The position numbers and the translations under genes were made by a program. A stretch of DNA of 64,000 nt, taken from sequence record OM339718.1; one strand, written 5' to 3'. Positions 1-64,000 of this stretch are shown here, one piece after another (positions within the stretch are counted from its first letter, which is position 1; every line of letters starts with the position of its first letter). Below the pieces are notes generated by a model. It was given only the letters and a program-made list of their open reading frames with translations, ran no database searches and was not told the origin of the DNA.

Positions 1-1923
<1,923 letters not shown>

Positions 1924-1935
1924 AAGGAAAATAAA

Positions 1936-3972
1936 ATGGCATTACTTTCTCCGGGTGTAGAAGCTAAAGAGAATAATATGCAAACTACTATTGCCCGTTC
2001 ATCTACTGGACGGGCGGCTCTAGCTGGTAAATTCCAGTGGGGTCCTGCATATCAAATTTCTCAACTAGTTTCCGAGACCGATCTTATCGACCGTTTCGGT
2101 CGTCCTGATAATCAAACTGCTGATAGCGTTCTCAGTGCGATCAACTTCCTGAAATATGGTAACGATCTTCGTACCGTCCGTATTCTTGATGAAGATACAG
2201 CACGTAACTCTAGTCCGTTTTTTGAAACAATTGATTATACTATTACATCTCCGGGTGTTGATTATCGTATTGGTGACGATGTTAAAATTCTCCAAAATGG
2301 TGCAACTATCACCACTGGTAAAGTGTCCGCACTTAACTCCGTTGGTGGTATTACCTTCGTTAGATTCTCTACTGCCGAAGTAGTCAAAAAGGCAAAAGAA
2401 CTTAACGATTACCCAGCCCTTCAAAATGGATGGCAGATCCAATTTACCTCTGGTGGTCCCGGTAGTGGTCAATCTGCAACGGCTGTACTGAATGGTATTC
2501 GTCAAGATAGTAAGATTTATATCCGTAATGATGAATATTCCCGTGAATCCCTGCTTCGTAGAGACGAAACGACCGAAACATACATCGATATGTGTGAATC
2601 CTATGGTATTCCGGTTGTTGCTTCTCGTTATGCCGGTCTGACCGGTGATAATATCCAAGTCGCATTTATTGCGTACAAAGATTATTACAAGTTTGGTGTT
2701 GATGGTAAGATTTCTTCTGTTAATACAGTAAACCTGAAAACTTTCCCAAGTGGTTTGAGTTTTGGTAATATCACCCCAAGCTCTTATTTGGAATATGGTC
2801 CACAAACAAAAGACCAGTTCGCAATGATTGTTTTTGTTGGTGGTTCTGCTGTTGAATCTCGTGTTCTGTCAGTAAAAGAGAATGACCGCGATATATACGG
2901 TTCCAGTATCTATGTTGATGAATTCTTCATTAATGGATATTCCACCTTTATTCAAGGTGTTGCTGAGTCGTGGCCTACTGAATATTCCGGAATCCTTACA
3001 TTCGGTGGCGGTAATAGTGGTAACTCGACTGCTTCTGCCGGTGATTGGATCGAAGGTTGGGATATGTTCTCCGACCGTGAGCACGTAGATGTAAACCTGT
3101 TTATTGCCGGTTCTTGTGCTGGTGAAGGTGTAGAAATTGCATCAACTGTACAGAAATCCGTTGCCGCCATCTGTGATGAGCGTCAGGATTGTCTTGGCTG
3201 GATCAGCCCACCCCGCGAATACATGGTAAACCTACCTGTAGCAACTTCTGTTAAGAAGATGGTTGAATGGCGTCGTGGTGTTACCGATTCGGGTGTTGTG
3301 GTTGATGATAACATGAACATAGGAACCACCTACAGTTCTACATCTGCAAACTACAAGCTGCAATATGACAAATACAACGACACCAACCGTTGGATCCCGC
3401 TGTCTGCTGATATGGCTGGTTTGTGTGCTCGTACAGACACAGTAGCCCAACCATGGATGTCTCCGGCTGGTTTTAACCGTGGTCAGATCCTAGACGTTCG
3501 TAAGCTGGCTATCGAGACTCGTCAAGCACATCGTGATGAGCTATATCAAAACAGTATGAACCCAGTAGTTGGATTCCCCGGTCAAGGTTTCATTCTGTAT
3601 GGTGATAAGACTATGAGTCTTCAACCAACCCCATTCGATCGGATCAACGTCCGTCGTTTGTTCAACCTGTTGAAGAAGTCTATCTCTGAAAGTGCGAAAT
3701 ATAAGCTGTTTGAGAATAACGATGCGTTCACTCGTAACTCTTTCCGCAGTGAGGTCAATTCCTACCTAGATTCTATCAAGTCTCTTGGTGGTATCTATGA
3801 TTTCCGTGTCGTGTGTGATGAGACAAACAACACCCCAGCGGTTATTGACCGTAACGAGTTTGTTGCAACTATTCTAATCAAACCAGCACGGTCTATCAAC
3901 TATGTTAGCCTGAACTTCTCCGCCGTGGGAACTTCCGCTAACTTCGATGAGTTGGTTGGTCCACAAAACTAA
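1936..3972 (+). CDS. 18: Tail sheath protein gp18
   Basis: N-term MALLSPGVEAKE; C-term PWMSPAGFNRG and RINVRRLF; follows gene 17 as in T4. Confidence 0.98.
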   Translation: MALLSPGVEAKENNMQTTIARSSTGRAALAGKFQWGPAYQISQLVSETDLIDRFGRPDNQTADSVLSAINFLKYGNDLRTVRILDEDTARNSSPFFETIDYTITSPGVDYRIGDDVKILQNGATITTGKVSALNSVGGITFVRFSTAEVVKKAKELNDYPALQNGWQIQFTSGGPGSGQSATAVLNGIRQDSKIYIRNDEYSRESLLRRDETTETYIDMCESYGIPVVASRYAGLTGDNIQVAFIAYKDYYKFGVDGKISSVNTVNLKTFPSGLSFGNITPSSYLEYGPQTKDQFAMIVFVGGSAVESRVLSVKENDRDIYGSSIYVDEFFINGYSTFIQGVAESWPTEYSGILTFGGGNSGNSTASAGDWIEGWDMFSDREHVDVNLFIAGSCAGEGVEIASTVQKSVAAICDERQDCLGWISPPREYMVNLPVATSVKKMVEWRRGVTDSGVVVDDNMNIGTTYSSTSANYKLQYDKYNDTNRWIPLSADMAGLCARTDTVAQPWMSPAGFNRGQILDVRKLAIETRQAHRDELYQNSMNPVVGFPGQGFILYGDKTMSLQPTPFDRINVRRLFNLLKKSISESAKYKLFENNDAFTRNSFRSEVNSYLDSIKSLGGIYDFRVVCDETNNTPAVIDRNEFVATILIKPARSINYVSLNFSAVGTSANFDELVGPQN

Positions 3973-3977
3973 TAGAG

Positions 3978-4001
3978 TGGGGGATATTTATCCCCCATTT
4001 T
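3978..4001 (+). terminator. Hairpin after gene 18 (putative terminator or processing site)
   Basis: TGGGGGAT-ATTT-ATCCCCCA followed by TTTT. Confidence 0.55.
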
Positions 4002-4008
4002 AACCACC

Positions 4009-4015
4009 CTAAATA
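4009..4015 (+). promoter_or_regulatory. Late promoter CTAAATA (gene 19)
   Basis: TAAATA core just upstream of gene 19; the same motif recurs before other late genes. Confidence 0.75.
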
Positions 4016-4040
4016 ATTAAAGAATACAAAGAGGTTTAAA

Positions 4041-4529
4041 ATGGATCTTACTGATGTAAGCCGTGCGTTTTCTAACGGTGATCTGGCTCGCCCTAACCTG
4101 TTTGAGATTGAAATTCCTTTCATGGGGCAAGACTTTTCATTTAAATGTAAAGCTGCTTCTATGCCGGGTGCAACTGTAGAACCCGTAATTCTGGGTTATC
4201 AGAATAAAAAGCTCAAACTGGCTGGTGACCGTACATTCGATGACTGGACACTCACAGTCTATAATGACACCGAACACAACACACGTCAACAATTTATTGA
4301 GTGGCAAAATATAGCTCAATCCCTTGGTCGTAATATCAATGGTGAAGTTCCAACCGTGTATAAGAAGGAAGCAACCGTACATCAACTCGACCGTACTGGT
4401 AAGCGCACTCGTTCTTATACAGTTTATGGTACTTGGCCTACCCAAATTTCCGAACTTGCTTTGGACTGGGATACTGGGTCTGAGGTTGAAATGTTTGAAG
4501 TTATTATGGCTTTGGACTGGTGGGAATAA
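4041..4529 (+). CDS. 19: Tail tube protein gp19
   Basis: GDLARPNLFEIEIP, FKCKAASMPG, AGDRTFDDWTLTVYND, C-term DWWE. Confidence 0.97.
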   Translation: MDLTDVSRAFSNGDLARPNLFEIEIPFMGQDFSFKCKAASMPGATVEPVILGYQNKKLKLAGDRTFDDWTLTVYNDTEHNTRQQFIEWQNIAQSLGRNINGEVPTVYKKEATVHQLDRTGKRTRSYTVYGTWPTQISELALDWDTGSEVEMFEVIMALDWWE

Positions 4530-4574
4530 AATGATTGGGGTAGAAATACCCCATATCCTTTTAATTTTATTGCC

Positions 4575-4581
4575 CTAAATA
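4575..4581 (+). promoter_or_regulatory. Late promoter CTAAATA (gene 20)
   Basis: Motif in the 19-20 intergenic gap. Confidence 0.7.
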
Positions 4582-4610
4582 AATATAGATAAAATAAAAG
4601 GATTACTCAT

Positions 4611-6188
4611 ATGTTCAATGGTCGTTTTACTGTTCCAAGTTTTCTTCGTCCGTGGGCGAAAGATGACGATAAGGAACTAGATATAGAACTCAAATCGGGT
4701 ATTGATAGTTTCTCCGCACCAGACAATCCCGATGGTGCAAATTCTATTGATAGAACCGATACATCAGCACCCAGTCGTGCATATCAAGCTTATGCATATG
4801 GTACTGAACAAAAAATTAATTCAACTCGTCAACTTATAGATCAATATCGCGCTCTAACAAATTATCACGAAGTTGATAATGCGATTGATGAAATCGTAAA
4901 CGATGCAATTGTTCAAGAAGACGAAAAGAATACTGTTTCATTGGATCTGGATGCAACTAAATGGAATAAATCCATTAAAGACCGGGTTCAGGAAGAATTT
5001 GAAGAAATATTGTCTCTTTTGAACTTCGAAAAAGAAGGTAAGAGATTATATCGCCGTTGGTATGTTGATAGTCGGATCTATTTCCATAAAATGATCGATC
5101 CGAAACGCCAAAAAGAAGGTATTAAAGAACTTCGGTTGTTAGACCCACGAGCCGTATATTATCACAGAGAAAACTTTAAAGAGGTTGAAGGTGGTAATAG
5201 CATTTATAAAGGTCATCGTGAATATTTTACTTATTCTGGTACTGAATGTTCAACTTATAATATAAACCAAGCTAATACAAACCATATCGTTATCCCACGC
5301 GATGCGATGGTTTATGCTCATAGTGGTAAAGTGTCTTGTGATGGTAGATCTATTATAGGACATCTACATGCTGCAATAAAGCCAGCTAACATTTTGAAGA
5401 TGTTAGAAGATGCATTGGTTATATATCGCGTATCACGCGCACCAGAACGTCGTATTTTTTATATTGACGTTGGTAATATGCAACCGAAAAAAGCAACCGA
5501 ACACGTAAACAAAGTCATGCAAGGTTTTAAAAACCGGGTTATCTATGACAGTTCAACTGGTAAGGTTAAAACAGCAGCCAATAACCTAAGTATGACAGAA
5601 GATTTCTGGTTGATGCGTCGTGATGGTAAGGCTTCTACTGAGATTTCTACTCTTCCGGGTGCTCAGTCTATTGGTGAAATGGACGACGTTCGTTGGTTCA
5701 ACCGTAAAGTGTATGAAGCAATGAAATTACCACTTAGTCGCCTCCCAATGGAATCTGGTGGTGTTACATTCTCAAATGGTGGGGAAATATCTCGTGATGA
5801 GCTGTTGTTTTCTAAATTGGTTCGTGGTATGCAGCGCCAATTTGACCCAATTTTCTATGACCCACTTGTTACAAACCTTATTCTAAAAGGTATTATGAGT
5901 CAGGAAGAATGGGATGAAGAAAAGAATAACATCAAGATTGTATATGCCAAAGATTCTTATTATGAAGAACTTAAAGATATTGAGATTCTTCAACGTAGAG
6001 TAGATGTGGTTAGTAGTCTCATTCAAAATAACATTGTCGGAAAATATATGTCTCATAATACAATTATGAAAGACATAATGAAAATGACAGATAAACAAAT
6101 TGAAGAAGAGGCGAAGAAAATTGAGGAAGAAATGAAATCCGAAATTCTCAATCCACCAAATCCAGAAGATGGTCTCGCTGATTTTTAA
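4611..6188 (+). CDS. 20: Portal protein gp20
   Basis: EVDNAIDEIVNDAIV, RRWYVDSRIYFHK, YRVSRAPERRIFYIDVGNM, EDFWLMRRDG. Confidence 0.98.
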   Translation: MFNGRFTVPSFLRPWAKDDDKELDIELKSGIDSFSAPDNPDGANSIDRTDTSAPSRAYQAYAYGTEQKINSTRQLIDQYRALTNYHEVDNAIDEIVNDAIVQEDEKNTVSLDLDATKWNKSIKDRVQEEFEEILSLLNFEKEGKRLYRRWYVDSRIYFHKMIDPKRQKEGIKELRLLDPRAVYYHRENFKEVEGGNSIYKGHREYFTYSGTECSTYNINQANTNHIVIPRDAMVYAHSGKVSCDGRSIIGHLHAAIKPANILKMLEDALVIYRVSRAPERRIFYIDVGNMQPKKATEHVNKVMQGFKNRVIYDSSTGKVKTAANNLSMTEDFWLMRRDGKASTEISTLPGAQSIGEMDDVRWFNRKVYEAMKLPLSRLPMESGGVTFSNGGEISRDELLFSKLVRGMQRQFDPIFYDPLVTNLILKGIMSQEEWDEEKNNIKIVYAKDSYYEELKDIEILQRRVDVVSSLIQNNIVGKYMSHNTIMKDIMKMTDKQIEEEAKKIEEEMKSEILNPPNPEDGLADF

Positions 6189-6193
6189 CAACA

Positions 6194-6200
6194 CTAAATA
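6194..6200 (+). promoter_or_regulatory. Late promoter CTAAATA (genes 67/68/21)
   Basis: Motif immediately after the gene 20 stop, upstream of the small ORF at 6214. Confidence 0.7.
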
Positions 6201-6213
6201 AAGGTATAGAGTG

Positions 6214-6369
6214 ATGGAAGAATTTATTAATGCAGCACGAGCTGGTGATCTTATTGCCGCTAAAGGTGCATTCGAAACTGAAATGTTTTCACGTATTGCC
6301 GCTAAAACTCATGATATGCGGGTTCAGATGGGAGCATCCTTAGCCCCCTTCGAAGACGAACAAGAATAA
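6214..6369 (+). CDS. 67: Prohead core protein gp67 (51 aa; not in the ORF track)
   Basis: Hand translation MEEFINAARAGDLIAAKGAFETEMFSRIAAK...; position between 20 and 68 as in T4. Confidence 0.8.
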   Translation: MEEFINAARAGDLIAAKGAFETEMFSRIAAKTHDMRVQMGASLAPFEDEQE

Positions 6370-6397
6370 TTTTTAACAACCCCATAAGGAAAATAAA

Positions 6398-6874
6398 ATG
6401 GAAAAACAAGAAGTAATTTCCAAATGGGGAGTAAAAGGTTCTCGCATTCTTGAAACCGATTTGGAGTACGACGTACTCCTTTCGTTAATCGCTGAATGCG
6501 TTGAATCAACTGCTCCCGAAAAAGCACAACACCTTAAATCTGTATTTGGTGAAGATGACTCTTTGACAATTGCAGAAAATATGATTTCTGAAAATGCGAT
6601 TGAAGCATTGGCGATCCTAAGTATTTTGGAAGAGTCTGAGGAACTTGATGAAGTTCTTGTGAAGCGTGTAAATGCTGCTGGTACTGTTACACGTATCCAT
6701 GACCGTGAAACCCGTAAACGTAGAGCGACACAAACCACTGGATTAAGTAAGTCACAGCGTCGTCAAATTGCTAGACATGCGGTTAAAACCAAAAGAGCTA
6801 ACCCGTCTATTCAGATTCGAGCTAATAAGAAATATAAAAAGGCTATGCGTAAGCGCCATTCGATGGGGCTCTAA
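6398..6874 (+). CDS. 68: Prohead core protein gp68
   Basis: Basic C-term VKRVNAAGTVTRIHDRETRKRRATQTTGLSKSQRRQIARHAVKTKRANP; synteny. Confidence 0.92.
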   Translation: MEKQEVISKWGVKGSRILETDLEYDVLLSLIAECVESTAPEKAQHLKSVFGEDDSLTIAENMISENAIEALAILSILEESEELDEVLVKRVNAAGTVTRIHDRETRKRRATQTTGLSKSQRRQIARHAVKTKRANPSIQIRANKKYKKAMRKRHSMGL

Positions 6875-6876
6875 TC

Positions 6877-7602
6877 ATGTATGAAAATATTCTAGTAGAA
6901 AACTGGGAAGGTAGAGACAACGGTGAACCTTCAAAAAATATGCTTTTAATTGAGCATTGGAGCACCGAATATAGGACTGATACTAATCTAACCGAGAAAA
7001 ATGAATCTGGGGTTCCCAATAAAGAATGTTACCTTATTGAATCAGTGGATGACAAAGGTACTGGTAATCTTTATATCGAGGGTATTTTCCTCCAAGCGGA
7101 AGTTCCTAATGGTAATGGTCGCATTTATCCAAAACGGGTAATGGAAAAAGCCGTAGAAAGATACATTAAAGATCAGGTTGCGTCTAAACAATCTCTTGGT
7201 GAGCTAAATCACCCCGGTGATCGTTCTTATCCAGATCCATCCAAATCAGCTTTGGTCATTGAAAAGCTCTGGTGGAAAGGTAATGACGTTTATGGTCGTG
7301 CTCGTATTGTAGAAGGAGACCATGCGGAAGGTGATAAGGTCGCTGCTCTTATTAGAGCTGGTTGGATTCCGGGTGTTAGTTCTCGTGGTCTTGGTTCTTT
7401 AAAGCGTAATTCTCGCGGTTTAAATGAAGTTCAAGAAGGTTATCGTTTAACTGTTGGGGTGGATGTTGTTTGGGGACCAAGCGCACCTAATGCGTATACA
7501 AACGCATACCGAGTTAACGAATCAAAAACCGATCAAAAACCTACCCTAAATAATACAGACGATGCAAAGATTCTAAAATTAATCGAAGCATTGAAAAGTT
7601 AA
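6877..7602 (+). CDS. 21: Prohead protease gp21
   Basis: LYIEGIFLQAEV, GELNHP, GVSSRGLGSL, VDVVWGPSAP. Confidence 0.96.
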   Translation: MYENILVENWEGRDNGEPSKNMLLIEHWSTEYRTDTNLTEKNESGVPNKECYLIESVDDKGTGNLYIEGIFLQAEVPNGNGRIYPKRVMEKAVERYIKDQVASKQSLGELNHPGDRSYPDPSKSALVIEKLWWKGNDVYGRARIVEGDHAEGDKVAALIRAGWIPGVSSRGLGSLKRNSRGLNEVQEGYRLTVGVDVVWGPSAPNAYTNAYRVNESKTDQKPTLNNTDDAKILKLIEALKS

Positions 7603-7623
7603 CTTTCAAATAAGGAAAAACCA

Positions 7624-8457
7624 ATGTCTATTAAAGACCAACTGCTCAGTGAATCTAAAAATATCACTGTACAAGCAGATGCCATTTCTGGCGCTCTGCA
7701 AGGGCTCAATTTGAGCGAGGGTGTAGTTGACGCACTGACCCAAGTATTTCAAACCAAACTGCGTGAAGAAGCCGTACAGCTCGCAGAATCGCACATCGAA
7801 GCCCTAGCCGCTAAATCCGATGAACTGGTTCAAGAAGCTGCCGAAGCAAAGAATGCAGAACTGATTAAAACCATGGATAGTTATTTCGAACATCTAGCAG
7901 AAAGCTTTATGGAAGATAACAAAGTAGCTATTGAAACTGGTATCCAAGCCCAACTTGCTGAAAGTCTGCTTGCTGGTATGAAAGAACTATTTGTGTCTCA
8001 TCATGTTGTTGTTCCAGAGGATGCAGTTGACATCGTTGCTGAACAAGCTGCTGAACTGGAAGAAGCCCAAAGCATGATTAACGATCTGGTTAGTAAAAAC
8101 TCTGCTCTAACCGAAAGTATTCAAGCTAAAGAACGTGAAGCTGTTATCGCTGAGTCTATTAAAGAGCTGACTATGGTTCAACAAGAACAAGTTAAAACTC
8201 TTTGTGAGGGAATTTCGTTTGGTTCTGCTGAACAATTCGGTACTCGTGTAAGTGCTCTGGTTGAAATGGTTTCTCAGAAGAAAGATCAAGAACCTAATCA
8301 GAAACCTCTAAACGAAAATCTTAACTTCAATGATGACGAAGGTCAGAAAGACGACAAAGATGAAAAGGGTGAGAAAGGCGAAAAAGGTAAGAAAGATAAA
8401 AAGCCAGAACCCAAGTCCAAAATCGATGAGTCTGTAGAAGAGTTCATGCGCTGGTAA
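7624..8457 (+). CDS. 22: Major prohead scaffolding/core protein gp22
   Basis: MSIKDQLLSESKNI start; acidic helical protein between 21 and 23; late motif CTAAATA at 7546-7552. Confidence 0.93.
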   Translation: MSIKDQLLSESKNITVQADAISGALQGLNLSEGVVDALTQVFQTKLREEAVQLAESHIEALAAKSDELVQEAAEAKNAELIKTMDSYFEHLAESFMEDNKVAIETGIQAQLAESLLAGMKELFVSHHVVVPEDAVDIVAEQAAELEEAQSMINDLVSKNSALTESIQAKEREAVIAESIKELTMVQQEQVKTLCEGISFGSAEQFGTRVSALVEMVSQKKDQEPNQKPLNENLNFNDDEGQKDDKDEKGEKGEKGKKDKKPEPKSKIDESVEEFMRW

Positions 8458-8503
8458 TTTTCTGTTTAACGGGGAGTTATAAAAATAACTCGAAATAACT
8501 CCC

Positions 8504-8510
8504 CTAAATA
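8504..8510 (+). promoter_or_regulatory. Late promoter CTAAATA (gene 23)
   Basis: Motif upstream of gene 23, followed by a leader stem-loop (~8519-8546). Confidence 0.75.
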
Positions 8511-8582
8511 TATTTGTAAGGGAAAGAAGAAATGGTTCTTCTCCCCGAAAATTAAATTTCAAATCCAAAAAGGAAAACAAAA

Positions 8583-10265
8583 ATGTCTAAAACCGCTATT
8601 ATCGCTAAGTGGAAACCGCTGCTTGAAAAAGAAGGTCTGCCGGAAATTGCTACCATGAAGCGCAAGGATATCGTCGCTCGTCTGATGGAAAACCAATATG
8701 AAGACATCAAGAGTAACGACGGTGCTGCATATACCGACCAAACCGTAATCGACTCCATGGTTGACGTTCAAGGTCGTAAAGCTCAACTGGCAGAAGCCAA
8801 AAAGATGCTGAACGAAGCTCAAGCCGCTGCTCTGGCAGAAGGTCGCGAACTGACCGGTGAAGAGATGGAAACCATGCTAACCGAAGCTAACATCGTCGGT
8901 GACCACGGTTATGATGCTGTTAAGATCGCCTCTGGTGAAGCTTCCGGTAACATCACCAACGTCGGTCCGGCTGTTATGGGTCTGGCTCGTCGTGCTATCA
9001 GCAACCTGATTGCCTTTGATATCTGTGGTGTTCAGCCGATGACCTCTTCCGCTGGTCAGGTATTCACCCTTCGTGCCATCTATGGTACTGATGCGCTGGA
9101 TGCTCAAGCTCGCGAAGCTTTTCACCCGCAATATGCACCTGATTCCAGCTTTTCTGGTCGTGGTGCCACTGCCCCGCTGATTCCTGCTTTTGATAAAGAC
9201 GGAACCTATGCAATCGGTGATCTGGCTCGCTTCCAACTGGATGAAGAAGTAGACGCTTATTCCAACTCCGGTACTAAGGTTGTTCAGTTTGTTACCGCTT
9301 ATACTGCTGGTACTGCTGCTGACGTTAAAACCGCTGGTTACCTGAAACTAATCCACGACAAGATCGCGGTTGAAATCGGTGAAGGTATGGCTACCTCCAT
9401 GGCAGAACTGCAAGAGAACTTTAATGGTTCCAGCAATAACCCGTGGCCTGAAATGAGTTTCCGTATTGATAAGCAAGTAGTTGAAGCTAAGGCTCGTCAA
9501 CTGAAAGCTCAGTACTCCATCGAACTGGCTCAGGACCTGCGTAACGTTCATGGTCTGGATGCAGATAGCGAACTGTCCAGCATTCTGGCTAACGAAATCA
9601 TGCTAGAAATCAACCGTGAAATGATCCTGTGGATCAACGCTACCGCTCAAATTGGTAAGACCGGTTGGACTAACCAACATGGTGGTCAAGCTGGTGTCTT
9701 CAACTTTGCCGACCCGAACGACATTCGTGGTGCTCGTTGGCAAGGTGAGAGCGCCAAGGCTCTGGTTACCCAAATCGATAAGGAAGCTGCTGAAATCGGT
9801 CGTCAAACCGGTCGTGGTAACGGTAACTTCGTAATCTGTTCCCGTAACGTTGCCGTAATGCTCGGTTCCACCGACCAACTGGTTTCTCCGGCTGCTGCTG
9901 GTACTACCAAGCTGAACACTGATACCTCCGTATCTCAGTTCGCTGGTGTTCTGGCTGGTAAGTATCGTGTCTTCATCGACCAGTACGCTGTTGAAGATTA
10001 CTTCACTGTAGGCTTCAAGGGTAGCTCCGAACTGGATGCAGGTCTGTACTACTGCCCATACGTCCCGTTGAGCCCGCTGCGTGGTGTGGATCCTAAGTCC
10101 TTCGCTACCATTCTTGGCTTCAAGACCCGTTACGGTGTTAAACTGCACCCGTTCGCTGACGGTTCCAAGAACAAAGGCTTCTCCAAGATCACTTCCGGAA
10201 TGCCGGGTGCTGCAATCTTCGGTAAGAACTCCTTCTACCGTCGTGTACGTGTTCTGGGTGCCTAA
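8583..10265 (+). CDS. 23: Major capsid protein gp23
   Basis: IAFDICGVQPM, EMSFRIDKQVVEAKARQLKAQYSIELAQDL, AGLYYCPYVPL, GFKTRYG. Confidence 0.99.
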   Translation: MSKTAIIAKWKPLLEKEGLPEIATMKRKDIVARLMENQYEDIKSNDGAAYTDQTVIDSMVDVQGRKAQLAEAKKMLNEAQAAALAEGRELTGEEMETMLTEANIVGDHGYDAVKIASGEASGNITNVGPAVMGLARRAISNLIAFDICGVQPMTSSAGQVFTLRAIYGTDALDAQAREAFHPQYAPDSSFSGRGATAPLIPAFDKDGTYAIGDLARFQLDEEVDAYSNSGTKVVQFVTAYTAGTAADVKTAGYLKLIHDKIAVEIGEGMATSMAELQENFNGSSNNPWPEMSFRIDKQVVEAKARQLKAQYSIELAQDLRNVHGLDADSELSSILANEIMLEINREMILWINATAQIGKTGWTNQHGGQAGVFNFADPNDIRGARWQGESAKALVTQIDKEAAEIGRQTGRGNGNFVICSRNVAVMLGSTDQLVSPAAAGTTKLNTDTSVSQFAGVLAGKYRVFIDQYAVEDYFTVGFKGSSELDAGLYYCPYVPLSPLRGVDPKSFATILGFKTRYGVKLHPFADGSKNKGFSKITSGMPGAAIFGKNSFYRRVRVLGA

Positions 10266-10281
10266 TAGCAAATCCAAAAAT

Positions 10282-10310
10282 AAGGGAACCTTCGGGTTCC
10301 CTTTTCGTTT
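10282..10310 (+). terminator. Rho-independent terminator after gene 23
   Basis: AAGGGAACC-TTCG-GGTTCCCTT with a T-tract; cUUCGg loop typical of T4-like terminators. Confidence 0.9.
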
Positions 10311-10398
10311 TTCTTACTGGTCTAAATAATACTAGATAGAGTTCATACAGTCAACCAATGAATGAGCCCTAAATAAAAGAAAAAGAGGAATCTTAAAA

Positions 10399-11628
10399 AT
10401 GGCTAAAGTAGTCTCCAAAAAAATACAAGACCTAATTAAAGAGTCTGGTATGTCCGGGCGGTTGGTTGAATCTAGTAGTGGTGATATCGTAACGGGTCGC
10501 CCTTCTTTAGTTTCACTAACTCGCAAAACATTTAATAAAATTTATGATGAGCTTGCTGGTGTTCAACCAACTACAGACCCAGTAGCAAACGTATTTGGTG
10601 TACGTTACGAGTATATTAGCGAAGACAATCAAAGTCATCGGGATATTAACCTTGACAACCGTAATTATGGTGGTGAATTTGATATGGCCGCCGTTGCTGC
10701 ATTACCAGCCGGTAGTGCTAGTATGGTATCAAAAACATATTTTGCCAGTGAAGGTTATGTGTTCCAAGTTATCAATGATGGTGATTACTCCGGTGATTTG
10801 AATTCTCTTTTTGAGAATGTCTTTACTGGTAACCTTCGTCTTGTTGTTGACGCAATTGTACCGAACACACAAGAAGATAAAGAAATCCAAAAAACCAGAT
10901 ATGTAATGAACAAATGGAAATCCGTTGTTCGTAGTCGCAAACTAAAATCTAACATCACTCTAGAACTTCTTCAAGATATGGGTGGTATGAATATGGATGG
11001 TGATGCCGCAGTAGAAGATCTATTGTCTGTCGCCATCGCAGAAGAAATTAACAGCGATATTATCATGAAGCTGGTAACTGTTGCATCTAAAGAAGTTAAA
11101 GCAACTCCGTATAATGTAGCAACCACTGAATATTTTGCTGGTCGTGATCTTGTTGCTCGTGCGTGTCGTATGGCTGCTCAAATTACTTTAGATACCACAT
11201 TCAAGCCGACTTATATTCTTGCTTCTGCTCATGTGGCTGCACTTATTCAAACGTCTGGACTAGTTGACGACCAACACCGAATTATCGGCACTAAAATGAA
11301 ATTGGTTGTTGATTCAAAAACCCCAGTCCATTATATGCTGGTTGGTGTTAAGGCTAAATTTGATGACGGTGTTGATACAGTAAGTGCTGTTTATTACAGT
11401 CCTTATATCGAAGAAGACGAAGCGGGGACTTTTATGGTTGCAGCGGATCCGGACGCACTACAACCTGTAGTTGGTATCATCTCAAGATATGCTCTATCTA
11501 CTAGCCCAGATTTCAGAAAAATTGAATCTAACCCGGCTAAGGTATATGACGGTGAAGATTGGGTAGGTGCCGCAAACAAGTCTCAATTGGCTCGTATGTG
11601 CATGGTTGAAATGAAAGATTACGCATAA
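10399..11628 (+). CDS. 24: Head vertex protein gp24
   Basis: gp23 paralogue features (GRPSLVSLTR, VRSRKLKSNITLELLQD, YYSPYIE, IISRYALS); late motifs at 10322 and 10369. Confidence 0.95.
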   Translation: MAKVVSKKIQDLIKESGMSGRLVESSSGDIVTGRPSLVSLTRKTFNKIYDELAGVQPTTDPVANVFGVRYEYISEDNQSHRDINLDNRNYGGEFDMAAVAALPAGSASMVSKTYFASEGYVFQVINDGDYSGDLNSLFENVFTGNLRLVVDAIVPNTQEDKEIQKTRYVMNKWKSVVRSRKLKSNITLELLQDMGGMNMDGDAAVEDLLSVAIAEEINSDIIMKLVTVASKEVKATPYNVATTEYFAGRDLVARACRMAAQITLDTTFKPTYILASAHVAALIQTSGLVDDQHRIIGTKMKLVVDSKTPVHYMLVGVKAKFDDGVDTVSAVYYSPYIEEDEAGTFMVAADPDALQPVVGIISRYALSTSPDFRKIESNPAKVYDGEDWVGAANKSQLARMCMVEMKDYA

Positions 11629-11675
11629 TTAATTTTCCAGATAAAAAGACGTAGAAGCTTTATTCTGGATAAAAG

Positions 11676-11708
11676 AAAGCCCCAACCTTTTTAGGTCGGG
11701 GCTTTTTT
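11676..11708. terminator. Bidirectional terminator between convergent genes
   Basis: AAAGCCCCAACC...GGTCGGGGCTTTTTT between gene 24 and the convergent ORF. Confidence 0.8.
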
Positions 11709-12057
11709 ATTTTGATTGCTCAAGAACAGTTTCGATGAAAATATAATATTTCATCTTTTCTATTTCATGTAGTTCATCGTAAGATGTCAAACATGGGTGG
11801 GTTTTCTCGTCTCTAGATTTATCTTCACCAAATATCCAACCTTCTCCCTCTTTATAATTTCTCCAAAGCTCATGAACAGTTCGAGCGTCAGAATCAGGGT
11901 GATCGATTATATATGTTACATGTTTAGTCCAAACCCGTTTAACCTTTTCTGGTTCTTCTTTCCACAATGTATCGGTGTCGCCTAGTATTAAATTAAACCG
12001 TCGAATCGCATCATGCGCAGTTCTGGCGATCTTACGTGGTGAGCTTTTCATTTTCAA
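11707..12057 (-). CDS. RyR (ryanodine-receptor repeat) domain protein
   Basis: HELWRNYKEGEGWIFGEDKSRDEKTHPCLTSYDELHEIEK matches the RyR pattern H..W...K...GW.YG...D...K.HPCL..Y.EL...EK. Confidence 0.8.
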   Translation of the reverse strand: MKMKSSPRKIARTAHDAIRRFNLILGDTDTLWKEEPEKVKRVWTKHVTYIIDHPDSDARTVHELWRNYKEGEGWIFGEDKSRDEKTHPCLTSYDELHEIEKMKYYIFIETVLEQSK

Positions 12058-12088
12058 CCTCGTTTATTGTTATTATCCACAACAATAT

Positions 12089-12649
12089 TTAGAGATTGAA
12101 AATGTCAACCTTTTCTAATACTGGTATATCATCAATACCTAACCACTTACAAAGTTTTGATCTTTGAACCGGGTTCATAATGTTTAGGGTAGGTATATTT
12201 AGGCTTCTTGCTATTTTAACCGCAGTAGCAGTTCCACCAGATACAGTACCATGTATCGATTCTTCTGCACAAAATACAACTAAGTCAGAATAAGACTTGA
12301 GATTTAATCCCATAACTTGAGGAACGTTCCTAGCGTGTAATTCTTGGTGACCAATTGGCATAAATTCCCATCCAATACCAGACCCATGAACACGGGAAGC
12401 AAGCAATTCAAATTCATAATAGTTTTCATGATTTTTGACATTAACACAACCGGGTCTATCATCAGGACGATATACAACGGTTAATGCTGGGTCATATTCG
12501 GTTAGGAAAAGCGTATCAGAACCAATGGCACCACCAGACCTAGCACCATATCCACGATCAGAAAAAGCTTTTCCAATTCTTATCATCAACTGTTTATACT
12601 CTTCATTAGGATATCTGGTTCCTATAAGAGTTACAATTTTCCTTTTCAT
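12089..12649 (-). CDS. SLOG/DprA-like Rossmann-fold protein
   Basis: IVTLIGTR, RSGGAIGSD, LHARNVPQVMG, SGGTATAVKIA motifs of phage DprA/SMF-like SLOG proteins. Confidence 0.75.
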   Translation of the reverse strand: MKRKIVTLIGTRYPNEEYKQLMIRIGKAFSDRGYGARSGGAIGSDTLFLTEYDPALTVVYRPDDRPGCVNVKNHENYYEFELLASRVHGSGIGWEFMPIGHQELHARNVPQVMGLNLKSYSDLVVFCAEESIHGTVSGGTATAVKIARSLNIPTLNIMNPVQRSKLCKWLGIDDIPVLEKVDIFNL

Positions 12650-12692
12650 GATGGTATTTTAACACACCTAAATAGCATTATAAATAAATAGT

Positions 12693-12811
12693 TCTCGAAC
12701 GTAGTGAGACGGCGTAGCCGCCTGTTCGCTTCGCTCACACTCTTTCTAATTATAGATATTCTATATAAATACTTATAGAGATTTTATACTTTGATTGCAA
12801 GTGAAACTAAT
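12693..12811 (+). repeat. Structured intergenic element, copy 1 (119 bp)
   Basis: Reverse complement matches 37278-37392 with 3 substitutions and one 4-nt indel (hand alignment). GC-rich hairpin half plus AT-rich half containing TATAAATA. Confidence 0.95.
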
Positions 12812-12904
12812 TATTTTTGTATATAAAAGATACAAAAAAGGTGATCTCTCGATCACCTCAATATAAAAGTTAAAAATATTCGTAATGTCTGATACAATAC
12901 GAAA

Positions 12905-13126
12905 TCAAAAAACGTAAAATTTATCTCCATCTAGTTTAACGAATAAATCTTCTTGTACATCATGTACAACCACAATATCTCCCCTCTCCAAATATTCCTT
13001 TATCTTCTCGATCATCAAATGGTCATCTTCTTCAAGTCTTTTCCACCTTTCAATCAAATTATAAGAACCGAAATATCCAGTAAGAACAAAAGTATTTTCA
13101 TTAACTTCGATGAAATTGTATTCCAT
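12905..13126 (-). CDS. Hypothetical protein (73 aa), probably late
   Basis: ORF with RBS; minus-strand CTAAATA at 13165-13171 upstream. Confidence 0.7.
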   Translation of the reverse strand: MEYNFIEVNENTFVLTGYFGSYNLIERWKRLEEDDHLMIEKIKEYLERGDIVVVHDVQEDLFVKLDGDKFYVF

Positions 13127-13178
13127 TTAACACCCTTATTATATTGACCAAAATGGTCAATTAGTATTTAGGGATACA

Positions 13179-13202
13179 AAAAAGCCACCCCGTAGGATGG
13201 CT
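13179..13202 (-). terminator. Terminator of inh
   Basis: AGCCATCC-TACG-GGGTGGCTTTTT on the minus strand; identical to 33414-33437. Confidence 0.85.
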
Positions 13203-13207
13203 AGATA

Positions 13208-14005
13208 TTAGTAAATGGTATGGAAACGAGAATTACGACTCTCGCGCAATGTCACACTACCATTAATCTGGATGTAATAAAGAACTGTTTTCAGAAGTGC
13301 TTTATCCGGTTCGCGTTCATGAGTATCAATAATACTCTTCCAAGACGGTCCTTTCTCAAGGATCCAATCAAGAATCCAATACGGGCAATTTAGGTATTGG
13401 TTACCAACAGCACCAATCAGATTTACTTTCGGCTTGAAACCATAAGTCAAATCCGGTTCTTGGGTATCTTTAGTAGTTTCCAAATTCATTTTTTCTTTAA
13501 CGAACTTCTTTTCATCTTCAATTAATTCGTCGAGAGTTTTAAACCCAGAAGCATCAATATATTCTGGTTGTTTCGGTGGAGTGAATTCAATTTTAACATC
13601 GTTAGGAGTATTGATATTAACCACCCCATCATCAATTTTGATTGATTCAACCACACCAAGTTCAATAACCTCTTCTACATTGTCGAATTCATCATCGACT
13701 ACAACTGGTTCGACAAAAGGGGTTTTTTCTTTCGGTTCCGGTGCAAGGTCCAGTTTTTCATTCTCTTTGGCGTCCGCCATTTCAAGGAGTTTAACGATCA
13801 TATCGTCAACCGAAGTATTAGACTTGCTAATTTTAAAACCACATTCCTTAGCATATGCTTGAATTTTCGCTTTCGCTTCTGGTGCGGTATTAGCATCAAC
13901 AATTTCGTTGATTACCCCAAGGTCAAGTTCTTTTTGTTTTTTCACAGTAGACTTTTTTGGTTTAGTTTCTTTTTCTACTGGTTCTTCTACATAATTCAAT
14001 GCCAT
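13208..14005 (-). CDS. inh: Inhibitor of prohead protease Inh
   Basis: EAKAKIQAYAKECGFKISK; C-term PYWILDWI...YYIQINGSVTLRESRNSRF; minus-strand late motif at 14032-14038. Confidence 0.92.
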   Translation of the reverse strand: MALNYVEEPVEKETKPKKSTVKKQKELDLGVINEIVDANTAPEAKAKIQAYAKECGFKISKSNTSVDDMIVKLLEMADAKENEKLDLAPEPKEKTPFVEPVVVDDEFDNVEEVIELGVVESIKIDDGVVNINTPNDVKIEFTPPKQPEYIDASGFKTLDELIEDEKKFVKEKMNLETTKDTQEPDLTYGFKPKVNLIGAVGNQYLNCPYWILDWILEKGPSWKSIIDTHEREPDKALLKTVLYYIQINGSVTLRESRNSRFHTIY

Positions 14006-14017
14006 TTCGCATTCCTC

Positions 14018-14284
14018 TTAGTTTGTTAATGTATTTAGGGATTTGAGATATTTTACTGCCATCCCAATCTCGTTATACCCAAAGATCATGCCATATTTGG
14101 TCTTTTTATAGCCATGATCTTTTCGGATCTGAGTTCCTTTGAACTTAGAATGACCTCCGTGGTCTGAAACCCTCACCATATGCCCCTGTACGTCGATATA
14201 AGAGCTTGTGGATGAAGATACCAACCTACACTCGATCCCGCTATTGAATAGCTCTATCATCAATTCACGAGCTTTTGGGTTCAT
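14018..14284 (-). CDS. Hypothetical protein (88 aa)
   Basis: ORF translationally coupled to its neighbours; S.YI...VRVSDH motif. Confidence 0.7.
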   Translation of the reverse strand: MNPKARELMIELFNSGIECRLVSSSTSSYIDVQGHMVRVSDHGGHSKFKGTQIRKDHGYKKTKYGMIFGYNEIGMAVKYLKSLNTLTN

Positions 14285-15003
14285 TAATATAATTCTCCGG
14301 AATCACACATGATTTTAACAAGACCCAAATCACCCTTCACGGAATCCACCATATATTTGATCATCATGTTTGCAGCAACAATTTTAAAGCTATGCTCATT
14401 ATTAACATAGATATCAAATTGACCATATTTCTTGGCGTCGTTGATGAAGTATTTTGTACCGTGTACTTCTCCTACCATAATCCCACAACCTTTTAACCAG
14501 CTAGGGTAACCCTTCCCAACTTCTTTTGCAGAAAAGAATCCGTCCTTACCAGTCATTCCACCAGTACGTTGTACTTCATCGACATAATATTTAATGTCTT
14601 TCACTACGTTTTTATTTTCAACAACAGACACTTTCTTGATTTTTGGTTTTTCCGCACGGGTGAATACACTTTCATCATCTTGTTCGATGATTGGTTTAAG
14701 CATGGCCTCAAGTTCTTGGATCCGTGTTTCATGGAGTTGGTCAAGTTCTTCGATTGAAGATGCTTTATTACGACGTTTGACCCAATCTCGCTGACCTTCT
14801 ATGATCGCTGGGTTAATTTTTCGAACTTCTTTATAAACAGAATTCAGTTTCTCATCTGATTCACTCAGCCGTTCGTCTGCACAAATAGTTCGTTCTATTT
14901 TACTCGATGCTTTCTCACAGTCAAAAGATGCCGCATTAACCTGTACCGCACTAATAGCACACATAGCACCTAAGATAGCAAAACTAACAAACCGCTTTTT
15001 CAT
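14284..15003 (-). CDS. Secreted LprI/DUF1311 (lysozyme-inhibitor-like) domain protein
   Basis: Signal peptide MKKRFVSFAILGAMCAISAVQVNA, then ASFDCEKASSKIERTICADERLSESDEKLNSVY...QRDWVKRRN, the classic LprI pattern. Confidence 0.8.
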   Translation of the reverse strand: MKKRFVSFAILGAMCAISAVQVNAASFDCEKASSKIERTICADERLSESDEKLNSVYKEVRKINPAIIEGQRDWVKRRNKASSIEELDQLHETRIQELEAMLKPIIEQDDESVFTRAEKPKIKKVSVVENKNVVKDIKYYVDEVQRTGGMTGKDGFFSAKEVGKGYPSWLKGCGIMVGEVHGTKYFINDAKKYGQFDIYVNNEHSFKIVAANMMIKYMVDSVKGDLGLVKIMCDSGELY

Positions 15004-15024
15004 TTTTCATTCCTCAATTTAAAG

Positions 15025-15660
15025 TTATTTGGTTTCTTTTTTTGCTGCTTCTTCCATAGCAGCAATGATTACATTCAGGGGGGTCAGGTGTCCACAAACG
15101 TAGTAGAAGGCGCGAACAAACACAGTACCTTTGTGCCCACGAACAAGGTGCACGTTAGCGGTTACCATCATCCGACCAAACATCTCATCCAAACGAAGAC
15201 ACCGGTTGAACTGTTCACCCCGAAGTTCCATGATCTCCATGATGTTTTTCTTGATAACGGCTTCTTTCTCGCTAACTTTCGGTTCTGGTTGGTTGATTGG
15301 AGCGTTTTTAACTGTTTCAATCATAGCAACAACCTGTTCACCCATAGAAACCAATTCTTCACACAGAGCTTTATCCATCCAAGGCATTGCTTTTTCTGCT
15401 TTTACCAGATATTTGGCGAAAGTCGCGGTGTTTGGTTGTGCATAATAAAGGTCTACCGCTGCTTCGTGTTCCGGAAGATTCATATTACGCTGTTCGATGT
15501 GGATGGAGTCCAGATAGAAAGAAGAGAATTCGGCCCGCACCAGTTCCATCATTTTTGCGCATTCGTTCAGGGCGCGTTTCTGACCGGCCTTAGAAACAAA
15601 ACCGGCTTCAACCATACCAACTACGTTTTCCATAATTTCATTGAATTTTTCGTTGTTCAT
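15025..15660 (-). CDS. Hypothetical early protein (211 aa)
   Basis: ORF with AAGGA RBS downstream of a sigma70-like promoter. Confidence 0.8.
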   Translation of the reverse strand: MNNEKFNEIMENVVGMVEAGFVSKAGQKRALNECAKMMELVRAEFSSFYLDSIHIEQRNMNLPEHEAAVDLYYAQPNTATFAKYLVKAEKAMPWMDKALCEELVSMGEQVVAMIETVKNAPINQPEPKVSEKEAVIKKNIMEIMELRGEQFNRCLRLDEMFGRMMVTANVHLVRGHKGTVFVRAFYYVCGHLTPLNVIIAAMEEAAKKETK

Positions 15661-15696
15661 GGTTCGTTCCTTTTTGTCTCTTGTTTCGATATGGAT

Positions 15697-15726
15697 AAGA
15701 TATCAAAAAGGCTCACCCATTGGCAA
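15697..15726 (-). promoter_or_regulatory. Early sigma70-like promoter overlapping a hairpin
   Basis: TTGCCA-N18-TATCTT with TG extension; embedded in an AAAAAGGCT...AGCCTTTTT hairpin after rnlB. Confidence 0.55.
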
Positions 15727-15744
15727 GCCTTTTTTCATTTATTT

Positions 15745-16746
15745 TTAGAAATTTCCATCAAGGATATTCATCCAGTGTTCCCGAACAAGTTCCCCTGCTA
15801 GGTTGTTCACTGCTTTACCTACATCAGAAGGACGTTCTGCATCTCGTAGATTTTTGCTGGTATCCTTCGTGAAATCTTCAATTGCGTCTTTCGAGAGGTT
15901 ACCAGAAACCTTACCAAACTCTTTGGTGGTAGGGATCCCAATCTTACTGAGGACATTTTTAAGACGATTCACGTTGATATATTCAGCAATCTCATGAACC
16001 ATAGCAAGATCTGATTCACCCAGAGGCTCTTTTACCTTTACCGGTTTGTCAGATTTCCCTTTCTCTGTAAACTTGGAGTTTTTAGATTTGAAAATAGTCC
16101 GACCTTGACGGGTATAATGTGGGTCTACTGTCTTCGCAACAAACCCCTCCGCAATGTTATCAGTTCCTTCAACAAGATCGAATTTTCCTGCTTTGTTGCT
16201 TGGGATAACAACTGATTGGAAGTCGTTCGGGAGTTTTGTTACACCATCGAAATCCCCACGGTAGATAACAGGGGCATGTTTGAAGATCCCATCGATTGCA
16301 TCCATAACGAAATCGTGGGAGAGGTACATTCCAGTTTCACCAGAGAAAATGAAGATATCAAACACATAAAAGTCTTGATCTCCATACTCTACTTCTTTTT
16401 GAATCATTTTACCAGTAGTAAGATTACCGGCATATTCCCCGAAGATTGTAACTTGATCAACTTCTGGGTGTTTTTGTTTAACAAAGTTGTATACTTTTCG
16501 GGCATTATCATGATATTTCTTTACAATCAGGTCTGCTTCATAAAACTGGTCAAAATCACCAAGAAGGTCAGTTCGACGACCAGCCTGTACATGTTCATCA
16601 TTTACAGCAAGTTGAAAATTAGTACCATGAATCTTTTCCATTGCAACCCATTCAACACCCTTTGCAGTATATCCGGAAGTTGCAAAAGAGTCGATGACGT
16701 TTTGACGATAGTGGTTCTCAAGAGAGTTATATTTTACAAAAATCAT
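15745..16746 (-). CDS. rnlB: RNA ligase 2
   Basis: KYNSLENHY, motif I EKIHGTNF, IFGEYAG, AEGFVAK, IFKSKNSKFTE. Confidence 0.95.
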   Translation of the reverse strand: MIFVKYNSLENHYRQNVIDSFATSGYTAKGVEWVAMEKIHGTNFQLAVNDEHVQAGRRTDLLGDFDQFYEADLIVKKYHDNARKVYNFVKQKHPEVDQVTIFGEYAGNLTTGKMIQKEVEYGDQDFYVFDIFIFSGETGMYLSHDFVMDAIDGIFKHAPVIYRGDFDGVTKLPNDFQSVVIPSNKAGKFDLVEGTDNIAEGFVAKTVDPHYTRQGRTIFKSKNSKFTEKGKSDKPVKVKEPLGESDLAMVHEIAEYINVNRLKNVLSKIGIPTTKEFGKVSGNLSKDAIEDFTKDTSKNLRDAERPSDVGKAVNNLAGELVREHWMNILDGNF

Positions 16747-16761
16747 ATTATTTCCTTTTAT

Positions 16762-17085
16762 TTAGTCGTAAAAACCGGGTTTTTTGCTTTCAGCAATAGA
16801 TTTGCGAATTTGTGGCTCTTTGTCATAGCAGGTTTTGCAATATTTCCCAGCAAACACATTACCAACAAGTTGGTCTTCGTCTTGTGCAGTACCACAACAA
16901 GTACATACAAAATATCGAACACCTACGTTTACCAAACCACACTGTTCGTTAAGAAACTCAAGTGGTTTGTTTCGTGGGAGTGCTTCTGCATCTCGACCAC
17001 CAACCCCTTTTCGCCAATAAGACCCTGTGCAGTACTTCGAAAAATAAATGTTTGGGTATTTTACTTGCAATTCTTCGTTACACAT
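16762..17085 (-). CDS. Hypothetical protein with putative Zn finger
   Basis: CTCC...CKTC cysteine pairs. Confidence 0.7.
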   Translation of the reverse strand: MCNEELQVKYPNIYFSKYCTGSYWRKGVGGRDAEALPRNKPLEFLNEQCGLVNVGVRYFVCTCCGTAQDEDQLVGNVFAGKYCKTCYDKEPQIRKSIAESKKPGFYD

Positions 17086-17396
17086 TTTTGTTTCCTTTCT
17101 TTATAAAGGTTGTTAATAAAGTTAACAATTACCGGGTGGGGGACACAAATTTCTTTCTCGGTATAACTTACCCTAGCTTTGTGTTTTCCACCATAAAATT
17201 TACCAAACACATTTTTGGCGATCATACCTTTTTGGTGGTGTTGGTTCCTCATTACTGAATCTTGATCTGCGTTAGATCGCATCAGTTTTGATGGGGTTTT
17301 CTCTTTCCAAGAAAATATACCAGTTCCTAAAAACTTGTCAAGACCATATGCCAGACCAAGACAAACAACACCAACAGACAAACTTTCTACCAACAT
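17061..17396 (-). CDS. Hypothetical protein with N-terminal hydrophobic segment
   Basis: ORF with GAGG RBS; hydrophobic VGVVCLGLAYGL. Confidence 0.65.
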   Translation of the reverse strand: MLVESLSVGVVCLGLAYGLDKFLGTGIFSWKEKTPSKLMRSNADQDSVMRNQHHQKGMIAKNVFGKFYGGKHKARVSYTEKEICVPHPVIVNFINNLYKERKQKCVTKNCK

Positions 17397-17408
17397 AATT
17401 AATTCCTC

Positions 17409-17891
17409 TTAAAGGTCAGCGATATCAACAGCAACACCACCAGCAGCGATGAACGGGATGCGGCTCTTGGCACGGTCATCAACCAGACAAACGTTAGGAC
17501 GAGCAAACGCGGCTTTGTCTTCACTACACAGGGTATAATGGAAGTTTTCTAACAGTACCGCAGCGACGTCAGCAGGATATACATAAGAGACCCAAGCTTT
17601 CTTCTGGCGAACTACGTTCTCTGGGTTTTGACGACCGACGCTGGTTAAGATACTTACCTTGCGACCGCTACGAACCATCTCAATAACCAGAGAAACCCCT
17701 TTTTCCATCACCGGAAGATGACGATAGAAATTACCATTTGCCAGTTCTTCTTTGATAAGATTCTTATCTTCTTTGTTCAGACTGTCAAACTGTTCTGCCG
17801 CACCCTCACCAAAACGAGCATCGAATGCACGACACCAGTCAGCCATCACCCCATCCATATCAAAAAACAACTCGTAAGGATCATTCAGCAT
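17409..17891 (-). CDS. HAD-superfamily 5'(3')-nucleotidase-like protein
   Basis: FFDMDGVMADW (motif I), ILTS (II), K (III), LVDDRAKS (IV); start re-placed at MLNDP after a GAGGA RBS. Confidence 0.85.
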   Translation of the reverse strand: MLNDPYELFFDMDGVMADWCRAFDARFGEGAAEQFDSLNKEDKNLIKEELANGNFYRHLPVMEKGVSLVIEMVRSGRKVSILTSVGRQNPENVVRQKKAWVSYVYPADVAAVLLENFHYTLCSEDKAAFARPNVCLVDDRAKSRIPFIAAGGVAVDIADL

Positions 17892-17923
17892 TGTAATTCC
17901 TCTTTTGTGTCTCAACGAGATAG

Positions 17924-17953
17924 ATAATACTACACACAAGTTTCATGAGTCAA
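17924..17953 (-). promoter_or_regulatory. Early sigma70-like promoter
   Basis: TTGACT-N18-TATTAT with an A-rich upstream tract. Confidence 0.6.
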
Positions 17954-18012
17954 CCCCTTTTTAAAAGAAAAAAGGCCATGAGCAAATTGCATCATGACCC
18001 ACGTTAGACAAC

Positions 18013-18375
18013 TTAACCGTCCTCGCGTTTTGTTTGAGTTTTCTTCTCAACTCTGGCGTTTTCCATCTCACTGATCCGCTTCTCAAGTCTCTCCAATTCA
18101 ACTCGGTTCCCCCTATTAACCTCATCGATAAGATCCTTACTATAAAGCATTGCCCGCAGTTGAGCAGTTTCTACAGAATCCTTATTTGGGAGAGATTTAA
18201 TCTCCGTTCTTAGGTTATCTATAGATTTGTCCATGTGGGAAGTGATTTGCTCTTTAAAAGCTACTTGGCGGGAATCCGCTATAAATTCATTATATGAAAA
18301 TATAGAGGCCCAGATCGCCACAATAACGGTTAGGACGGGTAGGGTGTCTTTAAACAGCTTACTATTTATAAGCAT
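18013..18375 (-). CDS. Membrane-anchored coiled-coil protein (late)
   Basis: Single N-terminal TM segment TLPVLTVIVAIWASIFSY, helical C-term; minus-strand late motif at 18421-18427. Confidence 0.75.
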   Translation of the reverse strand: MLINSKLFKDTLPVLTVIVAIWASIFSYNEFIADSRQVAFKEQITSHMDKSIDNLRTEIKSLPNKDSVETAQLRAMLYSKDLIDEVNRGNRVELERLEKRISEMENARVEKKTQTKREDG

Positions 18376-18420
18376 TTTATTTTCTCCCTACGTCACGAGG
18401 GAATGGTATTCCCTCACATT

Positions 18421-18441
18421 TATTTAGTGTTGCCCTAAATA
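18421..18441. promoter_or_regulatory. Back-to-back late promoters
   Basis: TATTTAG (minus-strand CTAAATA) at 18421-18427 and CTAAATA at 18435-18441. Confidence 0.75.
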
Positions 18442-18475
18442 ATTATATATGTGAAAAATTTAAAGAGAGAACGAG

Positions 18476-19981
18476 ATGAAAGTATCAGTTAAATTCAACG
18501 ACTATAGTAATGCAATTATCGAGTGTGAACGTGACATCTTCATGGAGTTGAGAGAGTATTATTCATTTGAGACGGAAGGTGGTGCTAGATTTAATCCTAA
18601 GTTTAAATATAGCGGTTGGGATGGTCGGATCCGTCTCCTACAACCGGATGGAAAATTCCCTTATGGTCTGGTCAATAACCTTGAGAAATATTGCGCTAGA
18701 AACGAATACGAATTTGAAAAAGAAGAAGACTTTACTCCTATTAACCATTTCACATCTAGAGAAGAGTTTGATAAATGGTTGGCTGATATTGATATATATT
18801 CTGGGGGAAATAAGATTACCGCGCACTGGTATCAGGCTGATGCGGTTTATTACGCAATTCAGAATAACCGGGGTATCTTAAACCTTCCTACGTCTGCCGG
18901 TAAATCCCTAATAGCAGCTCTTATTTGTTACTGGTATATGACTAATTATGATGGGAAAATATTGCTAATCGTTCCAACAACCTCCCTTGTTACTCAGATG
19001 ATGGACGATTTCGCAGATTATCAGTTTATGAGACGGGAATTTTCTCATGGTATTATGGCTGGTAAAACAAAAGATCACCCAGCACCAGTATTTGTTAGTA
19101 CATGGCAAAGTGCATCGAAACAACCAGTTCATTGGTTCCGCCAATTTGGGGCTCTTTTGATTGATGAATGTCACAACGTAGGTAGTGAAATTAAGAATAT
19201 CATCACAAACCTCTCTGAGTGCCCGTTTAAATGGGGTATGAGTGGTTCTTTGAAAGATGGTAAATGTAATATTATGTCGTATGTTGGTTTGTTTGGGGAT
19301 GTATTCAAGCCAGTTAGTACTAAACAACTTATGGAAGAAGGTCAAGTAACAGATCTTAAAATAAACAACCTGTTCTTGCGGTATCCTAAACAAGATTGTG
19401 TATTAACTAAAGGAATAGAATATCAACAAGAGATTAAATATATCGAGGAACATACAAAGAGAAATGCTTTTGTGTGTCGTTTGGCTTTAAAATTAGCCAA
19501 AGAGAAGAAAGAGAATACCTTGATACTGTTTAGGCATAAGGAACATGGGAAGAAGCTTTATGAGGCCCTTAGCAAAAAACATGACAATGTATTCTTTGCT
19601 AATGGCGATACTAACGTAGAGGAACGGGATCAGCTTAAGAAAATTGCAGAGGGTAGCGACGGGATGATCATCGTTGCTTCTATTGGTATATTCTCAACCG
19701 GTATTTCTATCAAAAAGCTATTCCACGTTATTTTCGCGTCTCCATTTAAATCTAAGGTTACCACGTTACAGAGTATTGGTCGGGTTCTTCGAAAGCATGG
19801 AGAAAAGACTATCGCCACTCTATGGGATATTGTAGATAACCTATGTATTGAGACCAAAAATTCGAAACCGGGCTCGGTTAAATATGCACATAAAAATTAT
19901 GCGTACAAACATGCAATGCTTCGTATCGAAAGATATGCAAGTGAACAATTTGACTATCAAATTAAGGAAATAGAACTGTGA
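18476..19981 (+). CDS. uvsW: UvsW SF2 DNA helicase
   Basis: WDGRIRLL, PTSAGKS, LIDECH, QSIGRVLRKH. Confidence 0.97.
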   Translation: MKVSVKFNDYSNAIIECERDIFMELREYYSFETEGGARFNPKFKYSGWDGRIRLLQPDGKFPYGLVNNLEKYCARNEYEFEKEEDFTPINHFTSREEFDKWLADIDIYSGGNKITAHWYQADAVYYAIQNNRGILNLPTSAGKSLIAALICYWYMTNYDGKILLIVPTTSLVTQMMDDFADYQFMRREFSHGIMAGKTKDHPAPVFVSTWQSASKQPVHWFRQFGALLIDECHNVGSEIKNIITNLSECPFKWGMSGSLKDGKCNIMSYVGLFGDVFKPVSTKQLMEEGQVTDLKINNLFLRYPKQDCVLTKGIEYQQEIKYIEEHTKRNAFVCRLALKLAKEKKENTLILFRHKEHGKKLYEALSKKHDNVFFANGDTNVEERDQLKKIAEGSDGMIIVASIGIFSTGISIKKLFHVIFASPFKSKVTTLQSIGRVLRKHGEKTIATLWDIVDNLCIETKNSKPGSVKYAHKNYAYKHAMLRIERYASEQFDYQIKEIEL

Positions 19982-20259
19982 TATACTTTGCTGATTATCT
20001 TCGCCTTCAAGAAGAGGTAGAAGAAAAAAACACCGACGGTGGTGATGACAAGCCTGCTGTAAGTATCGAAAAGTTTTTGGGTAAAATTATGTCAGCAATG
20101 ACACCCAAAGGACTTGACGAACTAGAGCGTTATTATAAAAGTCGAATAAAATCCGTTGCTATTTCGGATACTGATGATATTCAGATCCGTGATGCAATCG
20201 ATGGTCGCCGCGAAGCCTTTAAACAAGAGGAAGGCGGTGAGGAAGTAGAAGACTTTTGA
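19978..20259 (+). CDS. uvsW.1: UvsW.1 homologue
   Basis: GLDELERYYKSR...SDTDDIQIRDAIDGRR; ATGA/GTGA coupling to uvsW. Confidence 0.88.
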   Translation: MIYFADYLRLQEEVEEKNTDGGDDKPAVSIEKFLGKIMSAMTPKGLDELERYYKSRIKSVAISDTDDIQIRDAIDGRREAFKQEEGGEEVEDF

Positions 20260-20264
20260 TTTTT

Positions 20265-20289
20265 AAAGCCCGCTTTATGCGGGCTTTTT
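20265..20289. terminator. Bidirectional terminator
   Basis: AAAGCCCGC-TTTAT-GCGGGCTTTTT between convergent genes. Confidence 0.85.
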
Positions 20290-20631
20290 GTTTTTAACGA
20301 ACAGGGGGTCATAACCAGTTGGTTTCATGAGGAATTTTTCATAATCTCGCAGAGTTTCATAGACCGACTGAGAAATGAAACCAACGCTACATTTTCCTTT
20401 TTGATATATGGCTCCACTAACCCGAACATAACGTGATGCGGAGAACATGTGGGCGAGTTCTGGGTCTACATCATAAAGGAGAGCCAAGATGCAGTTTTGG
20501 CGGTTCTTTCCCCGTGTGTGTTCTAGAACAAGACAATTAAGTTCTTTTCGAACTTGGTTAGTCAGTTCACGGATCTCCATCACTTGACCAAATTCACCAT
20601 TTTTCAAAACATCGTTATTGTGGTGATTCAT
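20275..20631 (-). CDS. Hypothetical protein (~118 aa)
   Basis: Start re-placed at MNHHNND after an AAGGAG RBS. Confidence 0.7.
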   Translation of the reverse strand: MNHHNNDVLKNGEFGQVMEIRELTNQVRKELNCLVLEHTRGKNRQNCILALLYDVDPELAHMFSASRYVRVSGAIYQKGKCSVGFISQSVYETLRDYEKFLMKPTGYDPLFVKNKKPA

Positions 20632-20642
20632 TTTATCTCTCC

Positions 20643-20870
20643 TTAGCGAACCATGGTTTTCATTTTCTTGACAACTACGGTTGTCTGGGTGGAAGGGCCA
20701 CGACGACCGGTACGGGTCAGGGTCATGGTCTCTTTTTTCTGAGAAGGGGTAACCTCTACAGAACGAGCCCAACGATTTGCAGAATCTTTACCGTTGTCGG
20801 TCATTTTACCGAAGGAAGCGACACGAGCGGCAGAACGAGTAGCGAAGAAAACTTGAGCGGTCATAGTCAT
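20643..20870 (-). CDS. Small basic hypothetical early protein
   Basis: AAAGGA RBS; sigma70-like promoter just upstream. Confidence 0.75.
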   Translation of the reverse strand: MTMTAQVFFATRSAARVASFGKMTDNGKDSANRWARSVEVTPSQKKETMTLTRTGRRGPSTQTTVVVKKMKTMVR

Positions 20871-20918
20871 GGTTCATTTCCTTTTTCAGAAGAGGGACAA
20901 CCCGTCCCGACATGAGTA

Positions 20919-20946
20919 ATATTACCAGAACTGGATTTTGGTGCAA
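20919..20946 (-). promoter_or_regulatory. Early sigma70-like promoter
   Basis: TTGCAC-N16-TAATAT with TG extension. Confidence 0.55.
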
Positions 20947-21006
20947 GCGATTTTTGAAAAATAAATGCAAAAAATCCCAAGTGATTGATTCACTTGGGAT
21001 TTTACT

Positions 21007-21423
21007 TTACTTTACACCAACCATAAGGGATTGGTGGTCAACAATCGCTCTAATACTAAATCCACGTTGTCGGATAGATTCGATTGCACCATCACAAAAC
21101 TTAATCATCAGATCCAGATAATCCAGTTTTTTTGATGACAAAAGAACTTTATCGTCCGCTGGGATGATGGTTTTTAATTCAGTTGCACTGAAATCGAACT
21201 CGCATATATCATCACCACGCCCAGTATTGTGCATTAGACTATCTTTCAGGATAACAACATGCGAAGAATGAATACCAATACGCTGACGACTTAGGTCTGC
21301 TTTGTACCGGATCCATTTCCCATAGATTACTGGATTGTCCATAGCGGAATTTTGAATATTACCACGGTCGATAATAAGGTCTTTTTCCAATTCTGCTTGT
21401 AAGCTTTCCAATGAGTGATCCAT
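21007..21423 (-). CDS. uvsY: UvsY recombination mediator
   Basis: LQAELEKDLIID...NPVIYGKW...FCDGAIESIRQRGFSIR. Confidence 0.93.
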   Translation of the reverse strand: MDHSLESLQAELEKDLIIDRGNIQNSAMDNPVIYGKWIRYKADLSRQRIGIHSSHVVILKDSLMHNTGRGDDICEFDFSATELKTIIPADDKVLLSSKKLDYLDLMIKFCDGAIESIRQRGFSIRAIVDHQSLMVGVK

Positions 21424-21602
21424 TACAGCAGTTGCACCTCTTCAATTTTAGAACTCAAATCCGATTCGTTTAGTTTAGAGTTTTCAAATTGATCTTTGTA
21501 GTATGCATAACACCCTTGATAATGGAGAGTACCATGGGGAGTATCTACAGTGGTTTGATGCGATTCAATTTTTTGTTTACAAATGATACATTTCATTTTC
21601 AT
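21423..21602 (-). CDS. uvsY.-2: UvsY.-2 homologue (59 aa; not in the ORF track)
   Basis: Hand translation MKMKCIICKQKIESHQTTVDTPHGTLHYQGCYAYY...EEVQLL; CxxC..H..C pattern and position next to uvsY. Confidence 0.8.
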   Translation of the reverse strand: MKMKCIICKQKIESHQTTVDTPHGTLHYQGCYAYYKDQFENSKLNESDLSSKIEEVQLL

Positions 21603-21637
21603 ATTCCTTTCAAGTAAGGGGGAATTCCCCCTTTCCT

Positions 21638-22942
21638 TTATTTAGAGCCATCGAAGTACAAACAGAAATCTGTTGGGCGGGTCACGCCAACATAAACAAG
21701 CTGTTGCTGTAGGTCGGTATCAGCATAACTGATATCATGCAACCCAAGCCAGACACCCTTTACAGTAGATCCTTGGCTCTTATGAATGGTACATGCACCA
21801 AGAGATTTCGTTTCTGTAAATGTCTTTTTAGCATCCCAGAACGAAGCCCACGCCGCCTTAGTTTGTCCACGTTGCATTTGTTTGATAACTGCCGCTGCCT
21901 CACTGAGTTGGTAATTAAACTCGGCTTTTGAGTCTTCGCCATATACAGACATAATGTCATGGGTCACACCAGAAAAATCTGATGTTACCTTAAGCTTGGC
22001 AACTGAAATAGAAAATGCAGGGGAACCATCAATACGAATGTTCATATCAGACACTTCGATTTCATCAACAGTTACTACCTCACCATTAGTGAAGATTGTT
22101 TCTATCGTATCATCGTCGTATTCAACCATGACCGGTTCTTGTAAAACAAGCTTCTCACCTTCGATGAATGGTAGGTCTGTTTTGTATACGTGTTTACGGA
22201 CAATCGAGTTGACTTTATCAACTACCTTGTTTGTAAATGCCAAGAACCTGTATTTGGTTAGGTCGTCCGGAGTTTTCACAACTCTGAGATATGAGTTGAT
22301 CAAGTCTGTGATACTTTTTACTTTGTACACACCAGACTTTTTCTCTTTGTTCCAGTTCTGATAGATCCAGCCACCTTCCCTGATAGTTGTTGCTACTTGA
22401 ATAATCGGGTTATCCAGAGATTGACGCATAATATCAGTCATTCTGATTTGAGTAAACCTACTATCTGTGAAATACGGACTCAATTCACCCGGTGCATGAT
22501 CTACTGGTTGAATCTGGTCTTTATCACCTATGGCAATAATACGACAAGTAGGAGGAATAGATTTCATCGTAATATTAAACAAGGTTTTTGAATGCATAGA
22601 CGCTTCTTCGATAATGAGATATCGAACCGTGCTAAGGTCTGGCATTTTACTTTGGTCGAAGATCTGAATATCTTCAAGTGTTTCTGGGTGGATTTTCATT
22701 AGGCTATGGATTGTGCAAGCCTCAATACCTGACATCTCAGTTAGAACGATTTTAGCTTGGTGTGTGGGGGCAGCAAGAACCGTACCCAATTCGTCACCAA
22801 GCATTTTGATAATATATTTTACCAAGAATGTTTTACCACTACCGGGAGGACCGGATATCGTAATATGACCAGTCCCAGATCGAACCGCATCTACCGCCAT
22901 TTGTTGACTATTTGTTAGTGTTATTTCGCTCTCGTTCCTCAT
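21638..22942 (-). CDS. dda: Dda SF1B DNA helicase
   Basis: GPPGSGKT, LAAPTHQAKIVL, TIHSLMKIHP, IGDKDQIQPV, TIHKSQGSTV, YVGVTRP. Confidence 0.97.
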   Translation of the reverse strand: MRNESEITLTNSQQMAVDAVRSGTGHITISGPPGSGKTFLVKYIIKMLGDELGTVLAAPTHQAKIVLTEMSGIEACTIHSLMKIHPETLEDIQIFDQSKMPDLSTVRYLIIEEASMHSKTLFNITMKSIPPTCRIIAIGDKDQIQPVDHAPGELSPYFTDSRFTQIRMTDIMRQSLDNPIIQVATTIREGGWIYQNWNKEKKSGVYKVKSITDLINSYLRVVKTPDDLTKYRFLAFTNKVVDKVNSIVRKHVYKTDLPFIEGEKLVLQEPVMVEYDDDTIETIFTNGEVVTVDEIEVSDMNIRIDGSPAFSISVAKLKVTSDFSGVTHDIMSVYGEDSKAEFNYQLSEAAAVIKQMQRGQTKAAWASFWDAKKTFTETKSLGACTIHKSQGSTVKGVWLGLHDISYADTDLQQQLVYVGVTRPTDFCLYFDGSK

Positions 22943-23528
22943 TATTTTCCTTCTCTCTAACTTGTGCTATCAATTTTTTATGTAATTGTGTAGCTGCTTC
23001 TTTGACATTATCTGGCAACCCCTTCATATCGTAACAAAGTTCGCGACCCCAATCCCATCCCAAAGTATATGCGATAGACTGTTGAATATCTTTGTTTCCG
23101 TAAGGTCGTTTTGCCTCACTAAGGAATACAGACAGTTTACCATCATAATGCGAGTCTTTGTATTCTTCTTCATGGAAGAAATAAGACCCAATCATATTAA
23201 GGCGGTCAAGCTCACAATATTCCGGTTGACGACGGCGCATTACCTCATCCCAGTATTCTTCTCTGGTCATCCCATACTTATTACGATATTCACAATCATA
23301 AATTTCGATAAGGGACGATTTAATATCACCATAAGAGAAAAAAGGTGAACCGAACTGGGTGGTATGCCAATCTCCAAAAACGTCTTGGATATTATAGATC
23401 CTACCAAAGTCCTCGTCATAATCTACTTCAAATTCTCGAAACCAGAACAAAATCCCTTTGAGATAAGGATGTTTACTGATGAAATTGTTAAATGATTCTT
23501 CGTCTTTGAATTTAAATTTACGAGTCAT
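22908..23528 (-). CDS. Hypothetical protein (206 aa)
   Basis: Long ORF in a minus-strand operon, overlapping the dda start. Confidence 0.75.
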   Translation of the reverse strand: MTRKFKFKDEESFNNFISKHPYLKGILFWFREFEVDYDEDFGRIYNIQDVFGDWHTTQFGSPFFSYGDIKSSLIEIYDCEYRNKYGMTREEYWDEVMRRRQPEYCELDRLNMIGSYFFHEEEYKDSHYDGKLSVFLSEAKRPYGNKDIQQSIAYTLGWDWGRELCYDMKGLPDNVKEAATQLHKKLIAQVREKENNEERERNNTNK

Positions 23529-23537
23529 AAAAATCCC

Positions 23538-23714
23538 TTACCGATGTACGTTGAAATGAAGGACATTACCATATGCATCAACAAACGTGTTTTTGTTAAA
23601 CGCAGTCGGTAAAACTCCGACGATTGGGATCCCCATCGATTCAAAATCGATGTTACCATTTTCGTCAAGCTCTACATCAACAACTTTACCCATGTATGAG
23701 ATATAACCTTTCAT
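23538..23714 (-). CDS. Hypothetical protein (58 aa; not in the ORF track)
   Basis: MKGYISYMGKVVDVELDENGNIDF...; GAGGA RBS; fills the gap in the operon. Confidence 0.65.
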   Translation of the reverse strand: MKGYISYMGKVVDVELDENGNIDFESMGIPIVGVLPTAFNKNTFVDAYGNVLHFNVHR

Positions 23715-23768
23715 AATGTATTCCTCTTTTGATTGTATGGGGGATTTTACTCCCCCTGCACATTTTTG

Positions 23769-25325
23769 TCAACTGACAACAAAAACATCTTCATAACGGT
23801 TTGCAGTGTTCTTATCCCATCTCAGTTTCTTGATGATAGGCAAGAAGAAACTATACTCTGGATCACCAGCTTTCCGGGTTTTTGATGTGGTTGGTGCGTT
23901 AACTTCACACTCAACAATCATATCATCAAGTTCCCCGTTGCGGTACATCTGCATCAATTTTTCTCGGTCTAGTTCACCACGTTCTTCCAACGGGATATAG
24001 ATTTCGATAAATTGCCCACCCTTATCTTCAAACCGTTCTAGTTCTGGATGGTTAAAAATGTCAACAGAACTATATGATTTTTTATGGGTTGTATCGGTAA
24101 GACCACTACCACCGTTTGTCTTGATAGTACCACATTCAGAAACCATGACAAACCCACCAACCTTGTTAGGGTCTTTGTCATGAGGATAAACCTCAACGAT
24201 CCGAAGATCAAACGGGTATTTTTCCTTGAACTTAACAAACAGTTTACTACGCTTGTTTTCCCACAAAGAATCACCGTGTTTAAGAATGATACCTTCGTAT
24301 CCATCCTGTACATAACCCTGATACACGCGACGTACGTCAGCAAGGGTTTTAACAGGGGTAGACTCAATGATCTGGATACAATCATCATCATCCAACTTAG
24401 ACAAAAAGTCAATCAAAATTTTACGTCGTTTCTGTTGGGTCAATTCTGGGGGACAAGGAACCAAACCATAATACACATCACGGGGTACAATATCCCATAC
24501 CTGATAAACAACACGTTCTGAGTCTTCCGGGGTGATACTGTTTTTAAGGGATGTATTCATGATCCCATTACCAGATTCACGGTCAAACACAGTTTTATCG
24601 TACTTTTTACTTTTCGACAGTTCAACTTCTTCAACATCACCCATAAGGGCTGCCATAACATCGATTTCTGGCTCATCAGATGCGCGTACAACGAATTCCC
24701 CGTCCAACACCCACCCAATACACTGCATCTTATCAATCGCTCTCAAAATGCGATTAAGACCCAAATATTCGTTTGAACTACGGGTAAAGAAATGTACACC
24801 ATCATCAGTTGACAATCCAGTCACATCACCAAATCCACGAGCCCCGTCAGCCTTAAGTTCTGCATATGCATTACCAAGTTTGAGAATTTTATCAATCAGT
24901 TTTTGATCTTCTGGACTACTCAGCATCTGAGGTTGTTCTTTAACCAGACCTTTCCATACCTTGTTGATAGTGGATACGTTAATACCGACATCTAGATCAC
25001 CAAACATGATCCTTTTAACCACTTCCGAATCAGATTCAGACAATTGACTGAGAATTTCAGAAAGTCTACTGATAGCATCTCCACCAGTAAAGACCCGAGT
25101 TGCGAATTTTTCCATCATGAAAGTTAGAGCTTTTTCAAGACTGCATTCCCCGGTATGGGATGACACAACCGGGAATGTCTTTTTGCTGATACCAAAGGTA
25201 ATCTGCTTACTGTATGTCATCAGACATACTCGGGAGAGAAGTTCGTTATCTACATGTGATTTCAAAACTTCCAGTTTTGCGCTACCACGGGCGGTATTAA
25301 TTTCGTTCAGAATATCAAGAATCAT
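23769..25325 (-). CDS. 30: ATP-dependent DNA ligase gp30
   Basis: MILDILNEI, motif I ELKADGARG, LDGEFV, YEGIILK, WENKRSK...KFKE, FLPII. Confidence 0.97.
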   Translation of the reverse strand: MILDILNEINTARGSAKLEVLKSHVDNELLSRVCLMTYSKQITFGISKKTFPVVSSHTGECSLEKALTFMMEKFATRVFTGGDAISRLSEILSQLSESDSEVVKRIMFGDLDVGINVSTINKVWKGLVKEQPQMLSSPEDQKLIDKILKLGNAYAELKADGARGFGDVTGLSTDDGVHFFTRSSNEYLGLNRILRAIDKMQCIGWVLDGEFVVRASDEPEIDVMAALMGDVEEVELSKSKKYDKTVFDRESGNGIMNTSLKNSITPEDSERVVYQVWDIVPRDVYYGLVPCPPELTQQKRRKILIDFLSKLDDDDCIQIIESTPVKTLADVRRVYQGYVQDGYEGIILKHGDSLWENKRSKLFVKFKEKYPFDLRIVEVYPHDKDPNKVGGFVMVSECGTIKTNGGSGLTDTTHKKSYSSVDIFNHPELERFEDKGGQFIEIYIPLEERGELDREKLMQMYRNGELDDMIVECEVNAPTTSKTRKAGDPEYSFFLPIIKKLRWDKNTANRYEDVFVVS

Positions 25326-25328
25326 ATA

Positions 25329-25790
25329 TCAACCTTTATGAGTACGAGTTTTAATAAGGAGATCGATTACTGGGTTTGTTGGGACCAATTCCTTGTTATT
25401 TTTATAGAATTCAATATCCAACATTTCATCCTCAGAGGGAACATATGCAATTGCAGTAACCATATTGTTCATATCTGGTTCGTTAAATGATGCAAACACA
25501 TTGTCAGCACCATACAAAATCCCCATAATCTGGTTCATGTTATCGGAATTACCACCATCCAGAGCAACCAGAGTTTCGTGGTTTTGGATCCACTCAATCA
25601 TATCAGTATTTGCGTATTGATCATGTACAAGTCGTGCGAGTGCATGTGCAAGCTGAATACCAGCATAGATACCAGAGATCCCACGATGTACAAAAACGTA
25701 CCCCCGGCGAGGTACAGAATAGGTTGGAACCGGAGATTTAATATTTAACATCGGATTATTTGTTTCATCACAAATTACTTCATATTGCAT
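25329..25790 (-). CDS. PTH2-like (peptidyl-tRNA hydrolase fold) protein
   Basis: YVFVHRGI..IQLAHA..W...TLVAL...FNEPDMNNMVTAIAYVP pattern of phage PTH2-like proteins. Confidence 0.65.
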   Translation of the reverse strand: MQYEVICDETNNPMLNIKSPVPTYSVPRRGYVFVHRGISGIYAGIQLAHALARLVHDQYANTDMIEWIQNHETLVALDGGNSDNMNQIMGILYGADNVFASFNEPDMNNMVTAIAYVPSEDEMLDIEFYKNNKELVPTNPVIDLLIKTRTHKG

Positions 25791-26392
25791 TAAATTTTAC
25801 CTACTAGTTGACTGAAATCGTTAACTACGAATTCGGATTTGTCGCTATTACGACGGTTCATTTCATAAACTGGAATATTGAGTCCACAACGGTCATTTAG
25901 CACCTTACGAGCCATATCACAGTGATGAGGTAGATCATCCACATAAGTTACTATCCGGTTTCCATAGTGTTGAAACGCCTCTTCAAACAGTTTCTCTTTA
26001 CTTTCGTTGTGATCGCAGATCAGAACTTCGCGAAACGCACCGGGAAACAATACGTTCAGGTTTGACATCCGGTTTGCAGCAACTTCAAACTTAGTTCCCA
26101 AAGCAGTAATACCAACGAAATCGAATTCATCTTTATTTTCGTTGATGAATTTTAGTGCGTCGTTATAAGGTTTGAGACCACGAATCCACTTACTTTCATT
26201 GTATTTCCTGAGAAGCTGGTCACCAAATGCAGGGGAGCAATTAAAAATCTCACTCATCGGTCTAAACTTCTCGTCCATAATCATCTCGATAATTACGTCA
26301 GTCGGTAGGTTATGCTCTGCTGCAAAGAACGGTAGATTACTTTGCCAAGAAACACATACACCATCAATGTCTGTTAAGAATACACTTTTCAT
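25790..26392 (-). CDS. 30.2: gp30.2 homologue (HAD-like)
   Basis: FLTDIDGVCVSWQSNLPFFA, LNVLFPGAF, YVDDLPHHCD. Confidence 0.92.
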   Translation of the reverse strand: MKSVFLTDIDGVCVSWQSNLPFFAAEHNLPTDVIIEMIMDEKFRPMSEIFNCSPAFGDQLLRKYNESKWIRGLKPYNDALKFINENKDEFDFVGITALGTKFEVAANRMSNLNVLFPGAFREVLICDHNESKEKLFEEAFQHYGNRIVTYVDDLPHHCDMARKVLNDRCGLNIPVYEMNRRNSDKSEFVVNDFSQLVGKI

Positions 26393-26417
26393 TTTAAACC
26401 TCATTATGTTTTGAATC

Positions 26418-26448
26418 ATTCTATCACAAAATTTCATACGTTGTAAAC
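26418..26448 (-). promoter_or_regulatory. T4-type early promoter
   Basis: GTTTACA-N18-TAGAAT with TG extension, just downstream of the gene 32 terminator (GAGACC-CGAA-GGTCTC hairpin). Confidence 0.7.
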
Positions 26449-26482
26449 TAAAAAAGAGACCCGAAGGTCTCTTTTTGAATTC

Positions 26483-27454
26483 TTACAGACCAGCCAACAG
26501 AGCGTCGAGGTCGTCATCACCATCAGAGGAACCTACACTTTCTGACACAGCTTTAGCCAGTTCGTCGGTATCATCTTTCTTTACTTCCGGTTTGGAAGTG
26601 GTGCTTGCTTCGAAGTTTTTCATATCCGCTTCGAATGAATCGAGTTCTTGGTCAGCTTTCTTTGCAGAAGCAGTAGAACCACGAACACCCATAATAGTAT
26701 CAAACTTCTTCTTGAGTTCATCATAAGGCTTGAATTGGTCAGGTGCTACAATCTTACGCAGATCTTGCATACCTTCCAAAATTGCCTTCTGAACTTCCGG
26801 CTTTTCGATACCCGGAAGCGGGCTTACTGGTTGGAACTTGGAAGTTTCCAGAGTGGCATTCTTCTCGTTTTTCTTGGTAGAACGGAGCAGGAAGTTAGCA
26901 CCTTCGTCAAGGTCAGTAACTGTAACCTTGGCTTCACCCATTTCCTCATCACCAGCGGCAGCGGCTTGAATCATTTTCAGGATGGTAACACCAAAACGGT
27001 ATTTGAATACTTTACCTTCATTATCCGGGTTAGCCGGGTCTTTGATGACCATGATGTTAGCCCAGTAGTTGGTATTGATACTGGTTCCAGTTTCACGAGC
27101 AGCTTTCTTATCAGCTTCGCTAGACCAGTCCCAACCTTGAGCATTGCGCCATTGACACACAGGGCAGCCATCGTAATTCTTGTGAGTACCACCGGTACAG
27201 TTTTCTACGTAGTACTTACCACCGCGCTCTACAAAGTGGTTAGAGATGGTCACGATGGTGGGCCAATCTTCCATACCTTCCAGATCACTAGGTTGCAGGA
27301 AACGAATGATAGCGGAGCCTTCTTTGGTCTTCTTATCAACAGTCAGTTTCCATTCAGTCAGGTCTTGTTGGAAACCACCTTTGTTAGATACAGCTTCCAG
27401 TTGAGCTTGCAGGGCGGACGGGTCTTTTTTACGACGAACAAATGCAGTAGACAT
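26483..27454 (-). CDS. 32: Single-stranded DNA-binding protein gp32
   Basis: EGSAIIRFL, Zn ligands H/ENC/CPVC, YWANIMVIKDPANPDNEGKVFKYRFG, acidic tail DDDLDALLAGL. Confidence 0.98.
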   Translation of the reverse strand: MSTAFVRRKKDPSALQAQLEAVSNKGGFQQDLTEWKLTVDKKTKEGSAIIRFLQPSDLEGMEDWPTIVTISNHFVERGGKYYVENCTGGTHKNYDGCPVCQWRNAQGWDWSSEADKKAARETGTSINTNYWANIMVIKDPANPDNEGKVFKYRFGVTILKMIQAAAAGDEEMGEAKVTVTDLDEGANFLLRSTKKNEKNATLETSKFQPVSPLPGIEKPEVQKAILEGMQDLRKIVAPDQFKPYDELKKKFDTIMGVRGSTASAKKADQELDSFEADMKNFEASTTSKPEVKKDDTDELAKAVSESVGSSDGDDDLDALLAGL

Positions 27455-27478
27455 ATTTTATTTTTCCTTTGGATTATT

Positions 27479-28144
27479 TTAGATATTGTTTAGTTCTTTG
27501 TAATCTTCGATTATTTTTTTGAAATGCTTTCTTACTTTTTCTTTATCTATTTTAACTAAGCTACGATAAGCTTTGATACGGCTAGAATAACCGTTCTGCC
27601 AAACATGGTCGTTTAATTTATCATATGAATCAATGAAATTGAATAATGAATCCAAAAGCAACATCGTTTCATAGCTAATAACGTCTTGTTGTACGTATTT
27701 AAATAACCAAGGTTGACCATCAGTCGGTAGTATCATATCACGGAACGATACACCTTTTGATTTTGATTTCCTGAGTAAGTCTTGAATTTCTTTCTTAAAG
27801 ACTATGCTCATTCTCTCATATTTACCGGTAGTTTTTAAGTAATGATCGTGGGCGTCTTCACCACCGAATTCACCACCCCACATATCCGGATTAGAACACA
27901 GGTTTGTGATCATTATACCACATAGAGTGCCCAGATTATATTTCTTCGCTAACCGTTCGTAAATGTGCTTTCGCGCCATTTTATTATAGGTTGCTTCCGA
28001 TGTATTTAGGAGTTTCCAATCACCACCTTTAACCACCTGATATTTAGGGTTAGAAAATTGGGTCTTTAAAGACCTATAAAGGCGATAACAGCTTCTCCCA
28101 TCAATCGTAATCATTGGTTTTGGAGGGAGAATTAGTTTAATCAT
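27479..28144 (-). CDS. 59: Helicase loader gp59
   Basis: MIKLILPPKPMITIDGRSCYRLY, ISYETMLLLDS; synteny 33-59-32. Confidence 0.93.
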   Translation of the reverse strand: MIKLILPPKPMITIDGRSCYRLYRSLKTQFSNPKYQVVKGGDWKLLNTSEATYNKMARKHIYERLAKKYNLGTLCGIMITNLCSNPDMWGGEFGGEDAHDHYLKTTGKYERMSIVFKKEIQDLLRKSKSKGVSFRDMILPTDGQPWLFKYVQQDVISYETMLLLDSLFNFIDSYDKLNDHVWQNGYSSRIKAYRSLVKIDKEKVRKHFKKIIEDYKELNNI

Positions 28145-28380
28145 TGGTTAAATAGAAAGTCCAAGTTATTTTCTTGTTCAACTCGAAGTACACGGTTGCT
28201 GATAGCTTCCATTCGAATTTTCTCTTTTAAAACTGGGTGGATATGAGAATGAATCTGATCCTCTTCCACCGATTGTTCGTCAGCCACTTCAAAACAGGCT
28301 GTTAGTAGGCTCAAACCTTGAGCCTCTGCTAGTTCTTCAACTCTCTTAGAGAATTCAATCTTATCGTTTTCTGTAGCCAT
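28141..28380 (-). CDS. 33: Late transcription co-activator gp33
   Basis: IHPVLKEKIRMEAISNRVLR; synteny. Confidence 0.88.
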   Translation of the reverse strand: MATENDKIEFSKRVEELAEAQGLSLLTACFEVADEQSVEEDQIHSHIHPVLKEKIRMEAISNRVLRVEQENNLDFLFNQ

Positions 28381-28703
28381 TATTCATCTTCTCCAACTTC
28401 ATCATCGAAGTCGTGAGTTTGTTGTTTCATACCATTAACGAACAGAGTATCAAAGAGGTCGATTGCTTCTTCGTTTTCTTGTTCTACTTCGTCGCGGTTC
28501 TGATCAAGATACATTTTCAGAACCTTATTGAAACGCTTACCGTCCACACCCATAGCCTTTGCTGCATCTTTAGCGGCTTTGATACCTTCCTTCTCGATAG
28601 AGATCTTGGTGTGATGTTCATAGCAAGTTTTTACTAGTTGAATAAGTTCTTGCTTAGAAGAATGGATATTAAAAATAGGTTTTTCTTTTGCTTCACGAGC
28701 CAT
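28380..28703 (-). CDS. dsbA: dsDNA-binding protein DsbA
   Basis: GVDGKRFNKVLKMYLDQNRDEVEQENEEAIDLFDTLF; between rnh and 33. Confidence 0.9.
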   Translation of the reverse strand: MAREAKEKPIFNIHSSKQELIQLVKTCYEHHTKISIEKEGIKAAKDAAKAMGVDGKRFNKVLKMYLDQNRDEVEQENEEAIDLFDTLFVNGMKQQTHDFDDEVGEDE

Positions 28704-28718
28704 ATTATATTTCCTCAA

Positions 28719-29654
28719 TTAAAATTCAGATTCTTTTCCGATCATTTCTGACATACCAGAAGAGATAAAGTAATTTGTGATTTTACCACGAGCTGGAACT
28801 TTGAAAGAATGATATTCTGATAGTATTTTAGCAGAAATATCATCTGGTATGAAGTTAAAATCAATTAATTTTTCATTTTCTTCAAATCTTGCCAATACAT
28901 CACCTTCAAAAAGTGATTTTGGTTCCTTGGCAGTAAATACACTTGCCAACAATTCTTTTCGAATTGACTTCTGTCTCACTCGGTCTTCTTTTTCCAGAAG
29001 ACTATTCTTATAAATAAGATCTGACGGAGAGTAGATATTTGCGATAGAGTCCTTGGTATCACCCTTTACAATTTTATAAAGGAGATCCCGTTGAGCGCTG
29101 CCATGTTCAGGTTTAACCCATTTCTTATGCATTGGATTCCATTGACGAACACCTTTCCATTTTTGAAGTTGGGTAAAGTCTCCATCTGCTGACGTTATGT
29201 GTATCTTAACATCAGGGTCTTTTTCTTTGAAGTATTTTATCAAAACACCAAAAATATCATCCGCTTCTGCGCCCGGAACATAAATAGTCTTATATGGAAG
29301 GTGTTGTGCAATTTCTTTCCGAACTTCGGTCATTGCTTCACCAATAGCTTTCCAATCGTAACCGCTTTCTTCTTTTTTGGCGATCCGACTCTTTTTATAA
29401 TACGGAGCTACATCCCGTCGCCAATATCCATCAACGGAATCTATTGCAATAATGATATTTGGATAATCATTTTTGTTTTTCAATACATGAGAACGCAATG
29501 CATCGATGATGATATTACGAATGATTTTTGGAGTGATGATATCTTCCGGTTTGAAGTAATACATCAAATTTGAAATTACTATTTGGCTATAATCTATTAG
29601 TTGAATATTGGGTTCGCCAGTTAGCCCAAGATCTGGATTGTCAAATAATGACAT
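28719..29654 (-). CDS. rnh: T4-type RNase H / 5'-3' exonuclease
   Basis: LIDYSQI, YWRRDVAPYYKKSR, AEADDIFGVL, SADGDFTQLQK, KGDTKDSI. Confidence 0.96.
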   Translation of the reverse strand: MSLFDNPDLGLTGEPNIQLIDYSQIVISNLMYYFKPEDIITPKIIRNIIIDALRSHVLKNKNDYPNIIIAIDSVDGYWRRDVAPYYKKSRIAKKEESGYDWKAIGEAMTEVRKEIAQHLPYKTIYVPGAEADDIFGVLIKYFKEKDPDVKIHITSADGDFTQLQKWKGVRQWNPMHKKWVKPEHGSAQRDLLYKIVKGDTKDSIANIYSPSDLIYKNSLLEKEDRVRQKSIRKELLASVFTAKEPKSLFEGDVLARFEENEKLIDFNFIPDDISAKILSEYHSFKVPARGKITNYFISSGMSEMIGKESEF

Positions 29655-29666
29655 CTGTTAATCTCC

Positions 29667-29673
29667 CTAAATA
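29667..29673 (+). promoter_or_regulatory. Late promoter CTAAATA (gene 34)
   Basis: Motif in the rnh/34 divergent gap. Confidence 0.75.
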
Positions 29674-29712
29674 ATATATGATAACTAATTCTAACACAAG
29701 AGGATCTTGTAA

Positions 29713-32700
29713 ATGTCTTCAATTCCGTTTCGCGTTACCGACGGCTTAGATGCCGCCGGTCAAAAAATAGTTAACGTCGGTTATCCCGATATTAACTCAA
29801 AGATGGATGGTGTGAGTGTCGATTTCTTTGTACAAGAAAACACAATCCAACTATATGACGCAACTAGAACATACGACAAAAACTTTGCTGTTATCTATGA
29901 TAACCGAATATACCTAAGCCAAGTTGATATAACCTCACCCGAGGCATTCAACCCGGTAAAATGGAAACCAGTACGTACAGACCCAAGTTGGAAGCTGGTT
30001 ACGACTAATGCACCAGCGTTGACGAATCTTTCTGCTGGCGATCACATATTGGCACAGACCATAAGTAGCGACGTAACATTTACCTTACCAACTAATGCTC
30101 TTAATGGGGACGTTATTGTTATCAGAGATAATGGTTCTAATCTTCACGATTATACCATAGATGTTTCTGGTAATGGAAGAACTATTTCCGGTTTGGCTTC
30201 TTATAAGATCACAGCCAAAAATTCATCCAACTACTTCATTTTGAATGGTAGCGAATGGTTTGTTCAAACTGAATACGCTGGTGATGTAAACAAATCATTT
30301 ATCAGCAACAAGTCGTACCCAGCCGGTGGATATTATAAATCCATTGTTGGTGACCAGTTGATGAGAGAAACCAGATATACTGGTGGAATTAAGATCCAAC
30401 TACCAAAATACGCCAGAAACGGTGATACTATTACCACATATGATCTTGATGGTAATAACCCCGTAACAAAGACAACCGTAAACGTTCATCCGGGTAGTAG
30501 CCACAACATTATAGTTGAATACGGATCGACCCCAATGAAAACGGTCGTTTTTGATTCTACAGATTGGGGTATGTTTGTTTTTGATTCAAGTCTAAACGCT
30601 TGGAGAGTTTTCGACGCTGACAACCTTAGTCGTTGGAAAAGTGTCAAAACATCCACATACTTAGGTCAACCAAACGACCGACTAGTAGTTTATACTGAAA
30701 CTCCGTCGACTGTCAACATTACATTCCCTCGTGATGCGGCAAGAGGTGATAGCTTCTTTATAGACACACGATACATGAAAAGGGGTTCCACTTTAACTTT
30801 AAATATTGATGCATCCAGTACAAATGATTTCTTTGTACCAGATGGTAACACTCTAATGAACCCCCGGATCAGCGCATACCGCGATTTTCTTGCTAATATG
30901 GAATCAAAGACCGTAAAAACTCAGTCATTTGATATCCAAAACCGTGGGGAACAGTGGGAATTTGTGTACTTCACAAATGCTCTTGGTTCTGGTAAAGACG
31001 TTTGGTCTGTTGTTACTATGTCTGAGATTCCGTATCGAGTAGACCGAAATGTACCAGAATTTTATGGTATGGCTGCCATTGCATCTCAATCATCTGTAAA
31101 CAAGAACAAAGAAGAGATCACGACAGGTCAAAACCCAGATTGTGAGGATTTTGTTACCGCAGAAACATTGGCTAACAAAACAGCAAGTACCGTCCGGCGT
31201 GGTATCACCCGATATGCATCTAATAGTGAATCAAAGGCAGTTAGTGGAAACCTATCCGATGAAGCATGGTCAGGGGTGGCAATAAGCCCGTTCCTGTTGA
31301 ACGACCGTCTATCTACAACAACAATGCGTGGTTTGTTGAAGGTAGCGACACAGAGTCAAGCAAACGCACAATCCGGTTCCGGTGAAAACTGGGCTCAGGT
31401 TGCGGTCACACCATCTACCCTTAACGGTAGAGTCGCCACCGAGTCTATGACTGGTTTATCTGCTCTTGTCTCAGCTAATGGAACTAAGCCTACCACAAGA
31501 ACAACTCCGGGTACAGGTGTTTATGATTATAACGATCATAGCAAGGTAATCACTCCGAAAACCCTATTTGAGAAAAACGCAACTGAGTTTTCACAAGGTA
31601 TGGTGTACATTGCCAACCAAGGGGAGGTTAACACAGGTACTGCCGACACCGCAACCGGTGCGCTAGTAGTAACCGCAACTACCCTAGAAGGACGTCAGGC
31701 TACAGCATCACTAACCGGGTTGTCAAGGGCTGCAACATCAATAGAAGTACTTAGTAACACACCACCGGCTGGTGACAACGTACACGTTAGCGCAAAAGGA
31801 CTTGTAAGTAGAACCGCAACCGAAACCCGTTGGGGTTTGTCCGAAACCGCAACACAAGCGGAAGTAGATGCGGGAACATTACATGACAAATGGTTTGTTA
31901 CTCCAAAAACATTTGGTAACTGGTTAGCTAGAGAAAGACTGACTGTGTTCGATACATCGGGACTTAGAACAGTTGGTAATATTTGGGAAGGTCAATCTTT
32001 TAATATCGTTATTCCTACTGAGTCACAACGAGGTACTGCTAGAATTGCAACTCAGAATGAAGTAAACGATATGACCGGAACCGCAAATGACGAAATTATC
32101 GTAACTCCAAAGAAACTGAGTGCAAGACTAGCGACTACAACCCAAACGGGTTTGTCTCAAATTGCAACTCAATCTGAGGTTGATACCGGTACTAACAACA
32201 CAAAATACCTAACCCCGTTAACCGCTCTAACCAGCTCTAGAAATAGTGCAGGTTATAGAATGACTGATACTAGATATGGTGTTGGTATTACTGCAATATT
32301 GTCAAACAACAACTCTGCTAACTCCGTGTTTGAAGGCAATGATATTCTTGGTTCTACAAGAGCATTAACAGGCTACGCACATGGAGATGTATTGGTTTCC
32401 CCGAGAGGTTTGAATACAGCATTATCTAATTTCCTACCCCTTAAAGCTGTGGCTGTAAGTGCCAGTGCAATGGAGGTTGGTGGAAACCGTATACCTTCAA
32501 CTGATTGGGTTCGTCGTACTATCGCACAAACAATAACCGGCGAAATGACGTTTACCGCAAATCCGTCTATTGAGAAGATTAGACCTTATTTCTATCTCAA
32601 CGAAACATCGACTACATCTCATGTATCCATGATCCAGTGGAAACGTCAGGGTAGCAATGCGTTTTTAGATCTTGGTGTAAACACGATTGATGGTCCATTA

Positions 32701-33405
32701 GTCCTTAACGCAATGGACGAAAACAGTAGATACTATAGGGTCTTTACTGTTGAACGGGATGGTAATGCAATATTCACCAACCAAGTTCAAAACGGCGGAC
32801 AGAACCCAACGTCTGGGAACCACCTTGTTCGTTTTGCTTATGCAGAAGAAAGATATGTTCGTGGACCGGGTAACTTCGCAGAAACTATTACCGGTAACAA
32901 GACTTTTGTTAATACTACATATTTTAAGAACAGCGGTGTCCAAAATATATGGATGGGTAATACTTCTAAGAGTGGGATAACCATAAACGCAAACGAGAGT
33001 TTGAATATTGGTTCTCTTGGTGGATTACAAATTCGCCCTAATGGTCTATCTTCGCCATCAAATACATCATCGTTTGAATCGAATGGTGACCTAAAGGTAA
33101 ATGCTCAAGTTAAGATAGGAAGTGCATTACCGATTGATCCTGATGATGCAATTCGTAAAGACTATCTGGATTCCGTGATAGACGATATGAATACTACATC
33201 TGGTTCTCGTGTGTTTAAGGGTGGTGATACCATGACAGGCGAGCTTATCATCAATTCGGTGAAAGCGCTAACCGTAAATGGTGATTCTAACCTGAATGGA
33301 ACAACAACCGTAAATAAACTTAGGATAGCAGTTGGTAACGGAGAATTCTTAGAAATAAGAGCAAACCCAACTACCAAGTCTGTTGACTTTGTTTGGATCA
33401 GTTAA
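29713..33405 (+). CDS. 34: Long tail fibre proximal subunit gp34
   Basis: FRVTDGLDAAGQKIVNV, QENTIQLYDATR, repeated ATQ.EV...TP..L..R.AT fibre repeats. Confidence 0.96.
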   Translation: MSSIPFRVTDGLDAAGQKIVNVGYPDINSKMDGVSVDFFVQENTIQLYDATRTYDKNFAVIYDNRIYLSQVDITSPEAFNPVKWKPVRTDPSWKLVTTNAPALTNLSAGDHILAQTISSDVTFTLPTNALNGDVIVIRDNGSNLHDYTIDVSGNGRTISGLASYKITAKNSSNYFILNGSEWFVQTEYAGDVNKSFISNKSYPAGGYYKSIVGDQLMRETRYTGGIKIQLPKYARNGDTITTYDLDGNNPVTKTTVNVHPGSSHNIIVEYGSTPMKTVVFDSTDWGMFVFDSSLNAWRVFDADNLSRWKSVKTSTYLGQPNDRLVVYTETPSTVNITFPRDAARGDSFFIDTRYMKRGSTLTLNIDASSTNDFFVPDGNTLMNPRISAYRDFLANMESKTVKTQSFDIQNRGEQWEFVYFTNALGSGKDVWSVVTMSEIPYRVDRNVPEFYGMAAIASQSSVNKNKEEITTGQNPDCEDFVTAETLANKTASTVRRGITRYASNSESKAVSGNLSDEAWSGVAISPFLLNDRLSTTTMRGLLKVATQSQANAQSGSGENWAQVAVTPSTLNGRVATESMTGLSALVSANGTKPTTRTTPGTGVYDYNDHSKVITPKTLFEKNATEFSQGMVYIANQGEVNTGTADTATGALVVTATTLEGRQATASLTGLSRAATSIEVLSNTPPAGDNVHVSAKGLVSRTATETRWGLSETATQAEVDAGTLHDKWFVTPKTFGNWLARERLTVFDTSGLRTVGNIWEGQSFNIVIPTESQRGTARIATQNEVNDMTGTANDEIIVTPKKLSARLATTTQTGLSQIATQSEVDTGTNNTKYLTPLTALTSSRNSAGYRMTDTRYGVGITAILSNNNSANSVFEGNDILGSTRALTGYAHGDVLVSPRGLNTALSNFLPLKAVAVSASAMEVGGNRIPSTDWVRRTIAQTITGEMTFTANPSIEKIRPYFYLNETSTTSHVSMIQWKRQGSNAFLDLGVNTIDGPLVLNAMDENSRYYRVFTVERDGNAIFTNQVQNGGQNPTSGNHLVRFAYAEERYVRGPGNFAETITGNKTFVNTTYFKNSGVQNIWMGNTSKSGITINANESLNIGSLGGLQIRPNGLSSPSNTSSFESNGDLKVNAQVKIGSALPIDPDDAIRKDYLDSVIDDMNTTSGSRVFKGGDTMTGELIINSVKALTVNGDSNLNGTTTVNKLRIAVGNGEFLEIRANPTTKSVDFVWIS

Positions 33406-33413
33406 TAAAACAA

Positions 33414-33437
33414 AGCCATCCTACGGGGTGGCTTTTT
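33414..33437 (+). terminator. Terminator-like hairpin between 34 and 35
   Basis: AGCCATCC-TACG-GGGTGGCTTTTT; same 24-mer as 13179-13202. Confidence 0.75.
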
Positions 33438-33452
33438 CATAGGGGCAATATA

Positions 33453-36400
33453 ATGGCCGAACTTGTTATATCAAGTATTTCAAATGGCGGTATCAAGTCT
33501 AATAAATTATCAGAGAACTTTTCTGGATTAAATCAGATCAAGATATCCCCAAAAACAGACACTCAAAATAAAATTGCGTCTATCAACGGATACTCAATTA
33601 ACCCAGTAGAAATAGACGGTCTTGAGTGTATCAGTATAAACAACGATCTCAGTGTTGGAATCCGAGACGTTTTTAATTTTAAGAATTCAACTGACGTCAA
33701 TCGGTTTGAAGGTTGGATCAATTCCATTGGTAGTGGGATTATTCTAATGATCTCTCATGGTGAAAACATAACAACTACATCAATCAACAACTATTTCAAA
33801 AAAATTGGATGTATTGGTTGGTCAAATCATTGGAATCCATCAACAAACACACAGAACACCCGATACGCTGCAATATATGACTGTGGTCTGAAAAAGATTA
33901 TGGTAGAACAATTTGGGGTTAGTTCGCTTATAAATGTTTCTCTAGAAGTTGTTTTTGATACGTTCAATGATATTGGTGTTGTAGGATATGGAAACAATAT
34001 CATCTCAGACCAACAGGAATATATAAACGAAAAATCAAAAACAGCGGAATTCAAAACATTCATGAATAAAACCCTTATATCTGATATGGTGGTTAACTGG
34101 GGTGAAACCCTTAGATTCAGCCTTGAGACGTATAGGGACGACCTAGCGGCGGCGGCTGGTGAATCAATAAGACTATATTATATTGGATATAACGGAAATA
34201 CTTCCGTGACTTCCGGATATGTCAGTTCTCTTGATACGTCTGGGCAGTGGGATTTTGTTTATAACGATTTTGTTGTTCCAACCACAATAGATAGATTAAC
34301 CGTATATGCTACGTCATGGCCCGTTAAATCCCAATATATTGGTACTACTGGGGTTCGCACGGTATCCGTATTCAGGAAAAAACCGGTAGTTGTTAAATCC
34401 GGAACTGCTTCTTTCGGTCAATGGGGTTTTATTACAGAAGACGCGATAGAAACCAGTGGGGACATCGCAGGTAGAATTAAAGAGAAAAATATTACCGCAT
34501 TTGAATATGGTAATTTAGAAAATGTCAGTTTTCCACACTTCACATATAATGACGGAAAATATATAAAAGACCCTAAATTGGTAGTTGGTAAGAAATTTTC
34601 TTATTTTATATCAATGGTTTATACAGATACCAACGTACCTGTAAACCGGGTTGGATCTGGATCCGATGATACTATTTTCATTGGTATGACAACAAAGACT
34701 CATCCTACTGGTATGGGGCATATTGTTACTTATGCTGGAAAAACGATAACCACGAATGAAATAATTTCTTGTAATAAAGAATATTTGTATAAGTTGGAAA
34801 TTGATAGCCCAAGTATGAAGTTTTATGTCAACGGGGTTTTAGTTGGAAGTACAACAATAGAAGACTTAGCAAGACGAGAGTTTGAAGAAATTCGAGTTGG
34901 TTCTGAAATGAGTGGGTATATCATATCTTCGGAGTATGAAGATTATGAGCTACCAAATAATTCAAGATATTATGAATATCCACAATCAGAAAAACTACCT
35001 TTTATTAAAGGGTCTTCTCCTGCTAGTGGTGTTTATTATTCCGGTTCCAATATCACACCTGATGCGGGTGGTGGTTGGCTATATTGCGGTATCGGAAGTC
35101 AACTAATCCCAGCAGGAATGAAAACCGGTTCTAAGGCTTATGTTACCATAGTTGAAAATAACGGTGCTACGTTGAATACCGGTATTGAAATGAACAAAAG
35201 ATATGAGGTTATTGCGGAAAGACAACAAACACAGGGTTTACAGCCTAGACATATGTTCTTCTTTAGGAAAGACGGTGTAAACTGGATAACCGCTGGTAAC
35301 ATGACTAACCTTAAATTTGATGTTGATTGTTACACAGACCCAGACATAATTAGTGAGAAACCTACTATATCATGGGTTAAAAACAACAAATACACCTTCA
35401 ATTTCAATGGGGGTACGATGGTTGATATTCCACCGGTATATTTGATAAATAAATCTGGTTATGCCACATTCAATTTCATTTTTGGAAACGTAGATTTCAA
35501 TATGTATCTATTGGATGGACGAAGTTCTAACGCTCAAGAACTTCAAGGTGGATGGTTATATATATCTAGACAGAAGGCACTTGCTTTTTCTTCCACATAT
35601 ATGTCTATTGTTCAATTGGACGGAAAGCCATATAACGGTGAAGCAATTACTCCTAATATTCCACATAGTATTGTTGTTGAACTGAAAAAAGGTTCGGTAA
35701 TCAGAAATATTGGTGGTAGATATTCAAAAACTGAATGTTTGAATGGTCAAATATGGGACATTAATATTGTCGGGGATAATGATTCCCGAGCATATATAAA
35801 CACACAGGAATCTAGATTTAACTACTACTCAACGGGTATAGAAGATCAGAATAATGCTGGTGTATTGGTATATGACACTGTTGATCTGTCTAAATGGAAA
35901 ATGTCGGATGAACTAAACTCACCGATTAGTGTGGTTAGCAACAACCGATTTAAATTTGTGAAAGATGTATCAGAGGGTGGGATGACATATCATCTTAACT
36001 TGCCAGCAAAGGGAAGATACAGAATAGAATATGATATCGATTGTCCAAGACCATTATTTCTTAAAGATGTATATGGGACAACAGTTGGTGTCGGTCAGAT
36101 TCTAAAATCTTTACCATACGGTAGATTTAAAGGTGTTATTTATCATAACCACACAGAATCGTCCCATGATTCGGGTCTGTATATCTGTGTACCAAATGCA
36201 AGAAACGGGGATGTGGTAACTGTTAGAAGCCTAGTAGCATATTCCACAAAAACGGATGCTATCGGCTATAACGTAGCGGGGGCTTCGTATTTCTTTAATA
36301 CATTTGAAGAACCTCAAATGATCGGGAATACAATGAGTTCTTGGGTTCCAAACCTATCAAATAACAACTACCTAAATATATTACCGGCATGGTTACCACA

Positions 36401-37232
36401 AAAAGATTCATGGAGACTGAGATTCGTTGGTGATAATTTCTCTAGTGGTTATTACCTTGACAATACGGATAAGACTCATGGTATCTTCATCACTGTATCG
36501 TCAACCACTTTGCAGTTCGTTGTCAAAAACCGGGGTTCTAATATAAGCAATATTACCATTAACCATGGTATGACTGTTGGTAAGGAATTTGATATTGACA
36601 TTCAATACAATTTTCCAAACCTATATATCAGAACAAACTCTGTTATTAGCAATTCAACATATAATCATGTTGATGGGATATCTTCTGATATGTGTATGAG
36701 GAATTCATCCTGTATCATCAAACAAATTGATATGATAGAATCAACAAATACCGTATCTAGCTCACGAGTTTATAACTTAGTTGACAATGGATATATAATC
36801 CCAGAAAACGATGTTATTCAAAATACTCTGACATTCAGAAAGAAGCTACGCTCTGTTCTTCTTAAAACTGGTGGTGGGGTTGTTGGATGGGATTCTGTGT
36901 TGGGTGATGTAGCAGGGAACGGTAGGTTGAAGGATGATATCTATATATACAATAATAGGATATCTAAAATTGTGAGTGGTGGTTCAACTCATAGTATGAT
37001 CATTGAGTTTGAAGGAAAAGTGACACCATATTCTCAGCTAGAAGTAACCTTAAAAATTGGTGGTATATTGCAAACTAAATATGCATATATAGGAACTGAT
37101 AACTATGTTATATCGAAAGATATTGATGTAGATAACTGGTTGGAGCCATCTAGTCAATATAAAGTTATTGACATAAGACCAATTGGTCTGGTAGGTGTAA
37201 AACTACAGACAGCTAATTGGAAAAAGGTATAA
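33453..37232 (+). CDS. 35: gp35 (tail fibre hinge)-like protein with a ~900-aa C-terminal extension
   Basis: First ~370 aa resemble T4 gp35 (LEVVFDTFNDIG, WDFVYNDFVVP, ASFGQWGF); the rest is beta-rich and lectin/LamG-like. Start re-placed at MAELV. Confidence 0.75.
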   Translation: MAELVISSISNGGIKSNKLSENFSGLNQIKISPKTDTQNKIASINGYSINPVEIDGLECISINNDLSVGIRDVFNFKNSTDVNRFEGWINSIGSGIILMISHGENITTTSINNYFKKIGCIGWSNHWNPSTNTQNTRYAAIYDCGLKKIMVEQFGVSSLINVSLEVVFDTFNDIGVVGYGNNIISDQQEYINEKSKTAEFKTFMNKTLISDMVVNWGETLRFSLETYRDDLAAAAGESIRLYYIGYNGNTSVTSGYVSSLDTSGQWDFVYNDFVVPTTIDRLTVYATSWPVKSQYIGTTGVRTVSVFRKKPVVVKSGTASFGQWGFITEDAIETSGDIAGRIKEKNITAFEYGNLENVSFPHFTYNDGKYIKDPKLVVGKKFSYFISMVYTDTNVPVNRVGSGSDDTIFIGMTTKTHPTGMGHIVTYAGKTITTNEIISCNKEYLYKLEIDSPSMKFYVNGVLVGSTTIEDLARREFEEIRVGSEMSGYIISSEYEDYELPNNSRYYEYPQSEKLPFIKGSSPASGVYYSGSNITPDAGGGWLYCGIGSQLIPAGMKTGSKAYVTIVENNGATLNTGIEMNKRYEVIAERQQTQGLQPRHMFFFRKDGVNWITAGNMTNLKFDVDCYTDPDIISEKPTISWVKNNKYTFNFNGGTMVDIPPVYLINKSGYATFNFIFGNVDFNMYLLDGRSSNAQELQGGWLYISRQKALAFSSTYMSIVQLDGKPYNGEAITPNIPHSIVVELKKGSVIRNIGGRYSKTECLNGQIWDINIVGDNDSRAYINTQESRFNYYSTGIEDQNNAGVLVYDTVDLSKWKMSDELNSPISVVSNNRFKFVKDVSEGGMTYHLNLPAKGRYRIEYDIDCPRPLFLKDVYGTTVGVGQILKSLPYGRFKGVIYHNHTESSHDSGLYICVPNARNGDVVTVRSLVAYSTKTDAIGYNVAGASYFFNTFEEPQMIGNTMSSWVPNLSNNNYLNILPAWLPQKDSWRLRFVGDNFSSGYYLDNTDKTHGIFITVSSTTLQFVVKNRGSNISNITINHGMTVGKEFDIDIQYNFPNLYIRTNSVISNSTYNHVDGISSDMCMRNSSCIIKQIDMIESTNTVSSSRVYNLVDNGYIIPENDVIQNTLTFRKKLRSVLLKTGGGVVGWDSVLGDVAGNGRLKDDIYIYNNRISKIVSGGSTHSMIIEFEGKVTPYSQLEVTLKIGGILQTKYAYIGTDNYVISKDIDVDNWLEPSSQYKVIDIRPIGLVGVKLQTANWKKV

Positions 37233-37236
37233 AATG

Positions 37237-37266
37237 AAAAGCCTACCCTGTTTTGGGTAGGCTTTT
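37237..37266. terminator. Bidirectional terminator after gene 35
   Basis: AAAAGCCTACCC-TGTTTT-GGGTAGGCTTTT. Confidence 0.88.
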
Positions 37267-37277
37267 CGTGTCTATGG

Positions 37278-37392
37278 ATTAGTTTCAAGTGCAATCAAAG
37301 TATAAAATCTCTATAAGTATTTATATAGAAGATCTATAATTAGAAAGTGAGCGAAGCGAACAGGCGGCTACGCCGTCTCACTACGTTCGAGA
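37278..37392 (-). repeat. Structured intergenic element, copy 2 (115 bp, inverted)
   Basis: Reverse complement of 12693-12811 with 3 substitutions and a 4-nt deletion. Confidence 0.95.
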
Positions 37393-37398
37393 TCTATA

Positions 37399-37428
37399 GT
37401 TTACATTCTGTTTTGGATGTAGTACTAT
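37399..37428 (+). promoter_or_regulatory. T4-type early promoter
   Basis: GTTTACA-N17-TACTAT, matching the T4 early consensus. Confidence 0.75.
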
Positions 37429-37461
37429 CTAGTAATCAACTAACCATAAGGATAATTTTTG

Positions 37462-37581
37462 ATGAATAGTAAAACTTTTTCAGTTACAATCCCACTGATC
37501 CCGTTCCCCTTTGACAAAAACCCATCTCTATCATATCTCTATGTAGAATGGGCTTTCGCTGTCTTGGCATCGCTTTATTAA
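37462..37581 (+). CDS. Putative 39-aa hydrophobic peptide
   Basis: MNSKTFSVTIPLIPFPFDKNPSLSYLYVEWAFAVLASLY; AAGGA RBS; promoter at 37399; stop overlaps the endonuclease stop. Confidence 0.45.
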   Translation: MNSKTFSVTIPLIPFPFDKNPSLSYLYVEWAFAVLASLY

Positions 37582-38480
37582 GCCTTAGACAATCTAATCC
37601 GGTAAGCTTCCCGGTCTTCTGCTGGGAAGTGTTCACACTCGGATTTGTCAACCTTTGCGGATTTCAACTCCGCTGTGCTGTAGTATGAAATTCCGTCTTT
37701 TACCCAACGTTGGGGTTCCCGTTGAATCTTCATGGTGTACGAACCTATGTTCAGAATTTCACCAGAACGAAGCCGACTAAGATCCCCTGCAACACATTCA
37801 AGTTTTTTTGAAACTTCGTATTGAGTTTTGAAATCACTGATGGTATATTCAGTTCCAGTTTCCTTGCATTTGATTGTATAGGGAACCATTGGGATACTTT
37901 TACGATGATATTTTTCTGGTAAAGACGCAACAGACCAACCAGCTTTGATATATTCTTTTGCTGATTGTTTGTCACATATAACGCTCCTGTCTCCACCACG
38001 GTAAACAATTACCTGTGGGATAGACTCATCATATTGCTCAATTGCAACGAGACGAGCAACGTCATCGTATACCTTTTTATCAAAACATGCCCCCGTAAAC
38101 ATACCTTCAATTTGCTTGTTTAGGTATATATCGGAGGTTAACGCATTGAGAGAGAATTGGAGCATACATTCTAAAAGAAGTACTTTACCCCAAGAATCAT
38201 AGGTGGCAAGGATCCTCATCTCTGAGATCTCTATACCTCTGGTTTCTAGTTCAACCACTTCGTTTGAACTGGACCTATATGAGCGCCAATCAGATTCAAT
38301 AAATTCTGTTTTACCCTGCCTCTTGTATGTGGATGGCGGGCGTTTTAGGTTTTTCCAAACCCGTTTCGCTCCAATGTATTTTTTACCATTGGAGAAAGTA
38401 ATCATATACACAAAACCAAGAACCGTTTTTGGGTCAAACTGCTCGTCAGTTACCCAGTGACCATAGTTAATTTTTTCCAT
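37578..38480 (-). mobile_element. Free-standing GIY-YIG (Seg-like) homing endonuclease
   Basis: GFVYMITFSNGKKYIGAKR, ESDWRSYRSSS, catalytic E (LLLE), YLN; C-term NUMOD/HTH-like modules; minus-strand late motif at 38506-38512 and GAGGA RBS. Confidence 0.82.
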
Positions 38481-38552
38481 TTCAATTTCCTCTAATATCT
38501 AAAAGTATTTAGGGAAATGGTATAATAATGGAAAAACAAAGGAAGAGATAAA

Positions 38553-40805
38553 TTGATGATCAGTAAAGTTGTAAAATCGAGCGGTATTACCGAAGAATTT
38601 AGCAAGGATAAGATTTTAAAAGTCATAGAATTTGCGTGTGAGAATACAGAAGCAGATCCACAAGCTATTCTTGATGCTGCAATGTCATCCATTACAGATG
38701 GTATGAACACGAAGGATATCCAAAAGCAAGTTATTAAAGCTGCAACAAATATGATTTCCGTTGAAGAACCGGATTATCAATATGTGGCAGGTCGTTTAAC
38801 TATGTACACCCTTCGTAAGGATGTATATGGACAATTCGACCCAATTTCATTGTATGACCATATTTCTAAATTGGTTGACCTTGGATTTTATGATAAAGAC
38901 CTTCTGAAACAATATTCCCCAGCAGATATTGAATATCTCAATCTTCATATTGATCATTCCCGAGATATGAATTTCACATATGCTGGTGCAATGCAGTTAA
39001 AAGAAAAGTACTTGGTTCGAAATCGAGTAACTAAAGAGATGTACGAAACTCCCCAATTCCTTTATATGGGAATTGCCATGGCTCTGCATCAGAGTGAAAA
39101 AGAAAACCGACTTCAACACGTAATCAACTATTATAATGCGGCTTCTCTATTTAAGATTTCAATCCCAACCCCTATTTTGGGTGGTGCCCGCACCCCAACT
39201 CGCCAATTTAGTTCGTGTGTGAAAATTGAATCTGGTGATTCTCTGAAATCTATTAACGATACGTCCGCATCTATTATTAGCTATATCAGTCAACGTGCTG
39301 GTATTGGTATTAATGCTGGTGCTATTCGTGCTGAGGGTTCACCCATTCGTAACGGCGAAGCAACCCATACCGGCGTAATCCCATTCTACAAGCACTTCCA
39401 TACTGCGGTTAAGAGCTGTTCACAAGGTGCTCTACGTGGTGGCTCTGCTACTCTGAATTACCCTATGTGGCATTTGGAGGTTGAGAAACTGCTTGTATTG
39501 AAGAATAACAAGGGTACTGATGAAACCCGGATCCGGGGTCTTGATTACAGTGTACATATCAACAAGCTGTTTCTAGAGAGATTGCGTGATGATGGGTATA
39601 TCACCCTATTCAGCCCTGACGTTGATTGTGGTCGGTTGTATGAAGACTTCTATGACGCAGATGATACCAAATTTAGGAAACGTTATGCATCACTTGAGAT
39701 GAACCACGTTATACGCAAGAAGCGTATTAAAGCATCTGAATTGTTTACTGCATTTGCGACAGAACGGGCTGGTACTGGTCGGATCTATTGCTTGTTTGTT
39801 GATAACATGAATAAACAGACCCCATACAAAGAAAAGATCAAAATGTCAAATCTTTGTCAAGAGATTTTCTTACCAACTTATGCTATGGGATCAAATCAGG
39901 AAGAAATCGCACTATGTACCCTCTCTGCTATTAACTTGGGTATGATTGAATCGACAGATGATTATCTCGAATTGGCAAGAATCGTCGTTCGTTCTCTCGA
40001 TAATCTGTTGGACTATCAAGATTATCCGGTTAAACAAGCACTCGCTGCAAAAAAACGTCGTGCTCTTGGTGTTGGTGTGGTAAACTTGGCATACTTCTTG
40101 GCTAAGAATTATGTTGGATATAACGACAAAGCTGCCCTTGCTCTGGTACACGAACACATCGAGGCTATGCAGTTCTCCTTGCTACAAGCGTCTATGGAAC
40201 TTGCTAAAGAGCGAGGTCGTAGTGAATGGCACGACAGAACCAAGTGGGCTGATGGTTTGCTTCCAATCGATTGGTATAACAAGAATGTGGACGACCTAAC
40301 CCCAAATGATCTAAAACAAGATTGGGAATGGTTGCGTGGTCAAATCCGAATGTATGGTCTTCGTAATGATACCGTAACTGCACAAATGCCTGCTGAGAGT
40401 AGTTCACAGCTCCTAAATGCAACTAATGGTATCGAACCGGTGCGCTCTCTGGTGAGCGTAAAAGCTTCTAAAGACGGTTCGTTTAATCAGGTTGTTCCAG
40501 ATGTAGAATTCCTTGCTGATGAATATGAACCTCTGTGGAAAATGGTTAATCGTGGTGGGATGACTGGTTATCTGTCTATATGTGCTGTCATCCAAAAATT
40601 CTTCGACCAAGGTATTAGTGCGAACACTAGTTATATCCCATCAAATTATGAAGACAACAAACTCCCTATTCACGTTATTCTTCGTGATGTTGTCTTTGCT
40701 AATAAGTATGGAATGAAATCCCTTTACTATCATAATACTCGTGATGGTAGTGAAGAAGGGATTGAAGTAACCAAAGAAGCTGATTGTGCTGGTTGCAGTA
40801 TTTAA
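38553..40805 (+). CDS. nrdA: Class Ia ribonucleotide reductase alpha subunit
   Basis: ATP cone, FSSCV, SNLCQEI, ALCTL, LYYHN, C-terminal CAGC; extended -10 TGGTATAAT at 38518. Confidence 0.98.
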   Translation: MMISKVVKSSGITEEFSKDKILKVIEFACENTEADPQAILDAAMSSITDGMNTKDIQKQVIKAATNMISVEEPDYQYVAGRLTMYTLRKDVYGQFDPISLYDHISKLVDLGFYDKDLLKQYSPADIEYLNLHIDHSRDMNFTYAGAMQLKEKYLVRNRVTKEMYETPQFLYMGIAMALHQSEKENRLQHVINYYNAASLFKISIPTPILGGARTPTRQFSSCVKIESGDSLKSINDTSASIISYISQRAGIGINAGAIRAEGSPIRNGEATHTGVIPFYKHFHTAVKSCSQGALRGGSATLNYPMWHLEVEKLLVLKNNKGTDETRIRGLDYSVHINKLFLERLRDDGYITLFSPDVDCGRLYEDFYDADDTKFRKRYASLEMNHVIRKKRIKASELFTAFATERAGTGRIYCLFVDNMNKQTPYKEKIKMSNLCQEIFLPTYAMGSNQEEIALCTLSAINLGMIESTDDYLELARIVVRSLDNLLDYQDYPVKQALAAKKRRALGVGVVNLAYFLAKNYVGYNDKAALALVHEHIEAMQFSLLQASMELAKERGRSEWHDRTKWADGLLPIDWYNKNVDDLTPNDLKQDWEWLRGQIRMYGLRNDTVTAQMPAESSSQLLNATNGIEPVRSLVSVKASKDGSFNQVVPDVEFLADEYEPLWKMVNRGGMTGYLSICAVIQKFFDQGISANTSYIPSNYEDNKLPIHVILRDVVFANKYGMKSLYYHNTRDGSEEGIEVTKEADCAGCSI

Positions 40806-40847
40806 TTTTCGTAGGGGCGAAAGCCCCTTTTCTCCAAGGATTTAAAA

Positions 40848-41975
40848 ATGAGTTCAACTGTTTTCAATAAAGAAATTATCGACCACACAAAACAATATAT
40901 GTTCTTCGGTGAGTCTCCAAACGTACAACGATTTGATACCATGAACACCCGAACTTTCTATGAGTTGATGGATCGTCAATTAAGCCTGTTCTGGCGACCG
41001 ACTGAGGTAGATCTTAGTAAAGATACTATTGAGTTTCAGCAATTATCTGACCATGCCAAACATGTTTTCACTCAGAACCTGTTTGTTCAATCCCTACTAG
41101 ACTCAATCCAAGGTCGTGGGCCTAATTTGGTATTGCTTCCTCACGTTAGTGATGTTACTCTAGAGAACTTCATTACCGCTTGGACAATGACAGAAGGTAA
41201 CCTTCATAGCGATTCATATACCCATATCGTTCGTGCCGTTTATACAGACCCAACCGTTGTTTTTGATGGTGTTATGTTGACCCCTCAGATCATGAAACGT
41301 GCTGAGTCTATTACCAAGTATTACGACGATGTTATAAAAGAATCCGATATGCTTACTGCAATGCGTATCATGAATATGGATGAGGGTCTGCAAAAGCTAC
41401 AACTGACTAAGCTTAAAGAAGCCCTTTATTTGTGTGTCCATACAATTAACGCACTTGAAGCCATTCGGTTCTATGTCAGTTTTGTCTGTAACTTCTCTTT
41501 CCCGGAATTCACTGGGATGATGGAAGGTAGTGCCAAGATCATGCGTCTAATCGCCCGTGACGAAGCAGTACACCTTAAGGCAACCCAGACTATCCTACAT
41601 CGCTGGCAAAGCGGTAAAGACGACCCAGAGATGGTAGAAATCGCGAAACGGCTTGAACCTATTGCTGTTAAGATTTTTGAAGATGTGGTAGATCAAGAAA
41701 AAGAATGGGCTAATTACCTTTTTGGTGATAAGGCTCTTAATGGTCTTACTGCTAAAAATCTTTGCGATTATATCGAGTATCTTTCTGATAACCGAATGCG
41801 GGCGGCTGGTCTCCCTAGTTCGTATGCGAAGAGAAAGAACCCTCTGCCATGGGTAACTAAGTGGCTGAACTCTGAATCTGTTCAGGTTGCCCCCCAAGAG
41901 GTGGAAGTGTCTGAATATCTGTCTGCGGTTGTTGCGGACTTGAGCAAAGAGAAACTAGCTTCTCTTGATGTATAA
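40848..41975 (+). CDS. nrdB: Class Ia ribonucleotide reductase beta subunit
   Basis: FWRPTEVDL, LLDSIQGRGP, HSDSYTHI, LEAIRFYVSF, RDEAVH, VAPQEVE; uninterrupted. Confidence 0.97.
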   Translation: MSSTVFNKEIIDHTKQYMFFGESPNVQRFDTMNTRTFYELMDRQLSLFWRPTEVDLSKDTIEFQQLSDHAKHVFTQNLFVQSLLDSIQGRGPNLVLLPHVSDVTLENFITAWTMTEGNLHSDSYTHIVRAVYTDPTVVFDGVMLTPQIMKRAESITKYYDDVIKESDMLTAMRIMNMDEGLQKLQLTKLKEALYLCVHTINALEAIRFYVSFVCNFSFPEFTGMMEGSAKIMRLIARDEAVHLKATQTILHRWQSGKDDPEMVEIAKRLEPIAVKIFEDVVDQEKEWANYLFGDKALNGLTAKNLCDYIEYLSDNRMRAAGLPSSYAKRKNPLPWVTKWLNSESVQVAPQEVEVSEYLSAVVADLSKEKLASLDV

Positions 41976-42035
41976 ATAGATGAAAGGGAACCAAATCGGT
42001 TCCCTTTCTTGTTTTTAAAAGAAAAGGTATGTAAA

Positions 42036-43865
42036 ATGAATCTTTATAAAGAAGTAATGGAAATTGTTCACGATTCTTCGTCCGGTTTGGCTAAAGAAAA
42101 TGCAAATAAAGATCTGAAAATATTCGTGACGAAGAGAGATGCGCTTGCTTCTGCTGTTAGTAAAGAATTTGCAAAAGAATTTATTCCGGTTGATGTTCTG
42201 GAAGCACACAATGAAGGTATCATCCACTATCATGATCTTGGATATAGTCCTCTCCTACCGTTCTTTAATTGTATGCTGATCAACGTAAAGGATATGTTCG
42301 ACAAAGGGTTCACTATGTCTAGTGCTAAGATCAGTAAACCTAAGAACATTAAAACAGCAACTACCCTCATTTCTCAGATCATATGCTCTGTTGCTAATCA
42401 CATATACGGTGGTAATACTGTCGCGGATATTGATATTCTCTTAGCTGAATATGTGAAAATGGATTATGACAAACTTTGTAACGAAGCTGATTATTATAAA
42501 ATCCCAGACAAACATTCCTACGTAGAAAATAAAATCAGAAAGATTGTATATGATGCGATCCAAACACTGGAATATCAGATTAATTCATTAAGTACTTCAC
42601 AGGGACAAACTCCGTTTACCACATTGTCTTTCGGATTGGGGGATACCCCAGAAGCAAAATTGATCCAAGAAACAATTCTACAAGTTAGAATCGATGGTCT
42701 TGGTTCCGATAATGAAACTCCTGTATTTCCAAAGCTGGTATTCATCCTTAAAGATGGTCATAATCTTAAACCATCGGATCCTTTCTATGACGTCAAGCTG
42801 AAAGCCTTACTATGTTCCTCAAAAAGGATGTATCCGGATATCATCAGTTATGACCAAGTTGTAAAGGTTACTGGTGGACTGGTCTCCCCTATGGGATGTA
42901 GAAGTTACCTAAATCCATGGAAAAACGAGCATGGTGAATATGAATATAATGGTCGTCAAAATCTTGGAGTTGTAACGCTGAACCTCCCTAGGATCGCCCT
43001 AGAAGTTGGTGGAGATAAGAAATTGTTCTTTGCCCTTCTTGAGGAACGAATGGAATTGGTGAAGAAAGCTCTTGTATCGCGTATAGAGAGATTTAAAGGT
43101 GTTAAAGCATCGTGTGCCCCCATATTGTATATGAATGGTGCTGTAGCTCGTTTAAACGCAAATGATGAGATATATCCTCTTTTCCAAAACGGGCGTTCTT
43201 CCGTTTCCTGTGGGTATATTGGTTTGCATGAAGTAAGTGAGATTGTGAAATTCAATGATGATTCTCACATTTTCGGAAACGAAGAAAAGAAAGAATTTTG
43301 TATTTCTATTCTTCGAAAGATGAAATATATAACAGACCGGTGGACAGATGAAACAGGCTTTGCATTTTCATTATATGGAACACCTTCCGAATCTCTTTGT
43401 AAGCGTTTCGTTGATATCGACGAAACGAAATATCCTCATATGGTTCATGAAAAAGGATATTACACGAATAGTTTCCATCTTGACGTTGAGTATAAAACAG
43501 ACCCATACCACAAGATCCTGTTTGAACGAGATTTCATTACATATTCGAAAGGTGGCTTTATTTCATATGGTGAATTCCCAAATATGAAAAATAACTTAAA
43601 GGCACTTGAAGATGTTTGGGATTTTGCGTATCAAAATACCCCGTATTATGGGACAAATACCCCAATCGACCAGTGTTTTGAATGTGGTTATCATGGGGAA
43701 ATGGTTCCTACCTCCAAGGGTTATGAATGTCCATCATGTGGAAACCACGACGGTAGTAAATTGGATGTTAAGCGTAGAGTTTGTGGATATCTTGGTGATG
43801 TAGAAAAACGTCCGTTGAACGAAGGTAAACATAAAGAATCCATCAGAAGGGTAAAACATCTATGA
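42036..43865 (+). CDS. nrdD: Anaerobic (class III) ribonucleotide reductase
   Basis: ENANKD, GQTPFTTLSFG, MGCRSYL, Zn CxxC pairs, glycyl radical motif RVCGYLG; uninterrupted. Confidence 0.97.
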   Translation: MNLYKEVMEIVHDSSSGLAKENANKDLKIFVTKRDALASAVSKEFAKEFIPVDVLEAHNEGIIHYHDLGYSPLLPFFNCMLINVKDMFDKGFTMSSAKISKPKNIKTATTLISQIICSVANHIYGGNTVADIDILLAEYVKMDYDKLCNEADYYKIPDKHSYVENKIRKIVYDAIQTLEYQINSLSTSQGQTPFTTLSFGLGDTPEAKLIQETILQVRIDGLGSDNETPVFPKLVFILKDGHNLKPSDPFYDVKLKALLCSSKRMYPDIISYDQVVKVTGGLVSPMGCRSYLNPWKNEHGEYEYNGRQNLGVVTLNLPRIALEVGGDKKLFFALLEERMELVKKALVSRIERFKGVKASCAPILYMNGAVARLNANDEIYPLFQNGRSSVSCGYIGLHEVSEIVKFNDDSHIFGNEEKKEFCISILRKMKYITDRWTDETGFAFSLYGTPSESLCKRFVDIDETKYPHMVHEKGYYTNSFHLDVEYKTDPYHKILFERDFITYSKGGFISYGEFPNMKNNLKALEDVWDFAYQNTPYYGTNTPIDQCFECGYHGEMVPTSKGYECPSCGNHDGSKLDVKRRVCGYLGDVEKRPLNEGKHKESIRRVKHL

Positions 43866-44335
43866 AAATTATTGACTATAAGTCAGTTGATGTGGTGAAC
43901 GGGTTTGGAACCCGTTCTTCAATTTGGTTCTCTGGTTGCGACCATATGTGTAAAGGTTGCTTCTCAAAAAACACTTGGAATTATGATAATGGGTCTGACA
44001 TTGACATTTATAAACTAGTTGACAATGACATGAACGACCCAATTATAAAGCGGGATGGTATTTCCTTGCTGGGTGGGGATCCTTTATTTCACAAGAATCG
44101 TGGTGGGGTTCTTAGATTCGTTGCTTGGTTCAAAGATAAATACCCCGAAAAAACGATCTGGATGTGGACAGGGTATACAAAAGATGAAATCTCAAAAGAT
44201 GTATCCATGTGTGGTATAATCAGATTCATAGACGTACTAATCGATGGGAAATTTGAAGAAGATAAGAAAGACCCAGACCTTAAATGGCGAGGTTCGTCTA
44301 ATCAAATTATACATCTACTCAATAAGGAAAAATAA
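43862..44335 (+). CDS. nrdG: Anaerobic RNR activase (radical SAM)
   Basis: GCDHMCKGCFS (CxxxCxxC), LLGGDPL, WRGSSNQ. Confidence 0.96.
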   Translation: MKIIDYKSVDVVNGFGTRSSIWFSGCDHMCKGCFSKNTWNYDNGSDIDIYKLVDNDMNDPIIKRDGISLLGGDPLFHKNRGGVLRFVAWFKDKYPEKTIWMWTGYTKDEISKDVSMCGIIRFIDVLIDGKFEEDKKDPDLKWRGSSNQIIHLLNKEK

Positions 44336-44336
44336 A

Positions 44337-44606
44337 ATGATTACCATTTTTGGTTTCGACCCTGATAATTACAAATGTGTCCCGTGCATCAAAGCGAAAA
44401 AATTTGCAGATACGAAAAAGCTTGATTACGTTTTCAAACCAATTCTAAAAACCGGTACATCAGAAGAATCTCGTTCCAATAAGAAGGAACTCGGGGAACG
44501 TCGTAAAGCACTTGGTCTTGAAATTACAGGTTTCACCATGCCACAAATTTTCATTGGTGATGTTCTTATTGGTGGCTTTGATGAGTTGAGAAATTATGAA
44601 TTCTGA
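44337..44606 (+). CDS. nrdC: NrdC thioredoxin/glutaredoxin
   Basis: IFGFDPDNYKCVPC, FTMPQIF, IGGFDELR. Confidence 0.88.
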   Translation: MITIFGFDPDNYKCVPCIKAKKFADTKKLDYVFKPILKTGTSEESRSNKKELGERRKALGLEITGFTMPQIFIGDVLIGGFDELRNYEF

Positions 44607-44820
44607 TATCATTCTACCAAACCTGAATTACTCTAAACTGACATATGACAGTGTGTTTTCTTTCTTTTATGGTCGCAAATTCAGACTCATTGATCTGAAT
44701 ACGTTAGAATTGATTATCCATCATATGAATGAAAACTATCCATCTAATGAGGATATTCCTAGGCTAGTCTCTTGGCATTCTGCATTGCGAAACGGGTTTG
44801 CTATGAGAGGTGAGTTGTAA
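44596..44820 (+). CDS. Hypothetical protein (74 aa)
   Basis: ORF coupled to both neighbours. Confidence 0.65.
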   Translation: MNSDIILPNLNYSKLTYDSVFSFFYGRKFRLIDLNTLELIIHHMNENYPSNEDIPRLVSWHSALRNGFAMRGEL

Positions 44821-45101
44821 TGTTTGTTGAAATCTATGGAGTTCCGGAAGATATTGCAAAATGCGCCGGTTGTATCGACTCTATTAGATTTTGTATTGAA
44901 AACGGGTATGAATATGAACTCATACCCGTTCTTTCTAAATCTAATAATAGTTTGGGATTTGATTATATAATCGAAAAATTTGATGAAATAAAAACCAGAG
45001 CAAATCTTCCGTATCGTCCTACATCATTTCCTAGAATATTTGTTGATGGTCGATATATTGGGTCTCTGAAACAACTAAGGGACTTATATGGCGATCATTA
45101 G
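44820..45101 (+). CDS. nrdH: NrdH glutaredoxin-like protein
   Basis: EIYGVPEDIAKCAGC, FPRIFVDG, similar to T4 NrdH. Confidence 0.85.
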   Translation: MFVEIYGVPEDIAKCAGCIDSIRFCIENGYEYELIPVLSKSNNSLGFDYIIEKFDEIKTRANLPYRPTSFPRIFVDGRYIGSLKQLRDLYGDH

Positions 45102-45693
45102 AAAAGAACAAGACCGGGAAGTAAAAGAGAAACTGACCGAAAGTGATATACAGGGGTATTTTGGTACATATTTCCCAATGCAGAAGAAGTATGACCTGAT
45201 AGTACCAAACTGCTTTTACACCCATGACCTAGAAGCTGATTTGTTGGCCTTTAGGAAAAGCGGGTTTCGGGATGAGTTTGAGATCAAGATCAGTAGAGCC
45301 GATTTCAAGAACGACGCCAAGAAAATGGTTAAAATTTGGCCTGAGAGAGATAACGGTAGAAGATACAAAGCCGACCTTGAAGAGATGACCAAATATGAAG
45401 CACTAGAAAAAGGTAGACTTCTCAACTATTTCTGGTATATTGTTCCACATGGATTGATAACCCCAGAAGAAATACCTACATTTGCCGGATTGATGTATAT
45501 AGAAACTGTCAATAGACACAATCAAAAATATCAATTTAGGGTAATTAAAGACGCCAAGCGTCTCCATGGTAATAAATCTTCACAAGAAGACTATGACAAG
45601 TCTCTCAGGAAACTTGGGTATCGTTATTGGAATCTTGTTGAAAAGAACATAAAAAATAAGCATGATGGAAAGCAAAATGAAATTGACTCGTGA
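45088..45693 (+). CDS. MmcB-like PD-(D/E)xK nuclease-fold protein
   Basis: EADLL...FEIKISRADFKND...K, FWYIVP...EEIP.FAGLMY. Confidence 0.7.
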   Translation: MAIIRKEQDREVKEKLTESDIQGYFGTYFPMQKKYDLIVPNCFYTHDLEADLLAFRKSGFRDEFEIKISRADFKNDAKKMVKIWPERDNGRRYKADLEEMTKYEALEKGRLLNYFWYIVPHGLITPEEIPTFAGLMYIETVNRHNQKYQFRVIKDAKRLHGNKSSQEDYDKSLRKLGYRYWNLVEKNIKNKHDGKQNEIDS

Positions 45694-45937
45694 AAATTAT
45701 ATTAGTATCCAGAACTTGTGCAAGCGACACATTATTGAGAGCGTTGAAGTTCGGATCGAAAATAAAAATATTGTTACTGAAAAATTCCTAGACGTTATTG
45801 TTAACTTCATGGCAAAAGAAACTGCACATATTGGAAATATCCACAAGAACAAATTACGCGAAATTGCGGTTGGGTATATTCTTGAGGTATATGGCGCGGA
45901 GTCTTTTGGAGTTGATAATGGGATCGCTAAACGTTGA
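45662..45937 (+). CDS. 55.2: gp55.2-like protein
   Basis: REIAVGYILEVYGAESFGV resembles T4 55.2 (RELLVQYILSEFDVKAFGV, from memory); near gene 55. Confidence 0.55.
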   Translation: MMESKMKLTRENYISIQNLCKRHIIESVEVRIENKNIVTEKFLDVIVNFMAKETAHIGNIHKNKLREIAVGYILEVYGAESFGVDNGIAKR

Positions 45938-47372
45938 GATTTTGACATCGGTCCCCGGTAGTGGAAAAACAAAAGCAATTCTAAAACATGTTGGTCGGAG
46001 TCGAAAACCGACCATTATTGCATCAATTTCCTGTCAGTTATCTAAACAATCTTATGATTTCTTTACAATGACCCTTGGTTATGATAACGCAATCATCTTA
46101 GATACTGACAATATTAAAAAACGGGCATCGGTATATGATTCTATAAAGGAATCTATTGGGAAGTATCGGGTTATTTTTATTACCCATTCGGCATTAATGA
46201 ACTTTCCTCATTTTGATTTATTTGAAGGTCATGAGCTTTATATAGATGAAGTTCCTGATATGGTCGATCTTCGTCAGGTTCAATTCAAGACAAACATCGA
46301 CGTTGTTTCAAGATACTGTGACATTGCTAGTAATGGTCGTATGACCGTCGTGGAAAAGCATAGAAAGACTCTTGAAGAAATTGCTATGGATGGTATGCAT
46401 AACCTAGACGTCGTGTCTAATAGCGTATTCCCTTTGGTTAAAGCACTATTAACTGACATCCCAGTAATTATTAAGGATAGCTGTGCTTATTTTGTTGAAG
46501 ATATGAGCACCCAATCATGGGAATTGTTTACAAAAATCACAATTGCTTGTGCAAATTTTCGAGAAACATTTACGGGTGTTGTTCTTAAAGAATATGCTGG
46601 TTGGGAATTTGTAGAAAGTCCTTTGGTTTCCGATTTGGATTTCAGAAACTACAAGAACACTCAACGAATTGAGATTATACCTATGTATGACGGGAATTGG
46701 TCTCGATATGCATCCGATATAGAAATTGGTGGTGAAACCGTATACAATAAAGTAAAAGATATTGTTTATAATGTGGTTGGTCCGGTTAACTACATATACA
46801 CAACAAACTCATATAGAGGTCCATTGAATGGCGGGACTAAGATCCCATATAATCCACATGGGATGAACAATTATATGAACTTTTCAACTGCGGTTGCGTT
46901 ATTCTCTTATAACCCAAGCCCATGGCAGTTGGAGTTGTTGAAGTCTCTTAGTTATAATCAGGGTCTGGATGTAGACCATCTGACAAACGCATTCTTGGTT
47001 TCGAAATATCTAGAGCCAGCTTTCCAACTTTGTTTGAGAACTGACATTCGAAATAATAAAAGTATGTCTCCGGTTAGGCTTATTGTTCCTGATATGAGGG
47101 TTGCTGAATATCTCAAGAATAAGTATCTTCCAGACGCAAATATCGATTGTTCATTGATGATTTTCGCAGAAAAGGAAAGAAAGCCCAGAAAGAAAGAAAC
47201 TACCCCAAGAGCTAGGAAAGAGAGTTTTAAATCTATATTTGGTCTGGATAATAAAGAGCAATCAGCATTGTCATATTATCAGAAGCAGATAGGACGTAAA
47301 TTATCTGTCTTGGAGCCAACCGATATTGCTTTGGTTTCAGATTGGATTTCCACCCGTCGTAAATCAAAATAA
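45918..47372 (+). CDS. SF2-helicase-like protein (~484 aa), not a T4 core gene
   Basis: Motif I SVPGSGKT, Ib IFITHSAL, II YIDEVPD, V-like HGMNNY, VI-like QLCLRTDIR; basic C-term. Start re-placed at MGSLN. Confidence 0.7.
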   Translation: MGSLNVEILTSVPGSGKTKAILKHVGRSRKPTIIASISCQLSKQSYDFFTMTLGYDNAIILDTDNIKKRASVYDSIKESIGKYRVIFITHSALMNFPHFDLFEGHELYIDEVPDMVDLRQVQFKTNIDVVSRYCDIASNGRMTVVEKHRKTLEEIAMDGMHNLDVVSNSVFPLVKALLTDIPVIIKDSCAYFVEDMSTQSWELFTKITIACANFRETFTGVVLKEYAGWEFVESPLVSDLDFRNYKNTQRIEIIPMYDGNWSRYASDIEIGGETVYNKVKDIVYNVVGPVNYIYTTNSYRGPLNGGTKIPYNPHGMNNYMNFSTAVALFSYNPSPWQLELLKSLSYNQGLDVDHLTNAFLVSKYLEPAFQLCLRTDIRNNKSMSPVRLIVPDMRVAEYLKNKYLPDANIDCSLMIFAEKERKPRKKETTPRARKESFKSIFGLDNKEQSALSYYQKQIGRKLSVLEPTDIALVSDWISTRRKSK

Positions 47373-47424
47373 AAAACATGCATACTGTGTGTTATAATAA
47401 ATCATAAAACGATGAGGTGTAATA

Positions 47425-47976
47425 ATGGCTGTATACGTAGATAATCAAAAACTGATTGCTGATATAGTTCAGTGGAAAAAAGACCGAGAAGACCCGACGA
47501 AAAAAATGTCTGATTCTCTCGGAGAAGCAATAATGAATATTGTGCAAGGATGTACAGAATATTATAGATTTAGACGAATGACCCCGATATGGAAAGAAAA
47601 CCTTGTCCTCGAAGCACAAGAGATCCTTATCAGAAAAATCCATAAATTTGACGAAAAGTCCTTTGGTAATGCACACGCTTATGTTACAATGATTGCAATG
47701 CGGGCATTCTTTGACGAACTAAAGAGAGAGAAGAAAAAGGAAGCTACCAAAAACAGATATTTCGTTGAATGTGTTTACGATTCAGACGACGACGATATGG
47801 CTGAAATGGTAGACCCTGATTTTTATCTTGACTTGGTTGGTAAAGTCAACGAATATGAAGAATCTATAAAGAAAGCGGATAAAGAAAAAGAAGAACAAGT
47901 CGGGGAACTTGATTGGCTATATGATTACGAAGAAAATCAAGAGGATGACGACAATGAAACGTTACCTGACAATTGA
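47425..47976 (+). CDS. 55: Late sigma factor gp55
   Basis: YVDNQKL, LGEAIMNI, NAHAYVTMIAMRAF, KKEATKNRYF, acidic tail. Confidence 0.96.
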   Translation: MAVYVDNQKLIADIVQWKKDREDPTKKMSDSLGEAIMNIVQGCTEYYRFRRMTPIWKENLVLEAQEILIRKIHKFDEKSFGNAHAYVTMIAMRAFFDELKREKKKEATKNRYFVECVYDSDDDDMAEMVDPDFYLDLVGKVNEYEESIKKADKEKEEQVGELDWLYDYEENQEDDDNETLPDN

Positions 47977-48175
47977 TCTTCTTGATTTACTTGAATATAG
48001 TGAATATGATATAAAAGCAATGCAATATATCCTGATGGTGGAATTGAAGAGTTCTGGGTTTCCAATCGACTTCGATTATACAAACCCACATAATCCAAAA
48101 CCATCTCTTGTTCGTGGTACAATTAAAACAGAATCAACCGATAATATAAAACTGGAATATAAATTCGATGAATGA
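47954..48175 (+). CDS. a-gt.5-like conserved protein
   Basis: Position after 55 and pattern LT..L......IKAMQ.IL...LK..G.PI; start re-placed at MKRYL. Confidence 0.55.
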   Translation: MKRYLTIDLLDLLEYSEYDIKAMQYILMVELKSSGFPIDFDYTNPHNPKPSLVRGTIKTESTDNIKLEYKFDE

Positions 48176-48557
48176 ACAACAAGAATTGTCTACTGTAGTA
48201 GATGAAGTTATTGAAGAAAATAACTCTGGTGTGAAACTGACTGAATATCAACAAAAGATGGTAGAGAAGTTGGCTAAAAAACACTATAAGAAGCATGAAA
48301 AAGAAATCAAACGTCTTAGCTCCCACGCTCGCGACTGTCTGATCACTGCGAATAAAGAAGGTTATATCTATTCCATTGAGAAACTTCGTTTTATCTCACA
48401 GCAACCAAAGCTGGACCGCGAGACTCTAGAAACTCTGTACTTGACTTCGAAACAACAAACAGATAAAATTCTGTTCGATGCTTTCAAACAAGCTGAACAA
48501 GAAACATATCTAGTGCCACGGTCTGAGGGTAAAACAACCCCAGTATGTGCAGCTTAA
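48168..48557 (+). CDS. a-gt.4-like conserved protein
   Basis: EIKRLSSHAR...YIYSIEKLRFISQQP pattern; synteny 55 - a-gt.5 - a-gt.4 - 47. Confidence 0.75.
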   Translation: MNEQQELSTVVDEVIEENNSGVKLTEYQQKMVEKLAKKHYKKHEKEIKRLSSHARDCLITANKEGYIYSIEKLRFISQQPKLDRETLETLYLTSKQQTDKILFDAFKQAEQETYLVPRSEGKTTPVCAA

Positions 48558-48611
48558 TGAACCACCAGACCCATCCTAAACCGGGTGGGTCTTTTTGATT
48601 ATGAGGTTAAA

Positions 48612-49643
48612 ATGAAGACTATAAAGTGTGGTGATACCCATTTGGGAGAAGCCAAGGACAGTCCATATATCCAGAAAGCACAGAAGCTGTTTTTTAAACA
48701 GATGTGTGATTATGCAAAAGAAAATGGGATCCGTGTACTTCTTCAAGCCGGGGACTGGTTTGATGTGCGGAGTGGTGTAACTCAGGAAACCTTGCGCTTT
48801 ATGCGTGAAGAAATTCGACCTATGCTCGCAGACGCATTTGATGTAATCCATGTTATACCGGGTAACCATGATTGCCATTACAAAAATACGGTCATGCCTA
48901 ACTCCGTTCATGAAAATTTTGGTCACGACCCGTTATTCAAGATTTATAATGAACCAACCACTATTTTGCTTGGTTCTCTGATGTTTGATATGATCCCTTG
49001 GGAATGCAAAGAAAACAAAGAGCAGATTCGAGAGTTCATCAAGAATAGTGCATCTCAATATTCTATGGGTCACTGGGAGCTGATGGGTTTTGACTTCTAT
49101 TCTGGTATCCCCGCGATTCATGGTGAAGATAAAGAGTTTCTGAGTAAGTATAAAACTGCATTCTCCGGTCATTATCACACAGCCAGTAAGAAGGGTAACG
49201 TCCATTACCTTGGAACCCCATACACGATTACCATGAACGATTGTAATGATGTTCGAGGCTTCTATGTGTTCGATACAGATACCGAGGAACTTGAATTCGT
49301 CCCAAACGAAAACATGTGGCATATCAAGGTAAATTATGAAGATGTGGACAAAAAAGATGTTAGTATGTACACAGATAAATGTGTTATGCTGGTAATCCAT
49401 AAATCAGATAAAGAACTCGATGCTACTCTTACCGCACTTGAAGCTGTGGTAGAAAAACTGAATCAAAAGAACTTGGAAGATTTTTCAGGTGCTATCGATG
49501 ATGCAGACGAAAAAGACCTAGAAGTAAAAACAATTGATGTCCTTATCAAGGAATATATTAACTCTATGGATCTTGATGAGAAAGAGCGTGATCATGCAAT
49601 GAAATACGCCAGTCGTCTTTTCATAGAAGCGAACAACTCATGA
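48612..49643 (+). CDS. 47: Recombination nuclease gp47 (Mre11-like)
   Basis: GDTHLG, AGDWFDVR, PGNHD, GHWELMGF, SGHYH, YLGTPY. Confidence 0.97.
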   Translation: MKTIKCGDTHLGEAKDSPYIQKAQKLFFKQMCDYAKENGIRVLLQAGDWFDVRSGVTQETLRFMREEIRPMLADAFDVIHVIPGNHDCHYKNTVMPNSVHENFGHDPLFKIYNEPTTILLGSLMFDMIPWECKENKEQIREFIKNSASQYSMGHWELMGFDFYSGIPAIHGEDKEFLSKYKTAFSGHYHTASKKGNVHYLGTPYTITMNDCNDVRGFYVFDTDTEELEFVPNENMWHIKVNYEDVDKKDVSMYTDKCVMLVIHKSDKELDATLTALEAVVEKLNQKNLEDFSGAIDDADEKDLEVKTIDVLIKEYINSMDLDEKERDHAMKYASRLFIEANNS

Positions 49644-49894
49644 TAGATGTATATCGAATATGTACTTTTCTCCGAGAAGCAAACGAAGATGATGATGGGC
49701 TTGGGTGGTATGATACATCACCCAGCGTAATGGTAGTTGATGGTGTTATTATTATCCAGATTCAATATTATGGTGATGATGGAGAACTATATCAAATCGT
49801 GAGACGATATGACGAGAAAGATATGGTAGAGGATCATATGATTCGGTATAACATCCAACAAATTTGTAATGAACTTATTGAGGCTATGAGTTAA
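49640..49894 (+). CDS. Hypothetical protein (84 aa) between 47 and 46
   Basis: ORF coupled to 47 and 46. Confidence 0.7.
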   Translation: MIDVYRICTFLREANEDDDGLGWYDTSPSVMVVDGVIIIQIQYYGDDGELYQIVRRYDEKDMVEDHMIRYNIQQICNELIEAMS

Positions 49895-52224
49895 TGGATA
49901 TTACGTTTAATTGGATTAGTTACAAAAATATTATGTCGGTTGGTGCGGCTCCAATTCGTGTGCAACTCGACGAAAGCGCCAAGACCTTGGTTACTGGGTC
50001 TAATGGTGCCGGTAAATCAACGATGATTGAAGCGCTGTCTTTCCTTATGTACGGTAAACCATACCGTAAGTTGAAGAAAGACCAGTTGATCAACCAGATC
50101 AATAAGAAAAACCTTCATACCGAGGGTGAGCTTACAATCGGCGGTAAAGTTGTTCATATCGAGCGCGGTATCAAACCGACAATTTTTAAGGTTACTGTTG
50201 ATGGAGAACCAATCCCAGAAGCAGCAAGCGCAATTGAATATCAACGGATCCTTGAAGAAGATATTCTAAAAGTTTCCCATGAGAGCTTTAAACAGTTGAT
50301 TGTTCTGGGTACTGCGGGTTATACTCCCTTTATGGAACTGAAACCAGAACAACGCCGGACGATGGTTGAAGACCTTCTGAAATTGTCTGTTCTTGGTCAA
50401 ATGAACAAGCTGAACAACGTAGAGCTAAAGCAAGTTAATACAGCTTATGATTTGGTTTCAGTTGAAATGACTGGTCTTGAGAATGAATATCGTTCTATAG
50501 AAAAATCTATAGAAGAACAAAAGGCGTCTAACGAAGCTGCGATTAGTCAACAAACAGAACAGGTTAAAACTCTGGTTTCTCGTATTCATTCAGCAAAAGG
50601 CGAAATCGAGAAACTGAAAGGTTCTCTTGTTGATCTTGTTGAACCGGACTCGTCTGCTATTGATGAAATTGTTAAACGCATCGAACAGGAATACCTTGAC
50701 TCCGGTCACGTTCTCCGTCTGTCTATCGATAACACAAAACATCAGATCTCCTGTGTTGAGTCAAAATATGATGAATTGATTGAGCAGGCAAAAAATGAAG
50801 TTGTTGATGAATCATCTTTCTTGAATGAAATCAAAGAGTTGGAATCCACTCTGATTGATGATAAGATCCTTGACGACCGAATCTCTGGTTTGAAATCTCA
50901 ATCGTTTGAGGTTCCAAAACCGGAAGATAACCGAATCAAGATTGATGTTAGTCTGGGTGACCGTAAAACCGTTAAGTCCAGTCGTTTGTTCGAACTTGAT
51001 TTTATTATCAAAGAGAAAACAAAGGCGCTTGATAACTTCTCTGATGGAGTTTGTCCGACTTGTGGTACTGATGTTTCTGATGGTCACAGTCACGTCGACG
51101 AGATCCGTGATGAACTGGAATCTGCCAAGAGTGAAAAAGAAAAGGTAGAATCTGAAATCTCTGAGATTACTGCATTGATTGATGCGGATAAAGCTGCTGT
51201 ACGTGCATCAGAAGAAGAGTATGCGGTTTCTCTAACCGAGTGGTCTAACCAAGAGAAGGAATTCAACCAGTCGATTTCTGATGAGGTTTTGAAGGAACAA
51301 CGTAAGGTATCAGAACATAATAGCGGTGTTCGAGAGAAGATTGGTGTTCTAAAAACTCGTCTTGAGACTATTTCCGGTGAGACAAAACGAAAGATCTCTT
51401 CTTTGGAAACTCAAAAATCAAATGAGATGATAGAACTCAAAACCAAACTGAGTGCTACACAATCCCAACTTGATCGGATTGACATCGATAAAGACCGTAA
51501 GATTACTGATTTGACGGCTGAACATAACCGGGAAGTTGAGGATATTGCTCGTCAACGTGCGGTAATTGAATCTACCATCGCAGCAACAGAAAAATCTATT
51601 GCTGAAAATACCGAGATGGCTAAATTCATCAAGGATAATATTGACAATCTAAAATCTAAGGTTTTCGAATCTCCGAGAATGGCGGAAGTCCAGTCTATCC
51701 TATCTGAAAAGGCAAAAGAGAACGAAGAACTTTTCAATCAGAAGTTTAGTTGTGGTATACTTAAGGACATGCTTAAAGATGATGCTATCAAGGGCGACAT
51801 CGTTAAGAAATATATTCCTCTGTTTAACTCAAAGATTAACGAATACCTTGGTATTACTGGTGCTGATTATGTTTTCTCTCTGAATGAATCTTTCGAGGAA
51901 ACTATCAAATCTCGTGGTCGTGATGAGTTTACTTATATGTCATTCTCACAAGGTGAAAAAGCACGTATCAATATCGCGCTTCTGTTTACTTGGAGATATA
52001 TCGCGTCGTTAGTTTCTGGAACAAATATCTCCATGTTGATTCTTGATGAAATCTTCGATGGTGGTATGGACTCCGAAGGTGTATATGCGGTTAACCGTCT
52101 TCTCAATGAGATTGGAGGAAATACATTTATTATTTCCCACCGAGTAGAAAACCGTGATGATAGCTTTACCTCACATATGAAAATGACAAAGAAAGGTCGT
52201 TTCACTGTAATGGAAAGAGAATAA
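49894..52224 (+). CDS. 46: Recombination ATPase gp46 (Rad50-like)
   Basis: YKNIMSVG, Walker A GSNGAGKST, Zn hook CPTC, signature FSQGE, Walker B LILDEIFD, ISH. Confidence 0.97.
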   Translation: MDITFNWISYKNIMSVGAAPIRVQLDESAKTLVTGSNGAGKSTMIEALSFLMYGKPYRKLKKDQLINQINKKNLHTEGELTIGGKVVHIERGIKPTIFKVTVDGEPIPEAASAIEYQRILEEDILKVSHESFKQLIVLGTAGYTPFMELKPEQRRTMVEDLLKLSVLGQMNKLNNVELKQVNTAYDLVSVEMTGLENEYRSIEKSIEEQKASNEAAISQQTEQVKTLVSRIHSAKGEIEKLKGSLVDLVEPDSSAIDEIVKRIEQEYLDSGHVLRLSIDNTKHQISCVESKYDELIEQAKNEVVDESSFLNEIKELESTLIDDKILDDRISGLKSQSFEVPKPEDNRIKIDVSLGDRKTVKSSRLFELDFIIKEKTKALDNFSDGVCPTCGTDVSDGHSHVDEIRDELESAKSEKEKVESEISEITALIDADKAAVRASEEEYAVSLTEWSNQEKEFNQSISDEVLKEQRKVSEHNSGVREKIGVLKTRLETISGETKRKISSLETQKSNEMIELKTKLSATQSQLDRIDIDKDRKITDLTAEHNREVEDIARQRAVIESTIAATEKSIAENTEMAKFIKDNIDNLKSKVFESPRMAEVQSILSEKAKENEELFNQKFSCGILKDMLKDDAIKGDIVKKYIPLFNSKINEYLGITGADYVFSLNESFEETIKSRGRDEFTYMSFSQGEKARINIALLFTWRYIASLVSGTNISMLILDEIFDGGMDSEGVYAVNRLLNEIGGNTFIISHRVENRDDSFTSHMKMTKKGRFTVMERE

Positions 52225-52412
52225 TGTTTTACAATCTTCACGAAATATACCCAGAATATAAGGACTTCTGGGTTCTTACTAATAAGGTCACGGATGACCC
52301 TATAGAGCTTGTTGTTACAATGCAGGATCTAGAGGAACGGTTCTCACCAGAAGAACTAACTAAAATTATAAACGGCTCCCATAAATTTTGGGATGCCTTC
52401 AAAAAATACTAA
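52224..52412 (+). CDS. 45.2: gp45.2 homologue
   Basis: Small ORF after 46; IELVVTMQDLEERFS..EL.KIING pattern. Confidence 0.65.
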   Translation: MFYNLHEIYPEYKDFWVLTNKVTDDPIELVVTMQDLEERFSPEELTKIINGSHKFWDAFKKY

Positions 52413-52435
52413 TCTGATTAAAAGGTAATGTCTCA

Positions 52436-53128
52436 ATGAAAATTAATAAGTCTACTATCGAAATCCTGAAATTGTTTTCTTCTATCAATCCATCAATCCT
52501 GATCCAACCGGGTAATTATATCAACACTCGTACCGCCGATGGTAATATCTATGCAGAAGCAACCGTAGAAGATACATTTGAACACAAAATCTGTCTTTAT
52601 GCGATGGACCAACTCCTTGGTGTTATTAATAACTTCAAGGGTGAAATGGAAATGACCGTCGATAACAAAGACGATGATCTGAAATTGAATCTCAAACATG
52701 AATCCGGGGCTAAAGCAACTCTGATTATGAGTCAAGAAAGTCTGATTGTTTACCCGAAAAAGCCTATTGTATTCCCAGCGGCTCAAATTGAGTTTGATCT
52801 GAAAGCTGATGATATTTCCCGTCTTCAAGCAATGGGTAATACTCTTAAACTGAATATGTTGAAGTTCATCAAAGAAGATGGTAAAATCGTGGCTCGCCTG
52901 TTTTATGTCGATAAATCTGGTGGTGTATCCGAGCAGGAAAGCAACCAGTTTGATGTGGTTATCGGTGAAACTGAATACGCTGGTGATTTCGATCTTCGTT
53001 TCGATATGAAACACCTTTCTTATCTTACCGGTGATACCTCAGTAAAATGTATCCGTGGTGCAGCACAGTTTAAGTGTCCGCAAGTGACTTATGTAATTTC
53101 CATGAACAAAGCATCTACTTTGTCTTGA
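52436..53128 (+). CDS. 45: Sliding clamp gp45
   Basis: MKINKSTIEILKLFSSINPSILI; synteny before 44/62. Confidence 0.93.
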   Translation: MKINKSTIEILKLFSSINPSILIQPGNYINTRTADGNIYAEATVEDTFEHKICLYAMDQLLGVINNFKGEMEMTVDNKDDDLKLNLKHESGAKATLIMSQESLIVYPKKPIVFPAAQIEFDLKADDISRLQAMGNTLKLNMLKFIKEDGKIVARLFYVDKSGGVSEQESNQFDVVIGETEYAGDFDLRFDMKHLSYLTGDTSVKCIRGAAQFKCPQVTYVISMNKASTLS

Positions 53129-53198
53129 TAGGTTTTTCCCCGTCGTTAGGGCGGGGCTTTATGAATTTTTAGATAATGATATAAAAGAGGTTTTTGAT

Positions 53199-54179
53199 AT
53201 GTTGTCAGTTGATAATTCCCATCACATGATGGAAATGAAATTTCGTCCCCAATCCATCGCAGAATGTATTCTTCCCCGTCACGATATTGAGCGTTTTAAT
53301 GGTCTGATTAAGCTTGGTCGGATCCCCCATCTTCTCCTTTGTTCTAAGTCCCCCGGTACTGGCAAAACAACCACCGCACTCGCACTAGCTAATGATGTAG
53401 ATGCTGATGTTATGTTTATTTCGGGTGGTAATCTTCGGATTAATGACCTTCGGACTACTCTAACTGACTTCGCCAGCACCAGCACCCGTAAGAAAGGCGG
53501 CAAAATTATCATCATCGATGAAGGTGATAACGATGATATGTCAGCAGTACAAAAAGAGCTTCGTAGTTGGATGGAAGCATATGGTGGTAACTGTACCATT
53601 ATTATGACTTGTAACAATATCGAAAAGATTATTGATCCTCTTCGTAGCCGGTTCCGTATTTTTGAATTTGGCAAAGTGGTTGAAGAATCAGAAGAATTGG
53701 TTAAAGCTGACGAACTTCGTATGATGAAAGAAATGATTGTTCGCTGCTTTGCAATCTGTAAAGAAGAAGGAATCGAAATTCGGGATAAAAATTCTATTGC
53801 TGCTTTGGTTAAAAAGAATTTCCCAAACTTCCGAACCACTATTACAGAGATGAACAAGTATGCTGCTTGTGGTTATATTGATGAAGGTGTACTGACTTCC
53901 GTAAATCGTTCTACAAAAGAAATGGAAAAACTTTTCGAGCTTATTAAAGCCAAAAAAGTTCAAGAAATTCGCCAACTGGTTCCTAACTTCTCTAGTGACT
54001 ATGTGAATTTTGTAAACGCATTTTATGAGCGAGCAACTACCCAAGTTACCGGACAATCTTATCGTATGATGATTAAGATCCTTGCCGAATTCCAGAAATT
54101 TGCAAGCACTGTACCAAATATGGAAATTCATCTTATGGATATGTTGTCTGATATGGCGTGTGAGGTTAACTGGAAATGA
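53199..54179 (+). CDS. 44: Clamp loader ATPase subunit gp44
   Basis: KFRPQSIAECILP, SPGTGKTT, IIIDEGD, IIDPLRSRF, NFPNFR. Confidence 0.97.
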   Translation: MLSVDNSHHMMEMKFRPQSIAECILPRHDIERFNGLIKLGRIPHLLLCSKSPGTGKTTTALALANDVDADVMFISGGNLRINDLRTTLTDFASTSTRKKGGKIIIIDEGDNDDMSAVQKELRSWMEAYGGNCTIIMTCNNIEKIIDPLRSRFRIFEFGKVVEESEELVKADELRMMKEMIVRCFAICKEEGIEIRDKNSIAALVKKNFPNFRTTITEMNKYAACGYIDEGVLTSVNRSTKEMEKLFELIKAKKVQEIRQLVPNFSSDYVNFVNAFYERATTQVTGQSYRMMIKILAEFQKFASTVPNMEIHLMDMLSDMACEVNWK

Positions 54180-54754
54180 GTTTAGACTTCCTTGGGCTAG
54201 AAACCCCGAATGAACACCGTTTAGCATGGGATAATAAGGATTGGGATAAAGTCAAGGAACTCTGTAACGAGTTTAAGGTTGATAAAGACAAAAGCTTATT
54301 CGAGATAATTAAAAATGTAACCCAGAAAACGGGTTACAAAAATGTCAGGGAATTTGCAGATTACGACCAGTACATGATAAACATGATGATATCCCAACAC
54401 GCACATATGGTTGGTTATGCTTCCGAGCTTAACCAGTGGGCTGGTTGCATCACGGATCAAATGCATTATGATTATCTGTATCACACCGTAGTTAAATGTC
54501 AGTTACCTTTTATGAAGGCTGCTAAAGCTAGTAACGACTGGGATTATATCCTTATCGTAAAACTCCTAGCTCGTCACTACAGCGTATCCGATTCCAAGGC
54601 TAAGGACTTCATCGAACTTCATGACGAAACGCAACTGAGAGCGATTAAGAAGCTTTACAAGGGTATTGTTACTTCACCCGATTGTGATTTTTTGAAGTTT
54701 GCACCAAATAAAACAGAAAGAACCCGCCTATATGGCGTGGTCAAGAAATGGTAA
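54176..54754 (+). CDS. 62: Clamp loader small subunit gp62
   Basis: HRLAW...DWDKVKEL, YDQYMINMMISQH, DQMHYDYL. Confidence 0.93.
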   Translation: MSLDFLGLETPNEHRLAWDNKDWDKVKELCNEFKVDKDKSLFEIIKNVTQKTGYKNVREFADYDQYMINMMISQHAHMVGYASELNQWAGCITDQMHYDYLYHTVVKCQLPFMKAAKASNDWDYILIVKLLARHYSVSDSKAKDFIELHDETQLRAIKKLYKGIVTSPDCDFLKFAPNKTERTRLYGVVKKW

Positions 54755-54758
54755 AAAT

Positions 54759-55121
54759 ATGATTCGTATCGGTATTCAGGAAGCAACAGACTTCCTTTCA
54801 ATTCAAGAAACCTTAACCCGCATCGGTATTGCAAACCGAGAACAAAAAAAGTTGTGGCAAAGTTGTCACATTGTTAGAAAACATGGTTTCTATTATATTG
54901 CTCACTTCAAAGAGCTATTGCGTCGGGATGGGCTTGATGTTGTGATCTCCCAAGAGGATATCGACCGTCGAGACGACATTACATCTCTTTTAGAAGATTG
55001 GGGTTTGTGCTCTATCATAGATCTAATCAACCCACCAAAAGTTTATGAATTCCACATTATCCAACATAAAGATAAACCAGATTGGACTTTAAAAAGTAAG
55101 TATATTTTCAAGAAAAGTTAA
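54759..55121 (+). CDS. regA: Translational repressor RegA
   Basis: FLSIQETLTRIGIAN...LWQSCHI...YYIAHFKELL; W.L..KY end. Confidence 0.96.
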   Translation: MIRIGIQEATDFLSIQETLTRIGIANREQKKLWQSCHIVRKHGFYYIAHFKELLRRDGLDVVISQEDIDRRDDITSLLEDWGLCSIIDLINPPKVYEFHIIQHKDKPDWTLKSKYIFKKS

Positions 55122-55130
55122 ACCATCTAT

Positions 55131-55150
55131 GGGGATCTGGTAAGATCCCC
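55131..55150 (+). promoter_or_regulatory. Stem-loop upstream of the gene 43A RBS (candidate translational operator or terminator)
   Basis: GGGGATCT-GGTA-AGATCCCC, ~10 nt before GAGG; T4 gene 43 has an autogenous operator hairpin in this position. Confidence 0.5.
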
Positions 55151-55169
55151 GTATCTATAAGAGGATTAT

Positions 55170-56693
55170 GTGATGAATTTTTATACAAGTGTTTGGCTAG
55201 ATGGAAATACCATTTATGACCGGTATTTCGATGATAACGGTAATGATAAGATCCGAAAGGTTAGATATGAACCAACTATGTATCGTCATGTTGGTGATCA
55301 TATTGAGACTCCATATCGGGATATTTTCGGTAAGCGTTGTTTGCCCAAGAAACTAGATTCTGTTGGCGAAGCTCGGAAATGGTTTAAAGACATGCAGTCT
55401 ATGGGAAAAGACGTATTGGGTATGGATAATTACACATTCCAATATATCTCTGATACCTACGGTTCAAATGTGTATTATGATTATACATATCTTGATATTA
55501 TGTTTTTGGATATCGAAGTCCCAACTGATGGACCTTTCCCCCAAGCAGAAGAAACGAAGTATGAAATAGATACCATTCAGATCTATAGCACTAAATCAAA
55601 AAAATATTATATCTGGACTATTCGAGAATGGGATGCATGTAAATCTATTCTAGATAAAAAAGTTCTTGATGATGTGGAATATGTTTTATGTGGGACTGAA
55701 AAAGAAATCCTGATTAAGTTCATGCACTTTTTCTGTACGAATACACCACATTATCTTAGTGGGTGGAACAGTGAGTTTTTTGATATTCCCTATATCATGG
55801 GGCGTATTAAAAAAGTCCTTGGTGAAAAATTTATCCATAAGCTAAGTCCATTCGGGGAGACTACCGAGATTACCCAAAAGGATGACAACGACGAAGATTA
55901 CACCACCTATACTATCCAAGGTGTAAACTGTGTTGACTTTATGGCAGCATATAAGAAGTTTACTTTTACCACTCGACCAAACTATAAACTAGATACGATT
56001 GCGGAAGCAGAACTTAAAACAAATAAAGTCGAAATGACTTATAAAACCTACTTGATGTTTGCTGAAAAGGATCCACAGACTTATATCGATTACTCTATTC
56101 GAGACGTTGAAATTATCAAACGACTGGAAGAAACATTGAGTTTGATATTCCTGATTGCGTCTGTATCCTATTATGCGAGTATCAACGCACCAGACGTATT
56201 CAGTCCGTTGAAAACTTGGGATGCTATCATTTATAACAGCCTCCTTGCCAATAACGTAATTATCCCTGAAAACAAACATGCCCAACGGTCTAAGTTCGCT
56301 GGCGCATATGTTAAGGACCCGATTCCGGGGTTGTATGAGTGGCTTATTTCGTTTGACTTGACTTCCCTTTATCCACACGAAATCATGGGTAAGAATATCT
56401 CTCCCGAGACTTTGGTTGATCAGGTTGATTTCCCTCGCATCTTGGTTAAAGACCGTATGGTTCCTGATATCGAGGGTATGGGTTTGGTTAACAAGACGTT
56501 TGATGTTCCTCATGAAGGTAAATATTCCGTCGCCCCAAATGGTGTTCGTTATAGAAATGACAAACGCGGTTTCCTTCCTATTGAAGTTGAGAAGGTGTTT
56601 GTCCAACGGAAACAAGCCAAGACCGAAGAGTTTAAAGCTGATGCCCTTGCAACTAGAGCTGCTGCAATCTTGGCAAAGAGGAATGATAAATGA
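55170..56693 (+). CDS. 43A: DNA polymerase gp43A (N-terminal half)
   Basis: Exo motifs LDIEV, GWNSEFFDIPY, YSIRDV; polymerase motif A SFDLTSLYP; ends in the fingers domain. Confidence 0.95.
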   Translation: MMNFYTSVWLDGNTIYDRYFDDNGNDKIRKVRYEPTMYRHVGDHIETPYRDIFGKRCLPKKLDSVGEARKWFKDMQSMGKDVLGMDNYTFQYISDTYGSNVYYDYTYLDIMFLDIEVPTDGPFPQAEETKYEIDTIQIYSTKSKKYYIWTIREWDACKSILDKKVLDDVEYVLCGTEKEILIKFMHFFCTNTPHYLSGWNSEFFDIPYIMGRIKKVLGEKFIHKLSPFGETTEITQKDDNDEDYTTYTIQGVNCVDFMAAYKKFTFTTRPNYKLDTIAEAELKTNKVEMTYKTYLMFAEKDPQTYIDYSIRDVEIIKRLEETLSLIFLIASVSYYASINAPDVFSPLKTWDAIIYNSLLANNVIIPENKHAQRSKFAGAYVKDPIPGLYEWLISFDLTSLYPHEIMGKNISPETLVDQVDFPRILVKDRMVPDIEGMGLVNKTFDVPHEGKYSVAPNGVRYRNDKRGFLPIEVEKVFVQRKQAKTEEFKADALATRAAAILAKRNDK

Positions 56694-57865
56694 ATCTAGA
56701 TTATACCGATGAACAATTGGAAAATATGACAGACGATGAGCTGAAAAAGCTCATCTCTGACTGTCGGAAATATGAGAAAGTATGTAACGTAACCCAACAA
56801 GCAAAAAAGGTATTGATTAACTCTCTTTATGGGTCTTTGGGTCATCCTGTGGGTCGTTATTATGATCTACGAATGGCAGAATCAATTACGATGGGTGGTC
56901 AGCTATCCATTAAATGGATTGCCAGAAAAACGAACGAGTATTTCAATAAGCTGTGTAACACAGAAGACGTAGATTACGTTATCTATTGTGATACCGACTC
57001 TCAATATGTTTGTGTTGAAAACTTCGTTAAAATGATGGCAGACAAGAAAGGCGTTAAGATTGAGGATGTAGAACCCATTAAATGGGTTGATATGCTTGAT
57101 AAGTTCGCAAAGAATATGGTCGAGCCATATATCGATGAATGTTATCGCGAACTGAAAGATTACATGAACTATTTCGACCACAAATTGTTCATGGATCGTG
57201 AAGTAATCGCAACTCGTGGGTTCTGGACCGCTAAGAAACGATATGCTCTATCTGTGTGGGATAACGAAGGTAAGAGAAAGCTAGACTCTCATGGTAATGT
57301 AGTTCCAAAGCTCAAGATTATGGGTATCGAGACACGCCGTAGCAGTACACCACCTTTTGCGTCAGAATGCCTTGAAAAAGCGATTGACATCATTTTGACT
57401 GAGAATGAAACAAATCTCCATGCTCACGTTGACAAGGTAAAGGGTGAATATCCAAAACAGGATTATCGTAAGATTGCACAAGTAAGTAGCGCAAATAATA
57501 TTGAAAAGAACTCAGACGAATTTTTCAATCATAAATCTGGTTGTCCCGGTCACGTTAAAGCAGCTATTAACTACAACAAGATTTGTGATCAGTTGAAATC
57601 GGTGTCCTACGTTGACCCAATCCGTTCCGGTGAAAAAATTCAGTATGCGATGTTGAAGGTTCCGAATAAATATCATATTGAAACTATTGCTTGGCCTTCT
57701 GGCGATAAGATCCCAGACGAATTCGGAATTAATCCGGAAAAAGATATTGATTTCGTTGGTATGTATTGTAAACACTTCCAAAAGCCGCTTGGTAATATCT
57801 GTGATGCTATTGGGTGGAAACAAGAAAGTCCCGCGAATTTTTCTCTGGATGACTTGTTTGGTTGA
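56690..57865 (+). CDS. 43B: DNA polymerase gp43B (C-terminal half)
   Basis: Motif B KVLINSLYG, motif C YCDTDS, KKRYAL, MGIETRRSSTP, PIP-like LDDLF end; ATGA overlap with 43A. Confidence 0.95.
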   Translation: MNLDYTDEQLENMTDDELKKLISDCRKYEKVCNVTQQAKKVLINSLYGSLGHPVGRYYDLRMAESITMGGQLSIKWIARKTNEYFNKLCNTEDVDYVIYCDTDSQYVCVENFVKMMADKKGVKIEDVEPIKWVDMLDKFAKNMVEPYIDECYRELKDYMNYFDHKLFMDREVIATRGFWTAKKRYALSVWDNEGKRKLDSHGNVVPKLKIMGIETRRSSTPPFASECLEKAIDIILTENETNLHAHVDKVKGEYPKQDYRKIAQVSSANNIEKNSDEFFNHKSGCPGHVKAAINYNKICDQLKSVSYVDPIRSGEKIQYAMLKVPNKYHIETIAWPSGDKIPDEFGINPEKDIDFVGMYCKHFQKPLGNICDAIGWKQESPANFSLDDLFG

Positions 57866-57956
57866 TTCGGAAAATTAAAGGCTATTATATCATGTGGTAT
57901 AATAGCCTTATCAAAACGCAATAAAACATATATCAAAAATTATAGGAATATTTAAA

Positions 57957-59066
57957 ATGGCTAAAAAAGCAAAAACGGTTAATACTGGTGCCCTTCTGGA
58001 ACGTCTGTCTGGTACTTCCTCAAATAAAATGAGTTCTATGCTATCTGATAGCGTTTTCTTTAACGACAAGGATGTAATTCGGACTCGGGTCCCGATCATT
58101 AACCTGATGTTGAGTGGTCATCTTGATGGTGGTTTGAAGCCGGGTCTAACTTGTATTGCCGGACCGTCTAAACACTTTAAATCTAACCTGAGTTTGGTTC
58201 TGGTTTCTGCTTATCTTCGTAAGTATCCGGATGCAGTTTGTCTGTTCTTTGATAATGAATTCGGTTCTACTCCTGATTATTTTACTTCTCAAGGTGTAGA
58301 TATTGACCGGGTTGTACATTGTCCGTTTATTGACGTAGAAGAACTTAAATTCGATATCGTTAAGAAACTGGAAGCTGTCAAACGTGGTGATAAGGTTATT
58401 ATCTATATTGACTCTATCGGTAACGTTGCTTCTAAGAAAGAACTTGAAGATGCGAAGAATGAAAAGTCTGCACAGGATATGACCCGAGCAAAGCAGATCA
58501 AGAGTCTGTTCCGTATGGTTACCCCTTACCTGACTGTTAATGACATTCCGTGTATTGCTGTAAACCACACATACGAAACCCAAGAGATGTACAGCAAAAC
58601 TGTTATGAGTGGCGGCACCGGACCGATGTATTCCGCTGACACCGTTATCATTCTTGGTAAGCAACAGGACAAAGATGGCAAAGAGCTGTTGGGTTATAAC
58701 TTTGTGATGAATGCGGAAAAGAGTCGCACTATCAAAGAAAAATCCAAATTGGACTTGCAAGTTTCCTTCCAAGGTGGTATTAATACATACTCAGGTTTGC
58801 TAAAGATTGCACAAGAACTTGGTTTTGTTACCAAACCACAAAACGCACGTTATCAGCGCAATTATCTCGACCTCGAAACTGGTGAGATGTATCTGATCAC
58901 CGATGATGAAAAGAAATGGACAGAAGAGGATTCCAACTCTCTGGAATTCTGGAAACCTATGTTTTCTCACAAGCCTTTTATGGATGCTGTGTCTGACGCA
59001 TACAAACTGAAAGCAGTTGAAGTATCTCAGGAAGTGTTTGATGAAGTTGACCAGTTGTTCGGTTAA
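57957..59066 (+). CDS. uvsX: UvsX RecA-like recombinase
   Basis: AGPSKHFKS, FFDNEFG, YIDSIGN, MSGGTG. Confidence 0.98.
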   Translation: MAKKAKTVNTGALLERLSGTSSNKMSSMLSDSVFFNDKDVIRTRVPIINLMLSGHLDGGLKPGLTCIAGPSKHFKSNLSLVLVSAYLRKYPDAVCLFFDNEFGSTPDYFTSQGVDIDRVVHCPFIDVEELKFDIVKKLEAVKRGDKVIIYIDSIGNVASKKELEDAKNEKSAQDMTRAKQIKSLFRMVTPYLTVNDIPCIAVNHTYETQEMYSKTVMSGGTGPMYSADTVIILGKQQDKDGKELLGYNFVMNAEKSRTIKEKSKLDLQVSFQGGINTYSGLLKIAQELGFVTKPQNARYQRNYLDLETGEMYLITDDEKKWTEEDSNSLEFWKPMFSHKPFMDAVSDAYKLKAVEVSQEVFDEVDQLFG

Positions 59067-59107
59067 TATTATTGGGGCGAAAGCCCCACTTTAAAAAGGA
59101 TATATAA

Positions 59108-59440
59108 ATGTTAATTGTAACAGAAAAAACTACCGCCGACGAAGTTAGAAAAGAAATAAAATATACAAACCACGATTTCGACGTTGAGTCTAGTCATGTT
59201 TTGCGGTCTATAATCAATGAGCTTGTTGTTTGTGGTGGTGGAATAACACTAAACATGGATGATTACGTAAATATCATCCACAACCACGAAGTGAATTTTA
59301 ATCCTTACCTATGTAACCACACTGTATCATATGTATATTCAAAAATAGTCGAGATATCTAATAATCGATTGCGGTCTTTAGGATATACTGTTATTGAAAA
59401 TTTCGAGGGAAATTATACAATTAGTTCATATGAGAATTAA
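59108..59440 (+). CDS. Hypothetical protein (110 aa)
   Basis: ORF with AAGGA RBS after the GGGGC-GAAA-GCCCC hairpin. Confidence 0.7.
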   Translation: MLIVTEKTTADEVRKEIKYTNHDFDVESSHVLRSIINELVVCGGGITLNMDDYVNIIHNHEVNFNPYLCNHTVSYVYSKIVEISNNRLRSLGYTVIENFEGNYTISSYEN

Positions 59441-59443
59441 TGA

Positions 59444-59875
59444 ATGAATTTAACAAAAGAAATAGTAGAATTGTTTGTTAATCTTCGTAACGACTATGGT
59501 TTTTATTTGACTCATATCGGAGTTCAGGATACCCCAGTTTCGGTTGCTGTTCATGATTGTTATTTTAATTCCAGTGGAGGAAAAACCATTGTTATGGAAT
59601 CAATGAACGGACCTATATTTGATGAGATAAAATATCAATTAAAAGAATTGGGTAATATTTTTGGTGATGAATTCGTTATAGCATGGAATTCAAAATATAT
59701 TAGACTTGAGAATGAATCATATTTCATCTCACTTAGAGAACCGTTGGACTTGAAAGGTTGGAGCTATAAACACCTTTTGGTATTAGATGGTTTCCAAAAC
59801 AAAAAGTATTTTGATGAAATAGTTTGCCCTGTTGCAGCCGCATGTAATGCCAAGGTTAGTATCATCCCTAAATAA
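59444..59875 (+). CDS. Hypothetical protein (143 aa)
   Basis: ORF coupled to the upstream gene. Confidence 0.7.
   Translation: MNLTKEIVELFVNLRNDYGFYLTHIGVQDTPVSVAVHDCYFNSSGGKTIVMESMNGPIFDEIKYQLKELGNIFGDEFVIAWNSKYIRLENESYFISLREPLDLKGWSYKHLLVLDGFQNKKYFDEIVCPVAAACNAKVSIIPK
59868..59874 (+). promoter_or_regulatory. Late promoter CTAAATA (gene 40 and downstream ORF)
   Basis: Motif followed by the GACCTAG-GAAA-CTAGGTC hairpin at 59880-59897. Confidence 0.65.
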
Positions 59876-59916
59876 CAATGACCTAGGAAACTAGGTCTAT
59901 TTCTTACAGGTAATAT

Positions 59917-60207
59917 ATGGAAGAAATAAACGAAGATACCTATAAAGATGTAATCAATGACGCATTAAAGAATGTACAAACCGAATTGGTTATCCGGATT
60001 GATAGTGAGAATTTTCTTGTGTTTATCAACGATATACAGTATCATGATGGGAAGGTTGTATTAGATTGGAGTACTCCACACGAAGACATGAAGGAAGAAC
60101 TATATCCACATGTTAAAAATGCAGTACAAGCTATGTATAACCAAACCAATGTTGAGATTGAAAAATCTTTCTTTGGGCGTTTTCTTGATCTTTTCAAAAG
60201 GAAATAA
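59917..60207 (+). CDS. 40: Head assembly initiator gp40
   Basis: GKVVLDWSTPHEDMKEELYPHVKNAVQAM resembles T4 gp40; position between uvsX and 41. Confidence 0.85.
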   Translation: MEEINEDTYKDVINDALKNVQTELVIRIDSENFLVFINDIQYHDGKVVLDWSTPHEDMKEELYPHVKNAVQAMYNQTNVEIEKSFFGRFLDLFKRK

Positions 60208-60208
60208 A

Positions 60209-60724
60209 ATGACAGAACAAACCTGCGACCGTAATGATTGTTATGATGTAACTGGATTTCCAGAGGATACCCTTGTTACCTTTTGTGCCCCCGACATTTA
60301 TGGGGACATGAGGGAACAAACATGGACTCTATATCAACTTCTAGAGATTCAACAGGGCAACCGGATCCTTCTAAAGGGACCGGAAACCGGTAAATACGCA
60401 ACGATCTTACGTATGGTCGATACGGAGTTCACAGAACCGGTCAACCCTAACGTATGGGAAATCCATATGTCTAACGGAAAATCTTGGTTGTGTGCAGAGA
60501 ACCATCAAGTTCTGAGTCTATATGATCGCAAGAGTCCCTATCAGGCTCTATATGCAGCTCAATATTGTACTCCTGATGGTGGTGTTGTGAACCGGGTAAA
60601 ACGGGTTCGTCAATACAAATATAAGGCTAGGTTCTGGATGCATATCATCACTGAGGACGATGTGCCGTTCGTGCTGAATGATACCGGTATTCTTCATTTT
60701 TCCTCACAGAAAAAGGTTGTATAA
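60209..60724 (+). CDS. Free-standing Hint-domain (intein-fold) protein, probably non-splicing
   Basis: Block A-like GFPEDTLV, N2-like EIQQGNRILL, block B-like VWEIHMSNGKSWLCAENHQVL, F/G-like HIITEDDVPFVLNDTGILH. No C1 and no terminal Asn. Confidence 0.7.
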   Translation: MTEQTCDRNDCYDVTGFPEDTLVTFCAPDIYGDMREQTWTLYQLLEIQQGNRILLKGPETGKYATILRMVDTEFTEPVNPNVWEIHMSNGKSWLCAENHQVLSLYDRKSPYQALYAAQYCTPDGGVVNRVKRVRQYKYKARFWMHIITEDDVPFVLNDTGILHFSSQKKVV

Positions 60725-60796
60725 ATAATTAAAAAGTCGCTTACGTTATGGGATAATCTTTAACGTAAGCGACTTTTCTTTTTACAGGTGTTTTTA

Positions 60797-62359
60797 ATGA
60801 GTATTTCACAAATTATTATCAATAACCTCGTTTTCAACGGCGAGTATTTTGGTAAGGTGTACCCTTTTCTTAAATCCGAATATTTCTCTAAGGGGCCTTA
60901 TCGTATTGCATTTGACTTGATTGATACCTATGCAAAAAAGCATAACAAAGCTCCATCAGTTGCGGCTCTGGATGTTATGCTGGAACGCAAACAGAATATG
61001 AGTCAAGTAGAGTATGACCAGACTAAAGTTTTGGTATCTCGAATTGAACAAATCCCAGAAGATAAAAATTGGTTGATTGAAGAGACAGAATCTTTCTGTA
61101 AAGAACGTGCTATCGATATTGCATTATCTGAGTGTATCCAGATCCGTGAAAACTTCGCCAAACCACTGGATGAGCAAGACCCGAAAATAAAAGATATCGG
61201 GGCAATGCAAGAGATCATGAAAAAGGCTATGTCTGTTGGCTTTACTTTTGACGTTGGTCATGATTATATGAACAGCGCAGAAGAACGTTGGGAAGCATAC
61301 AACCAAAAGACAAATAAGATCCCGTTCCTGAATCATATGCTGAACCGGATCACCAAGGGTGGGGTTGAACGTGGTACGCTGAACGTTATTCTAGCCGGTA
61401 CTGGTGTTGGTAAGTCTATCGGTCTGTGTCACCTTGCAACCGAGTATATGCAACTCGGGTTGAACGTGTTGTACGTCTCGTTTGAGATGTCGGAAGAAAC
61501 TGTAGGTAAGCGTATTGACGCAAACCTAATGGACCTGACTCTGGACGAGCTAGATAGTGGACTTATCCAAAAATCTGAGTTCATGAACCGGTTCAACAAA
61601 AAGGTTGCAGGTAAAAAGCTTGGTAAGCTTTATGTTAAGCAGTTCCCAACATCAGGGGCAAACGTAAACCACATCAGAAACCTGATGGATGAGCTTGAAA
61701 TGAAAAAGGGTTTCAAGCCAGATGTTATCATGGTAGACTACCTAGGTATCATGGCTTCGTCCCGTATGAAGTTCTCTGATAACTCTTACTCTTTCATCAA
61801 GGCAATTTCAGAAGAAGTTCGTGGACTTGCTATCGAGAAGAAAATTGTTGCTTGGTCTGGTGCACAAACCAACCGTGGGTCTTCTGGTTCCCTTGAGATT
61901 GACAAAGCTGATATTGCGGATTCTTATGCACTTCTTCATGGTTGCGACTTCGTATTGGCAATTTCAGAAGATGAGGATCTGGTGCAGATGGGACAACAGT
62001 TGTTCAAGCAACTTAAATCTCGTTATGGTGATATCAACACCCATAATAAATTCTGTATGGTTGTAGAAAAAGCTAAAATGCGTTGGTCTGACCTCGACGA
62101 AACTACTCCATATACTGTTGTATTCGAAAGAAAGGATCTGGAAGAACGTTCTGATATTCAAGACGATGCAGTTATTGTTCGTCGTGGTGATGGAATTACT
62201 TCTGTTCCGGTTGAAGTTACTCCGGAAGTTGTTGATGAAATTGATACTACTCCGATGGGTAGTTCTATGTTCAAACGCCGTATGAGCAAAACCGAAGTTG
62301 ATTTTAATGACCTTCTGGCAGAACAAACACAAGAAGACGATGCACCTTGGGATAACTAA
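60797..62359 (+). CDS. 41: Replicative helicase gp41
   Basis: LAGTGVGKS, YVSFEMSE, MVDYLG, GAQTNR, QLKSRYGD; uninterrupted, with a long acidic C-tail. Confidence 0.97.
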   Translation: MSISQIIINNLVFNGEYFGKVYPFLKSEYFSKGPYRIAFDLIDTYAKKHNKAPSVAALDVMLERKQNMSQVEYDQTKVLVSRIEQIPEDKNWLIEETESFCKERAIDIALSECIQIRENFAKPLDEQDPKIKDIGAMQEIMKKAMSVGFTFDVGHDYMNSAEERWEAYNQKTNKIPFLNHMLNRITKGGVERGTLNVILAGTGVGKSIGLCHLATEYMQLGLNVLYVSFEMSEETVGKRIDANLMDLTLDELDSGLIQKSEFMNRFNKKVAGKKLGKLYVKQFPTSGANVNHIRNLMDELEMKKGFKPDVIMVDYLGIMASSRMKFSDNSYSFIKAISEEVRGLAIEKKIVAWSGAQTNRGSSGSLEIDKADIADSYALLHGCDFVLAISEDEDLVQMGQQLFKQLKSRYGDINTHNKFCMVVEKAKMRWSDLDETTPYTVVFERKDLEERSDIQDDAVIVRRGDGITSVPVEVTPEVVDEIDTTPMGSSMFKRRMSKTEVDFNDLLAEQTQEDDAPWDN

Positions 62360-62386
62360 ATAAAAGGATACCAAGGAGGATTTAAC

Positions 62387-62836
62387 GTGAGTATTAAAAC
62401 TATTATGGACGGGATTTATTCCGTCCGTATGCTAGACCTATTAAGAAAACCATTTCGTAATTGGGAAGCATACAAGCGCGGTATTATCGACGAAGCCGGT
62501 GAGTTTATTAAGAAGCCGGAAACCGTGAGAGAAAAAGCGGCATATACATCATTTCACGCAGCAATTAGATCACTGAAAATAAACCTTCAAAAGTATGGGG
62601 GTGAGTCGGTATCTAAATCGTTGGCGGTGAAGGCTGGATATGACACTTTAACAGAATCATATGGTCAATCAGAATACACGATTGAAATGTTATATGAAGA
62701 GATGATCGCTGGTGATTCCGGGGGTAATGTGACAAACATCGCAACCGGGGTAAAATCTGGTTCTGTTACAGATAAAGGTCCGTCTGTCATGGGGAAGAAA
62801 AAAGAGCGTCGTAAAATTGAAGTAAAAGCCCCGTAA
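62387..62836 (+). CDS. 61.1: gp61.1-like protein with N-terminal extension
   Basis: C-term EEMIAGDSGGNVTNIATGVKSGSVTDKGP matches T4 61.1; late motif at 62356-62362. Confidence 0.8.
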   Translation: MSIKTIMDGIYSVRMLDLLRKPFRNWEAYKRGIIDEAGEFIKKPETVREKAAYTSFHAAIRSLKINLQKYGGESVSKSLAVKAGYDTLTESYGQSEYTIEMLYEEMIAGDSGGNVTNIATGVKSGSVTDKGPSVMGKKKERRKIEVKAP

Positions 62837-62893
62837 TTGGGGCTTTATTGTTTCTGGTGAGTGTGATATCATAGGTTGAAAGAGGATTTTTAT

Positions 62894-63949
62894 ATGAACA
62901 TAATTTATATCGAACGACAGTTTGCAACTAGACTTAGTTACCGGATGGAATTGTGCACAGATCACTCCCGTGGTGTTGAGGTAAAGTATAATTTCCGTTG
63001 TCCTGTATGTGGTGATAGTAAAACTGACTACAGTAAAACCCGTGGGTGGTTATACGAATCAGAGGGTCATGTTCGGTTTGGTTGCTTTAACTGCAACGTT
63101 AATATGAAGCTAACCAACTACCTTTATGATAATGAACCTGAAATGTATAGAGAATTTGCAAAGGAAAAATTTGCAAACAAAGACGATAGTGAATGGTTCG
63201 AAACTAAAAAAACTGTAGAAAAACCAGTTGAACTAATCACAAAGAGTGTGATACCATATTCAACTTGTATAGCGGATCTCCCAGAGAATCATCCAGCCGT
63301 GAAATGGGTTGCTGCTCGTAAAATCCCAAAACATCAATATAAACTGTTCTTCTTTACTGCGGATTGGAAGAAGGTTGCTAATAGTGTTAAGCCAGAAACC
63401 TATCTGTATGACGATAAGAAAGAATATCGATTGGTTATCCCGATCTATAACAAAGATGGAACATATTCATCTTTGCAGGGTCGAGCATTAGATCCAAACG
63501 TTGATAAGAGTAGACGATATTTGACTATCAAGGCTGATGACAAAGCGTCTAAAGTATATGGTATGGAACGTGTGGATCCATCAAAGACAGTTTGGATGTT
63601 GGAAGGACCAATAGACAGCGTGTTTATCCCTAATGCATGTGCTATCGTCGGTGGTGTTATGGCTCTTGAAGATGCACCATTCCCTGATAAACGGGTATGG
63701 GTACTTGATAAAGAGGGTAGATCCTTCGACACACTAAAACGGATCGAAAATCTAATCAAAGCAGGTGAAAAGGTTGTTATCTGGGATGAATGTCCGTGGT
63801 CTTCCAAGGATATCAACGATTTCATAAAAAATGATGGCGCTACCATAGAAGAAGTAGTACAATACCTGAAAGACCACACTTATAGTGGTTTGAGAGCTGA
63901 ACTTGCACTTAGCAAGTGGCGTAAATTTGGACATAAGAGGATTTCGTGA
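62894..63949 (+). CDS. 61: DNA primase gp61
   Basis: Zn ribbon FRCPVCGDS...CFNC, LQGRAL, TOPRIM LEGPIDSVFI, KDIND. Confidence 0.97.
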   Translation: MNIIYIERQFATRLSYRMELCTDHSRGVEVKYNFRCPVCGDSKTDYSKTRGWLYESEGHVRFGCFNCNVNMKLTNYLYDNEPEMYREFAKEKFANKDDSEWFETKKTVEKPVELITKSVIPYSTCIADLPENHPAVKWVAARKIPKHQYKLFFFTADWKKVANSVKPETYLYDDKKEYRLVIPIYNKDGTYSSLQGRALDPNVDKSRRYLTIKADDKASKVYGMERVDPSKTVWMLEGPIDSVFIPNACAIVGGVMALEDAPFPDKRVWVLDKEGRSFDTLKRIENLIKAGEKVVIWDECPWSSKDINDFIKNDGATIEEVVQYLKDHTYSGLRAELALSKWRKFGHKRIS

Positions 63950-64000
63950 TGTATACTGAAAATGAACAAGATTATAAAATGACCGTTTCTGAGGTTCTTT

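Follow-up and report, generated by a model that had tools for sequence, protein, structure and literature searches.

At least five origins of replication are present in each T4 genome, and the minimal origins of approximately 100 bp at oriF and oriG combine a promoter with an A+T-rich unwinding element (PMC3016281). No motif is common to these T4 origins, so it has so far been impossible to predict origins in relatives of this phage. Herpes simplex virus has palindromic origins with an AT-rich centre, several to a genome (oriS and oriL), and there the initiator protein is known. Bacterial REP sequences occur in hundreds of copies, mostly within transcripts at their 3' ends. Another type of intergenic cassette, the promoter-early stem-loop (PeSL), has been described in the T4-like phages phi1/RB49, PST/T4 and nt-1/KVP40 (PMC4122927).

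The window analysed here is a 64,000-nucleotide stretch of the genome of Aeromonas phage P19 (OM339718.1; 228,236 bp). An earlier note on this stretch had reported a near-identical pair of intergenic elements in inverted orientation. Both copies do fall between genes, and they are as alike as described. Aligned to the reverse complement of 37278-37397 (c2), the copy at 12688-12811 on the plus strand (c1) shows 93.5% identity over 124 columns. The portion from 12693 to 12811 contains three substitutions and one 4-nt indel (ACTC), and one further substitution is located at 12692, outside the span considered earlier. No other repeat in the 64-kb window is comparable, the next best being matches of 25-39 nt at 73-85%. 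The repeats are thus real, but they belong to a family of six copies in the P19 genome (c1 to c6) rather than to a duplicated pair. No weaker relatives were found elsewhere in the P19 genome, and the element is absent from bacterial genomes. It is apparently a hitherto undescribed conserved non-coding element of Aeromonas T4-like phages. The copies and their immediate surroundings are as follows.

12656-12684, minus strand: sigma-70-like promoter TTTATA-N17-TAAAAT, preceded by TG, just beyond the GC end of c1; drives the gene at 12089-12649
12688-12811, plus strand: c1, in A orientation (GC module first, then AT module)
12694-12740, plus strand: GC-rich hairpin module of c1, with CGAAC/GTTCG, GTGAG/CTCAC, an inner hairpin and the mini-hairpin GCTTCGC
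12743-12809, plus strand: AT-rich quasi-palindromic module of c1, with its core at 12752-12789 and the outer arm TTTGATTGCAAGTGAAACTA at 12790-12809
12785-12790, plus strand, and 12749-12754, minus strand: outward-facing -10-like hexamers of c1, TATACT and TATAAT, respectively
12838-12859, minus strand: intrinsic terminator of the gene at 12905-13126, adjoining the AT end of c1
37236-37267, scan match on the minus strand, with T-rich sequence on either side: hairpin that terminates the tail-fibre gene, directly beside the AT end of c2 and conserved in relatives
37278-37397, minus strand: c2, in A orientation on this strand
37280-37346, minus strand: AT-rich quasi-palindromic module of c2, with its core at 37301-37338
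37347-37391, minus strand: GC-rich hairpin module of c2
37400-37428, plus strand: T4-type early promoter (G)TTTACA-N17-TACTAT, just beyond the GC end of c2 and directed away from the element
78205-78326 (plus strand), 125696-125799, 167881-167980 and 198700-198815 (all minus strand): the four further P19 copies, all beyond the window

Every copy consists of a variable GC-rich hairpin module adjoining an AT-rich, quasi-palindromic module of ~65 bp that is rich in TA steps. In some copies the GC module is inverted relative to the AT module. The stems named in the earlier note are present in c1, where CGAAC (12696-12700) faces GTTCG (12724-12728), GTGAG (12704-12708) faces CTCAC (12734-12738), and the inner hairpin lies within 12710-12722, with CGGC-GTA-GCCG at 12710-12720. 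The mini-hairpin described as GCGAAGC appears in c1 as its complement, GCTTCGC, at 12728-12734. In relatives this hairpin persists with T:A in place of C:G (GTGAAAC) or with an altered loop (GCGTAGC), and the inner GC stem is maintained across copies and genomes with differing stems and loops. Both hairpins are preserved through compensatory changes. The consensus fold of the whole GC module is weak, its covariation term being just -0.81 kcal/mol, and, folded as single strands, the P19 copies have ordinary energies (z from -0.4 to -2.4). The arms of the AT palindrome co-vary between genera. A TATAnT hexamer is found in all 28 copies listed, with TATAAT or TACAGT on the opposite strand.

The sequence TATAAATA is located at 12764-12771 in c1, as had been noted. 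Its implied role as a T4-type late promoter was considered and rejected. P19 late genes instead carry CCTAAATA(A/C), and phage 65 copies have TATTAATA at the place where TATAAATA stands in P19. Such a promoter would also be antisense in four of the six copies. TATAAATA occurs 20 times in the P19 genome, with 6 of these occurrences inside elements.

The elements occupy gaps between transcription units. A terminator-like hairpin is found on one flank of c1, c2 and c4, and the promoters just beyond the GC ends of c1 and c2 are directed away from the element. The -35 sequence of the promoter beside c2 is conserved in phage 65, avDM6 and Aswh_1; P19's own early promoters have the form TTGAC(T/A)-N17-TAnAAT. 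The downstream gene is faced by the AT end at c3 and c4 and by the GC end at c1, c2, c5 and c6, over distances of 18 to more than 100 nt.

Whether 30, 40 or 50 bp are considered at a time, the six least stable duplex regions of the entire P19 genome are exactly the six AT cores, and the AT module of c1 contains the least stable 30- and 40-bp segments of all. This extreme instability is retained in relatives although the sequence changes. The diverged cores of phage 65 account for seven of the eight least stable places within 65.5 kb of that phage, and the related element of Ah1 and Aeh1 is the least stable segment in each of three loci. The six P19 copies are also more evenly spaced than random points (P = 0.006 for the minimum gap, P = 0.0009 for the maximum gap), although the spacing and instability tests were picked after inspection of the data and the copies, being homologous, count as about one independent observation for each lineage.

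A survey of copy number and flanking genes across the genome and its relatives yields six copies at conserved, syntenic loci. Phage 65 and Aswh_1 have all six loci and orientations, which are retained across two genera, and other relatives are colinear. At the locus between gp54 and gp26, a related multi-copy element occupies the same place in Aeh1/Ah1-type phages. The identity of AT modules is 0.90-0.94 within a genome and 0.80-0.91 between genomes, whatever the locus; two copies from different genomes are no more alike when they share a locus than when they do not. Flanking DNA, which is largely coding, is ~71% identical between genomes. Adjacent non-coding DNA is replaced outright, and this plasticity extends right up to the element borders. 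For example, a replacement and a 217-nt indel that distinguish P19 from CC2 are flush with the borders of c3. Judging from these alignments, the AT module is under selection and evolving in concert.

The earlier suggestion of a mobile cassette of the PeSL type is not supported for a family that lacks a -35/-10 promoter, varies in orientation and occupies six fixed syntenic loci in two genera. A MITE-like mobile element was also considered and rejected. The ends, AGATCTCGAAC... and ...GAAACTAAT, are not inverted repeats, no target-site duplication is found in the element flanks, and the loci are syntenic across genera, unlike the variable insertion sites of MITEs.

A duplicated replication origin had been proposed as well. 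An origin remains the best-supported reading, on the indirect basis of extreme helical instability, palindromy, even spacing and gene-independent orientation, but its subject is a conserved six-member family and not a duplication. Our tentative reading of these sequence features is that the six copies may be origin-like DNA-unwinding modules rather than a promoter cassette or an inversion switch. The orientation of the elements relative to genes varies and the GC module flips, which argues for a strand-independent function at the DNA level. Negative supercoiling, generated in part by adjacent promoters, would open or extrude the AT palindrome, and the GC module would then form hairpins on the exposed strands. 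A putative phage factor would recognise the conserved arms (TTTGATTnCAnnTGAAAC), and the T4-type helicase/primase machinery, or an RNA primer, would start replication. Six evenly spaced copies would fill the role of the five or more dispersed origins of T4, with one shared sequence. Since unwinding alone requires low stability and not sequence conservation, a binding protein, as yet hypothetical, must be assumed. Alternatively, a TA-rich sequence that is bound by a protein or by polymerase could show extreme instability as a side effect.

The main rival to origin-like modules is a bidirectional, activator-dependent ('middle-mode-like') promoter cassette, which we consider somewhat unlikely. 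A dimeric phage factor would bind the palindromic core near -28, with an outward-facing -10 hexamer on either side and no -35, a layout that would suit AsiA-modified RNA polymerase. Read in one direction, the GC module would act as a hairpin that stabilises the 5' end; read in the other, it would be a terminator or insulator. Such a cassette would be functionally akin to PeSLs and could equally be the promoter part of an origin. The two -10-like hexamers flank the core and vary solely at tolerated positions, as this model predicts, but such hexamers are frequent in AT-rich DNA, and a consensus scan of both strands detects no sigma-70-type -35/-10 promoter inside any of the six copies. P19 encodes AsiA, and the Aeh1 lineage has AsiA with neither MotA nor a known middle-promoter consensus (PMC1524935). 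Two candidate P19 ORFs are not MotA, and none of the element copies has a MotA box (TGCTT) at the right distance from either hexamer. At every locus one of the two directions runs into a gene start, and the GC module of c6 stops 18 nt before the next start codon, so it must reside within the 5' UTR of that gene. However, the other direction would produce antisense RNA at every locus, and a unidirectional promoter is contradicted at two or four of the six loci. The exchange of flanking DNA flush with element borders also suits a cassette. Six copies with no weaker relatives are nevertheless far too few for a general promoter class, and a promoter requires ~12 bp of easily melted DNA, not a palindrome of 40-50 bp. 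A role at the RNA level is quite improbable, for example as a site of RNase III-type processing or as a hairpin that stabilises mRNA or terminates transcription. The elements are intergenic, the AT palindrome and GC module could form RNA hairpins, some predicted pairs are G-U, and in phage 65 a run of T residues lies beyond the GC module in one direction. Yet orientation relative to transcription varies by locus, so differing RNAs would be made, and c1, c2 and c4 adjoin separate terminator-like hairpins. The weak fold z-scores and small covariation term also count against RNA function. Rfam gives no match at the gathering score in the window and chance-level matches only (E<=10) around c1, and ARAGORN finds no tRNA or tmRNA.

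Two further alternatives draw on the recombinogenic nature of T4-type genomes or on the inverted arrangement of c1 and c2. A selfish or neutral repeat family, devoid of function and homogenised by frequent gene conversion, would explain the concerted evolution without locus-specific signal between genomes. It would also explain the mosaic architecture, which includes flipped GC modules, an AT module doubled or inverted at the c4 locus of phage 65, and tandem units in Ah1. Chimeric joins fall exactly within elements in two deposited assemblies (AS-sw and AP1), which is compatible with such a family as well. We regard this explanation as improbable, however. Gene conversion alone does not slow the divergence of a family consensus between lineages, whereas the AT module remains 80-91% identical and persists where adjacent non-coding DNA has been replaced. 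Six loci with their orientations are retained in two genera, instability is conserved despite sequence change, terminal inverted repeats and target-site duplications are lacking, and bacterial genomes have no copies. A dedicated recombination or cleavage site is very improbable. It would provide crossovers for programmed inversion, or a nuclease target whose breaks start recombination-dependent replication. The candidate nucleases are a SegE-like enzyme encoded beside c2 and a junction-resolving enzyme acting on an extruded cruciform. The inverted repeats, an AT-rich palindrome that favours cruciform extrusion, a SegE-like GIY-YIG gene fixed beside c2 in 21 of 21 relatives, and the AS-sw and AP1 joins all favour this proposal. 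Inversion of the 24.5-kb segment, as the earlier note had envisaged, is contradicted by c1 and c2 junctions that are colinear with P19 wherever both were examined, and it is seen in no sequenced relative examined. Of 21 records, 20 run uninterrupted across the c2 junction; the exception is the scrambled AP1 assembly, which is broken at c2. The 24-kb c1-c2 interval is also kept in phage 65. The deposited annotation, which is the extent of this search, lists no invertase or cognate recombinase. AP1 is also scrambled at many element-free places, the AS-sw duplication is typical of a mis-join, and the nuclease is linked to the element by adjacency alone.

If the elements are origin-like modules, a broader generalisation can be formulated, although we consider it rather unlikely. 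Members of four or more genera of Aeromonas T4-like phages (Ceceduovirus, Ishigurovirus, and the Ah1 and Aeh1 lineages) would rely on palindromic origin modules with a defined sequence, present in about six evenly spaced copies per genome that each join the most unstable duplex to a hairpin module. A hypothetical phage factor, perhaps an initiator or a nuclease such as the fixed SegE-like protein, would read these modules and co-evolve with their arms. If true, these phages would have a dedicated initiator and origin, in a family thought to start replication by ordinary promoters and recombination only.

The element bears on how T4-type phages outside the T-even group initiate DNA replication, and on the substitute for MotA-dependent middle promoters in lineages that have retained AsiA. 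For an entire clade of large Aeromonas phages, some of them under consideration for aquaculture therapy, the six conserved copies would be a concrete, testable set of candidate sites of origin or control function. They carry a physical signature, being palindromic, evenly spaced and the least stable DNA of the genome, and their co-evolving arms offer a handle for finding the protein that reads them. On a practical level, at least two deposited genome assemblies are broken or mis-joined where these repeats lie.

Among known systems, bacterial REPs and BIMEs resemble the element in that GC-rich imperfect palindromes are joined in either orientation with other short intergenic motifs. The P19 element differs in having six copies, in being absent from bacterial genomes and in that its dominant conserved part is AT-rich. 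Herpes simplex oriS and oriL share the plan of near-identical intergenic copies with an AT-rich centre between inverted recognition arms, but virus and sequence are unrelated and the P19 initiator is hypothetical. PeSLs are likewise intergenic composites of a stem-loop and an AT-rich promoter-like segment, with border-flush exchange of neighbouring DNA (PMC4122927). The adjoining stem-loop has a counterpart in the GC hairpin module that abuts every AT module. However, in PeSLs an early promoter (-35/N17/-10) leads into a Shine-Dalgarno sequence and a start codon, every cassette points at a gene, and the cassettes are numerous and clustered in hyperplastic regions. The P19 element lacks a -35 and has six copies at fixed loci with no fixed orientation. 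T4 origins lack a common motif, and in oriF (uvsY) and oriG (34) a MotA-dependent middle promoter fires into the unwinding element. The six P19 copies, as putative origins, instead share one palindromic sequence with a GC hairpin module; they contain no MotA box, and the clear promoters at c1 and c2 are directed away from them. Like the P19 element, oriF and oriG are about 100-120 bp long and belong to a set of several sites dispersed over the genome; they are intergenic or beside late-gene clusters, with an A+T-rich segment of very low stability near promoter elements (PMC3016281). All six P19 cores have the A+T-rich, low-stability character of the T4 unwinding element.

Two near-identical copies of a non-coding element lie in inverted orientation in this part of the Aeromonas phage P19 genome (OM339718.1; Straboviridae, Emmerichvirinae, Ceceduovirus), where window and record coordinates coincide. 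Positions 12688-12811 (+) match the reverse complement of 37278-37397 (-) with 93.5% identity, the copies being distinguished by one 4-nt indel and four substitutions. Three of the latter fall within the slightly narrower borders (12693-12811 and 37278-37392) drawn in an earlier note, which correctly described the pair, its intergenic setting and all of the sub-features it named. No other repeat in the 64-kb window compared approaches these two in length and identity. The pair is nevertheless only part of the family, since a search of the whole 228,236-bp record yields six copies, listed here with their loci:

12688-12811, + strand: copy c1, after gene 24, near inh
37278-37397, - strand: copy c2, with tail-fiber gene 35 on one side and a small gene, a SegE-like gene and nrdA on the other
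78205-78326, + strand: copy c3, between alc and vs.1
125696-125799, - strand: copy c6, among early genes of unknown function
167881-167980, - strand: copy c5, upstream of the ndd cluster
198700-198815, - strand: copy c4, between genes 54 and 26

A profile search of the whole P19 genome detects no weaker copies. Each of the 21 records of related Aeromonas phages contains the element at several genomic positions. The Ishigurovirus members Aswh_1 and phage 65 have a copy at all six loci, each in the same orientation, and in avDM6 loci c2 and c3 are occupied. The family is conserved, apparently undescribed (a literature search found no publication on the element) and endowed with a striking physical property.

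Each copy combines a GC-rich hairpin module with an AT-rich module whose core is exceptionally unstable as a duplex. In a nearest-neighbor stability scan of the whole P19 genome, the six least stable regions in 30-, 40- and 50-bp windows are exactly the six AT cores. In 60-bp windows cores take ranks one to four, with the other two no lower than 13th. They are set apart by their density of TA steps, not by plain AT content. AT cores also make up seven of the eight least stable places in the 65.5 kb of phage 65 that were scanned, and the core of a related element in the Ah1/Aeh1 lineages is the least stable window at three of three loci. Low duplex stability outlasts sequence divergence. The six copies are separated by gaps of 24.6-47.5 kb and are more even than random points on a circle (P = 0.006 for the minimum gap, 0.0009 for the maximum gap and 0.001 for the coefficient of variation), in post hoc tests that, like those of instability, were chosen after data inspection and concern homologous copies.

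The AT module is a quasi-palindrome of ~65 nt that reads TTTCTAATTATAGATCTTCTATATAAATACTTATAGAGATTTTATACTTTGATTGCAAGTGAAACTA in P19 and has nearly perfect inner arms in phage 65 (AATTATAAAGTT(T)CTAT ... ATAGAACTTTATAATT). In the c2 copy of Aswh_1 the two outer arms (TTTGATTnCAnnTGAnAC) occur as an inverted pair, and the phage 65 copy at c4 has a GC center between two AT modules in inverted orientation. Readings of the arms by eye as IHF, CRP or DnaA-box sites were discarded because the consensus positions vary across copies. Long inverted repeats with 20-bp and 16-bp arms flank c6 (P19 125608-125696) and c5 (167996-168062), respectively. These repeats are kept in Aswh_1. They contain AATCAAT/ATTGATT, a motif that echoes the outer arm TTTGATT of the element and may mark extra binding sites.

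The GC module (~45 nt) comprises CGAAC...GTTCG, GTGAG...CTCAC, a small all-GC inner hairpin and a mini-hairpin, and its sequence varies among copies and among genomes. The inner hairpin is found in every copy, with stems that change (CGGC/GCCG, CGCC/GGCG, CCC/GGG, CGGGC/GCCCG, CGCG/CGCG) and loops that are free. The mini-hairpin is altered by compensation, from GCGAAGC in P19 to GTGAAAC in phage 65 and GCGTAGC in Aswh_1. These two small structures are the only ones clearly maintained. Folding the module as a whole gives a weak consensus, and a stable single-strand structure was rejected for the P19 copies, whose DNA folds no better, and RNA only slightly better, than shuffled sequences. Rfam and ARAGORN searches give no match to a known RNA or tRNA. 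The GC module of Aswh_1 c1, Aswh_1 c5 and P19 c5 is inverted with respect to the AT module.

AT modules within one genome are 0.90-0.94 identical. Between genomes (0.80 for P19 and phage 65, 0.91 for P19 and Aswh_1), copies from the same locus are no closer than copies from different loci, while the DNA flanking the element is ~71% identical. This pattern indicates concerted evolution under selection. At the c3 locus, comparison of P19 with CC2 reveals left-hand DNA that has been replaced and 217 nt inserted on the right; both changes are flush with the borders of the element, which is itself 96% identical. The slot between alc and c3 holds an unannotated 66-aa ORF in P19 (78024-78224), with its stop codon within the GC module, and a different 63-aa ORF in CC2. 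MITE-like mobility was rejected: the copies lack terminal inverted repeats and target duplications, and they occupy syntenic loci. A host origin of the repeat was likewise rejected, since 185,579 genomes of bacteria and archaea gave no true match. True metagenome matches are confined to phage-65-like contigs and one distant lake-phage contig, and the rest are due to chance.

Ah1 and Aeh1-type phages carry the related element at 8-11 places per genome, including the same gp54|gp26 gap, where Ah1 (MG250483.1, locus extract 285-795) has two tandem units of ~180 nt. Shared with the P19 element are the GGCGTAGCCGC hairpin, the 13-mer CTCACTACGTTCG, a AAATCTCT...GATCT palindrome and a GAAATCAA arm. 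A perfect GTTTAC-N17-TATAAT promoter follows unit 2 of the Ah1/Aeh1-type element.

Recombination between c1 and c2 had been proposed to invert the intervening 24.5 kb. In every relative with both junctions examined, however, these junctions are colinear with those of P19. The c2 junction is unbroken in 20 of the 21 records and disrupted only in the scrambled AP1 assembly, and the 24-kb interval between c1 and c2 is also retained in phage 65. Two records contain joins inside the AT module. In AS-sw (MF498775.1), the right flank of c1 is joined to the right flank of c6, yet this record keeps a normal c1 locus, and the 2.6 kb compared beside the join duplicates that locus in inverted orientation at 98.5% identity. 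The join is therefore a possible mis-join and was not accepted as a natural inversion. In AP1 (MT713136.1, 122.5-123.9 kb), the left flank of c4 is joined to the right flank of c2. This 254-kb assembly looks scrambled at many junctions that lack the element, and its ten apparent element sites were for that reason not taken as a sign of spread. Both joins may be assembly errors at the repeat instead of natural recombinants. Evidently, the repeats either confuse assemblers or mark real recombinants. The AS-szw record begins 26 nt from c6.

The motif TATAAATA inside the copies is the late-promoter motif of T4. Its assignment as a late promoter of P19 fails, because P19 late genes carry CCTAAATA and the phage 65 copies have lost TATAAATA, with TATTAATA in its place. 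TATAAATA has 20 matches in the P19 genome, six of them inside elements. CCTAAATA(A/C), which differs from the T4 late motif and is like that reported for Aeh1, has 34 matches and precedes most late genes examined (for example, at 4041, 4611, 8583, 10399 and 29713). A late-promoter-like CCTAAATA at 12667-12674 (+) is directed into c1 on a strand without a downstream gene. Phage 65 and Aswh_1 keep CTAAATA at this position, and the motif could yield a late transcript into c1 or reflect constraint from an early promoter on the opposite strand.

P19 early promoters have the form TTGAC(T/A)-N17-TAnAAT, and consensus scans find no ordinary early promoter in any copy. This result, together with varying orientation relative to genes and fixed syntenic loci, argues against membership in the promoter-early stem-loop (PeSL) cassettes, which the earlier note had raised. 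The downstream gene is faced by the AT end at c3 and c4 and by the GC end at c1, c2, c5 and c6. Terminator-like hairpins occupy one side of c1, c2 and c4, and a conserved sigma-70-type promoter just beyond the GC end of c1 and c2 is directed away from the element. This context speaks against a promoter acting in one direction, against a terminator and against an RNA-level element, and favors a function of the duplex DNA itself. A terminator hairpin, AGCCATCCTACGGGGTGGCT(TTTT), is repeated after unrelated genes at 13183-13202 (-), 33399-33437 and P19 198828-198849, the last directly adjoining c4. Hairpins of the form GGGGCGAAAGCCCC at 40814-40850 (after nrdA) and 59074-59110 (after a recA-like gene) contain GCGAAAGC, the other well-known stable mini-hairpin motif, and are probably ordinary terminators.

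Several genes near the copies deserve mention. The SegE-like GIY-YIG homing-endonuclease gene adjoining c2 (37578-38480 (-), Pfam PF19835, E = 3e-30) occupies the same locus in 21 of 21 related records. A selfish endonuclease gene would not usually be fixed in this way, which suggests domestication. A 39-aa ORF, unannotated in P19 (37462-37581 (+)), lies downstream of a conserved T4-type early promoter (37400-37428). Its product is kept in phage 65 (65p047), avDM6 and Aswh_1 with the common pattern ...IPLVP...NPQLI..W.EW.F..., and is probably a real small hydrophobic protein. Adjoining c1 are genes for a RyR-domain protein (11707-12051 (-), E = 1e-10) and for a protein that matches the DprA/Smf family weakly and below threshold (12089-12649 (-), DNA_processg_A, E = 1e-3). 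Elsewhere in the window, DNA polymerase (55173-57865) and a UvsW-like helicase (18476-20259) each appear as two adjacent or overlapping ORFs in the deposited annotation and may be split genes or frameshifts.

Among the three hypotheses of the earlier note, a duplicated origin, a mobile cassette and an inversion site, the origin idea survives best. We tentatively regard the element as a candidate origin-like DNA-unwinding module. Origin logic is matched by the most meltable DNA of the genome, palindromy, an adjoining hairpin module and neighboring promoters, and also by six dispersed, evenly spaced copies at fixed loci with gene-independent orientation. The main rival, which we consider rather unlikely, is an activator-dependent promoter that acts in both directions and lacks a -35 element. 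It would account for two outward-facing -10-like hexamers that change at tolerated positions only. AsiA is found in this clade, and MotA was not found in the related Aeh1 lineage (PMC1524935); MotA candidates between gene 52 and asiA proved to have no MotA domains. The two readings are compatible because T4 origins are themselves promoters with unwinding elements.

The remaining explanations are less likely than either the origin or the promoter reading. A neutral repeat with copies kept alike by gene conversion seems improbable, an RNA processing or stability element more improbable again, and a dedicated recombination or cleavage site the least probable of all.

As an origin-like module, the element would both resemble and depart from known systems. 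T4 has at least five origins, and in its two dissected ones, oriF and oriG, a minimal origin of ~100 bp consists of a promoter and an A+T-rich unwinding element (PMC3016281). Unlike these origins, the P19 element carries no MotA box, is palindromic and has clear promoters directed away from it. It also differs in that its copies share a single co-evolving sequence, and this implies a factor that binds it specifically.
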